DNA of 64,000 nt from Centroscyllium fabricii (GCA_051313645.2 JBNRSN020000005.1:169818001-169882000); one strand, 5' to 3'; shown: positions 1 through 64,000, numbered from the stretch's first letter. Made by a program: numbers and translations. The notes: generated by a model from the sequence alone, not told the origin.

Positions 1-230
1 CAAGTTCTACAGGGCTCTGTTCTCTTCAACTCTGGTCCTTCTTCATATCAATGACCACCTCCACTCATCATCCAACTCTATCCACACTTTTGCTGATGAT
101 TTCACTCTATATTCATCAACTTCCTAAAGAGGTCTCTATTCCTCTTAGTAGACAGGCTGAATTTTGATCTTGATTTCCTCATTTGATGGGGTGCTGAAAA
201 TCTTGTTTATTTCAATACTTCTCTAAAGGG
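1..230 (+). mobile_element. Old LINE reverse-transcriptase remnant
   Basis: Degenerate QGSVL...IND...TFADD..L...NLV.FN motifs. Confidence 0.4.
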
Positions 231-324
231 TGAAATTCCTCTTAAGAAGTGGGAGACTGTCATATTCCAAAATTAACAGTCGTCTAGCAAAATTACAACA
301 ATGCGCACCTGTGAAATGTACAAT

Positions 325-712
325 TTCAAGATTTGAGCACATAAAATTTAGATTGGCTCTTTAGTGCAGTACTGAGGAAATGCTGCATTATTGAAAATAT
401 CACCTTTATGATGAAATATAAACCAAAGCCTGGTTTACCGGTTTGGGTGAACGTTAAAAATCTCATGACACTATTTAGAAGCGCTGGGGAGTTCTCCGGA
501 TGTCTAGACCAACATTTATCTCACAACCAACGCTATGACCACAGATTTACTGGTCATTTATTTCACTGCTGTAAGTTGGAACTTGCTGTGTACAAACTGC
601 ATTTGCCTACATTACAACAGTGGTCTCACATCAAAAAGTAATAGTTTGTGAAGAGTTGTGGGACATTTGGACTGTGTGAATAGTGCTATATAAATGCAAA
701 TTATTCTTTCTG
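325..712 (+). mobile_element. SacSINE1/Deu-SINE-like element (5' truncated)
   Basis: gtgcagtactgagg..., ...cctacattacaacagt..., tail gctatataaatgcaa. Related copies at ~3580-3905(-), ~36685-36840(+), ~47205-47670(-), 60965-61865(-). Confidence 0.7.
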
Positions 713-864
713 TGCAACTTTGTCTTTAATTACATTCCCCTGTTCTTTGATAAAAGACGAGCATCGTCATAGTTTTGTCATGCCTCATGCAAATCCAACC
801 AACAGATACCACCTCTTACCTCTGATGGCTCCACCTCGAGTCAGTTTTCAACTTTTTAAAATTT

Positions 865-1488
865 GTTTTATTGCCCATCCCCAATTGTCCTCGAGAAGGT
901 GGTGGTGAGTCAACTTCCTGAGCCGCTACAATATACTTCTTAGTCATGGTTTGGTACAACCGAGTGGCTTGCTGGGCCATTTCACAGGGAAGTTAAGAGT
1001 CAACTGCATTGCTGTGGGTCTGGAGTCACATATAGGCCACACTAGATAAGGACGGCAGATTTCCTAAAGGGTATCAGTGAACCAGATGGGTCACCACGAC
1101 TAGCTTTTTATTCCAAATTTATTTAATTAACGGAATTAAAATTCCCCAGCTACTGTGGATTTGAACTCGCGTCTCATGAATCATTAGTTCAGACCTCTGG
1201 ATTACTAGTCCCAGTAACATAACCACTCTGGATTACTAGTCCCAGTAACATAACCACTCTGGATTACTAGTCCCAGTAACATAACCACTCTGGATTACTA
1301 GTCCCAGTAACATAACCACTCTGGATTACTAGTCCCAGTAACATAACCACTCTGGATTACTAGTCCCAGTAACATAACCACTCTGGATTACTAGTCCCAG
1401 TAACATAACCACTCTGGATTACTAGTCCCAGTAACATAACCACTCTGGATTACTAGTCCCAGTAACATAACCACTATGCTACCGTACC
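865..1488 (-). mobile_element. tRNA-headed MetaSINE-like element
   Basis: Head ggtacggtagcatagtggttatg...gagttcaaatcc; core ggaaatctgccgtcctt...tgtgactccagacccacagcaatg; LINE-derived tail; homologous to 61021-61500. Confidence 0.75.
1195..1473. repeat. Perfect 31-bp minisatellite, 9 copies
   Basis: CTCTGGATTACTAGTCCCAGTAACATAACCA starting at 1195, 1226, ... 1443; no spacers. Confidence 0.95.
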
Positions 1489-1934
1489 TGGCCTAAACTG
1501 TTAACATTCTTACCCATACTATCTCTTCTCAGTTCAAATGGTACTGCCACATTTTTTCCCACTGTTAAAGCTGTCTTCAAGATCAGTTCTCTCTTGCAAG
1601 CCAAATTATTTATTTTCTTTTCTCTGCTCAGAAAAAGTTTGTCTGATAGGAGATTCCCCCTTCAACCTTTCTTGTCTCTCTCTCTCTCTATTTTAAGTGC
1701 TCCTCTAAATTGCTCTAAGCTGCAAATATGTTGTCTTACTCTCTCATCATCCTCCCTTAAATGAAATCAAGATCCATTTCTTCTCAGGACTTCAAATCTC
1801 ACTTCCCCTCAGTCTTTTATTCCTGTTAGAATCTTTAAGCTTTTAAAACTCAAGCTTGACTTTATCATCACTACTACTTACTTTTTCAACATAATGGACC
1901 TTGGTTCTTCAACCTTGGTTTCTCATCAAAACGA

Positions 1935-2285
1935 AATGGTGGCGCAGCAGGTAGCACTGCTGCCTCGCAGTAAGGAGCTCCTGGGTTCAAATCCTGCTTG
2001 GCCTGAGACCCCTCTGCGTGGAGTTTGCATGTTCTCCCAGTGTTTGTCTGAGTTTCCTCCGGGTACTCCGGTTTCCTCCCACCACCCAAAGACATGCAGG
2101 TTCGGTGAATTGGAGATACTAAAAATTGCCCACGAGTATGTATGTGAGATATAGTTCTTAGAGTTGGGGGATATGGGGCGAGGGTAGGAGGGGGCTGCTG
2201 GGTTTGGATGATCAGCCAGGATCTCATCAAAATGGCGGAACAGGCTCGAGGGGCCGAATGGCCTACTCCTATCTTCTGTGTTTCT
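1935..2285 (+). mobile_element. HE1/V-SINE-like element
   Basis: A box tggcgcagcagg, B box ggttcaaatcc, V core ggagtttgcatgttctccc...ggtttcctccc, CR1-type tail ggccgaatggcctactcct. Confidence 0.85.
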
Positions 2286-2677
2286 GCGTAAACTCAAACT
2301 CCTACTGCAATGTTTCTGTTGCAATCCATCTAAATTTATGATTTAGATTTTATTTTTAATGGAGTTTCTCCCCATTTTACTGAAGAATTTACAGAAATAA
2401 TATACAAATCCTGGCAGATATTGTAGTGAAAACATTGGCCAATATAACAAAAGGGCAGGAGGGAACTAAACTAAAGCTGAGTTAGGCAGTTTCCAATAAT
2501 GCTCCAACTGTATTCCCCAGTACCCAAAATCTATTTCTTCCCCTCCCATTTTCCAGTTGAAAACAGAAGCAGTAAAAGGAGATTCTGTCAGGGGCCATTA
2601 TGACAGGTGAAAATGGCAAATTGGATCTACATTTGAGCCATGCAAACAAAGCAAACATGCAAGAAAATAGAGGATAG

Positions 2678-2873
2678 TGGTCCACTTTAGAGACAACATT
2701 ATTGATAATCATGCCAGCTGATCCACAGAGTGGATTGCAGTTATCATGCTGTTGGTAAAAAGAATGCTTCATTATTTGCAGAAGCATTCCTTTTACCAAC
2801 AGCATGATAACTGCAATCCACTCTGTGGATCAGCTAGCATGATTATCAATAATGTTGTCTCTAAAGTGGACCA
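2678..2873. repeat. Near-perfect inverted repeat: 93-bp arms, 10-nt loop
   Basis: 2678-2770 is the reverse complement of 2781-2873 with two mismatches (2715/2836 and 2761/2790). Confidence 0.95.
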
Positions 2874-3949
2874 AATTCTAAGGAAATGAAGAAATTCCAG
2901 AATTGAAAATCCCAGGCAACAGGCCAATCTGGTGAATCAGCTGTAATTATAAGCTTTATTAATGGCTTTAAGAAAATAATGATGTCTAACCAGGATTGCC
3001 TGGTCAAGGTTGCAACTTGGGGTTTATCTTGTGGATTTTTAATTAGAACTGTAAAATCTTATTTGACTTTAACGAAAATAATTTCCTGCATAATATATCA
3101 TTTTCGACAATATCCAGATTTTATGGCTGTTTTTTCAATTTCATGAAGGCACCCAATTTCCTCACCTCGTGCTCCCAGGCTCTAATAATACTATTCTGAC
3201 TAACTGGAAAGCACCAAAGGCGGCCAGTCTTCCTCTTCAGGGGAGTTAACTGGCCTCTGCTAAACACTTCTTTCTGATAGGACAATCACAGGATCGCTGT
3301 GGGTAATTACAAGCATGAACCAATGTCCTACTATTTCCTGGCAGAGTGGGAATGCTACCAGTTAAAACGAAGACTAGACATGTATTGGTTTTATATTCAA
3401 ATGTTGCTATTGATTAAATAGCTCTTTAACCACAATCCAATGTTCAGTAGCATTAAGATTTTAAGCAGCAATAGATGGAAAGTACAAAATGGAAGCCCAG
3501 TGTGTACTGGACCCACTGGAGGTCTAAAACAAAAGTTAAGGTGATAAATTGATTAAAAACCCACAAGATAAACTGCATGAACAAACTTGCTTTCATATAG
3601 TACCTTATTACATCTTGCAGGAATATCCCAAAGCACATCACATTCAATGAATTACAATGCAATGATCCTTCCTATGTAGGTAAATGTGGCAAAACTCCCT
3701 GCATTTCAAACAGCGCCATGGTGCTTTAGTGTTCACCGAAAGAGGCAGACGTCTTCTCTGAAGTACAGTACCTGGTGCAGTGCAGCAGTCCTTCAGAACT
3801 GCACTGAAGTGTACATCTATATTACATGCACAAGTCCTGGAGTGGGGTTTGAATTCTCAACCTTCTGGCTCGGGACAAAAGTGTTCCAACTGAGTCAAGC
3901 TGATACTTACAATTACATTGCATAAAACAGAATAGATCAGAAAATATTT

Positions 3950-4160
3950 GAGTGCTGAGTTTGCTGATATTGACCTGGGCAATAACTGAAACATCAAACT
4001 TACCCCCAGGATCCCTGACTGTGAAAATTAGCCAGAATCCCTGCTAGAAAATACATGTATACAAATGTCAGCTGAGGGCAGAATCAGGTCTGATTCTAAT
4101 GGCCTCTATGGCAAAACTCATGCTCTCAAAATGACCAATTGGGAAATGTACAGAGGGTTA
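3950..4160 (+). mobile_element. Degenerate LF-SINE-like fragment
   Basis: tgagtttgctgat...gaaaattagccagaatccctgct. Similar fragments at ~33615-34200, ~41530-41770(-), ~59970-60200. Confidence 0.45.
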
Positions 4161-4204
4161 TAGAGTCATAACGGCACAGGAGGCTGCCATTCGGCCCACT
4201 GAGT

Positions 4205-4906
4205 AGGTAATGGAGCACGTGCGGCCCTCAGAAGTGCTGGTTCCTGGCGTACACCACGCATGCGCACAGAACCAGCACTTCCGATACTGGGTCTGGAGGG
4301 GTCAGGAGCTCCAGCGTGTTGGCCTGCGCAGTTTTTAGCACAAGTTTTTTTCACGAAGTATTTAAATATTTACGGCTCCTTTTTTCAAGCGCAAGGAGTT
4401 TATTTTCATCTGGTAAGTTCTTATTTCATTCAATTTAAGCATTTTTTTCCCCCACAGGTTTTTCATTTTTAAAAACTTTAAAGACAGGTAAGTTGTTTTT
4501 TAGGCCCGTTAAAAACGTAAAAATATTTTTTCAAAATTTTAATTTTTTGTTTAAAAGAGATCATTTATGTTAGTGATATTTTAAAAAATGAGATTAATTT
4601 TTATTTTATTTTAATGTTTGGTGTGTTTTTGGGGCTCTTGCATTTCATAAGTTTGACAGCTCTGTCTGTCAAAGTTATGAATGGAGCATTCTTTGCTCCG
4701 ATTGGCTCCCCGCGGGCCACGTGATCCCGCGCGGAGCCTCGCACAATCTCCGACGCCGAGTTGCCCCAGCGCGGCGCGGGGGGCTTGCAGCTGGGCCTAG
4801 GATCGGGAGTTCAAGTCCCAGAAATGGAGAACGGCAGGTGCGCTCCATAAAAGTTAACTTAAGAGGTTTGCACTCGCGGCAAGCCTCCGATCATAATTTC
4901 TGGGCC
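4205..4906. mobile_element. Harbinger-like non-autonomous element (left end missing)
   Basis: Right end aagcctccga...aatttctgggcc+att is shared with 18433-19134 and, in reverse, with 15291-16052. Confidence 0.6.
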
Positions 4907-5172
4907 ATTATCTTCCTCTGCACACCAATTTCTATGATCCTCGTGATTCTTTTATTCTTTATTACAGGTACTTTCTATTTTGATTCAATTTTTCCCCCCC
5001 TCTCTCAAACATGTTGCTGTTTGCTGTGGCACAGGTCCAAGCTGTTTTAATTACTGTAGATAATTCCAAATATTTGTAAATAAGCTATGAGACATGACTG
5101 AATCGCAACTCTGGATTTACATTGTACATCTTGCTTCAGGCTGCACTGCAGCTATACAAAAAAAAAAAATCA

Positions 5173-5391
<219 letters not shown>

Positions 5392-5760
5392 TTAAATGAA
5401 CTAGATTGAATTCTAAATCGTAAAAGGCTTTTCTAATGCTGCATGCACTATAGTTACTACTCAGGACTTCAAAACATCCAGTGACATTTAGCTGTCATTT
5501 ACTTTTTTAATACCGAAATTAGGCAGTCCATTAGTATCTCTTTCCGAAGAATTCGCAGTTTTCAAATGGGTATCTCCAGCTGTTTCTCCATTTAGTGGAA
5601 CATGACTAAACAGATGTTAATTATGCTGACTTTTACAACCATCAGTCTAAAAAAAAATCAAACGACAAAACACTTATGAACGAAGCCTTTGCCTTGCTTC
5701 TTCCCCAATCGCATTACCCAAACAGAAAGGGCAGACAAGAAAGCCGCATATGCCCTACAC

Positions 5761-6168
5761 CAGGGGTCCCCAACCTTTTTGGGACCGCGGCGCTTGTCAA
5801 TTTTTTCACGGACCGGGGGGGGCGGGTGCTGGCGGAGTTTTTTTGACTGACGGGGGGGGGGGGGGGGTTGTGTGTGCTGGCGGAGTTTTTTTGGCTGACC
5901 AGGAGGGGGTGCTGGCGGAGTTTTTTTGGCTGACCGGGGGAGGGGGGTGCTGGCGGAGTTTTTTTCACTGACCAGGGGGGGGGGGGGGGGAGGTGCTGTC
6001 TTCCATCTGTGCCTCGTTAAACGTCTTCCGTCGGCGAATGATCTGCGCATGCGCCGATTCACAGACCCTTCCGCGGACCGTCGGCGAATGATCTGCGCAT
6101 GCGCCGATTCACAGACCCTTCTGCGGACCGGTAAAACTGTCCCACGGGCCGGCGGTTGGGGACCTCTG
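5761..6168. mobile_element. hAT (Charlie-like) MITE
   Basis: TIR CAGGGGTCCCCAACC / GGTTGGGGACCTCTG; perfect 8-bp TSD CCCTACAC at 5753-5760 and 6169-6176; internal G-rich repeats and a 50-bp tandem repeat. Confidence 0.9.
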
Positions 6169-6599
6169 CCCTACACCACCATCCGCTGGACGGAGTTCAC
6201 TCCTAAAACAACTGTCTTGCTACCTTCGTCTCCGCTTTCAAAAGTCGCCTTAAACCCCACCTCTATGATGTGCTTTCGGTCTTTGCCCCTTCTAATTGTC
6301 CATCTTTTCCTGCTTAGTATCCACATCTTTGCATCGGACATTTTATGGGAGGAACATTATATAAATGCAAGTCGCCATCAATGCTGGTTTCTAACTGGGT
6401 GTGAGGTTTCAAAAAGTAACGAGAGTCAACTGGCTCTTCAAATTTCAGTTCATTCCTGGGGAAAACATTGGGTCTACAGTACAGAACTTCATCAATGCCC
6501 TGGGATTGGCCAAAGTAGAACGGTAGGCATAAAATGATCTTATCATGTGTGTGTTAAAGTGCACGTTCATTTTATTTTGGCTAACAAATCACCTTTTAA

Positions 6600-6995
6600 A
6601 CATAGAAGATAGGAGCAGGAGTAGGCCACTCAGCCCCTCGAGCCTGGTCTGCCATTCAATGAGATCATGGCTGATCATCCAAACCCAGTACCCTGTCCGT
6701 GCCTTGTCCCCATATCCCTCAATCCCTAGCGAGCCTGCACCGACACATATACCACCCTATCACCGTAACCCCACATTTTCAATCCCCCTAACACTGAGGG
6801 TCAATTTATCCTGGCCAATCAACCTAACCCGCACATCTTTGGACTGTGGGAGGAAACCGGAGCACCCGGAGGAAACCCACGCAGACATGGGGAGAATGTG
6901 CAAACTCCACACAGATAGTACCCGAGGCCGGCTTTGAACCCGGGTCTCTAGTGCTGTAAGGCAACAGTGCTAACCACTATGCCACCGTACCGCCC
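6600..6995 (-). mobile_element. HE1/V-SINE-like element, full length
   Basis: Head gggcggtacggtggcatagtggttagcac, V core, CR1-type tail. Confidence 0.85.
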
Positions 6996-7168
6996 TTTTC
7001 AGTCTGAGTTACAGAGAGAAATGAGAATTCTATGGAACATATACGTTCAAAGAACAGAAAACATAGTTCTCTAAACAGATTGCATAAATCTAGGATAAAT
7101 GCTATTACGTTTACTTTTATGTTGATTGATTACTCCTCACTCATAGCACTGCAAGCCACAAGGTGATA

Positions 7169-7565
7169 CAGGTTGAGCACCGGTAATCCGGCACGGGCGG
7201 GACCAGGCCCGTGCCGGGAAAGTGAAAAAAACGGCAGAATGAAGTCGGTCAGTGCGCATGCGCGCACCATTCAAAATGGCCGCAACATTGGAAATGGCCG
7301 CGAACGTCTTCACCTTGGCGGGCGCTCGGGACTCGCACATTCAAAACGCGGCGCGAGCCGCCACGCCGACGCCACGGAAGGCCCGGCTCGTCCAGCGGCC
7401 GTTTTGAATGATCTGCGCATGCGCTCGCCGGCGCATGCGCAGATCATTCGCCGAAGCCGCGATTGCGGCTGCCATTTTGCGCATGCGCAGTGCAGTCGGG
7501 GCAATTTGTTCCGGCAGACTGAAGCTGCTGGCGTTTCGGGTCACGGATTTTCGGTGCACAACCTG
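7169..7565. mobile_element. Tc1/mariner (Tigger/pogo-like) MITE
   Basis: TA|CAGGTTGAGCACCG...CGGTGCACAACCTG|TA; GC-rich with several GCGCATGCGC motifs. Confidence 0.88.
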
Positions 7566-7732
7566 TATTTTGAACAGTTCTGTAACTATTAGAAAGTTAG
7601 ATTATATACTACTGTAACAAGGGTAAGACAGACGAAACTACTTCCAAACTCTCTCAGAAAAAGGTAATAAAATGGCATAACTAACTGAAGTGATAAAAGT
7701 GCATACTATATAGTTATACTGTACATTTGTAC

Positions 7733-9165
7733 CTCAAGTGCACCTTCAGTGCAGATGGCTGAGAAAACTTGGCATAGCATACAGTGCACTCGTAAGGTTT
7801 ATCTCCGGTGTGCGTCCTTTCATGGAGCCTCAAGGCAGTTTTGGAACTCAGTCCTTTGCCACATTGCAGGCATAAATGGCGTTCTCCACCGCCCTCATGA
7901 ACCTGAAGGTTATGCCGCTTCACGTCCTTTTTCCTTTTAAACCTTTTACCACAAAGCGAGCACGGGAAGCGGCGTTCTTCAACATGGACATGTCTTTGGT
8001 GGCTTTTTAAGTTGCACCGATTAGCAAATGTCTGGTTGCAGGTTTCACAGAGGTAAATGATTTCCGGTGTGATACCATGATTCTGCTCTATGTGTTTCAA
8101 GTAGCTTTTCTCATACTGAAAATCTTTCTCACATTTGTTACACTTGAAGTTGCCACCTCGTCTCTTCTTCTCATTCTCATCGGGGGTCTTTTTAGTATCC
8201 TCATCCAATTTAAAATCACTATCACTTTCTGCTGCTGCTGCTGCTTCTTCCTCGTTTTCATCACCATCCCCCTCCATCATCTCATCTGGCTCTTCAACAA
8301 TTTCTGTACTTGTTTCCTTCTTGACTTGTTCTTCAGTATCTTGGTTATCTTCTACAGAGGTCAGTTTTCCAGATTCCTCTTCCAAATCTTGATCAACCTT
8401 CTCTTGCTCTCGAAGCTTACGTGTATATTTCTTTTTGGGGATTTCCAAAAAGACTTTTCGTCCTGCCAACCTTCCACTGGCTCGCTTGGCCTTTACACTT
8501 AAAGGTTTCCCCACTTTCTTTTCCTTTTCTGACTTTTCCCATCCTTTGGCTCTGGTGGTTGCCGGCACTGCTTTAGAAGCGCTCTCATGAACTTTCTCTT
8601 CATTTGAAACATCTCGCGCAGAGGTTACTTTGCGATTGTGTGCTGTTGAAGGAATCGCTGATGTGTTCGGAGAAGAAACTGAAATAGAATCACTGTCCGG
8701 TTTGTTGCCTTTAATTCCTTCTACTCCATGGGAATCAGCCAAATTGCCCAAATCCATCAGAGCTGACTCAAGTATCTGCGTTTTTACCTGACTGCAGACT
8801 TCTGCCAGTTCCCTGCACTTCAATTTCTCTGCAATCTCTTGTAATCTTTGTACCCTCTCAGCCTCAACCTCCACTTTTGCAGTATATACAAAATCCAGAA
8901 AAGAGGCAAAGTCTGCTGTGTAAATATCTTGCAAAGTAACAATAGTAATCTTAGTGTTCACCATTTCATTAAGGAATAGCTCCTTAAAGTAACTGCTGGC
9001 AGCAGCCAACACAGCTTTGTGAGCAACAAATTCCTCTTTGTTGCCCTGGTGCTCTATCTGCACAGTCACATCACAGAAGTAGCACAAGATGCGGAGTTTG
9101 TGCATCTCATCCAACAGGCTTTTAGGGGCTGTCTTTGACTCCAGTACAACTTGATTGCTTACCAT
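7733..9165 (-). CDS. GZF1: GZF1 (ZBTB23) first coding exon: BTB/POZ domain, basic and acidic linker, ZF1-5 (ZF5 completed in next exon)
   Basis: Translation MVSNQVVLESKTAPKSLLDEMHKLRILCYFCDVTV..., KRASGRLAGRKVFLEIPKKKYTRKLRE and CETCNQTFANRCNLKSHQRHVH...KRFKRKKDVKRHNLQVHEGGGERH match recalled vertebrate GZF1. Acceptor ttgcag|G with exon start at 9187, ATG at 9165, donor AG|gtacaa at 7733 (phase 2). Confidence 0.95.
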
Positions 9166-9344
9166 CTTCCTTTATTTTGTTCAATGCCTGCAACATAAAA
9201 ATTTATACAAAGTCAAGCTCAACAATTATGTTCATGGCTTGTTACAAATTCTGAATTTAGATGGCAAATGACCAATATTATTAAAAATGGATGAAATAAA
9301 TACAATTTTTTTAAAGTTTGGGAAAAAATGATTGAACTAGTATA

Positions 9345-9545
9345 TTGGGTTGCTGCTTTTCTAGATTTTTTAAGTGTTCTATCCCCGGGCTCCCTCCCGG
9401 GGAGTGTTCTACCCGCGCGCTCCGGGCCCCGGGGAGTGTTCTACCCGCGCGCAGGCTGCCCCCGTACCTTCAGTGGTTTGGAATTTTCAATGGTCCGGCA
9501 CCGGCCTGGTCCCGAGGGCGCCCGATTACCGGTGCTCAACCTGTA
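9345..9545. mobile_element. Partial Tigger/pogo-like MITE
   Basis: Ends ...ccgattaccggtgctcaacctg|ta, the same terminus as 7169; internal ccccggggagtgttctacccgcgcgc repeats. Confidence 0.7.
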
Positions 9546-10439
9546 TAAGGTCACTTTGGAATATTTATGTACACTAAAACTTTAATGCGCACAGTAATAT
9601 TTTATACTGTTTCTTCAGATTATCCTAATTTCATTTAACAGCCAGTCTAACTTTCTTAGAAAAAAATATCTGATCGTGCATATATTCATATTTAGATCAA
9701 TATATTTGTTGGTTATGACAATGAAAACATATTTCACATACCAGCCCTCTTATATAAAATTAGCTCACCATCAGTAGAACAGCTGTACACACACGAAAAC
9801 TATATAGGAATCAAACTTTTGTATTCATTTGTGACGCATCAAGAAACCTTTCTATAACTGCATGTGTCTGGACGCCTTTACTGTGGGCTCGGAATAAGTA
9901 TGTCCCAACTACAAAAAATAAAATCTATAAATTCTCCCTTCCTGGCCAAATTCTTTGGACCATTAACTCAAAAGGTATTGTACTAGAGATGTGCGAAAGA
10001 GCTGCCATTCTTGGGTTAATACCGATCAACAAAGAGCATTATTGTTAACCCATTACCAATGAGCACGATAATCTATTTGTTCAACATGGAGAGATTAATT
10101 TAGAACTAGATTGTTTAACAGACTACACTTTCTAATATTATGGGTGCACATTATCATATTGCCCCCGTGCCTTAAATTATGAATTCCCATGGAATAATGT
10201 AGGGCAATAGTTGCAATGTAGTAATTCAATCAAGGAGTTCCAAAGACATCAGACACTTTCGGGGTGAAGCACAACGCTGTTCTATGAAAATCAGCACAGG
10301 TTGACAACTGAACTAGTGTCTTCAGTTCCCTGCCAACTTACTCTTCATAACATACAGTACACAGATCAATCTTTTTTAAATAGGCTTTTTGACCATTGTT
10401 ATGCATCAGGCAAAATGAACGTGGAATCAGTTTCTACAT

Positions 10440-11250
10440 GCATTTCTCCACCACCTGACTCAACCTCTCCATTGCCTCTGCATTGTCAGACTGTTTGTCC
10501 AACATTCAGCCTTGGATGAGCTACAATCTCCTCCAGTTAAACATTGGGAAGACCGAAGCAATCGTATTCAGCCCCTCCCTCAAGCTGTGTACCCTTGCCA
10601 CCAAGTTCATCATCCTCCCCAGCCACTGTCTCAGGTTGAACCGGACTGTTTGCAATCTTGGTGCCCTATTCAACACCAAATTTGGCCTCTGCTCCCATAT
10701 CCTCTCCATTACAAAGAGTGCCTACTTCGACCTCCATAACATGGCTCGCCTCAGCCCACATGCTGCTAAAACTTTGATCCATGCCAGATTCAACAATTCC
10801 AAAGCTCCCTTGGCCGGCCACCTATCCTGCATAAACTTCAACTCATCCAAAACTCTGCTGCCCGTAATCCTATGAAACTAAATGATGCTCACCCATCACC
10901 CTTGTCTTTGCTGACCTATGCTGATTTCCAGTCTTCAAACACCTTCAATTTTACATTTTTATCCTCGTGCTTAAATCCCTTCATCGCCTCTCTCTATCCT
11001 ATATCTGTAACTTCCTCCAGGTATTCCTCCACCCCCACAGAACTCTGTTATTCTGACTCTAGGCCCTATGCTCTGGAATTTCCTCCCTAAACCTGTCCAC
11101 CTCCCTCTCCTTCTTAAGCTTTCACCATGCTTTTGATCAGCCCTAATATCGCCTCCTTAGGTTCGGCATCCATTTTTGTCTGCCTAAACTTCTATGCAGC
11201 GCCTTGGAGTGTTTTTCGAATTTAAAGGCACTATGTAAAAAGCAAGTTGC
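10440..11250 (+). mobile_element. L2 LINE 3' fragment
   Basis: LSDCLSNIQPWMSYNLLQLNIGKTEAIVF...; tail aaaggcactatgtaaaagcaagttg. Confidence 0.8.
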
Positions 11251-12193
11251 TGTCGTTGACACCGTTGGCATGACATTAGTGAAAGATTATTAAAGACTGT
11301 AGTCCTGCAAGCCCATTCAATAATGCAACTCAGTTTGTTTATGCAGCAATAATCAAAATGATACACACTTACTGTGAGGTTTAGTATGCCAGAGTCAATT
11401 TTGTCATGAATGTCAAGATGATCCCCATTCTGTATTTGAGGTACAATTGCAAATCAAGTGTAGATTAAATTTTGCCGATGTTTCCAACCTTAATAAGAAC
11501 AGTGTAATTGTTGAGAAGAGCAATTAGTAAAAGCCACATTCACCCAATTCTGATCTGAAGAATATCGGTGTCATTTAAGTGCTTACATTAAGAAAGCTGC
11601 AGTCTTTGTTGGGAGGTCATGCACCTTATTTATATGGATGCTACCTTGTTTTCTCTTCATTAAGTTATTCTGTTTCTGCAGCAGAGTGGGCAGGGAAGCA
11701 GTTTGTATTCAAAATCTCAGAGTTGGCTGCTGGAAAAGTGCAAGTATGATTCAACGACCACCACCCCACCTGATTTACACTTTCTTTCCCATCTGTGAAA
11801 TAAACTCAATAATGTACCACTTTTTTTCCGATACACTTTAGTACCCAATATCACACAAGAGCACATACACTGTAAGGAACAGTGGAACTTTGCAAAAGTT
11901 GGCATCGGAATACCACTAGCTGAGAAAATACACTATATATTACAAAAAAAGATGCTTTATTCCAAACAAAGAACCTGGAGAATGTTGCTCACATGCTAAT
12001 ACCACTGAATAACTTCAAACTAATATCTGAATATTCATGCAAAATGCATTATGCCACATATAGTCATTAAAAATTAGCTTTGATTGATAAAACAGAACAT
12101 TGCTGCTGAGGTAAGGCCTCATCATCTTCAATCTTCCACAGTATCAGTTTTCCATTTCAAATTCTTGCTATGAACAATAATCTATAATCAATA

Positions 12194-12392
12194 GGGTTTC
12201 CTCCGGGTGCTCCAGTTTCCTCCCACAGTCCAAAGATGTGCGGGTTAGGTTGACTGGCTATGATAAATTGACCCTTAGTGTTAGCGGCATTAAATATGTG
12301 GGGTTACGGGGGGGGGGGATATGTGTCAGTGCAGGCTCGATGGGTCGAAATGGCCTCTATCTGCACTGTAGGGATTCTATGATTCTACTATG
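12194..12392 (+). mobile_element. 5'-truncated HE1/V-SINE-like element
   Basis: gggtttcctccgggtgctcc...cccacagtccaaagatgtgcgggttagg; (attctatg)n tail. Confidence 0.8.
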
Positions 12393-12494
12393 AATATAAA
12401 AGTAAAATACTGCGGATGCTGGAAATCTGAAATAAAAACAGAAAATGCTGGGAATACTCAGCAGGTCAGGCATCATCTGTGAAGAGAGAAACAA

Positions 12495-12531
12495 AGTTAA
12501 CGTTTCAGGTCGATGACCTTTCATCAGAACT
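12495..12531 (-). ncRNA. Minimal hammerhead ribozyme motif (Penelope pLTR)
   Basis: AGUU-CUGAUGA-A-AGGUC-AUC-GACCU-GAAA-CG-UU/AACU: intact core, stem I AGUU/AACU, loopless palindromic stem III. Confidence 0.75.
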
Positions 12532-12571
12532 GGAAAAAGTTAGCGATGCAACAGGTTTTGAGACATATAAA

Positions 12572-13200
12572 TATTGTGGCTACAAGAGCAGGCCAGAGGC
12601 TGGCAATTCTGCGGTAAGTGTCTCACCTCCTGACTCCCCAAAGCCTTTCCACCATCTACAAGGCACAAGTCAGGAGTGTGATGGAATACTCTCCACTTGC
12701 CTGGATGAGTGCAGCTCCAACAACACTCAAGAAGCTCGACACCATTCAGGATGAAGCAGGCCGCTTGATTGGCACTCCATCCACCACCTTCAACATTCAC
12801 TCCCTCCACCACCGGCGCACTGTGGCTGCAGTGTGTACCATCTACAAGATGCACTGCAGCAACTCACCAAAGCTCCTTCGACAGCACGTTCCAAACCCGC
12901 GACCTCTACCACTGAGAAGGACAAGGGCAGCAGACGCATGGGAAGATCACCACCTACAAGTTCCCCTCCAAGCCACACACCATCCTGACTTGGACCTGTA
13001 TCGCCGCTCCTTCACTGTCGCTGGGCTAAAATCCTGGAACTCCCTTCCTAACAACATTGTAGGTGTACCTACACCATATGGACTGCAGCGGTTCAAGAAG
13101 GCGGCTCACCACCATCTTCTCAAGGGCAATTAGGGATGGGCACTAAATGCAGGCCTAGCTAGCCAGCAACGCCCACATTCCATCAATGGATTAAAAAAAA
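12572..13200 (+). mobile_element. LINE 3' end (CR1/L2 group) inserted in the Penelope element
   Basis: ORF 12618-13133 LSTIYKAQVRSVMEYSPLAW...HSLHHRRTVAA...; tail aaggcggctcaccaccatcttctcaagggcaattagggatggg followed by poly(A). Confidence 0.8.
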
Positions 13201-15290
13201 GTACAAAAGGCAGTGAAAGGGGGAAGGGGAGGAAAGAACAAAAGGGAAGGTCGATGATAGGATGGAAGGCAGCAGAGATTAAGTGACAAAAGGGGTGATG
13301 ATGCAAGGCAAAAGGGGATAGTAACAGGACAAGCAAAGAAACAGAAGATGGGGCTGGAGGAGGTGTAAATGGCAACAGCAGAATTATCAACAGCTGCCGT
13401 TCAGAAACAATGGGAGCGGTGGTTATGATCTGAAATTGCTCAACTCAATGTGGAGTCCGGAAGGCTGTAAAGTGCCAATCGAAAGATGAGATGCTGTTCC
13501 TCAAGCTTCCGCTGAGCTTCTTTAGAACAGGGTAGGAGGCCGAGGACAGTGAAGTTAGAGTGGAAGTGGGCGGAGAATTAAAGTGACAAGCGACTGGAAG
13601 CTCAGCGTCATGCTTGCGGACTGAACAGGTGTGCCACAAAGCGATCACCCAATCTGCATTTGGTCTCCCTGAGCTTTAACGGGAGGCTTGAGGCATCCAG
13701 GAGGGAGAAGGGAACAAAGGATACAAGGACAGGGCGGGAAGAGATCATTAAGAGTGGGGGGGGGGGGGGCTCACAGAGAATAAATCAGCATACATCAACT
13801 GGGTCAAATGGCCTGTCCCTGTGCTGTAGATTCTATGTACTAAATGTCATCCTGCTGGTAGCTGGAACTTGATACAATATTTTCATAGCCAGACGTTTAC
13901 AAAGAAAAATAAGCAGACTCCAGAAGACTTGAGAATAAGTAGCTTATACTAAAATGTCTTCTATCACCGCAACAATGATATGCTCCTTTAATAAATATGG
14001 TATTTTCATCAGTAAAGCGGCACTGATATTTTCTTTTGCACCTTTGTTGCTGTACGTCAGACATTCTTCGTGATGGAAACGTGACCGCTTTATCATATGT
14101 CCAAGGAAATTTATGACCAACTTATAAAATTTTATTTCTAAGAAAGTTGTTCTAATCTGTTTTAGGTGAATTTACACAATTTTTTGCTGCAAAATGTAGT
14201 CACTCAGTAAACAAATCATAAATTCTCGTTCTAGCAACAGGGATAAATATATGCTTTTGGAGGAGAAAGAACACAAACCCCCCCCCCCCCCTCCAAACCA
14301 GGGACAAATTGTAAAACAAAATCACCCAGTCCAGAAACATTCCACGTCTGCAATGTAACTGTGATGGTTTATGAATAACTCTATCATTTCACAATATTCT
14401 ATTTTTTTTCTTAAAGAATACCTTTGGTAACTGTGACAATAGCAATTTTTGTTGTACGTTGTAAAGTGAAATATAAACCTAGATGCTTCCGAGATACATG
14501 TAGACTGCAATGAATATTCCACAACCATGATGATTGCTGTGCTGCTCGAGTGAGAGGAGTGTTATCTTGTGAGGGCAACAGAGCAGTGTTTAATAGTACA
14601 GATATGGGAATAAATGAACTATTCTGGAGTTAGGCCTGATTACCTTTAGAGATCCGGGAGTATTTATACAGAACATCCCTCGAGAATACAGTGAAACGTC
14701 CATTATTTTGCATATGGAGGGGACCCAAATATGAATAGAAATTTGTGAAGAGTTCCAAATTTTGGTCTTAGACACTGGAATGAAAACAAGTACAAGCAAC
14801 AAACTGAATTTTTTTTGGGGGGGGGGGGGGGGAAATATGATTTACATCAGACAGGAGGAAACTGATGTAGCAGGCTGTGCAACGTCTCAAGACATTGTCC
14901 CTATAAAATTCTACTGGATAATTCTACTGGATAATCAGGAAGATAAATAACTACAGTGCCAAAAATTAAGTTTGCATTGTTAGTGGAAGAGATTCCATTG
15001 TAGGGTAGATCATGCAGGATCAGTGGAAGGAGCAGGCTTGATGGGCTGAGTGGCTTTCTTGTTCAATAATTTATTGTCTCAGCAACCTGGCACGGGTAGC
15101 AATAAGGTCGTCCTCACCATAGCTAGGAAGTTAGTATGGCCTACATATGCACAATACTTTAACAGCAGCATTTAGCGACGTCCTTTTGCAGAAGCAGATG
15201 TGCATTGTCCAGTGTGGTCAGGTCTAGGAACTCCTGTATTGAAAATTGTTGATTGCGCAATTAAGTACGCTCTATTTCCCCAAACACAAT

Positions 15291-16052
15291 GGCCCAAAAA
15301 TTAGCCTCGGAGGCTTCCTGCGAGTGTAAGCCTCCGAGGTCCACTTACCCTGCGCTCCTGCCGTTCTCCAATTCTGGGATGTGAAATCCCGATTTGTAGT
15401 ACTGCTCCAGGCCGCAGGTGCCGTGCTGAGGCAACTCGGCGACGGAGTTAGTGCGAGAGCTCGCGCGGGACCACGTGGTCCGCGGGGAGCCAATGAATGG
15501 AAGGAATCCTCCATTCATAACTTTAACAGAGAGATCTGTGTAAGTTATGAAAAGGAAGAGCCTCAAAAACACATTAAATAGTAAAATAAATTTAAAAAAA
15601 CACATTTTTTAACATTACTGTAACTAACAGATTACCAATTTTAAACAAAAAATAAAAATTAAATATTTTTTAAAGTTTTTAACTGTCCTAAAAAAATTAC
15701 CTGTCTTTAAAGTAAAAAAAAATTACCTGTCTTTAAAGTAAAAAAAAATTAAAAACCTGTTAAAAATACTTAAATTCCATAAATTAAAGACTTACCTGCT
15801 AAAAAAGGGTAATTACGGCTGATATTTTCAGGCATAAAATCTTCAATACTTACCCCGATAAGAAACTCTGAAAAATATCGGAAGTGCACTGCGCAGGTCA
15901 ACGCGATTCAGCTCCCGACCCCCCGTTGGTCTTCTTCGGAATTGCAGGTATCCCAGGGAAATGGCGTCTGCCTGCAATTCTAGGACTGCACGCGTGAGTA
16001 CCCGCTCTGTACACACGCACTGCGGCCCCGCGGTCATCGGAGTTTCTGCCCC
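15291..16052. mobile_element. Harbinger-like non-autonomous element
   Basis: AAT|GGCCCAAAAATT...AGTTTCTGCCCC|AAT (3-bp TSD); GC-rich ends and AT-rich core. Confidence 0.75.
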
Positions 16053-16506
16053 AATAGCTTGTTTTCAGAAAAGTTAAACTTAAATAACTGTACCATGGAG
16101 TGCTTTTGTTAGCCCAGGTATCAATATTTTTTAAATGGTGGAGGTTTGTAGATTGTAAGTATTAAAATAATGGACAAGTTAAAAAAGAGAGAATCTTAGC
16201 AGTAAGAATAGATGAAAATGTGAAAATGACAAAGCAAAAAAGAAAAATGGTGGATTTCAAGAATGATCTTACAATACATGAACTGCCTAGTTACTTACTG
16301 AAAATTTCAAAAACAGCTTTGTAATGAACACATGATAATGGCAGATTTAATGAAGCCTTTATCTCACTCACAAAAAAAATCTAAATTGCTTGCTGCCTTC
16401 TCTGGGTAAACTCTACAATATGATATAGTACAGTAGAATATCAGAGAAATTTAAGCTTTGTGTTGCAAATCATTAAAATATACCAAGGACGATAAAGGCT
16501 TCTAAT

Positions 16507-17823
16507 CAATGTTCCCCCTAAGCTGTGTGTTAGCACGGCTGTGCAGTAATGTGCAAGGTCCCTAGCAGAAACAAAGAAAATAGGAGGAGTAGGCCATTTG
16601 GCCCCTCAAGCCTGCTCCACCATTTAATGAGATCATGGCTGATCATCCAATTTCAGTACCCTGTACCTGTTTTCTCCCTATATCCCTTGATCCCTTTAGC
16701 CTTAAGAAATATATCTAACTCCTTCTTGAATATATTTAATGAATTGGCCTCAACAGCCTTCTGTGGTAGAGAATTCCACAGGTTCACCACTCTCTGGATG
16801 AAGAAATTCCTCCTCATCTCAGTCCTAAATGGGTTACTCCTTATCCTTAGACTGTGATCCCTGGTTCTGGATTCCCCAGCCATCGGGAACATCCTTCCTG
16901 CATCTAGTCTGTCTAGTCCTGTTAGAATTTTATAAGTTTCAATGAGATCCCCTCTCATTCTTCTGAACTCTAGCGAATGCAAGCCCAATCGACCCAATCG
17001 CTCTTCATACGTCATTCCTGCTATTCTAGGTATCAGCCTGGTGAATCTTCGCTGCATTCCCTCCATGGCAAGAACATCCTTCCTCAGATATGGCAGCCAA
17101 AACTGCACACAATACCCAAGGTGTGGTCTCACCAAGGCCCTGTACAACTGCAGCAAGACATCCTTGCTCCTGTACTCGAATCCTCTCACTATAAAGGCCA
17201 ACATATCATTTGCCTTCTTAACCGCCTGCTGCACCTGCATGCTTACCTTCAGCTACTGGTGCACAAGGACAACCAGGTCTCGTTGCACTTCCCCTTTTCC
17301 CAATCTATTGCCGTTCAGATAATAATCTGCCTTCCTGTTTTTGCCACCAAAGTGGATAACCTCATATTTATCCACATTATACTGCATCTGCCCATCACCC
17401 AACCTGTCCAAATCATAGAGGTTCTCGGCATCCTCCTCACAGCACACATGCCCACCCAGCTTTGTGTCATCTGCAAACTTCGAGATATTACATCTAGTTC
17501 CCTTGTCTAGCTCATCAACATATATTGTGAATAACTGGGGTCCTAGCACCGATCCCTGCGATACCCCACTAGTCACTGCCTGTCAACTCGGAAAAAGACC
17601 CGTTTATTCCAACTCTTTGCTTTCTGTCTGCCAACCAGTTCTCTATCCAAGTCAGTACCTTACCCCCAAATCCCATGTGCTTCAACTTTGCACACTAATC
17701 TCTTATGCGGGACCACTCACAAGCTTTTACATCGGATAAAGTGCTCCTGTGCAGAAATTTAAAAGACCGCGCATTGAAAGAAACAGGCTGCACAGAACAT
17801 AGTCCAGCCTACAGGGAACATTG
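16507..17823. mobile_element. Short hAT MITE split by a CR1 insertion
   Basis: TIR CAATGTTCCC / GGGAACATTG; 8-bp TSD cttctaat / tttctaat. Confidence 0.75.
16565..17720 (-). mobile_element. CR1 LINE (HER1-like) 3' part, RT domain
   Basis: SGVSQGSVLGPQLFTIY..KFADDTKLGG and LLQLYRALVRPHL..LRIRSNPFRTEMRRNFFIQRVVNLWNSLP; frameshifted. Confidence 0.9.
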
Positions 17824-18432
17824 TTTCTAATGCTGTATTTCAATCAAATTCCAGGCGTAACTTACAGTAAAAACCTGTTAGGTAAGAAACAAAAGTTGCA
17901 CAAATTCCATTACAGTGCAATACAAAAACAGTTTGACTAAAACATTTGCATACATCAGATATTGCCCAGAATGTTCTGTATTTATCAGAAGGAAGGAGGT
18001 GTGGATTTGACAGTACTTTAGCTGCAATGGTAAAGAAGCTTCCTCTTCTCAAATTGGTAATCTACATTTTATCCCGATGGAATATTATTTTCCAATGCTT
18101 ACGACCAACTCAGATCAGGTAAATGGCCAGCTGGGTGTGGTGGGCTAGTCTGAACACTACCCGGAATGGCAATTCAGCATTTCTGAATGTTCAAGTGTAC
18201 CGTTAGCATGCTCACACCAGACAGCCTTCTGCTGCTGTGAAATGTCGAAGAGGGCAAACAAACCATATGTTGTTGCAAGTGAAACTCAGAAACTAGCAAC
18301 TCCACTGCTTCTGGGCCTTTTCTTTCAAATACAGTTTAAAGCATCTTCATTGACAAGATCGGCTGAAAGAACTGGGATGCTACACTTTTAGAGAAGTGAT
18401 CTGATCGAGGTTTAGAAGGGGAAGGTGGTAAT

Positions 18433-19134
18433 GGGCCAGATCTTCGGGTCCCCACGGGCGAGTAGGCGCTGGGTACTCACGCGTAGGCCCAACAAAAGTG
18501 CCAGTTTCGTGCATACGCGGGAAACCGGAACTTCCGTTCCCTTAAAGGAAGGGGTTCACAGGTCGAGTGCGTGCGCCTGGAACTTCCGTTTTTTTGCAGG
18601 TTTCTCCGGGAGGGTAAGTCTCCAGTAGCTACGCATGTAAAAAGCAGTCGCAAGGCCTGCTTTTAACAAGTTAAGTGGTGAATTAAGTTAAATTACAACA
18701 TTTTTTCCACAGGCTTATTATTTTTAAATACTGTAAAGAAAGGTAAATTTATTTTTAGCCCTGTTAAGAAACTGTAATTAATTTTTTCAAAAATTTAAAT
18801 TGTTTAAAATAGTTATTTTCCGTAATTTCGTTATTTCAAAAATGTGATTTAATAAAAAATTATTTGAAGTTTTAGTGATGTTTTGGGGCTGAACTGTATT
18901 CATAGATTTGACAGGTCTTCCCTGCAGATTCCCTGCTACAATTGGCTCTCCATGGCCCATGTGATCCCAGGGGACACTTCGAACAAACTGCGCCCCTGCG
19001 ATATGCAAGCACTGCGCGCCGGCAGTCGGAGCCGGCCCAGGATTGGAATGCCACAGGCGCCCACAGCACAATGGCCGGCGCGCCAGGTTGGAGGCTTGCA
19101 CCCGCGGGAAGCCTCCGACTTGAATTTCTGGGCC
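18433..19134. mobile_element. Harbinger-like non-autonomous element
   Basis: AAT|GGGCCAGATCTTC...GAATTTCTGGGCC|ATT. Confidence 0.7.
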
Positions 19135-20260
19135 ATTAGATTGCATTCGAGTTGACAGTTTGTTCCAATTAACTAGATTAAGGAGAACCGGGGGTCACAA
19201 TTACCCTGCATAAGTTTTACAAGGCCAGATCGAGGTTAGACTCCAGGAGGTGATTATTTTCCCAGAGAATAGTGGACCTCTGGATCAGGCTTCTGGCTCG
19301 TGCGGTGGCGCTAATTCACTGAATTCCTTCCAGCGAGAGCTGGACCTGTTCCTGGCTGGGGCGGAGATCACCTCGTACAAAAGGTAAATACCGCATAGAA
19401 TTCTTAGGGTCAGAGTGATCGTCCGGGCTAGTTTTGATCACTATTGCGGGGGGAGACGGACAGGAGAAGAAGGGTGTTTCAGAGAGTCATTTCCCAATTA
19501 CCACCCCCCCGCCCAATACTGGCCAGGATTTTCGCCTCTCCCATAAGATCAGGTGGAGTCCCCTGTGTCAGTTGGTACGGAGACTAACTACTCCTACTCA
19601 GTCAAACCTTGACCAGTCTCAGATCAACACTGCTTTCCAAACACCAATTAGAGTGAACCAAATCGTCAAACAATGCAAAGAAACCTTTTTGGAACATTGG
19701 GATAAAGTAACCAAAAGCCAAAGCAGATTAGAATGTTACCGTGCCCTAAAAAGAGATTATAAATTGGCAGACTATCTCTCAACTGTCAGAAATATAAAGC
19801 AGAGACAGACCCTCACCAGGTACAGATTAAGAGACCACCAATTGGCAGTTGAAAAAGGGAGAGAGAAGAAATCCTGGCAACCAAGAGAAAATAGAATATG
19901 CGGTCACTGTTTGACAGATGAGGTTGAAACAGAGGTGCACTTCCTCCTAAAATGCAAAAATTCGACAAAACAAGGAAAACATACTTTGACAAACTCAGCT
20001 TGACAACCCCAGATTTCAAAGAACTAGATGATATATCAAAACTAAGAATAATCCTTGGCGAGGGGAAATAGGGCACATCTTGGTGCACAATACGTAACAG
20101 CATGCCACAGCCTGAGAGACAGTGAATGACCAACATACTAATTGACACTAATAAATTAATACTGACTTGCTAAACTCGCTACTTTGTTATACCGTTTGTA
20201 ACTGCAAGAACATGATGTGTAGTAACCAATAAAAGGTTATAGATGTATTGCATGTATATA

Positions 20261-20637
20261 CAGGTTGTGCACCATTAATCCGGCACGGGCGGGACCAGGC
20301 CCATGCGGGGAAAGTGAAAAAACCGGGAGAATGAAGTTGGACAATGCACATGCGCGCACCATTCAAAATGGCCACACGCATGTGCACAACATTGGAAATG
20401 GCTGCCGACTGGCGAGTGCATGCGCAGATCACAACGTTCAAGAAGCATTTGGATGTACACCTGAAAGGTTACAACATACAAGGCTACGGTCCAAATGCAG
20501 GAAAGTTGGATTAGAATAGACCAGGTTTGGATGGGCGGCACGGACGTGATGGGCCGAAGGGCCTCTTTCTGTGCTGTATGACTCTATGACTCTATAAGAC
20601 TGAAGCTGCCAGCATATCGGGTAACGGATTAACGGTG

Positions 20638-20640
<3 letters not shown>
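20261..20640. mobile_element. Tigger/pogo-like MITE interrupted by a CR1 tail (~20437-20597)
   Basis: TA|CAGGTTGTGCACC left end; right end gactgaagctg...cggtgcaa runs into (TA)n. Confidence 0.75.
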
Positions 20641-20712
<72 letters not shown>

Positions 20713-20732
20713 TATATATACATATACATACA
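20641..20732. repeat. (TA)n microsatellite
   Basis: About 30 perfect TA units, then degenerate TA/CA. Confidence 0.95.
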
Positions 20733-20974
20733 TAAACAGGGGCATATCTGCCCAGACACTGTATCTGTATCTATGCATTTTAACTATGTATGTTATGTTT
20801 TATACTTTGGCAACATAAGGATATATCCTGTCATGCCAATAAAGTTTTTAAATTGAATTGAATTCAAATTCGTGTGGGGTGCATGGGGATGTGAGCGTGC
20901 GGGTGGAAAGTGGAGGTGGTGTAAACGGGGTGGGGGGGCGGTGCGATTGGTGTAAGCGGGGGGGGGTACAAGCA

Positions 20975-23420
20975 GGGAGGGGGTGGGGGAAAGCGGGGAG
21001 GGTGGGGAAAGCGGGGAGGGTGGGGGAAAGCGGGGAGGGTGGGGGAAAGCGGGGAGGGTGGGGGAAAGCGGGGAGGGTGGGGGAAAGCGGGGAGGGTGGG
21101 GGAAAGCGGGGAGGGTGGGGGAAAGCGGGGAGGGTGGGGGAAAGCGGGGAGGGTGGGGGAGGGTGGGGGAAAGCGGGGAGGGTGGGGGAGGGTGGGGGAA
21201 AGCGGGGAGGGTGGGGGAGGGTGGGGGAGGGTGGGGGGAAAGCGGGGAGGGTGGGGGAGGGTGGGGGAAAGCGGGGAGGGTGGGGGAGGGTGGGGGAAAG
21301 CGGGGAGGGTGGGGGAGGGTGGGGGAGGGTGGGGGAGGGTGGGGGAGGGTGGGGGAGGGTGGGGGAGGGTGGGGGAGGGTGGGGAGGGTGGGGGAGGGTG
21401 GGGGAAAGCGGGGAGGGTGGGGGAAAGCGGGGAGGGTGGGGAAAGCGGGGAGGGTGGGGGAAAGCGGGGAGGGTGGGGGAAAGCGGGGAGGGGGGGAAAG
21501 CGGGGAGGGTGGGAGAAAGCGGGGAAGGTGGGAGAAAGCGGGGAAGGTGGGAGAAAGCGGGGAAGGTGGGAGAAAGCGGGGAAGGTGGGAGAAAGCGGGG
21601 AAGGTGGGAGAAAGCGGGGAAGGTGGGGGAAAGCGGGGAAGGTGGGGGAAAGCGGGGAAGGTGGGGGAAAGCGGGGGAAAGCGGGGAGGGTGGGGGAAAG
21701 CGGGGAGGGTGGGGGAAAGCGGGGAGGGGTGGGGAAAGCGGGGAGGGGTGGGGAAAGCGGGAGGGGGGGAGAAAGCGGGGGGGGGGGGGAGAAAGCGGGG
21801 AGGGGGGGAGAAAGCGGGGAGGGGGGAGAAAGCGGGAGGGGGGGAGAAAGCGGGGAGGGGGGGAGAAAGCGGGGAGGGGGGGAGAAAGCGGGGAGGGGGG
21901 GAGAAAGCGGGGAGGGGGGGAGAAAGCGGGGAGGGGGGGAGAAAGCGGGGAGGGGGGGAGAAAGCGGGGAGGGGGGGAGAAAGCGGGGAGGGGGGAGAAA
22001 GCGGGGAGGGGGGAGAAAGCGGGGAGGGGGGGAGAAAGCGGGGAGGGGGGGAGAAAGCGGGGAGGGGGGGAGAAAGCGGGGAGGGGGGGAGAAAGCGGGA
22101 GGGGGGGAGAAAGCGGGGAGGGGGGGAGAAAGCGGGGGGGGGAGAAAGCGGGGGGGGGGAGAAAGCGGGGGGGGAGAAAGCGGGGGGGGGGAGAAAGCGG
22201 GGGGGGGGAGAAAGCGGGGGGGGGGGAGAAAGCGGGGGGGGGGAGAAAGCGGGGGGGGGGAGAAAGCGGGGGGGGGGAGAAAGCGGGGGGGGGGGGAGAA
22301 AGCGGGGGGGGGGGGAGAAAGCGGGGGGGGGAGAAAGCGGGGGGGGAGGAAAGCGGGGGGGGGAGAAAGCGGGGGGGGAGAAAGGGGGGGGAGAAAGCGG
22401 GGGGGGAGAAAGCGGGGGGGGGGGGGAGAAAGCGGGGGGGGAGAAAGCGGGGGGGGGAGAAAGCGGGGGGGGGAGAAAGCGGGGGGGGAGAAAGCGGGGG
22501 GGGGAGAAAGCGGGGGGGGAGAAAGCGGGGGGGGGAGAAAGCGGGGGGGGGAGAAAGCGGGGGGGGGGAGAAAGCGGGGGGGGAGAAAGCGGGGGGGGGG
22601 GAGAAAGCGGGGGGGGGGGAGAAAGCGGGGGGGGGAGAAAGCGGGGGGGGGGAGAAAGCGGGGGGGGGGAGAAAGCGGGGGGGGGGAGAAAGCGGGGGGG
22701 GGAGAAAGCGGGGGGGGGGAGAAAGCGGGGGGGGGAGAAAGCGGGGGGGGAGAAAGCGGGGGGGGGAGAAAGCGGGGGGGGGGGAGAAAGCGGGGGGGGG
22801 GAGAAAGCGGGGGGGGGGAGAAAGCGGGGGGGGGGGGGAGAAAGCGGGGGGGGGGGAGAAAGCGGGGGGGGGGGGAGAAAGCGGGGGGGGNNNNNNNNNN
22901 NNNNNNNNNNNNNNNNNNNNNNNNNNNNNNNNNNNNNNNNNNNNNNNNNNNNNNNNNNNNNNNNNNNNNNNNNNNNNNNNNNNNNNNNNNNNNNNNNNNN
23001 NNNNNNNNNNNNNNNNNNNNNNNNNNNNNNNNNNNNNNNNNNNNNNNNNNNNNNNNNNNNNNNNNNNNNNNNNNNNNNNNNNNNNNNNNNAATATTAAAG
23101 GCGGGGGGGGGGGGGATAAAGCCGGGGGGGGGAGAAAGCCGGGGGGGGGGGGGGGGGGGAGAAAGCCGGGGGGGGGGGAGGGGGAGGAGAAAGCCGGGGG
23201 GGGGGGGGGGGGGGGGGGGGAGGAGAAAGCCGGGGGGGGAGGAGAAAGCCGGCGGGGGGGGGGGAGAAAGCCGGGGGGGGGGGGAGAAAGCCGGGGGGGG
23301 GGGGGGGGGGGGGAGAAAGCCGGGGGGGGGGGGGGGGGGGGGGGAGAAAGCCGGGGGGGGGGGGGGGGGGGAGAAAGCCGGGGGGGGGGGGGGGGGGAGA
23401 AAGCCGGGGGGGGGGGTGTA
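20975..23420. repeat. G-rich minisatellite spanning a 200-N assembly gap (22891-23090)
   Basis: Units GGGGGAAAGCGGGGAGGGT, then GGGAGAAAGCGGGG(n), then GAGAAAGCCGGGG(n). Confidence 0.95.
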
Positions 23421-23980
23421 AGTTGGGGGGAAAGCGGGGGGGGGCGCGGGGTAAGACTGCCACCCCCTGGTCTACCCTGTGCTGCTCCCTCCACCTGTCC
23501 CGCACCACATCCAGCAGACAATGTCCCTCAGCCCTTCTCTCTTCACCCACCACCGCACAGCCGCTCCCCAGTGCCGGGCACAGCTCCCTCTCCCGGCGGC
23601 TGTCAGTCCCCCCATTGGCTGGCGGCTCCACAGGCTCCCGCTCCGAGCGGGGTTGAGCCCGGCCGTGACGCGGTCCCCCCTTCGCTCCAGGCAGCGGCTC
23701 CCAACAGCGCCTCTTGACGAGACTTACCTGAGGGCGGGGCGGCTCCCGGCCTGGGTGAAGCCGGGGCTCTAGGTGGCCAGCGGGCGGCGGCGAGGCCCGA
23801 GCTCGGCCCAGAAACCACAAGACAAACGGCCGCCTCTCCAGCTCGGCTCACCCGCCGGGTCGCTCAACGCGCAGGCGCAGGGAGTGATCGACCTCCGTCG
23901 TCACCAGGCTGCGCATGCGCGTTGTGATGGCGTCCAGCGCCCGAGTGCAGAGGGTCAATCAACCAAGGGTGGCTGAGGAA
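23420..23980 (-). promoter_or_regulatory. CpG-island promoter of GZF1 with NRF1-type sites
   Basis: CpG-dense unique sequence; GCGCATGCGC at 23911-23920, CGCGCAGGCGCA near 23868-23879, GC box gggcgggg near 23732. Confidence 0.7.
23728..23880 (-). other. GZF1: Probable non-coding exon 1 (5' UTR) of GZF1
   Basis: Consensus donor CAG|GTAAGT on the minus strand (plus-strand acttacctg, 23722-23730) inside a non-repeat CpG island. The 5' boundary is approximate. Confidence 0.6.
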
Positions 23981-24382
23981 GAGTAGCGACGGTTCATTGC
24001 CAGTATCTGAACGCAAAATAAATGAAACACATAAAGATCATCATGGGCTTAAATATATTACATGATTAATTATGAATGCACTTTTATTTAACAAAGCTCC
24101 TTAACCCTTTCTGCATTCCACTTTGGGGTTATTTGGATTGACAAATGCTGGTAAATCTATACCGTCTCTCATACCCTGTACTAGAAAACAGGTGGAAATG
24201 CGAGGCTGAGATGTGTTCCTACCCAAATGCAAAAGAAAATCACCAAGATTAGCAGAGTAAAAGGACAATTCTGCTTGAAATTAATATATTTTTTGAAAAT
24301 TGTTCGTCGTAGATATTTGCCAACAAGATAAATTAGTGCTCTACACCTCTTCAACTAGGCTGTTTATCTTTTAATTTATCAC

Positions 24383-25703
24383 TGACGTATCGTCAATACC
24401 TTCGATTAAAAGAGTCGACGAGTAGTTACCGAAACTAAAGGCTTTTAATCGCTAAAGAACGGAGCTACCCTCCGGAACGAACTTCAATACAGGAATGAGG
24501 AGCCTTGGTCAGTTTCCACCTATAAAGGGGCCTCACCTGGGGGAGGAGTTAGAGGTGTGGCTGACCTGGCTCCCAACAGTATACAGGGCTGTGCCTTACA
24601 TCTGCACAGCCCATCATTGGTACAACAATTACAGTGGTAAACATATATACAAGGGTTACCACATTCACACCGTGAAAATTTTAAGTCCGGTGGGGAGGTG
24701 AATGTGCTGAACAGTTCATGATCAGTCTTTCCGGCGGTCGTGTCTGCCTGGAGGACCGCCGGCGTTCCGATGTTGGTGGTGGTGCCTCCTGGTTCGCACC
24801 ACTTGCATCTGCCGGTGGTGACTGCTGATCGGGTGCTGTGGCTTCTGGTGGCGATGGATCCGGCTGGTCCCCGCCGTCCGGGTCGTAGTTCTGTACCGGG
24901 AGGCTCAGGGGCCATCGTGTGTCTGGTGGGTTAACTGGATACTGCAGCTGAGCGGCCTGCTGAGCGGCCTGCTGGCCGGCCAGGGGCTCTGCGGTGGTGC
25001 TTCCTGCGGGGGCCAGGTCCCTGATGGACACGGTGTCCTCACGCCCGTCCGGGAACTGCACGAATGCATAGTGGGGGTTCGCGTGTAGGAGCTGTACCTT
25101 GTCCACCAGGGGGTCCGTCTTGTGGCTCCGGACATGTCTTCTAAGCCAAACCGGCCCCGGAGTCGTCAGCCATGGAGGAAGAGCTGTCCCCGAAGTCGAT
25201 TTCCTAGGGAAGGAGAAAATCAGATCGTGCGGGGTGGCGTTAGTAGCGGTACACAATAGAGAGCGTATAGAGTGCAGCGCGTCTGGGAGGACTGCCTGCC
25301 AATGGGACACTGGAAGGCCTCTGGACTTGAGAGCCAGGGTGACCGCCTTCCAGATGATCCCATTCTCCCTTTCTACCTGGCCGTTCCCCCGGGGGTTATA
25401 ACTGGTCGTTCTGCTCGTGGCAACCCCTTTCTGGAGCAGGAACTGGCGCAGTTCATCGCTCATGAACGATGACCCCCGGTCGCTATGGATGTAGCTGGGA
25501 AGACCGAAAATGGTGAATACAGGAATGAGGAGCCTCGGTCAGTTTCCACCTATAAAGGGGCCTCACCTGGGGGAGGAGTTAGAGGTGTGGCTGACCTGGC
25601 TCCCAACAGCATTACACAGTATACAGGGCTGTGCCTTACATCTGCACAGCCCATCATTGGTACAACAATTACAGTGGTAAACATATATACAAGGGTTACC
25701 ACA
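24383..25703 (-). mobile_element. Internally deleted Gypsy/Ty3 LTR retrotransposon
   Basis: TG...CA ends; 5-bp TSD ATCAC at 24378-24382 and 25704-25708; full 3' LTR 24383-24663 and partial 5' LTR 25516-25703, nearly identical. Confidence 0.92.
24681..25515 (-). pseudogene. Gypsy integrase C-terminal half
   Basis: ..SDRGSSFMSDELRQFL..SRTTSYNPRGNGQVERENG..WQAVLPDALHSIRSLLCTATNATPH..; open to its stop; 5' end fused to the LTR. Confidence 0.88.
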
Positions 25704-26542
25704 ATCACGTTTTCAACAACTTGTAAAAACAAGTGTTATGTTTTCCTATTTTATTCTGAGACTCATCATTTTGCATATGTGACACACTGACCACGTTAAG
25801 GCAAACAGGTAGTTGGGAGTAGGCAACCATCGACTGGTCTGCCTTTCCATATTCAAATACAACTTCTTCAAAATTATTACTTTTCTTTCTGACTGCAAGA
25901 AGCAGGACTGATCTCCAAATAAAAACTATGCACTTACAATCTCGTAATCTTGCTGGGGAGAAATGTGACTGATTGGTAGAAAAAATGGCATTTTTCAACA
26001 GCTTGGTTTTTGGCCCAGGGTTGCAAGGCCAGCAGGCAGGTTCAGGATTCAGCAGCCAACATTAAATGATGGGCACTACAACACCACCACCGTTGTATAG
26101 ACATGCTGCAGGGACAGCACTGATGGGAGAGAGTAACTACAGTGCGGCAAGTTTACATAGGCAAAACCCATTATAAACGCGGTCGGGAATTTATAATTAG
26201 CAAAAAGTTAACACAAAATGTGCAAAATTGGGACAACAGGAAGTGAGGTTGTGCAAAGAGGAACTGCATACAAACGTAAGATTTTTAATATATAAAGACG
26301 GACATAGTGTATACATCAATCCCTCGTCACCATTTTGTACCCATGATGACCTGCTCTACAAGTTTCTCACCTGCAATTAAAGGACATAAACATGTATGAG
26401 TTGCAACTCGCTCACCAGATTTTCTAATAAATTAATTTACTGAATGCACAAACAATGTTGATTTTTTTTTGCCCCAAGTTAAGCAGTTGCTTAACTTGGA
26501 TTCAAGTCAATCGCCAATATCTCCTTTCATTGGTGGTTCCTG

Positions 26543-27357
26543 TTGGCTTTTATTGCTAAGGGGATTGAGTATAAAAGCAGGGAGGTCTTGCTGCAGTTGT
26601 ACAGGTTATTGGTGAGACCACCTGGAATATTGCATTCAGTTCTGGTATCCCTATTTAAGGACATACTTGCTCTCGAGGCAGTGCAGAGAAGGTTCACTAG
26701 GTTAATTCCGGGGATGAGGGGGCTAACATATGACGAGAGGCTGAGTAGATTGGGCCTCTACTCATTGGAGTTCAGAAGAATGAGAGGCGATCTTATTGAC
26801 ACATACAAGATTGTGAGAGGGCTTGATCGGGTGGATGCAGTGAGGATGTTCCCAATGGTGGGTGAAACTAGGACTAGGGGGCATAATCTTAAAATAAGGG
26901 GCTGCCATTTCAAAACTGAGATGAGGAGAAACTTCTTCACTTAGAGGGTGGTGGGGCTGTGGAATTTGCTGCCCCAGAGAGCTGTGGAAGCCACTACATT
27001 GAATAAATTTAAAACAGAGATAGATAGTTTCCTGGAATTAAAGGGAATTAGGGGTTATGGTGAGCGGGCAGGTAAGTGGACGTGAGGCTAGGTTCAGATC
27101 GGCCATGTGATCTCCTGGACCAGTTTTCGATCGCCTAGATGGGTCGGAGAGGAATTTTCCTGATTTTTTCCTCCCAAATTGGCTACTGGGTGTTTTATCT
27201 GGTTTTTCGCCTCTCCCAGGTGATCACATGGGTCTGGGCGGGGTGGAGAGTAAAAATAAAATTGAGGTTAGGATCAGATCAGCCATGATCTTGTTGAATG
27301 GCGAAGCAGGCTCGAGGGGCCGATTGGCCTACTCCTGCTCCTATTTCTTATGTTCTT
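26543..27357 (+). mobile_element. CR1 LINE 3' end with two successive tails
   Basis: AFIAKGIEYKSREVLLQLYR...LEFRRMRGDLI..RTRGHNLKIRG; tail cctactcctgctcctatttcttatgttc. Confidence 0.88.
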
Positions 27358-29484
27358 AAGTTCTTGTGGAGCCTCACTTAGTTCAAGCACAGAGTGGAGA
27401 CACAGAAGATCCATAGATTGCGTTCATTCATCTTTGGTCCAGTTGAGTTCCAATAGGAGCCTTGCCTTGGAAACGTTACCCCTATGTTCAACTAAGAGAG
27501 GAAAATGCCTTATTTATACATTCTTGTGGTCAATGCATCTCTAGATTATTCCAAATTGCTCTCTGCAGATCAAATTTGTGAAGAAGTTATTGTGTTGCTA
27601 TCAGATTACATGCAGTGTCAGACTAAGTGTTCATTGTACAGTATCTTTAAAATCCACAGAAAAGCCTACAAACCATAACTAGATATAAAGTAGTCTGCAT
27701 GAGTTTTCAACAGCGGTCTCCTTTCCAACAAATTATGGATCTTCACATCAAAACATGCATCTAATAATAGTCACCAAGTGACAGGAAGGAACCCTATTGT
27801 CAAAGTCAATATGTCAGTGGGTTTAAAGTAGCCTCCATTGCCTTTTCTCATTTATAGTCTTGTGTGGATTGTATCCGAATCTCCATGTTTACAAATACAA
27901 AGTGAAGCCTGTTAGGTGACAAATCCAAAAGTAAGAATTACTTCAGGAGATCCTGCAGAGAGGCCATTGCCTCTTTGAAAGCATCTCTCTCTGCCATGGC
28001 CATGTTTGTGCCTTCATTGGCACTGCTAGCCTCCAAAAATGTAGCAAGCTGAAAACACCATTCAGGCCTATTTTAACTAATACACTGTTTTCATTTAATA
28101 GAGGTTCCAGTTTTAAAAAGAATGCACAGGCACTTGTGACACACTTATGAATGGAAGTATTTTATGACTCTGATCGTTTAGGCTGGTTGAGCTTGTGTGT
28201 GTGTAGGTCAGCAGTTCAAACTTTCTGGTGAATTACAAAGTCATCTGCAGGTAGGTTCTCCATTGGATTGGTTTGTCCTGGCTAACAGAGTGACAGTATT
28301 TATCAAACTTAACTGAAAACCTTGCTCTCCATCTTCATTCCCAAAATCTCATCACATTTTGTAGAATGTCAGTCTCTATTCTGGGCAGAGTGAGGCCCTC
28401 AGGAGTTGATATATTAGGGCCCCATAAATCCATGGAGGTTGCACCAGTTTCCTGCCATAATTCCAGGGAGATTGCCAGAACACACTAGAAAACAGCAAGG
28501 GTCCGATTGTGCCAGATCTTCATTGTTTCAGGGATTTTCCTGCATGCCTGATAAGAGGCAGAACCTCCAAGTAACCAAAAACTTAATTTAAAAAGCTATC
28601 GTCAGTATTTCCTGTTTAAATGCGGCCAAAAATGTCATTGTGACGTCTTGTGGCTGAAGCTGTCACATGTCTTGCTAATTTATGACTCCTGTACCAGCAT
28701 AAAACATGGCAACAAGGAACTCCCAATGGACGCTGATAAAAGTAAATGTTCAGTGTCTAGCATGGATCCATCATAACTACATTATGTATCACTATAATAA
28801 AAATACAAATTGCTTCAAATTACCCAGCAAACAATCAAAGGCGCTTACTTCACTGTCACATCACCTCAAACTTCTTTCTACATCCTTTAAGCAGTGTTAC
28901 CAATTTCAAGTCTCTAAATATTCTCAGGTTCAACGTCACTAATTTTTCCCCAAATGGATCCAGCGTTTGTCATGAAGAGTCTATCTTTACTGCCCAATAT
29001 CTAGTCATGTGATGGCGTTTGAGTACACGAACAAGGATGTCTTGCTGCAGTGTACAGGGCCTTGGTGAGACCATATCTTGAGTATTGTGTGCAATTTGGT
29101 CGCCTTATCTAAGGAAGGATGTTCTTGCCATGGATGGGGTGCAGCTAAGATTCACCAGGCTGATACGTGGGATGGCAGGAATGATGTATGAGGAGAGATT
29201 GGGTCAATTGGGCTTGTACTCGCTGGAGCTTTGAAGAATGTGAGGGAATCTCATTGAAACTTATAAAATTCTAACAGGACTAGACAGACTAGATGCAGGA
29301 AGGATGTTCCCGATGGTGGGTGAGTCCAGAACCAGGGGTCACAGTCTAAGGATAAGGGGTAAGCCATTTAGGACAGAGATCAGGAGGAACTTCTTCACCC
29401 AGAGTGGTGAACCTGTGGAATTCTCTACCACAGAAGGCAGTAGAGGTCAATTCATTAAATATATTAAAGAAGGAGTTGGATATA

Positions 29485-30618
29485 CAGGTACACAATCCCT
29501 TATCCGAAACCCTTGGGACCAGATGGGTTTCGGTTTTCGGGATTTTTCGGTTTTCGGAATGGTGCCCAGTGTGCATGCCTGAGATGTATTTTTTTCCCCC
29601 AAGAGTTAAGTAAAGATAATGGGGTTCCTTTCGTTTTTATTGCTGAGAGACTCCCTACAGAATTGCTACCTTACATCTGCAGAGATCTTCCCCAGATTGC
29701 TGCTTGAAGCATCCTCTGGTACACATCGTTATTCTGAATTTACATCAAGCCTCATCCACCGCACGGTGGCATAGTGGTTAGCACTGTTGCCTCACAGCTC
29801 TGGAGACCCGGGTTCAAATCTGGCCTCGGGTACTATCTGTGTGGAGTTTGCACATTCTCCCCGTGTCTGCATGGGTTTCCTCCGGGTGCTCCGGTTTCCT
29901 CCCACAGTCCAAAGATGTGGTTAGCTTGATTGGCCAGGGTAAATTGACCCTTAGTGTTAGGGGGATTAAATATGTGGGGTTACGGGGATAGGGTGGGATA
30001 TGTGTCAGTGTAGGCTCGAGAGGGATCGAGGGAGAGGGCAGGGGCAGGGTGCTGGGTTTGGATGATCAGCTATGATCTCGTTGAATGGCGGAGCAGGCTC
30101 GATGGACCGAATGGCCTACTCCTGCTCCTATGACTTTCTATGACCTCCCCAAGTGGACAGTGGATGAGGCGAGCCGCCCCCCGCCCCATCTCACCCTGTG
30201 CGTCAGCAAGTCCGGAAAGGAAATCGGAGCGAGTGCAGCAGGAAGCACATAAAACATCAAGGTCGAGTCTCCAAATACAATATTTTCTTCGGCCTGAGAG
30301 GAAACCCTATACAGGTATACAATACTAAACAGTACCCAAAAAAAGTCAATCCGAACATTCATTCAAATGATGCTGCGAAAATAGAACCAGTTCAAAATTA
30401 ATGAAGGGCAAATTGAGGGTTGAAAGCAGGAAGCTTTTTTTCAAGCAAGACGTGATTAACACTTAGTAGGACACCATTCAGCCCGTTATTCAGGTCCAGC
30501 AACATCTTGAAATTAAAATCCTCATCCTTGTTTGGCGCAACTCGGGTCATGTGACGCTCCGAAAAAACTTTTGGTTTTCGGAGCTTTTTGGAGTTGCGGA
30601 TAAGGGATTGTGTACCTG
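29485..30618. mobile_element. Tigger/pogo-like non-autonomous DNA transposon
   Basis: TIR CAGGTACACAATCCCTTATCCG / CGGATAAGGGATTGTGTACCTG; flanks TA and TG. Confidence 0.85.
29760..30142 (+). mobile_element. HE1/V-SINE-like element nested in the Tigger-like element
   Basis: gcacggtggcatagtggttagcac head, V core, CR1-type tail. Confidence 0.85.
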
Positions 30619-33242
30619 TGTTTCTTAAGGCTAAAGCGATCAAGGGATATGGGGAGAAAGCAGGGACAGGGTACTGAATTTGGATGATCAGCCATGATCG
30701 CATTGAATGGCGGATCAGGCTCGAGGGGCCGAATGGCCTACTCCTGCTCCTATCTTCTATGTTTCTATGTGTGCCCTAAGCCTGTAACAATAAAGCCCCA
30801 TCTTAAATGAACGGGATATTCTAATCTCGCACATGTCCTCACATCCCCATATGCATACCTCCTATCTTCTGAAAGAGTGCAAATCAACCAACTGGTTTAT
30901 TGTACAATTATTAAGTGAACGAAGAGAAAAACATCTGTAGCAACCTCACTGCACTTTGATTTAACACTATCATTACTAGAGATAAAAGAAACGATCAAAC
31001 TGTCACTCTGTCTCGGTCAGCGAGCTAAATACTTACTTCTACTCGTCAGCCTTTTCTGAATCTGACTGGCTCCATCTTAATATGGCTTTTGGTGCCTCAC
31101 TCAGAAGATCTAATAAATTGTTGTGCTGATCACATGTCCATATCCTCTTGTGGGACAAAATGTCAAGGGAGTGATCTCTGACTCTTCCTCTATCTGGGAA
31201 TTGGCCAGCCAGTAAAAAGTGGCGGAAAACACAGGAAAATTGGGCAGCAAGGCATACTGCTATATTACTGCCCTGACTGTAATTTTCTCTTCCCACCCCA
31301 GCCACAATGGCTGCCGGTCCATTGCATATAATTGACGGTGGGGAGTTGCGGCTGGGCTAGCTGCCCAATTTCCCTGCCTTCTGCCCATGCCACTTCTGTC
31401 TCCGAGACCAATAGGAGATGGGTGGCAGTATTCGCTGTGGTGGTAAGACTTGATGCCCATTATCGAGGGGACCTTTGCCTTCCTTACCTTTGTTAGGCCT
31501 CGGCTCAGTCAGAGGCTGTTAGCCTCACCGTTACTTTTACTGCAAAAGATGGGCCATAGTCTTTTTTTAATTTGCAGAAATGCAGAATTTTTAATTAACT
31601 GCAAAAGGTTACTTTCATTATTAAATTAATATTGTATGAGAATTACTAGAAAACATTGCGAAGATAGGTATTAAAAAAATCATAGTTACTTTTATAAAAA
31701 AACAAAAATTAATTCAAAATACATACTGATTTTTAAAGGCTTGTTTGAAATAAACTTTAATGCTTCTTGATTTGATTCTGCTACTGCAATAGATCAACAA
31801 TCGTGATATGTTTTGCTATGATTATTGCACTAAAATTTTCAATGTGACATCTCATCAATTCAAAGTCAAATATTAAATATACCATTATGGTATATTTAAC
31901 AAACTCTGATTAATGCATCCTTAAATTATAATAGATGTCTCTTAATAGCTGTAGTGACAAACTTTGTACCACAGATGTTCACTCCATATGACCATACAAG
32001 AAAAATAAATGGAGCACAATATACAAAAGATCAGTAACGTGACATCATATAGTTGTAACATTTAATACAGGACATTACAATGTAGTAACATGATAGTATT
32101 GGCAGACAAGACATCTTAGACCCATTCGATGCTGAGCAAATACATGTCTAATATTATGAACTTTCATTGCACATGAGAAAATTACAGCTAGCCCTAGCAG
32201 GATGTAGTATGTTCCAACATGTAGAGTGCTACCTAGATGTGATCAGTGGAGGGGAGAACATTCAATTTTCAGATATCTGTATCACAACGTTGAAAATATA
32301 ATCAACAGTTAAGTCTGCGGAAAGTACCAAGATTGGACACCTTGTTACGTGAAGCTCCATTTTGAACAAACAACAATGCTTCTTTTTTGCTTCTCTACTT
32401 ACAAACCTCTTATCTACCACAATATTGTACTGTATATGTTAGATTATAAACATAATAAGGCAATACTGAAAGAATTCCCAAGGCAATTTATGTCATTAAC
32501 CAAATTGTTCTAAACTTTGAATACAGGATTATTAAACTTTTGAGTTAAATGTTACACCAACCATTTAAATATCTTAAAATAAATTTAAAATTAATCTAGG
32601 GATACAACATAGCCATCTTCACAGGAAACATGTTACTAATTATACTTCCCTAGTATTACAAGAAATATAAATGAATTTTAAGGTATAGATGAGGTTATTT
32701 CTAAGATTTCAAACAAATGTACAGTTCCATTTTAGAACCTTACAACTGCTCACTGCATCAATGAAGCAAACTTTCTTCACCGACCACTCCTTACTGGTAA
32801 GTTGTTTTAATATATGGAAGAAAACAATGATTTTGATGAAAACAGTTAGTTCCTGTAATACTTGACAATGCCACAGTGATACCCTGATCTCCAACAGCAA
32901 GGTACAAAAAAATACTTCCACTGTAGGAAATAATAGAAGTATGAAATTGATTACCTATTATGCTTCACTAATACCAAATTTATGATAGACTTAGATATTT
33001 CAGGTTTGTATTAATGCACTAACTACAGAATTTGTGCCTGATGCACAACAAAGATCTAAAAATTAGTGTGGCTTATCACTGTATATTCGACTAACTGAAT
33101 GGTATGTATGTGGTGTACATGGTTAAACTATTAACTTTTTACAGATACAGTTCATTAGAAATAAAAATATACCCTATTTTTCACCATAAATTTGAAGACA
33201 ATACATATTGTGTGTTGTGTCCACCTGTTTCAGTAACATTGG

Positions 33243-33422
33243 TCAGTGACCTGGTTGCATGCCCTCCACTGGTCGTTCATTCCGCATATTCATCCAGCTA
33301 ACAGGTACAGGGTCATCGGAGAGGCACACATCTGCTAAAGTTTCAATTTTTGACCAATTATGATCTTTCTTTGAGGTAAGATCAATCAAGTAGGATCGCC
33401 AGTGGGCATTTCGGTCATGCAC
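33243..33422 (-). CDS. GZF1-like paralog, terminal coding exon
   Basis: ttttag|GTG CAT GAC... encodes VHDRNAHWRSYLIDLTSKKDHNWSKIETLADVCLSDDPVPVSWMNMRNERPVEGMQPGH*; resembles the GZF1 tail IHDKNTPWKSFL. TGA at 33245-33243, followed by AT-rich 3'UTR-like sequence. Confidence 0.85.
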   Translation of the reverse strand: MHDRNAHWRSYLIDLTSKKDHNWSKIETLADVCLSDDPVPVSWMNMRNERPVEGMQPGH

Positions 33423-34819
33423 CTAAAAGCAAAACACAATACAGACAGAAAAATGAACCTGGAATTACACCTGTTAATTCATGTAACAAATGTTTTATTA
33501 CCAATTCATTAAACTGCAACTCCTTTTTTAAAGGAGGTACTCAGCAGGAACCAGACAACATACCAGATATACAATACTAAAGGTCTTCCATATACATGAA
33601 GTGCATTAGCTCTCTTGATGGCCAAATGGGTAAAATATTGTCTGGGATCAGAATTAGCTATATAGAACAAGGTTCAACTCCTGATCTGCATTGAATTAAC
33701 TGAACAGGCTGTATACCAGTTTGGGCACACAATTACCAACAGCACTTCTGGGTGAGGAAGAGAATATCAGCAGGGTTTCTGTTCCTGATTGCTATCAGCT
33801 GAAAAGTGTTTTAAGCGAGAACAACATTTGGCTTGGTTCTGATACCCCCCAAGAAGGAATAGCCTGCTGCTATTCACTAACTAGGTTCACACATGAAAAA
33901 CGGCTAGCTGGTTGAGGTGCCAGAGGGAATCCCAACAAGGGTAAGGCATCCGAAGTGAAGGGAATTTTTACGGCATTAGGTATGGAAGGGAAAATCATTG
34001 AGGGTTACCTCTCCTGATAGCTATTCAGCGACACCTTCTGAAAGTGTGCATGTGTGGATGCCAAGCAAGGACAGGACTGGACTCAATTACGATGTCTTCA
34101 CTGTAAACCAGCACTCAATGTCAAGTAGACACATGAATAATGGCCACCTGAGGGCAACCTCCACCATGTAACTGTACCTAGTTATGAGGCTTGATGTGTT
34201 CAGGAAAGGTCAAAAGTATCAGTAAAAAAAAACAATAGGCCTGGAATGATAGTCATTGCACCAAGACCAAAAAATATGAATAGAAATGAGGGTCGCCAAA
34301 AAATAAAATGAGACCATATATACCAAGCAGCTTGTAATGTCCCTATTTTAATCTGTGAAACACTAATTTACCTGTTCCTTATCCATGTTAAAAAGACTGA
34401 TAACCCACTGACTACACCTCTGCTTCCCAGGTGCCTCTGTACATATTATAAGCAATAAATAGTTACTGATGAGTTTGGCGCTTCTAGTTAACACAGAAAC
34501 TAGTAAAGAAACATGTTGAAACTTATAAGAATAAACAGCTGAGTACCAAACTTCTGCAGGAACTATTAACTTAATTGGAACTGCAGCTGGCATTTATGTT
34601 TAACACTGTTGCAAGTGTTCACAAACTGGAGACTGACTTGATATTAAACACATCAATCTCTTCAAACATTAGTGACAATATAGTAGGATGGCGGAATTAT
34701 GTATCACACTAAATATGTGTTGATCTTTACAACCCAAATCATCGGAAAAAGGTACAATTTGTAGCTATAAATGCATCTACTGGCCTTTCCTATCTACCTG
34801 GCAATGAACACACTTAGAA

Positions 34820-35567
34820 GAAACACCTGCCCTTTTACCTCCTCCCTCCCACTGTCCAGGGCCCCAAACACCCCTTCCAGGTCAAACAGTGATTTACTTG
34901 TACTTCTTGCAATCTCGTATACTGTATTTGCTGCTCACGATGCGGTCTCCTCTACATTGGGGAGCCCAAACGCAGATTGGGTGACCGTTTTACGGAACAC
35001 ATCATTCAGTCCGTAAGGGTGACTCTGAGCTTCCGGTCGCCTGTCACTTTAATTCTCCGCTCCACTCCCACTCTGACCTCACCGTCCTCGGCCTCTTACA
35101 CGGTTCCAATGAAGCTCAATGTAAGCTCGAGGAACAGCACCTCATCATTCGATTAGGCACTTTACAGCCTGCTGGACTCTACATCGAGTTCAATAATTTC
35201 AGACCATAATCTCTGCCCCTATCTTTTTTCTCTCTGTCTCTCACATGGCAGCTGTTGATCATCCTGCCATTGCCATTTAAACTTCACCTAGAGTCACATT
35301 TTGTTTAACTTGTCCCATTACCATCTCATTTTGCCTCGCACCACCATCCCTTTTGTCTATGAATCTCTCCTGCCTTCCATCCTATCACAGACCTTCCCTT
35401 TTGTTCTTTCCTCCCCTCCCAGCTTTCCCTCCCCCTGCACTTGCTTAAAAACCTGTTGCATCTCCAACTTTTTCCAGTTCTGACAAAGGGTCATCGACCT
35501 GAAACATTAACTCTGTTTCTCTCCTCAGATGCTGCCTGACCCGCTGAGTATTTTCAGCATTTCTGTT
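34820..35567 (+). mobile_element. Penelope-like element 3' end
   Basis: FQVKQ*FTCTSCNLVYCICCSRCGLLYIGEPKRRLGDRFTEH (GIY-YIG type) and KLEEQHLIIRLGTLQPAG; degenerate hammerhead motif near 35475-35512. Confidence 0.85.
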
Positions 35568-35741
35568 ACAGGCGGAGTGTATCCGAAACAACCAGAATAC
35601 TACTGCAGCAATATATATATATATTTTTATGTAAGATAATGAATTAGGTCAAGCCAGGAGCTAATAGTCAATAGATACGCAAATTTGGCCCAGCCAGAAA
35701 CATGATTTGACATTTTCATTTTGCTCTTAACGAAATGGATA

Positions 35742-36110
35742 GATCATCATTGAGGTGTACAAAATTATGCGGGGCATAGATAGGGTAGATAGAAAGGAAC
35801 TTTTTCCCTTAGTAGAGGGGTCAATAACAAGGGGGCATAGTTTCAAGGTAAGGGGCAGGAGGTTTAGAGGGGATTTGAGGAAGAACTTTTTCACCCCGAG
35901 GGTGGCTGGAATCTGGAACTCACTGTCTGAAAGGGTGGTAGAGGCAGGAACCTTCACGACATTCAAGAAGCATTTTGATGAGCACTTGAAATGCCATCGC
36001 ATACAAGGCGACAGACCAAGTGTTGGAAAATGGGATTAGAATAGACAGGGCTCGACGGCCAGTGTGGACACGATGGGCCTCTTTCTGTGCTGTATAACTC
36101 TATGACTATC
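35742..36110 (+). mobile_element. CR1 LINE 3' fragment
   Basis: YKIMRGIDRVDRKELFPLVEGSITRGHSFKVRG..KNFFTPRVAGIWNSL; (actctatg)n tail. Confidence 0.85.
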
Positions 36111-37245
36111 ATAAATATTTCTGTTTAGAACTATATTTCTTACTAAAATGCCACACAGATTACATACAGGGAAACTTGAACAGTTATTTTATTTAGGAGG
36201 ATGCTGGGAATTTACCAATATGAAGTGGCACACCATATTAAAAGAGGGCGTGGAAAACACTGGCTTATATTTATTTTTATTTTTGGAGGGGGTGCATGTG
36301 GTAATATTTTGGAAGCTAACAATTTTTGGAGTATATGTTAGGACAATGTGTGAGTGTTTTTTGATTCTATAAAAATGAATTTACTTGGGAAGAGTAAGGG
36401 ACATTATGTATGCTATGTTAATCAAGGTCAGTGATACAGCTAATCTTTGGCATGTTTTTAGGATTAACACTTCTACAAGGGGGACAAATTAGGGCATGGC
36501 ATTTGTACATCTAGACCTTTCAGCAGTGCTCCCAAAATCATTCTGCCTGAAATACTGATAAAGGTGGCAATTTAATTCATTAAAAAAGCTAACATATTAT
36601 GAGAAACACAGAATACAATTTACAAAAGAAATTTGCAATAGTACAAATATTATGCTAAAAATTATCTGCAGGTTTAGTTTTCAGTTTAGCTCAATTTGTA
36701 TCACTCGCACCTTCGAGTCAGACGTTCTCAATTCATGCCGCACATCAGAACTTGAACACAGTCTAGGCTAACACTTCAGTAGAGCAGTGAGCGAGTGCTG
36801 CACTGTTGGAGGTGCAGTCTTTCGGGGGAGAGGTTTGTTCAAAGATTAGAAGGCATCAAATGGCGCATGATTTCTCAAAAAAAGAGGAAAGTAACCAAGT
36901 AACTATATGCCAGTGAGTTTGTCAGTTGTGGGAAAATTGCTAGAATCTATTATTGGAGCAGAGTAAGTGTACACTTGGAAATAAACAAGTTGATTCAGGA
37001 AAGTCAACATCCATTTGTGAAAGAAAAGTCATCCTAGGCTTCCTGCTACTCCCACCAATGTTCTGGCAGTTGGAGCCAGACAGCATATTGGGGATGCAGC
37101 AGAGGCCATTTCCCGCCTCCTTGCAGTTGCCCATTGGCTGGTCCTTCAAGGGGAAACTGCAGATGCTCAAATATGGGTAGGTGCATGGTTAATTGTCTGT
37201 ACTGTGTTTCCCACCAGTTACAATCTTAGCATCTTGGATGCACGG

Positions 37246-37554
37246 TGATGCACGATCAATTATACTTGAGATGAGGTTAAGAATATAACTAAGGCTTTTA
37301 TTACCAAAAGAACTGGAGTACAGGTCTTGTCACTAACTGGTCCCGAAATGCCATGAGGTCAGCCGTGCTGCCACCTTTATACGGCAGTCTGTGGGTGGAG
37401 CCAGGAAGCGGAGCCAGCTGAGTCCTCCCAGGTGGATCTCCGGTAGGCAAGAGGTGACCTATACCACACAGTGCACTAAATACATTACAGAGCAATACCG
37501 TGGTTCACCACACGTCACTATATACAGTACAGAGCAATACAGTGGTTCACCACA
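37246..37554 (-). mobile_element. Solo LTR (Gypsy-like)
   Basis: Minus strand TGTGGTGAACC...CGTGCATCA with AATAAA; TSD CACGG / CATGG; organisation similar to the LTR at 24383-24663. Confidence 0.7.
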
Positions 37555-38219
37555 CATGGACATCTATTAAACCCTGGTTTCCAGCGTTCAGAGATCTGCT
37601 GAGGTGGTCCCAGGGCAGAATTATGAGAGAAAACCTCTGAAGCTCATACCCGTGGTCTAGTGTCTGTTTCTTTTTAATCGGCATCAGTACTGACAAGGGG
37701 TATTAAAGATAGTGTTCTAAATGCTGTTCTTATTTTCTTACATAGCTGACACACAAAATTTCCTACAACTACAGAAAGCCATACGTCAGAGCTTAAATAT
37801 CAACTCCTAAAACAAGTCCTCAAAGAGCCAACTCCCACTATTATGCTGTCAAATTGGATATTCATACAACATCTGCAGACCATTCAGTCTGTTTGCAGCA
37901 GTGAGCAGTCACTCTTAAAAATAAAAAAAGATAACATCTGATCAATAAAGTAACTGCCCGAACATCCAACTTGTAATTGAGATGCAGCAGAGAAGTATCA
38001 GTCCCCCACAGGAAAAATAAATCAAGTCTACATGATACAGACATGCTTCTGAATGCATCACCTACTATAATTATATACTTTGCTAAGAGTGTATTCTTGT
38101 TTAGGGGGCTGAGAAGCTTTAAAGCTCATAAATCACTGACAATATGTTATTTCCAAAATATATTTTCAATAAATAAAAGACGTGTATTGTCTCAAAATGC
38201 AAAGTCAGGGAACACTTAC

Positions 38220-38377
38220 AGACACGTGTCTTCTCAAAGTGGACATATCTGTGAAAGTTCTCTCACAAGCCTTGCATTTATAAGGCTTCTCCCCTGTGTG
38301 AATTCGTTGATGACGTCGAAGTGCCCCCTGTTGGGTAAAAGCTTTCCCACACTGTTCACAAAAATATGGACGTGTTT
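38220..38377 (-). CDS. GZF1-like paralog, coding exon E (158 nt, ZF14-15)
   Basis: ccacag|AA ACA... encodes ETRPYFCEQCGKAFTQQGALRRHQRIHTGEKPYKCKACERTFTDMSTLRRHVS|gtaagt. Not in the supplied ORF track; read by hand. Confidence 0.9.
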
Positions 38378-39569
38378 CTGTGGAAAATTACAAGATTCAA
38401 GGAAAACTACAAGTTAGAGAGACAATAAAACATTTTCATTCATAACAACTATGTCTAAACGTATAATTTTACAATCTTAAATGTATATCAATCCAGTCCT
38501 TTGGGGGCAGGGGAAATAATTCAGGCCCTAATGATATTAATTTAATCATCTCACAGAGGCTTCCTCTTTTACCATGTATACTTTGGACAAACATTTTAAA
38601 CTTGACCAGTGCGCTCACTTAGTACACAAGTAAAATTTGATGATGATCCTCTTAAAATTGTTCTGTTCCATATTTTCAAAATGTACTGCTTAAATCTATT
38701 CACTCCACTGTTAATGTGTTATAATTTATTACAAATCACTGACCAGTTGAAGTTACTTTCCTGCATGAAATTTTCATATCAACTGGGGTTTCAGTCTGTT
38801 TGCTATTAGTCAAGCACTACTCAGTTGAGTTAAAGGAAGATAGATGTTTAGGAAGACAGAAAATCTAAACAGGACTGATTCTATCAAAATGAAATTTATA
38901 TATTCTGATCATTTGTATAACTTAGCAAAAACTTATACAATTTAGTATCCATCTGCATAGTGATATGGGCAAGATATGTTCGGGTTGGGGACAGACTTCC
39001 TTGTCACTGTAAACATCAAAACAATTAATTAGACAGACATGTGTTACTTTTGATAATGTATGTCTGTAATGGTTTCAAATAATTTGATATTAAGAATCAC
39101 TTTGAAAACATGCCTAAGGAAGGAATGCAAAATATATGGTATTTTGATATTTGATAGTATCAATTGGTAGTTCTCAGTCATATTGAACAGTTAAAATTAG
39201 CAGTAGAGCTTAAAAATGTCGAATAAAACTTATTGGTAGGAACAGCAGTCGATCCTTATTGGGGACAAAGCTCAAAAATGTAAAGTGAAAATGAAAACAC
39301 CGGTTTTTGGGTGTGAAATGGGTGCAAAGCATACCAATTTAGCAGTGAAATGGCCAGCACCCAATCTGCGCAGGCATTGGTCCCACTGCTAAATTTGTGC
39401 AGCCCATTCTTTAGGTGTCCCAGATGTTGGGACCCTTGAATATGTTAATTATGGGCCTAATGCTTGTTTAAGGATCTCGTGGTTAAATTAGTCAGCGATT
39501 AAGGAGGCAGGCATCCCGATCCCACAAATTTAGGATTTTGAAGCCAACTGTAGGGTTCCTATTACATCC

Positions 39570-40530
39570 AAGGTTGATGAAAGTAGTGCAGTTGATGTTG
39601 TGTATATGGACTTTCAAAAAGCTTGTGATAAAAGTACCACATAATAGACTTGCTAGCAAAATTGATACCCATGGGATTAAAGGAGCAGTGGCAGCATGGA
39701 TATGAAATTAGCTCGGAGACAGAAAGCAGAGAGTAGTGGGGAGCAGCTGCTTTTCAAACTGGAGGGAAGTGTGCAGCGGTGTTCCCAGGGTTTGGTGTTG
39801 GAACCATTTTTCTTTCTGATAGATATTAATGACCTGGACTTGGGTTTACGGAGCATAATTTCAAAATTTTGCAGGCGACACAAAACCCAAATGTAGTAAA
39901 CAGTGAGGAGGATAGTAAAGGCTTCAAGAGGACATGGACAGACTGGTGAAATGGGCAGACACATGGCAGATGCAATTTAACGCAGAGAAGTCTGAATTGA
40001 TGCATTTTGATAGGTAGAATGAGGAGGGACAATATAAACTAAATGTTACAATATTAAAAGGGGGGCAGGAACAGAGAGACCTGGGGGTGTACATACACAA
40101 ATCTTTGAAGTTGGCAGAACATGTTGAAAAGGCTGTTAAAGCATACGGGATCCTTGGCTTTATAAACATAGGCATAAAATACAAAAGTAAGGAAGTTATG
40201 CTAAACCTTTATAAATCACTGGTTAGGTCCTAGCTGGAGCAGTGTGTCCAATTCTGGGCACCACATTTCAGGAAGAATGACAAATCCTGAGAGAGGATGC
40301 AGAGAAGATCTACTAGAATGGTAACAGGGATGCGGAGCTTCAGTTATGTGGAGAGACTAGAGAAGCTGGGGTTGTTTTCTTTAGAGCAGAGAAGCTTAAG
40401 GGAAGATTTAAAAGAGGTGTTCAAAATCATGAAGGGTTTTGCTTGAGTAAATAAGGAGAAACTTTCCAGTGACAGAAGGTTCAGTAACCAGAGGACAGGG
40501 ATTTAAGGTAATTGGCAAAAGAACCAGCTA
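39570..40530 (+). mobile_element. Degraded CR1 LINE RT fragment
   Basis: VDVVYMDFQKA.DKV..RL; INDLD; LYKSLVR..LE.CVQFWAP motifs with frameshifts. Confidence 0.85.
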
Positions 40531-41101
40531 GCTCAGTAGACGTTCTACCACTCACTGCCTTAGCAGGTTAAGCTCAACTCAAGATATATGTCATTAGTTT
40601 GAATAAATGCTATAAATGCCAGCTATTTACAGAACTTGCATTTTATGCCACAACATTGCTTAAATTGGGCAGTGTGATCCCAATGCTCAAATTAACATCA
40701 GCATTATAAATAATGTAATAGACTTTTCACCCTTGAATACTGCTGTTCAGTATCAGAGGCATTGACAAATACTGGCAATGACATCATCTATATTTTGTAA
40801 AGGAGATGTAAATCTCACCGTGAACAGCGAACAATGATTCAAATATGCTCTTTTCTACCATGACCATTTTGGTTGGCTCTCAAAAAATATTTTACAATGA
40901 GGGTCTACTTTACTCAGTTAGAGAGAAGCAAAAGTAAGCAATGTCTATTTAATACCTTGAATCACCTTTGAGTAAAAATGTACCTTATGTCAGAATGAAA
41001 GCCTTATTATAACCTATGTAGAAATTTGAAAGGCACAACAGAAACCCTGTGTGAGCAGACATAGAGAAAGATTAATCTCCTTTAATAGAATTGCTACACA
41101 C

Positions 41102-41269
41102 CTGCATGTATATTGCTGTGTTGGGCCAAGGAGGCTCTCAGACCAAAGGTTTTCCCACATACATCACACTTATAAGGTTTGGCACCCATGTGACATCGCT
41201 TGTGACACTTCAAGTACTCATTGGTGGCAAAATGTTTCCCACATACATCACACCCAAAAAGGCGCTCCC
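41102..41269 (-). CDS. GZF1-like paralog, coding exon D (168 nt, ZF12-13)
   Basis: atgcag|GG GAG... encodes GERLFGCDVCGKHFATNEYLKCHKRCHMGAKPYKCDVCGKTFGLRASLAQHSNIHA|gtgtgt. Confidence 0.9.
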
Positions 41270-42753
41270 CTGCATGATAAATCAAACATTGTTATTTTTG
41301 TCAGTTGCTGGTTAAATTAACCTCTTTAAATAAAGATAAAAAGAACCCAATAAAGTATAGAACTAACCTATGGTTAAGTCTAATCAAAGTTTCATTGACC
41401 AGAAATCTTTTCCGCCAAATTTCTCCCCTACACCTCTCGAGGTTGACACTTTGCTGGACAAATCGACAAAACACTGGTCGTCCCCTCTCCCAAAAACAGG
41501 ACCTTAAATAAGTGACCATTTTTCATGTGCAAGTCCAAGGAGTGAGTGTTGCTGAGTCCATCCTGTCCCTTACCCAATATCCATATAAATGTACTTCCAC
41601 CAGGAATCGCTGGATAGCAATTACAAGTGGGAATCCTGGTCATTTTTTTTGCCCTTAGCTGGAGGTGCTGAGATCAGCAAACACAGGTCACTCAGAGAAT
41701 CAGGCCTGGTGTCTTCCTGGTTTGTACGACTGAGCTACTCACTGGCTTAATTAGCTGAGCCACTGGAGCGTCATGAACAGAGGAACTTATTTGACATGTG
41801 CTTCAGATATCATTCTAAGAAGCAAAATGCAGTTTACCTGTATACAGTATTTTTGAAGTGCATGCCTTAGAAATTTTGACCAGTAATGCAGAGCAGCAAG
41901 AGATAACCGTTCCTACACAGTTCTGGAATATAGGTGAGGATTTTATAAATGATGATTCTACAAGTGTTTCTTAAAACAAAAAGTTCATTCTTTGACAATA
42001 AGTATAGGACAGATATTGCCTCCTGTTGTGTAATTTTCCTTCTTGGTTGCAGGTGTGGTTTGTGAGAAAAGGCCGCCATTCTGGATTGATGCTGCCACGA
42101 CAATCATTGTATACCTAGTAATGGACAGGGTTGCACTGCAGCTGTAACCTAAAAACTGCACAGGTTAGGACACCTACACTTTGATGGGTGACAAATGTGT
42201 CACAGAGCCTAGCAATGAAGCATTGTGGTCACTTCATAAATCCTACATTATTTTTGAAGTTTCAAATAATAGCCTTATAGAACACATACTCAATGTAGTT
42301 TCTAGAAAACTGATAACTTCAAGGAACTGGGCAACACAGAATCCTACAGCCCACTATGAACAGTTCAGTTCTTGCTGAATACTATTTGCAAATGCCACAA
42401 CTAAACCTGGATATAGCATTCATCTTCCACAGAATATGTGCTGGAAATGAAAGATAACCATTCTAGAAACTAATAGTTATTGTAGAGTGAGGGTGACCTT
42501 GAAAATATGACAAGATTGTCAAATCACCAGTCCAACCATAACAATGGATTACAGTATTGTTTTGTGCCAACAGTATCAATCTGAAGAGACTAGAGGGTTT
42601 TGGGTCCTCATTACTTTGACAGTTGTCCAAGTTTAACATTTTCCATTTCAGCACTCCTAGTGCATGCCAGAAGCACATATCAGGAAAATCTGCCTCCCCA
42701 GTCATGATTATTCTACCAATAATTTTAGCATATACTCCATAACTGTTTCGTAC

Positions 42754-42848
42754 CTGTATGTGTTCTCTTATGACCATTTAATTTAGCTTTATCAGTGAAA
42801 CAGGCGCCGCAGTCATCACAAATATAGGGTCTCTCTCCAGTGTGTGAC
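42754..42848 (-). CDS. GZF1-like paralog, coding exon C (95 nt, ZF11)
   Basis: ttgcag|G TCA CAC... encodes (R)[31 protein letters not shown](G)|gtacga; same length and phases as GZF1 exon 5193-5287. Confidence 0.9.
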
Positions 42849-43503
42849 CTGCAATTAGTAGAAAATGATATCAAGTTTCAAAACCATCTTCAATTCACAA
42901 ACTCATGAAAGTAAAAAAAATAAATTACTTTACAAACAGCGTGTAGACAAATAGATTCACCATCACATGATCTGGTATTTTAAATAATTAGATAACATAT
43001 ATGTTTTCAAATTAAAAATGACTAGTATGCAACTGTTAAACTGTCACTTTAAAAGTTTATAACAACATTTTGAAAAACTTTTAGGGATAAGTTTAATACT
43101 GTAGAGATTAAGACACTCGTTCCACAAGTCCCAGAACTGCCCAAGATTGACGTAGTGCTAGCCAACAACTATGATGAGTTTTATTAGTTCTTGCACAGGT
43201 TTTTGAATAGCAAAAACACTCAAATAGGCAATGTTGCTGTAGCAAGAAGTTATCTAATTCTAATTCATCTTGGTGCAAATGTGGAGAAGACAGCTGCCTG
43301 CCTGCTCACCCACCCATCCAACCAACCAGTACAGTAGACTTAATAGCAGTAAAAGCTTGCTTGCCCACATTACTAAAAGGGGAGACTCTGTAGTGGGGAA
43401 AGGCTGCTTGCCCTTTCTATCAGAAGGGTATGTTTTGTACAGATGGGTCTACAAGGTAGAAAACAATGGGTGGATAAATGGAAACTAAGTATAAGGAATT
43501 GAC

Positions 43504-44481
43504 CTTGTGTGAATTTTCAGCTGTGATGGTTGGGCAAATCGAGAATGGCAAATGGAGCATTCATAAGGCTTCTCTCCAGTGTGTGTCCGCATATGGAATA
43601 CCAGCGCTGTTCGTGAGCTGAGAATTTTCCCGCAAACAGAGCACAGTGGACGTTTTATACGCCCTTCATGCTTCCGAGCATAGTGAGTCCGTACATCTCT
43701 TTTTCTCTTAAAAGTTGCATTGCAGAGAGTGCAAGCAAAGTGCCTTTCATCACTGTGAACACAAGCACAGTGCTCTTTCCAACTGTTGTGGGTTGCAAAA
43801 GCCTTGCCACAGATCTCACAGTGATAGACTTTCCCTGGTAATGACTGATGAACATCTTTGCAGTGAACCACATAATCTTTTCTGGACTCAAATTCATCAT
43901 CACATTTGTCACATTTAATGATGTGATTTGATTTTCGTGATCTTCCTCTTTTACTGCCTTTCTTTACTTCAAAGTCATCATCAGAATCGTCTGGTTCAGG
44001 ATCATGCTCATTTGAAGAGTCTTCATCTTTATCATTATCATCCTCATTGTCTGTGCTATTTTCTTCATCATCCTCTACCTCACACTCTGCGTCACCATCG
44101 TTGTCATCATCATCATCATTTTCAAAGTCTTCAGTTTCATCCTCTCCACTATCATCTTCATTCTTAACATGAGCTTCTTTGTTATTTAGTGGACTATTTT
44201 GTGCACTCTTGGTACCTTCACCTTTCTCTTCTTCGGTTTCATTGCTATTATTACACCCAATTTCTGTATCAGATGTACTCTGTTGTTCTTCTTCATCACA
44301 TGTTTCCTTATTATCGCTAACGTCCATGACCAAGTCATTATCTTCTGATCTATCCCATCCGTCCCTGTTACTTCTGCCATCCATGACAAAACCAGCAACG
44401 TCATCTGACTTATCTACTTGTGGCACTACTTTCCAGTACATAAATGGTGGTTTCTTCTCTTGACCAGATTCATGTATCTTT
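43504..44481 (-). CDS. GZF1-like paralog, coding exon B: acidic linker and second five-finger block
   Basis: tttacag|A AAG ATA CAT completes ZF5 (HVRKIH). Then a D/E-rich tract and fingers CDKC, CEIC, CTLC, CSVC, CSIC. Donor AG|gtcaat at 43504. 978 nt, phase 2 at both ends. Confidence 0.9.
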
Positions 44482-44819
44482 CTGTAAAGAAAAACACTTA
44501 ATTTAATTTTAATTGCCGTTTTCAAGGCTCAAAAAGTATACTGGCTTCACTATACGAATTATCCTGTGAACAGGATAAAACTATTTATATCAACCTAATT
44601 CCTTGGAATATAAACAAACCATGGCTCAACTTTAGGTCTGGATAACCTAACTTAGTTTTTCATTTTTCACTTGTTTGCTATCAGAAATTGTTTATCAGTA
44701 ATTTGATTTCTCATCGCTAATACTTTGATAAATTATATAGAAATGATCCTCAAGTTCATTATTTATGATGCTTTTGTGAACAATCATATATGGTGCCTTT
44801 AATGTTGTAAAATCAAGGC

Positions 44820-45720
44820 AGAAGGTACAACCGCTAGTGGTTGGGCAAAGGGGGGAAGCTGTAAGCAGAGGAATAGAAAGTTCTGGGGGAGAAGGTAGTT
44901 GTAGCACTGTAGAAGGTTACAGAGTTAGGGAGGAGCAAGGTGTTGGATGGATTTAAACATTAAGTATAATTTTAAATTTAGAGTATAAATTTAGGGACCA
45001 AGAACCAATACAGGTCATTGTCTACGGAAGGTGGAGGATCAGAGACCGACCTGGAGAGCATTGTAATAGCGGAGTCTGGAGGTATCATAGGCACTGATGA
45101 AGGTTTCGATGGCAGATAGGCTGAAGTACAGACAAAGGCAGGCAATGCTCCAGAGGTAGTAGGTGCGCTTTGTGATGGAGTAGATATGGAGTTAGACACT
45201 CAATATAGGTCGAACAGGATGCCGAGGTTGCATACAGCTTGTTCATTCTGAGACAGTGACCAGGGAGAAGGATGGAGTTGGTGGCAAGGATACGGAGTTT
45301 CTGGCGGCGGTGAAAGATGATGAGTTTGCTTTTTCCAATCTTTAGTCAGAGGAAATTGCAGGTCATCGAAGACTGGATGTCAGATAAGCAATCTGACAGT
45401 AGAGGTAGTGGAGGGCTCAGAGGTGGTGGCAAGGGAGAGATGGCGTCATCAACATATACGTGGGAGCTGATCTCATGTCTGTGGATGATGTCACCAAGGG
45501 GCACTGTGTAGCTGTGGAAGAGGAGGGGGCAAGAATGGATTCTTCAGGGATTCTGGAGGTGTAGGAAGAAGGGTCTTTGGCAGAGATGCTCTGGCTACGT
45601 TTGGATAGGCAAGAGTGGGAACAGGTGAGGGTAGTCTAACTGAGCTGGCCAACAGGAGAGGCATTAGATAGTGTGGATGGCCATGTTAAAGATTACAGAG
45701 AGTTCAAGGAGGGATAATAC
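44820..45720 (-). mobile_element. Degraded L2 LINE fragment
   Basis: Reverse-strand homology to 10440-11250 (cagattgcttatctgacatccagtctt..., yvddai). Confidence 0.65.
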
Positions 45721-45724
45721 ACCA

Positions 45725-46590
45725 TGAGGCTAACAGCGCTCACCATTATAACGGGGTAAATCGGACAACAACTTCTGGCAATCGGACACGTGCAGTTAAA
45801 CGCAGAAAGTTGTTGTCAGAGATATACCACTCCTCCACAGGGTGCGCTGTTGCAGTCCTCGCTGATAGACTCGGCACTGAAATGAATGCAATGGCGTGAA
45901 ATTGGGGTACTTGTCCTTTAGTTCCCCACTAAAGACTGCTGAAAAAGCTAGGGCTGTTGCATTCAGGAGTAAGTGAGTTTTTAATGGCGTGATAAATGAT
46001 AATTGCTGAACAACCTCTCTGGCCCTGAAAATTTAATTTTACAAGCGTGTAGTCTCATTCCCTCAGAAGAAAATTAGTGCTGGAGATTTAATTAAAAAAA
46101 AACCTTTTTCTGTCCTCTTTTATCTCTCTCCTTTAATCCTATCTGTATTTCCCAATCTTTATTTTGCTTTCGGTACATGATTTAAATGTAATTCATATTT
46201 CCTGCTTTATACTTCCTGGTTTAGACTCTAACCGATTTACCCTGTTATAATGGTGAGCGCTGTTAGCCTCATTGTGCATTATTCCTCCTTGAACTCTCTG
46301 TAATCTTTAACATGGCCATCCACACTATCTAATGCCTCTCTTCTGTTGGCCAGAGCATCTCTACCAAAGAGCGTGGCTCAGTGATGATTCTTCAATCTGA
46401 CTGGTTAATGAGCGTCGCTGTTTCTTTTCCTGCTCATATATGCCACAGGTTCCCTGCAGAGGGCACCATGCTGGATCAGATACCAGATTAGAATAAGTCC
46501 TATGCTCTAAAGCCTGCTAAAAATTTATGGGCAGCTGTCAGCGAGGTGACCGGCGAGCACCGTTCCTTCACCACTAACTGTAATTGTTTC
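45725..46590. mobile_element. Old Harbinger-like element, related to 53644-56318
   Basis: Shares ctctggccc.gaaa..., tctctctc..taatcc.atct...tttatt internal segments with 53940-54114 and 56062-56220. Confidence 0.45.
46232..46370. repeat. Inverted local duplicate of 45574-45595 joined to 45650-45764
   Basis: Direct reverse-complement match; the two source pieces are joined at CTGGC microhomology. Confidence 0.9.
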
Positions 46591-49099
46591 CATGGATCAT
46601 GATACACAGAGTTTGCATATCCTTGGTAATTCATATGCAATACATTTAGTGTGGAAAAAGTTTCCTTAGCAGTAGGGTTTTACAATTGCATGAGTGTTCA
46701 AACAATGTAAATATGCTGTGTACCTAAAAATCAAATCACTTCAAAGCTGTGTTTATTTTCAGTTTCAAAGTATTCAATAAGTTGAGTTGAGGGGGATTAA
46801 TTTATCTTTCTGCAGAGATACTTGAATCAGAAACATGGATAAGGAGACAACGTTGGAGACAGAATGTTCGCAGAATGCATTTCAGAATAATTGTTAAGAA
46901 AGCAACTTCTGTTTTTATTGCTAGTGCATCGCATTAAATGCTTGCTATAGGAAATTATGGGTTATATAAAAAAAAGTGTGCATGCATGTCAGGCGCAAAT
47001 TATTAAAAGGTTTCTGCTGATAAACATTCACCAGGTGTTACAGGCAGGAGAAGCAGCAGGTGATGAGAGATCAGGGGGGACTGCAAGGTGTTGGCACTCC
47101 AAACCACTACATCACAGAAAGGTAAGATGTGGATTTGTTCCCCACACAGATCTTGAGCTCAAAACACAAATGGAGGCAGGCACTTTCCCAAAGGGTAGGA
47201 AAGAAACAAGAAAGAATTTACATTAATATCGTGCCTTACCATGTCCTCGAGACATCCCAAAGTACTTTATGACTAATGGATTACTTTTGCAGTACTATCG
47301 CTGCTGTTATGTGGGAAATGTGACAGACAATTTTGCACACAAAAAGCAAATGAATGAATAATCAGGTAATAATTTCTTGGCGGTGTTAGTTGAGGGATGA
47401 ATATTGATCTGGATACCTGAAGAACACCTTGCTTTTCTTCAAATAATGATGCTTTTCCATTATGTTGCACCATAGTATTTTTCAACAAGTGCTGTGATTG
47501 TACTTGAGCAGGCAGCCAGGGGCTCAGTTTAATGTGTCATCTGAAAAGATGGCAGCTCCAACAAAGCAGTGTCAACATAGATTATGTGCTCAAGTCCATA
47601 ATGGGACTTGAATCCACAACCTTCTAACTCAGGGGGCAAATATTGTTAGCAATTGTGCCAAGCCAACACTTAGTTGGAAGAGGGAGGAAAATGATGAGAT
47701 CGGTCATCACAGTAACTCTCACACACCTCCAAGTGGCCAGCTGTAGAATGGCATTGGAGGTTGTTGCCAACCTGTCCTAATAACCCTGGGAAGTGTGGTA
47801 AGGAGACTATGGGATAAGAAAATAGATAAGGAAAATAAAATACCATATTTTTAAAAGCAATTAAGAAAAATAATATGCCAGCTGATTTGGAAGTTAGGGC
47901 TCAAGAAAATAATGCCACAGCACAAGCAAAGAAGCCTGAAAATTGCTTCTAAATCATGTTTAGTTTGTTATTTCTGATTCAGAACTCATAACTTAAGACA
48001 GTTTATAGTGGCAAATGGAGGTCAGATTTCAGACACGTCCAATCTTTGGTTAGTCCTATAAATGGAGCTTAAGTTAGTTAGCTGTTGTAGTTTATGAAGT
48101 TACTATACTGCGCTCCCTCTGTAAAGTTACAGAAGTCCCTGAAGCTTCTTTAAATAATCTAACACTTTAATCAACGTTAAATGTTGCTTTCATTTGTACG
48201 GTCAAAAGTTCCAAAAATAATTTTATAACTGAAGGCTTTGGAGCTTACTGTTTCTGCCAGATGAATGTTAGATTTTAAAGGAGTTTTATGAATGTCTTAT
48301 GGATCAGTGGTCTATTTTAATAAAGTACTTAACAGTTTAATTACTTCATATTGTACCCTTATTGATTTACATATTTTAATTTTTCCTACTGTGCAATTGT
48401 GACTATATATCCTTTCTTCTTTGATCCAATGTAAAGCCATATTCCTTCCTTATCTCCTTTTAACCTCCCCCTCACCTGCTTCAGAAGAATCTGGAAAAAA
48501 AAGTTGCCATTTTGGAGATGTGACTTTGAAATAGAGTTGAGTAACCTTGCTTGTCTTGGCTGCATAGGACTCATGGATTAGGCATATGGCAAGAGAGTTC
48601 TAATGAGACAAACTGTCTGTTGGAAACTGCTTTCTTAGCAGTTATTCTGCAGCACATTCAGAAAGCATTCGGTCTCCTCTGTTATCCATCTAGATCGGTC
48701 ATTGATTTAAGTGTCCAATGCAGCTGTGATTAATCAGCCCAACATAAAACTTAATTCTCTTTATAGGATAAATAGTGGACATATACTTTGATAACTCGAC
48801 CAGCATCCTGGTATCCTATTATTGCTACCAACATTAAAGTCCCAGCAGAATACGTCAAGCCCCAACATGATAACCTAACATACGTTTTTTTTAAATGAAG
48901 CCTCACTTTCCTGATATGGTCAGTACAGTACAGGTACTTGTTAATAGCTTTTCGTGTTAAATTAGGAAATTTGTTTTTTAAGTCCTTGGTTTTCAATTTT
49001 TACTAGTACATTTCTGGATGTTAAAATTATTATTTTTAAGCTTTAATGTAAAGTGTTCCAGACTCTGCTATTAATAAGATAGTATGCCTAACAACTAAT

Positions 49100-49266
49100 A
49101 CAAAAGCAAAATACCGCAAATGCCAGAAATCTGAAATAAAAACAGAAAATGCTGGAAATACTCAGGAGGTCAGGCAGTTCTGATGAAAGGTCATCGACCT
49201 GAAACGTTAACTCTGTTTATCTCTCAACAGATGCTGCCTGGCCTGCAGAGTATTTTCTGTTTTTAT
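49100..49266. mobile_element. Penelope inverted pLTR remnant
   Basis: aaataccgcaaatgccagaaatctgaaataaaaacagaaaatgctgg... followed by an inverted copy. Confidence 0.75.
49176..49212 (+). ncRNA. Minimal hammerhead ribozyme motif (Penelope pLTR)
   Basis: AGTT CTGATGA AAGGTC ATC GACCT GAAA CG TT AACT; identical core to 12495-12531. Confidence 0.75.
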
Positions 49267-50097
49267 GCCTAGCAACTAAGCTTCTCAGTTCATAAAATAA
49301 CACAATTTTACATTCTTATCCACCACTTGCAATATAAAGCTCGATTACATCATTATTTTATTGCAGAAATCAACAGAATCCACTGCCTCAATTTTTTTAC
49401 AAATAAAACCCCACGTGTATATGTCAGGTCAGGTGATTAAACCTGATACCGTAATGATAGTAGACAGTACACCCTGTGACTGGCCCAACACCAAATGGTG
49501 GACAGCAGTTAACTAAATTAGATATAGATGCAGAACACCATGGTACAAGCTTCTGCCTTAAGAGGTGTGAAGGACAGTTTTATATAGAAACCCAGTTATT
49601 TCCTGCTAATTTTCTGAATTTGAGATAATCTGAAGAGATTGTTCAGATAACAAAGAGGATTAAAGCAGCGGTGAAACTAGAAAAACTTCCAATAACAGTA
49701 TTTGACATCAGGAGTCAGGACCTATTCTGGCCATTTCTCCAAAGGAAACAGTGGATCAGTTGCTTTACCCTGGCCAGTCCCTATATCAGATAAACATTTC
49801 AACCGTGCTGCAGATCCCAGACCAAACGTGAGTAACTCAATGGGACAACTGCAGTGAATTAAATTTTCCAGAGCGAAAATAAAATGAGGTAATGATTTTC
49901 ACCTTTATCAAGTTGAGTCAAAATATCCTAGTATGATTCGCACATATTACCTCTCCTTGAAACGACATATTGTTTGGAGGAACAAATGTGAGCTTTTCCT
50001 GGTACAGGTAGCAGTTTGCCTGGCTTGATTGGGATTACAAAAAATATATAGAATCTACAACCAGAACAGTGTCTGTAGACTGCTAGATACAATTATA

Positions 50098-50623
50098 CAG
50101 GTTGTGCACCGAAAATCTGTGTCCCGAATAGCCGGCAGCTTCAGTCTGCCGGCACAAATTGCCCCGACTGCACTACGCATGCGCAAGATGGCAGCCGCCA
50201 TCGCAGCTTCGGTGAATGATCTGCGCATGCGCCGAGCGCATGCGCAGATCATTCAAAACGGCTGCCGGGTGTTTTGAATGATCTGCGCGTGCGTCGCCGG
50301 ACGGTTAGCGCATGCGCAGATAATTCAATACGGCCGCCGGTTATTTTCTCCACAGCTGAGCCCCGTGACTGAGGCGGACAATCACTAGGCAACAGCTGTC
50401 AGCCTGAGTCCGGCTCGGCGGCAGCAGCAACCCGAAAGGCGATGGAGAGGGACGGCGGACCCGATCTGCGCATGTGCGCGCCAGCCAATCCCAATGCTGC
50501 GCGCATGCGCGCGGCCATTTTGAATGGTGCGCATGCGCAGTGTCCAACCTCGTTCTCCCAGTTTTTTCCATTTCCCGGCACGGGCCTGGTCCCGCCCGTG
50601 GCGGATTAATGGTGCACAACCTG
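50098..50623. mobile_element. Tigger/pogo-like MITE (same family as 7169-7565, opposite orientation)
   Basis: TA|CAGGTTGTGCACCG...GGTGCACAACCTG|TA. Confidence 0.9.
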
Positions 50624-50990
50624 TAGTTAATTTGATTTGTATAAACATACACTTTTCAATTTGGTTTTACTGCATAATGAATAAATCATACACCACTTAG
50701 TAGCTATGGATACTTAATTAACGACCAAAAATTACAGACTTTTTATTCTTTCACACTAGATTGAGCCTGTGAAATGCTTTGCATAAGACATGCTAATTTA
50801 TAATGAGTGAAGCAATCTAGTAAATTCATAAAATAAATGAAGGCTTTTCCGTCCATATAATCTCATCTTTCTAGGATACCGTTACAGTCTCAAGCTGACT
50901 TGGAGGACAGAATATTGCCCAAGATGTCTGTCTGCGAATGAGATCAAATTGGGTGCAGTTGCCAAAATTACTTACCAATGTGCTAAAATT

Positions 50991-51188
50991 AATGTAAGAA
51001 GTCACACAACACCAGGTTATAGTCCAACGGTTTTATTTGAAATCACAAGCTTTCTACTACACCTGACGAAGGAGCAGCGCTCCAAAAGCTTGTGATTTCA
51101 AATAAAACTGTTGGACTATAACCTGGTGTTGTGTGACTTCTTACATTTGTCCACCCCAGTCCAACACTGGCACCTCCACATCATGGCT
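50991..51188. mobile_element. Penelope-like inverted pLTR (second family)
   Basis: Arms 50991-51053 and 51085-51147 around CTGACGAAGGAGCAGCGCTCC(A)AAAGCTT, a hammerhead core with GAAA changed to AAAA. Confidence 0.75.
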
Positions 51189-51575
51189 AAAATTAAAGAG
51201 TTTTGGACAGGCTAAATTAATGGTCAGACAGGGGGCAGATGGAGTTCAAACAGGTAAGTGTGTACTCACAAGATTAGGTAAAAGGGGTATATGTGGAGTA
51301 CGTATTAAATGTAAATGTACTTGAGTTAACAGAGCAAGAAAGGGAGCTGGAAATTTTGGTGGGCAGTCATTAAAACTGTTGGTACAATGCTTACAGGCAG
51401 TCAAAGAATGCAAATAAAATGTTACAGTATATAACTAAGTATGCCTGTTAGTTAACTGGATTCAGCACCATTGGATCTAGAATCACAGTATGGAACCTAA
51501 TGGGAGGCTCGGAAGGATAGACCAAATGGACATGGTCCTTTCCTGTCCAAAACAATGTTACTATTAACCCTTAGT

Positions 51576-52635
51576 TAGGGTGCATTATGCCCCCCTTTTG
51601 TCAACCAAATTTAATGTAGCTAGTCTTAAAATGTGCCAGATGTAGAAATAATAAGATTCCCAAAATTTAAATTCATTCCGAGTTCGTCTTCTGGGTCCTC
51701 CGTGGCCCTAAAGTTTGAATGAATAACCCATAGGAACATTGCGCAATAGCCATATGGCAGCTATACATTTTCTAATGTGTAATGGTACATACAATGGCTG
51801 CCATGCACTTAAAATTCATGATTAGGATGGTATGTAATTGGGGTTTGTTTTCAACCAAACTTGAAGTTAAAATTCAAATGAATATGGCATATACATCACA
51901 AAAATGAATAGCTGCCATGTGCTATGACACGCTTATTTAGCATAGTGCTGCCATTTACAAATAATAGCTGTATTTTAACTATATTTCAAAGCACACTTAT
52001 GCTAAAAACTTACCCACAGTTCATGTGGGATGAAAGTCACACTTTCTCTTAGCACTCCTTTAATGTTTGTCTTCATAAAGTTTACGTTTACGCAGATTTG
52101 GCCTATTCTTCCTGTCCTGTTCAACAACCTGTAGAACATTTTGATAATGGCTCTCAGATTTTGCAGTGCTGAGGAAATCCGAGCCCAATATCACTGCACG
52201 CTCGGCTGCATCGTTGACGACATTGACGGCACTGATGTTGCTTTTAGAAGTCTGATAAGTAGCACACATGGCCCAGTTCTCCACTCTCTCTTCAAGAAAT
52301 TGATGGTCGATCTGCAGTATCCTCATCATGAACCATGAGTTGGGTCCTACCAAGTCTGCGAGTGAAGTTGACTGTGTGATGTTGTCTGGGAAGGTTGGTT
52401 TACCAAACCACGCGCCAAACCGGTTACTTGGAGTAATAACCTCTTCCGCTGGTTTTACCGCTAAAAGTTTAACCGCGATTGCTTGCTTGCTTGCTTCTCT
52501 GTGTTTGGCACAATTCCACTGGGCCATGTGTGCTACTTATTTAAATTTTGGGAATCTTATTATTTCTACATTTGGCACATTTTAAGACTAGCTACATTAA
52601 ATTTGGTTGACAAAAGGGGGGCATAATGCACCCTA
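51576..52635 (-). mobile_element. hATm-like DNA transposon deletion derivative with transposase C-terminus (ORF 52060-52527)
   Basis: About 95-bp TIRs starting TAGGGTGCATTATGCCCC; perfect 8-bp TSD CCCTTAGT (51568-51575, 52636-52643); SLADLVGPNSW...VNVVNDAAERAVIL...YQNVLQVVEQDRK. Confidence 0.85.
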
Positions 52636-53261
52636 CCCTTAGTAAGGCAGGTATTTCTAAAGTTGCAGTACCAGGCCTGATGGACAAACGACAGGACATT
52701 TCCAATGCTTACTGACAGGTTTCAAGGTATTTTTACACTACAGTGTATTATAGTGCCATCCGTCCATAACACACAGCTCCAGAGTAGTCAACAGCACTAC
52801 CCAATGTAAATTTACCTGCCTTAATTCAATTGACAGTAGTGGAGGCCCCCCCAATTTTTTTCATGCGTTTCCAGATCTGTAGCCGCAATTACAACCTCCA
52901 TCCTTGGCCTTCTAAACATGCTTAGCTGGCTCAGCATGCTTATGTAATGATGTAAAATTATATCATGGCACAGGTAAGTATGATTCACCTTACTGCCTCT
53001 TAAAATAAAATCAGTAACAGACTGGAAAGAGCAGATTTTCTTTTTTAAACGGGAAAATATGCTTGCACTCTCCCGTAGAACCATTGGAGGAGAAAGATTC
53101 AGAAAACTGCCAACTCTGTTTTCCAAATTGACCTCCAATGGCGCTAAAGGAGAGTGGAGGCACATAATAAATGATAGTCGTAGGTGAGCGCTCAACAGAT
53201 GTAGGTATAGTGTCGCTCTCCCAAAACCCAAGATAAATGTAAAATACCTTCACACACAGAA

Positions 53262-53640
53262 ACACAGAAGATAGGAGCAGTAGGCCATTCGGCCCTTAAA
53301 GCCTGCTCCACCATTTTGATGAGATCATGGTTGATCATCCAAACCCAGCACCCCCCTCCTACCTCTCCCCATATCCCCCGACATCCCCAACTCTAAGAAC
53401 TGTATCTCACACACATACTCATGGGCAATTTTAATTATTTTTTTTTAGTATCTCCAATTCACCTAACCTGCATGTCTTTGGGTGGTGGGAGGAAACCGGA
53501 GTACCCGGAGGAAACCCACACGAACACGGGGAGAACATGCAAACTCCACGCAGAGAGGTCCTGGGCCAAGCAGGATTCGAACCCAGGAGCTCCTTATTGC
53601 AAGGCAGCAGTGCTAACCACTGCGCCACCGTGTCGTCCAC
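53262..53640 (-). mobile_element. HE1/V-SINE-like element (same subfamily as 1935-2285)
   Basis: Head gacacggtggcgcagtggttagcac, V core, CR1-type tail. Confidence 0.85.
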
Positions 53641-54438
53641 AATGGGCTGGATCTTACAAGAAAAATAACGGCGTGTTAACGACGCACACCGTCATTAATG
53701 TGCAAATCAGCCAGCAAATCTTAAGAAACACGGAGTTGCAAATCTACAGAACTTTCTGGTCCATTTGCACTGCACTGTCATTTGATTCACACAAATAACA
53801 TCTCACCCTTAGCCTCCCTGTTATTTTTAAGAACTTGCTGGATTTGCACATAAGTTGGTCGTTAATTACCAAACTTATCTGTGGCGAGTTTAAGAGTGTA
53901 AGTATCTTTTTAATGACGCGACAATTGTTAATGCAATTCCAATGAAATCTCTGGCCCAGAAAGGAAACACTTTAAACTGTTCAATTTCATTTCTGCATGT
54001 AGTCAATTGTTGTTAGAGATTTTTTAAATATCAAATTTAATTTTTTTTCTTACTTTTCCTGTGTCTTTTTTCTCTCTCTCACTCTCATAATCCAATCTTT
54101 CTTTCCCTCTCTTTGGGCTCGATTTTTCGGTGCAAAGCGGCTTGGGAGTGGGACAGCTGCCTTCTGGGTTTCAGTCCTGCCCCCAACGACATCAGACGCA
54201 CAAACGTGATTTTGCATCAATTGGCTTCGTTAAGCCCGGCCAATTAAGAGGAAGCCAGTGTCAGATGAAGTCAGTTGATGACGCGTCATCTGCCAGCGGT
54301 TTTCCTAAAGCGGCCACGCACCTTTTTTTTCCACAGCTGATTTCTCAGTGTTCGACAGCACTGAGGTGCTGCAAACACTGACAATCACTGTACAAAGGTG
54401 AGCTTTTGCACCCAGGCTCTCCAGTGACTCTCTACTTA

Positions 54439-54994
54439 AGGCCCTGTCACACCTAGACGTTTTAGCCAGCCTATGCAAATGAGGCTAAAACGCTGAACTT
54501 TCGACACTTTGTTCAATTTTTGGAGTATTGGACGTATGCATAACGTATGCGTAACGTATTAGTAACGTACACAGAGCGTATCAATAACGAATGCTTAGCG
54601 TTCACAACTTATGCCCAACGATAGTCTAACGTATGCATAACGCGCGGCAGCGTATCGCCGACGTTTTAGATAAATTTAGAAAAAATTGGAAAACGCTAGC
54701 TTTAAATCGTCAAGGTGTGACAGGGCATGACAGGGGCAAGGTAATGTGTGTTTAACGATCGCCTAACGTGCCTACAACGTATGTCCAGCGTATGCGGAAC
54801 GTATAAATCGTAACATTTATACGTCGTGATTTTTTGTGCATGCACAAGAAAATCACGACTTATACGACTTATGGCCAGCGTATGCCAGCGTGCTCTTAAC
54901 GTATGCATAACGTACCCATAACTTGTCCAACGTATACCAGCGTATCGGCCAAATTTGCATACGCAAGCTAAAACGTCAAGGTGTGACAGGGCCT
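54439..54994. mobile_element. PIF/Harbinger MITE
   Basis: TTA|AGGCCCTGTCACACCTAGACGTTTTAGC...GCTAAAACGTCAAGGTGTGACAGGGCCT|TTA; an extra internal TIR copy at ~54708-54726. Confidence 0.88.
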
Positions 54995-55303
54995 TTAGGC
55001 TAGAACAGATGGCAGCTGCAGGCGAGGTTACAGAAGCGATCCTTCACTGGAGAGGTTCTCCCAATGAGGTGGGACTATACATACAATTTAAAACTTGTTA
55101 CCTACAGAAGTCTAAATGCATTCAAAATTATTTTCCCAACATTATCTTACCTCTGAAATGCACCAGTGCACCATTGGATCCTTCACGCCACTTCTGCAGC
55201 GGTCATCAATGCAGAGACATTATAGTAGACCCACAGCACGCCACACTTACCTGGTGTAGAACTGTCGCCTGCAGAACTGTCAAAATTGCAAAAAGCCTCT
55301 TAA

Positions 55304-55858
55304 AGGCCCTGTCACACCTAGACGTTTTAGCCACAGTATGCAAATTTGGCTAAAACGCTGGGATACGTCGGATACGTTATGGGTACGTTATGCATACGTT
55401 AAGAGCACGCTGGCATACGCTGGCCATAAGTTGCATAAGTCGTTGTACTTCGAGTAAGTCGAGAAATTTTGAGCATGCACAAAATTTCTCGACGTATCTT
55501 GCGTATGATTCACACGTTCCGCATACGCTGGCCATACGTTGTAGGCACATTAGGCGATCGTTGACACACGTCGACACACGTTACTTGTAAGTTAGTCATA
55601 AGTCAAAAGACGTCGAGATAATTTCTAAGCGTACCCGGAACTTATTTCTAACCTATGAGTAACATGCTTTGAACCTATGTGTAACATATCTCCAACGCAT
55701 ATTGACGACCACAGAACTTACTGAACGTGTTTGCTACCGTATAAAACGTACGTCCAACTCGTTATGAATACGCTATTAAACGCCCAAAGTTCAGCGTAAC
55801 CCAGCGTTTTAGCCAAATTTGCATACTGTGGCTAAAACGTCTAGGTGTGACAGGGCCT
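55304..55858. mobile_element. PIF/Harbinger MITE, related family
   Basis: TAA|AGGCCCTGTCACACCTAGACG...CGTCTAGGTGTGACAGGGCCT|TAA; ~58-bp perfect TIR. Confidence 0.9.
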
Positions 55859-57114
55859 TAACTGCCTGTTAACAAGCAGTTAAGTGGCCATAATCCTCTT
55901 CCTGCCGCTATGTGTCAGGTCCATGCGCAAATCGGGGACCCGACACTTGGGAAGATTGATTGGAGGCGAGCTGACAGCGTGTTTCTGACCCGGTCAATCT
56001 TTGCGATTTTGCTGGATGTCTCACCTCCAAACCCACCCCGAGCGCCGGCAAAATTCTGGCCTTTATTTCTCTTTCTGTATCCGATTTTACCCTCCTTCTC
56101 TGTGGTTCCTCTTTCTTTCTCGATCCCTAAATCTCTTGGTTAAGTAAATCGACTATTGGTCCCATGGGTAACTAAGGTCCCAGATGCCACGTTGCCCTCA
56201 CCACGCCGTTATCAGCTTGCACTTCCAGCAAGTTAGAGCAAAAACTCTGAATTGAAGGGTGTGGGAAAAAACTAATGCTGCATGCCGCGAAATGCCCCGC
56301 TCCAGCAAGATCTGGCCCAATCTGTTTTGGCGCTTGGGCCACTAAAAGCATGAACACTTTGCATTCCTTACTTAGTCAGTGCACTCATTTTCTGTCCTCC
56401 AATTTCATTGTATTTGAATTTTAAATATGGGCAGACTAAACTATCACTGGTGTAAAAAGATTGCCTTTAAAGCAACCGGCTCATTTTGAAAAATCAATGG
56501 TATTGGGGCGGGGGTTGGAGGAGGAAAGAGTGGGAATCGTCATTCCTTGCAATGTTTGCCTTTCACTTTCTAACAAATATCAGGAAATCAGATCACTATG
56601 TGTGATTGATGTGGTATTACTGAGATTTTAATACGTTTCCTTAGCCTCACTGACAGCTGCAATACGGAACTAAAAATAATTTAAAGAAATGATCTAAAGT
56701 TCCATGCATTTCCCGAACATTCAACTTTATAACACTGAAAATTGCTTCTGCAGAGGATACAGGATAAAAACGATTCCATTTTAAGATGTGCTGCAATTAC
56801 CATTCAGTATTCAAAGGGTCCAAACAGCACTGCTTCGTTTACTGGAACTAGACTGGGGATTCATCAGGCGGCTCGGAAAGCTCAGTTCAAACCTCAGCAC
56901 ATTTGCTGCCAGAGAGCTCCTTCCTTGGCATGGTCACAGATATTCTAGCTGCTTTGTTGCAAATTATTGCAATCAGATTTTCTTTCTGATACCATAATAG
57001 ACAAAGAGTATACAGTAGCAGACTCAACGGTGAAAAGGTTATTTGTTTCCTGAGATAGAGCATCATATAGTAACATTTTTTTGAAGACATAGAACATGGT
57101 CACTCTCCTGGTCA

Positions 57115-57690
57115 TTAAACACCTCCTCTCTGATAAAGAAGGCCCAACAGCGCCTGTACTTCCTAAGGAAGCTGAAGAAAGCCAAGCTGACATCCGGCAT
57201 CCTCACTAACTTCTACCGCTGCACAATCGAAAGCATACTGACAAGCTGCATCACAGTCTGGTATGGAAACTGCACCATCTCGGACCGGAAGACCCTGCAG
57301 CGGGCAGTCAAAACTGCCCAACAAATCACCGGCACCCAGCTACCATCAATTGAATGCACCTACCTCAAATGCTGCCTACGGAGGTCTCAGAACATTATTA
57401 AAGACCCCACACACCAAAGCCATAATCTGTTCACCCCCCTGCCCTCCGGGAGACGCTACAGATCAATTCGCACCCGCACGACCAGATTCAAGAACAGCTT
57501 CTGCCCCAGGGCTATCAGTCTCCTGAACTCTAACAAAAAACTCCAGTATCTGCACTCCTGAAATGTAATTTATTGTATGCAATTGTATGTTAACTTATTT
57601 GCACTACTCTCGGGAGCGGCGAGTCTTCGTTTCGTTGTATTGTACTAGTACTCTGCAATGACAATAAAATTGAATTGAGTTGAATTTATT
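57115..57690 (+). mobile_element. Rex1/Babar LINE 3' fragment
   Basis: KKAQQRLYFLRKLK..ILTNFYRCTIESILTSCITVWYGNC; tail caataaaattgaattgagttgaa. Confidence 0.88.
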
Positions 57691-58065
57691 TTCATTCATG
57701 AGCTAGGCATGCTCTCACCATCTAGAATCCACTGATAAATGTACCAGACATGGACTGATACATCAGAGCTATTTCAAACCCTATGATCAAACACTAACTG
57801 GATGGATCCTACTCAAAGGATAGATATACAGGATCTCAACTGTACAGAATTCAGGAGAGTTCTGAATTTTAAACTGCAGACATGGAAATATTGGTTTATT
57901 GCTAGCTACTATATATTTTTCTCTGGCAGAATTAGGAACACTATTTAATACTATTCTTGATTCCAACTTCCTTAAAAAAAATACAGCATGGGTGCTTTTG
58001 TATAATATAAAGAAACAGATCAGTTCAGAAAGTCAAACTGCAATATATACATGAATTGGTAATAC

Positions 58066-59411
58066 CTTACGTGAGTGTTGTAAGCAGACCGCTGAGCAAA
58101 GCTTGCTGGACAATACTGGCATTTATATGGCTTTTCTCCTGTATGTGTTCTGATGTGAACTGTCAGCCCACATTTTGAACTGATAATTTTGTCACAGTAA
58201 GGACATGTCTGTGGCGTTCGTTTCTTCTCATGCACTCTCCTAACATGGTCATTGATGTCCTTTTGGCGTTTAAATCGCTTGTCGCACAATGAACATGCAA
58301 AGGGACGCTCGTTATTATGAACGGTCAGTCTGTGCTGCCTTAGGTTCTGATGATTGGAAAAGAGCTGAGAACACATATTGCAGCTGTACTTCACCACAAT
58401 GGTAATACCATGTTCAGCACTCATGTGAGTTTGATATGGTTTCAAAAATTGAAAAGTCTGGTTACATTTGTCACATGTGTAACTCTGAGGCATGCGTTTA
58501 GAAGCGCTCCGTGTCATTTTTTTCAGCTCGTTACTATCTGAGCCTTCAGGCTCATCGTGCATTCCATCTTCATCTTCCAGACAGTGCAATTTCTTGATCA
58601 CAATTAATGTTTCTGGGGAATCTACCTGGATTATTGGATCAGTTTTACAATCATCCTTTTGACTAAACTCATCAACAGCATCAGTATCTTCCGCATTCAC
58701 CTCTTCTGTGGTATAGGTAGTCGATTTAACCATTCCTGTGCTAGCATCAATGACAGTGATTGACTCAGTGACTTCTTTTATACTGCCCCGCTGTGTGCAG
58801 TGTTCCAACTGTGGTTGGCTAGTTTCAAGGGTTTTCTTTTTTGGCACTTTGTCCCAAAGTCTGTTTTTCATTGGTGCAGCAACAATCCTGGATGCACTCT
58901 CCATCTCCTGGCTGTCCAGATGCTGTGAGTGTGTCTCATTCCAATCAGTTTCAGCTTTGCCAGCAAGCTGGTACTCTGGGCAAACTTGCCCCTTCACATC
59001 TGGGCTTTGCCTGGATAGCTTCACCTTCAGATGCTCGCAGGCTTCCACAAGATCCTTACATTCTAATCTTTCAGCAACCTCCTGCATTCGATATACTTTC
59101 TGGGGCTCAATCTCCATTTTTGCTGTGTATACAAATTCTAAAAAGGAGGTAAAATCCTCAGTGTAAATATCCTGCAAGGTGACTGTAGTTTTCATTTTCT
59201 CAGACAGCTCGTCTCTTAGGAATATTTCTCTGAAGTAATTGCTGGAGGCAGCCAGCACTGCTCGGTGAGCAGCAAACTCTTCCTGAACCCCAAGGTGCTC
59301 TGTATGGACAGTCACATCACACAGATGGCCAAATTGATAGAAAGCGTGCAGTGCACTCAGAAGATTCGAAGCAGCAGCCTTTGATTCCATGGTAACTCTG
59401 TATGGATCCAT
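58066..59411 (-). CDS. GZF1-like paralog, coding exon A: BTB domain and first five C2H2 fingers
   Basis: Acceptor ccaaaag|G then ATG at 59411. MDPYRVTMESKAAASNLLSALHAFYQFGHLCDVTV...FTSFLEFVYTAK is a GZF1-type BTB. Fingers CDKC, CNMC, CSLC, CPYC, CQYC. Donor AG|gtatta at 58066 (phase 2); 1346 coding nt. Confidence 0.92.
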
Positions 59412-60779
59412 CCTTTTGGAACAGGAACAGGAAAATATAAAAATGAAATAAAACACAGGTCATTTAAATATGTTACTCTTACATCCTATCAATGACTTTA
59501 TTGTTAAACAATGAGGGAAATAACAATCATTTTTAAGTGAATTCGTTATCCAAGAGTCAATAATTCCATTCCCAAGGTCCAGAACTTAGTGTTCATAGTG
59601 AACTTCGATCTGAAAAAATATTCTAATGCTATTTTCTTTCCCCCATGTTTTTCTCCTGTGATCTTCATGTATTAAGTTCAATCCTTAGCTGAGAAACCAT
59701 CTGGAGACCTGCTCCCAGCCTCCATCCATGATGTTCTATAACCAGTCAAGAGAGTTCAGAGTGACAGGCACTATGATCTTCCCATTGTCATCACTCCCTT
59801 TGGGAGAAAAAGCTAACTTTTACTTTATTGATAGACCAGAGGTTTCCAAACTTCAAAATGGCTGTCCTAACTTCTAAAAACAGTATAAAGCAACAAAATA
59901 ACATGCTAAGACAAGAATTCCTTTGGGAATCCATAGGATCCTTGTGAATCCCATAGGAGCTGGAGACCCCAATCTGAAAATGTCTGTGCTGAATTAGTTG
60001 ATCTCAAATGTGGTAGTGATGAACTATTCCAATGAGTCTCAGTTTCCCTATGCTAGAAAAGGAAAATAAAACAGCGAGGATTCCAGCTCCGATTCACTTC
60101 CAGTGACTGCTGCTGGAACGTATGTGCATATGGACATCAGGTTGGGCTGGTACTTGCTGTCCATACTCACATGAAGAACAATCACTTGACCAATGTACAA
60201 AGTGCTTTAGTTGCTTGTTGTATTTCAGAAAAAAAAGAGGGACACAATTTCAGGGCATGAAAGGTGCTGACCAGGATAACTTCAATTAAAGAATTAAAAA
60301 ATTGCAACTCAAACATAAATACTGGATTGCAATCAGATGTTAATCAGAGATGTACAGCAGGAAAAAATCATTTTTCCAGAAAATACAGTAACCTTGCCTC
60401 CCTTGAATGCTGAAAACATGTACAGAAAGTATAACTGCGCCATGATATTTATAATCTATTACTGCCCCAATGGTTTGATATAGTGTAAACAACTGTGGAG
60501 AACCAGATGGATGCAAGATCCAACAGACAAGTCTTTTCTCACCTTTGAGCACTGCGTTGCAGTGTCTGATGAGTGATTTGAGATTATCACTATTTGCCAT
60601 GCAAGCACGTAGATCAGAAGATAAAATGTAAGAAAATGCTGTGGGGGTCCTACACAACATGCATTTATATAGCATTCCTCACATAAAAGGAATGTCTCAG
60701 AGTGCTTTACAAGGGGAGGGGTCAACAATGATCAGCTAAAAAGGAGGAACTTTGGGATAGGAAGAGAAACTCAAGAGTT

Positions 60780-60962
60780 CAGCCTCCTGAACTCTAAAAA
60801 GAAACTCCGGTACCTGCACGCCTGATAATGAACTTTACTGTATGCAATTTTCATGTAATTTATTTATTTTGTTTGCACTACTCTCGGGAGAGTCGAGTCT
60901 TCGTCTCGTTGTATTGTACTAGTACTCTGCAATGACAATAAAACTTGAATTGAATTGAATAA
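60780..60962 (+). mobile_element. Rex1 3' tail
   Basis: Near-identical to 63178-63345. Confidence 0.85.
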
Positions 60963-61020
60963 AGTCAGACTTGCATTTATATACCTTTCATAACCTCTGG
61001 CCATCCCAGAGCACTTTACA

Positions 61021-61500
61021 GGAGGCGGTGGCATAGTGGTTATGTCACTAGACTAGTAAGCCAGAGGCTCAGTCAAACGCTCTGAGGATATGGGTTCAAA
61101 TCGCACCACGGCAGCTGGTGGAATTTAAATTCAATTCAATTTAATTCTGGAATTAAATGTTAGTCTTAGTAATGGCGATCATGATACCATTGTCGATTGT
61201 TGCAAAAACCCATCTGGTTCACTAATGTTCTTTAGGGAAGGAAATCTGCCGTCCTTACCCAGTCTGGCCTACATGTGACTCCAGACACACAGCAATGTGG
61301 TTGACTCTTAATGCCCTCTGAAATGGCCTAGCAAGCCACTCAGTTGTAAACAACCACTACGACAAACAATAAGACTGCAGCGGTTCAAGGCGGCGGCTCA
61401 CCACCATCTTCTCAAGGGCAAGTAGGGATGGGCACTAAATGCAGGCCGAGCCAGCCAGAGACGCCCACATCCCATCAATGAATAAAAAAAAATAAAAAAA
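61021..61500 (+). mobile_element. Full-length MetaSINE-like element inserted in a SacSINE1-like copy (60965-61865, minus)
   Basis: A box tggcatagtgg, B box ggttcaaatcg, core ctggttcactaatgttctttagggaaggaaatctgccgtcctt, LINE tail, poly(A). Confidence 0.85.
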
Positions 61501-61982
61501 TAAAGTACTTTTGAAGTGTAGTCACTGTTGTAATACAGGAAATGTGGCAGCTAATTTGTGCACAAAGTCCCACAAACAGCAATGTGATGACCAGATAATG
61601 TTTTAGTGATGTTGGCGGAGCAGTAATTACACCGGGAGATCTCTCGCCCCTGCTTTTCTTTGAAATAGTGCCACGGAATCTTTTACGTCCACCTGAGCGG
61701 GCAGACAGGGTCTTCATTTAATGTCTTATCTGAAAGACAGTGTAGCACTCCCTCAGTACTGCACTGGAGTATCAGCCTAGATTTTGTGCTCAAGTGTCAG
61801 GAGTGGGACCTGAACCCACAACCTCTGGACTCAAGAGGCGAGAGTGCTACCCAGTGAGCCAGAGGTGACACATCATCGATGAGATTACTTTTTGGAGGCT
61901 TTTGAGAGGTAGCAAGATGAACTAGTTTTGGGAGATAGTAGCAAGTAATGTTTTTATTAAAGAGAGTATGCATGATGCCTAC

Positions 61983-63352
61983 ATGTCCGCCACCATCATC
62001 CCTGTGCCCAAGAAAACGGCCGTGATGTGCCTGAACGACTACCGCCCTGTCGCACTTACACCCATTATCATGAAGTGTTTCGAGCGGCTGGTCCTAGCCC
62101 ACATCAAAGCCAGCATCCCCGCCGCCCTGGACCAATACCAGTTCGCCTACCGTGGGAACAGATCTACAGAAGATGCTATCACTACGGCTCTTCACTCTGC
62201 ACTAAACCACCTGGATAGCAAAGATACGTATATCAGAATGCTGTTTATTGACTACAGCTCAGCATTCAACACCATCGTCCCCAGCAAATTGTCTACCAAA
62301 CTCCTCACCCTCGGCCTGAACACCTCCCTCTGCAACTGGACCCTGGACTTCCTAACCAACAGACCACAGTCTGTGAAGTTAGGCAACCTCACCTCCCCCC
62401 CCCCCCCTTATCCTGAACACGGGGGCCCCACAAGGTTGTGTGCTGAGCCCCCTCCTCTACTCCCTCTTCACTCACGACTGTGCGGCTGTCCATGGCTCCA
62501 ACACGATCAAGTTCGCGGATGACACCATGGTGGTTGGCCAGATCACCAACAACGACGAGTCAGCCTACAGGGATGAGATCCAGCGCCTTGTGGGTTGGTG
62601 TGCCGACAACAACCTGGCACTGAACACCAAGAAAACCAAGGAGATCATAGTGGACTTCCGGAGGACTGGAAGCAGAAGACACACCCCCATCTTCATCCAA
62701 GGGGCTGAGGTGGAAAGGGTGTCCAGCTTCAAGTTCCTCGGTGTCCACATCTCGGAAGATCTCTCCTGGTCACTAAACACCTCCTCTCTGGTTAAGAAGG
62801 CCCAACAGCGCCTGTACTTCCTAAGGAAGCTGAAGAAAGCCAGGCTGTCATCCGGCATCCTCTCCAACTTCTACCGCTGCACAATAGAAAGCATGCTGAC
62901 AAGCTGCATCACTGTCTGGTATGGAAATTGCACTATCTCGGACCGGGAAACCCTGCAGCAGGTAGTCAAAACTGCCCAACGAATTACCGGTACACAGCTA
63001 CCGTCAATGGAAAGCATCTACCTCAAACGCTGCTTACGGAGGTCTATGAACATTATTAAAGACCCCACACACCCCAGCCACAGTCTGTTCGCCCCCCTGC
63101 CCTCCGGGAGATGCTACAGAGCAATTTGCACCCGCACGACTAGATTTCAGAACAGCTTCTTCCCCAGGGCTGTCAGACTCCTGAACTCTAAAAAGAAACT
63201 CCGGTACCTGCACGCCTGATAATGTACTTTACTGTATGCAATTTGCATGTAATTTATTTGCACTACTCTCGGGAGAGTCGAGTCTTCGTCTCGTTGTATT
63301 GTACTAGTACTCTGCAATGACAATAAAACTTGAATTGAATTGATTGAATTGA
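61983..63352 (+). mobile_element. Rex1/Babar LINE, 5'-truncated, RT domain with one frameshift at the poly-C near 62395-62407
   Basis: [74 protein letters not shown]; (ttgaa)n tail. Confidence 0.92.
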
Positions 63353-63589
63353 CATATACAGAGCGCCACATACAAGAGAGATAGCCGTGCACACATGCAG
63401 GGGTAGAGAAATTCCTGCTGCTCCTGTCTCCATAGAAATGAAACTATTGAAAAGTTTTCTTACTTTTTCTTTGCGCAACCAGCAGCAGCCCACAGTATTT
63501 TTGTGGAAGGAGAAGGAGTGGCCTCCAGCGGCTCTTTAAGAGCCACTGGTTAGGCTGCTCAACACCCGGAACATGTGGCTTGCAAGCTC

Positions 63590-64000
63590 CGCTGATCTGA
63601 TGGTGAAGGCACGAAAGGCAGCCGGTCCAGATGGAGTTCCACCCCGCGTCTTCAAGACATGTGCAGACCAGCTGGCTCCTGTGTTCACAGACATCTTTAA
63701 CATCTCACTGCAGCAGTCTGTCGTGCCAGTGTGCTTCAAGGAGACAACCATTGTGCCATTACCAAAGAAGACCAAGGTAACAGGTCTCAATGACTATCGA
63801 CCGGTAGCTCTAACATCCATAGCTATGAAGTGCCTGGAAAAGCTGGTCATGACACACATAAACAGCATCATCCCCGAGTCCTTGGATCCGTTCCAGTTCG
63901 CATACAGGGCGAACAGGTCTGTGGACAACGCCATCTCCCTAACACTGCACACTGTCCTAGAACACCTAGATAGAAGGGAGACCTATGTCAGAATGTTGTT
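63590..64000 (+). mobile_element. Second, divergent Rex1/Babar LINE running off the window
   Basis: [64 protein letters not shown]. Confidence 0.88.

What the first reader, a model, noticed from the sequence alone, without database searches (positions are those of the whole stretch)
33243..59411. Intact GZF1 paralog with a duplicated ZF1-5 block (BTB plus 15 fingers, 974 aa), in tandem with GZF1
Seen: six exons (1346+978+95+168+158+180 = 2925 nt) splice in frame with GT-AG sites and no stops. Exons A and B each carry five fingers that align finger-for-finger with GZF1 ZF1-5: ZF3 KRKKDVKRH (GZF1), KRQKDINDH (A), KRKRDVRTH (B); ZF4 SSKTALRLH, SSKCGLTVH, SSRTALVFH; ZF5 SQPSALKVH, AQRSAYNTH, AQPSQLKIH. 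Both exons end at the same phase-2 H-x-R position as the GZF1 exon. Known: canonical GZF1 has BTB plus 10 fingers. Inference: an old tandem duplicate that gained a second finger array, either by exon duplication with BTB loss or by fusion of two tandem copies, and has changed recognition helices. I cannot match it to a named mammalian ZBTB, so it may be an uncharacterised transcription factor lost in some lineages.
Basis: partly seen in the sequence, partly recalled or inferred. Interest (0 to 1): 0.72.

Follow-up and report, generated by a model that had tools for sequence, protein, structure and literature searches.

The report
Ancient GZF1 twin with fifteen fingers
This shark gene is an intact, spliced neighbour and twin of the transcription factor GZF1, with 15 zinc fingers instead of 10; it is kept from sharks to marsupials, likely lost in placental mammals, and likely reads different DNA sites than GZF1.

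Summary
Confirmed. Six minus-strand exons give 974 aa with BTB + 5 + 10 C2H2 fingers. Contigs from two studies of related organisms (RNA guessed) splice exon A to B, C and D, so A and B are one gene. The 95/168/158-nt exons and their phases equal those of the adjacent complete GZF1: a tandem whole-gene duplicate. Orthologues (94 unfused models) run from chimaera, sharks and rays through sturgeon, gar, tarpon, lungfish, caecilians, salamanders, reptiles and birds to monotremes and marsupials. Databases call them only 'GZF1-like' or a GZF1 'isoform'. No placental, frog or clupeocephalan orthologue appeared; these searches have blind spots. Base-contacting residues match GZF1 at 19 of 40 positions (fingers 6-15), while lamprey GZF1 matches at 30 of 32. 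Block A is the expendable array (eroded in 18 of 94; block B in 0 of 94). Exon duplication versus fusion is unresolved. An unstudied member of a known family; targets untested.

The parts
58066..59411 (-). Coding exon 1 (A): start codon, BTB, linker, fingers 1-4 and most of finger 5
   Evidence: likely acceptor AG at 59414-59413 just upstream of the ATG (sequence, inferred)
59028..59345 (-). BTB/POZ domain (aa 23-128) with the 4-residue insertion shared with jawed-vertebrate GZF1
58066..58475 (-). Finger block A (ZF1-5, aa 313-452; the last residues come from 44481-44472), homologous to GZF1 ZF1-5
43504..44481 (-). Coding exon 2 (B): end of ZF5, conserved YW motif, acidic linker, finger block B
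43504..43913 (-). Finger block B (ZF6-10, aa 639-777), second homologue of GZF1 ZF1-5
   Evidence: 6 synonymous to 1 non-synonymous change against each of two relatives' contigs
42754..42848 (-). Coding exon 3 (95 nt), ZF11; same size as the GZF1 exon
41102..41269 (-). Coding exon 4 (168 nt), ZF12-13
38220..38377 (-). Coding exon 5 (158 nt), ZF14-15
33243..33422 (-). Coding exon 6 with the stop codon; holds the near-invariant tail (33419-33345, aa 917-941)
   Evidence: no Pfam or PDB match
7733..9187 (-). First coding exon of the neighbouring canonical GZF1 (ATG at 9165; BTB and ZF1-5)
5193..5287 (-). Second coding exon of GZF1 (95 nt); three more exons lie left of the window, giving 840 aa with 10 fingers

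Best explanation
It is an intact, spliced tandem paralogue of GZF1 (BTB + 5 + 10 fingers), conserved across jawed vertebrates, that likely works as a BTB-dimerising, sequence-specific transcription factor with targets different from GZF1's. Shown: gene structure, splicing, homology of blocks A and B to GZF1 ZF1-5 and of ZF11-15 to GZF1 ZF6-10, conservation. Inferred: (1) GZF1 was duplicated in tandem on the jawed-vertebrate stem. (2) In the copy, the large BTB-plus-ZF1-5 exon was duplicated again and the inner copy lost its BTB (about 60% against fusion of two copies). (3) The contact residues changed early and were then fixed. (4) The ten-finger array ZF6-15 is the main DNA reader; block A is an accessory second reader on a roughly 185-aa acidic, disordered tether, allowing a bipartite site or bridging; the invariant tail docks a cofactor. 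(5) The gene was lost in placental mammals, and probably separately in frogs and most teleosts.
For: Model and domains. A-B-C-D splicing in contigs of 2 of 4 runs. Logan contigs of 3.0-4.7 kb carry whole 923-969-aa ORFs whose exons span 26 kb here. Exon sizes 95/168/158 and phases 2,1,1,0 equal GZF1's. 56 of 94 orthologues keep all 15 fingers. Mean identity to the window protein: 0.67 (A), 0.83 (B), 0.88 (ZF11-15), against 0.22-0.24 in the linkers. The contact code of ZF8, 9, 10, 12, 13, 14 and 15 is the same in 86-91 of 94. Positions -1, 2, 3, 6 match GZF1 at 19 of 40 (ZF6-15) and 10 of 20 (A); lamprey GZF1 matches at 30 of 32 (read). A 4-residue BTB insertion is in 26 of 26 jawed-vertebrate rows and in neither lamprey GZF1 nor 5 of 5 outgroups. 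Block A has 3 or fewer intact fingers in 18 of 94, block B in 0 of 94. AlphaFold gives folded BTB and fingers with linkers below pLDDT 50. Mouse GZF1 binds DNA sequence-specifically (PMC13538652).
Against: No DNA binding, dimerisation, tissue expression or phenotype was measured. The transcript evidence is from relatives, as contigs whose RNA status is guessed; 2 of 4 laid runs showed nothing. Trees do not fix the order of events: A+B has support 55/79, and AU p is 0.248 for B+G and 0.489 for A+G. The BTB tree rejects neither lamprey outside (p 0.268) nor lamprey with GZF1 (p 0.241), and the stems of A and B (2.0-2.5 changes per column) exceed the lamprey-shark GZF1 distance, so the dating rests on one indel. 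A and B are less alike (41%) than either is to GZF1 (48-50%). The losses rest on absence from capped searches. Conger keeps block A fingers but lacks the first two of block B, an exception to 'A is the expendable block'. The contact-position code predicts specificity only roughly (own knowledge).
Confidence: 0.72

Rival explanations
1. Same gene and function, but made by fusion: GZF1 was triplicated, an upstream copy spliced from its first coding exon into the next copy, and the inner BTB was then lost.
For: In-frame read-through models join the paralogue's exon 5 to the GZF1 BTB exon at the same junction in two swan species and a dunnart, so this locus can fuse tandem copies by splicing. A and B are not shown to be sisters.
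Against: It needs the further loss of four exons and a promoter. No BTB is found in exon B. The read-through models are automatic annotations, and the same junction is out of frame here (22-nt leader).
Confidence: 0.25
2. The paralogue is mainly a modulator or back-up of GZF1: it binds overlapping sites or heterodimerises through the BTB, and was lost where redundant.
For: BTBs 52% identical. The last two fingers keep 7 of 8 contact residues. Tandem position is kept in shark and bonefish, and in bird and marsupial models. Repeated apparent loss and block A erosion.
Against: More than half of the contact residues differ and the differences are fixed across 94 orthologues. A paralogue-specific tail half is invariant. 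Redundant copies rarely last some 450 million years (own knowledge).
Confidence: 0.15
3. Exons A and B belong to separate genes, or the model is a prediction artefact.
For: A 13.6-kb repeat-rich intron separates them. No RNA run of the window's own organism was listed.
Against: Spliced contigs in two studies. Finger 5 needs both exons. Exon B has no BTB. The same layout is in dozens of species.
Confidence: 0.02

Closest known systems
[quoted passage not shown]
   Same: BTB with the same 4-residue insertion (52% identical); fingers homologous one for one; same exon sizes and phases; first half of the tail motif; adjacent and on the same strand.
   Different: An extra five-finger block and a second acidic linker (15 against 10 fingers); 21 of 40 contact residues differ in ZF6-15; its own invariant HNWSKI tail half; apparently absent from placentals, where GZF1 protects the unmethylated Dlk1-Dio3 control region (PMC13538652) and causes recessive Larsen-like disease (PMC11193775, passages).
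[quoted passage not shown]
   Same: These are the orthologues: 89% identity over exon A for P0001, same 5 + 10 layout.
   Different: Automatic names only. In chicken, opossum, coelacanth and gar the paralogue is filed as 'GZF1 isoform X1', which hides it as a separate protein.
ZBTB17 / MIZ-1 and other ZBTB factors
   Same: MIZ-1 is the nearest solved BTB (E about 1e-11). Split finger arrays occur in ZBTB38, ZBTB4 and ZBTB17 (recalled).
   Different: BTB only about 34% identical and without the insertion; no finger-for-finger match was seen.

Membership tests
ZBTB (BTB-zinc finger) family | N-terminal BTB/POZ domain | tested here: met
   PF00651, 84.8 bits against a cut-off of 20.5
ZBTB (BTB-zinc finger) family | C-terminal C2H2 fingers in the same polypeptide | tested here: met
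   15 fingers; splice evidence; definition as in PMC10887282 (passages)
ZBTB (BTB-zinc finger) family | BTB dimerisation, DNA binding and transcriptional regulation | not testable with these tools
   needs biochemistry; inferred from the family
GZF1 subfamily (GZF1 plus paralogue) | GZF1-type BTB and finger-for-finger homology | tested here: met
GZF1 subfamily (GZF1 plus paralogue) | Shared exon sizes and phases | tested here: met
   95/168/158 nt, phases 2,1,1,0
GZF1 orthologue (ZBTB23) | BTB plus ten tandem fingers | tested here: not met
   5 + 10 fingers; ten in GZF1 (PMC11193775 passage)
GZF1 orthologue (ZBTB23) | GZF1 recognition helices, conserved from lamprey to amniotes | tested here: not met
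   19 of 40 contact positions shared; the neighbour gene carries the GZF1 set
GZF1 orthologue (ZBTB23) | Groups with GZF1 sequences in trees | tested here: not met
   A and B each form their own starred clade, 100/99 and 100/97; the 16 paralogue BTBs form one side of a branch, 86/100
GZF1 orthologue (ZBTB23) | Binds unmethylated TACGGTA | not testable with these tools
   motif from PMC13538652

The most novel reading that the evidence does not exclude
A vertebrate ZBTB gene unknown to human and mouse genetics: a two-handed DNA reader, possibly methylation-sensitive like GZF1, that shared or competed for control with GZF1 for most of vertebrate history, can be read through into a two-BTB fusion protein in birds and marsupials, and whose loss in the placental ancestor left GZF1 alone at about the time it was recruited to guard Dlk1-Dio3 imprinting (the placental-only status of that imprint is recalled).
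Probability: 0.1. Interest if true: 0.8.

Novelty: new member of a known kind. Interest (0 to 1): 0.5.

Why it matters
It adds a conserved transcription factor to the vertebrate ZBTB set that mammal-centred catalogues would miss, and it is hidden in databases as a GZF1 'isoform'. Expression and knockout work on 'GZF1' in chicken or opossum may therefore mix two proteins. It is a clean, testable case of a finger array being duplicated, recoded and later eroded or lost in several lineages. It also gives the evolutionary background for GZF1, a human disease gene and a newly reported imprint protector in mouse.

Tried and rejected
Third homologue search (opossum ZF11-15 plus tail): swamped by generic finger proteins (120 of 3333 listed) and useless for loss. 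It shows only that placental, frog and teleost proteins are in the collection. No RNA holder on record was listed; runs X5 and X11 laid nothing; neither is evidence. NTF2 family search for NXT1: 4 matches, none on this contig; no upstream neighbour was recognised in 140 kb of repeat-rich DNA, from ORFs read by eye in a cut output. CpG scan gave no clear separate promoter between the two genes. Tail: no Pfam, PDB or atlas lead and low pLDDT, so a self-folding tail domain is not supported. Trees and AU tests did not order the duplications. No dN/dS was computed; only a small count of changes in exon B. One search used a wrong pattern and was replaced. No complex prediction or fold search was run: BTB pairs would pass by likeness. 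Morinaga 2005 (PMC1180748) is not held; I know it only through citing passages. Literature searches listed no paper on this paralogue, judged from listings. Subscription journals and supplementary gene-loss tables were not searched and may name it. Scan notes: nothing relevant.

Full report
OBSERVATION. Pfam places a BTB domain at aa 23-128. Finger 5 lacks its last His unless exon A is joined to exon B. The own genome (7.2 Gb; a shark, judged from protein hits) has two matches to this BTB, this gene and its neighbour, and one match to the last exon.

TRANSCRIPT. No run on record as RNA was listed; 18 of 24 rows were guessed RNA contigs of relatives. Of 4 runs laid on 42600-44700, two (different studies) had one contig each, 4453 and 3504 letters, covering exons B and C and skipping the 655-base intron with CT..AC ends. 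The other two laid nothing. The loose end beyond exon B matches the end of exon A exactly (58068-58097), and the loose end beyond exon C matches the start of exon D (41239-41268); 0 of 100 shuffles matched either. Only 30 letters of exon A were seen in these contigs. Whole-length proteins on Logan contigs of 3.0-4.7 kb agree.

RELATION TO GZF1. The neighbour is a complete GZF1: 840 aa, 10 fingers, three exons lying left of the window. Its internal exons are 95, 168 and 158 nt with phases 2, 1, 1, 0, the same as the paralogue's. SNAP-family exons lie 57-77 kb left of the window on the other strand, which fits NAPB converging on GZF1 as in human (gene order recalled). Blocks A and B are 48% and 50% identical to shark GZF1 ZF1-5 and 41% to each other; ZF11-15 are 60% identical to GZF1 ZF6-10.

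DISTRIBUTION. Exon A searched against proteins of 785-2240 aa gave 596 hits, 120 listed. From the first 104 rows I dropped 3 generic finger proteins and 7 fused models, leaving 94 orthologue models. They come from chimaera, sharks, rays, coelacanth, lungfish, bichir, sturgeon, paddlefish, gar, bowfin, tarpon, bonefish, caecilians, salamanders, squamates, turtles, crocodilians, birds, monotremes and marsupials. 56 of 94 keep all 15 fingers. Names are 'GZF1-like', 'uncharacterized' or 'GZF1 isoform X1'. Opossum block A as query (148 hits of 221 candidates, 523-1665 aa, 120 listed) gave marsupials and monotremes near the top and ran into unrelated proteins with no placental, frog or clupeocephalan orthologue. 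An index-free search of the BTB (150 of 1984 listed) gave 45 GZF1-family rows, 14 of paralogue type. Eleven of those carry names, all bird, squamate, salamander or elopomorph; one more shares a cluster with a thrush protein; two are unnamed. Many divergent teleost GZF1 rows were found, so the search was sensitive. Limits: a form under 785 aa that has lost block A would escape, and could hide behind a 50% representative. That human and mouse have one GZF1 only is recalled; PMC10887282 (passages) counts at least 49 human ZBTBs and names GZF1 once. I put loss in placentals at about 85% and in frogs and clupeocephalans at about 65%.

ORIGIN. The library holds a lamprey GZF1 (P0320). Its contact residues match shark GZF1 at 30 of 32 positions (read), so the GZF1 code is the old one and the paralogue is the recoded copy. 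A 4-residue BTB insertion is in 26 of 26 jawed-vertebrate rows and missing in lamprey and 5 of 5 outgroups, which points to duplication after the split from lampreys. The tree alone does not decide this (AU p 0.268 and 0.241). In block trees A and B are each a starred clade on very long stems. The A+B join is weak (55/79) and may be long-branch attraction; B+G and A+G are not rejected. I used 38 and then 21 of the 50 block rows. Exon duplication with BTB loss is the shorter path, but fusion is open: in-frame read-through models between the two genes exist in two swans and a dunnart.

HOW IT LIKELY WORKS. Constraint is strongest on ZF8-10 and ZF12-15, whose four contact residues are unchanged in 86-91 of 94 models, yet ZF6-15 share only 19 of 40 with GZF1. 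I infer a fixed DNA target different from GZF1's. Block A is looser: 18 of 94 models have three or fewer intact fingers (14 birds, mostly passerines; two salamanders; one unnamed contig; one wombat isoform), against 0 of 94 for block B and 7 of 94 for ZF11-15, the latter mostly shorter isoform models. Conger is an exception, having lost the first two block B fingers. AlphaFold on 54 chosen full-length orthologues gives a folded BTB and fingers, disordered linkers and a mostly unfolded tail (mean pLDDT 57.6). In those 54, 16 of 25 tail residues are invariant, with no Pfam or PDB match; I infer a docking motif for a cofactor. The working model is a BTB dimer with a ten-finger main reader and a tethered five-finger accessory reader. 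None of this was measured.

WHAT IS KNOWN. Mouse GZF1 binds unmethylated TACGGTA and shields the maternal Dlk1-Dio3 control region from methylation; that text has no occurrence of 'paralog' or 'marsupial' (PMC13538652: abstract, passages, Discussion and one methods section read). [quoted passage not shown] Ten searches listed no paper on a GZF1 paralogue. Supplements and subscription journals were not seen and may list it among lost genes.

VERDICT. Real and well supported. It belongs to the ZBTB family and the GZF1 subfamily but is not a GZF1 orthologue. It is recorded by automatic annotation and apparently unstudied. Split finger arrays are not new among ZBTBs (recalled), so it is a new member of a known kind. 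Interest 0.5.

Noticed in passing
P0012, P0415, P0417, P0428 (swans), P0438 (dunnart); window 38220 to 9187: Database models splice the paralogue's exon 5 into the first coding exon of GZF1 in frame, giving 1549-1622-aa proteins with two BTBs and 24 intact fingers, with the same junction in birds and a marsupial. In this window that junction would be out of frame (22-nt leader).
   Followed up: partly
P0446 (chicken), P0028 (opossum), P0016 (coelacanth), P0065 (gar): The paralogue is filed as 'GZF1 isoform X1', which may point to shared first exons or read-through transcripts.
   Followed up: partly
window 44480-44415: A short conserved motif after block A (Y-W, then V-V-P; W in 93% of 54 orthologues) inside an otherwise variable linker.
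   Followed up: partly
G000:C1044:169740862-169761281: SNAP-family (NAPB-like) exons on the + strand, converging on GZF1.
   Followed up: partly
window 20985-23416: Long G-rich tandem repeat (19-base unit, 107 copies) with a 200-N assembly gap.
   Followed up: no
window 1195-1475: Perfect 31-base tandem repeat, 9.1 copies, in a GZF1 intron.
   Followed up: no
window 24684-25538; 12618-13130; 16656-17252; 52063-52536; 57085-57558; 61926-63998: Open stretches that look like pieces of mobile elements (integrase-like, reverse-transcriptase-like, transposase-like); labels by eye, not tested.
   Followed up: no
L003-L010, L017-L022 (140 kb right of the window): Dense in retrotransposon-like ORFs of up to about 970 aa; no ordinary gene recognised by eye.
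   Followed up: no
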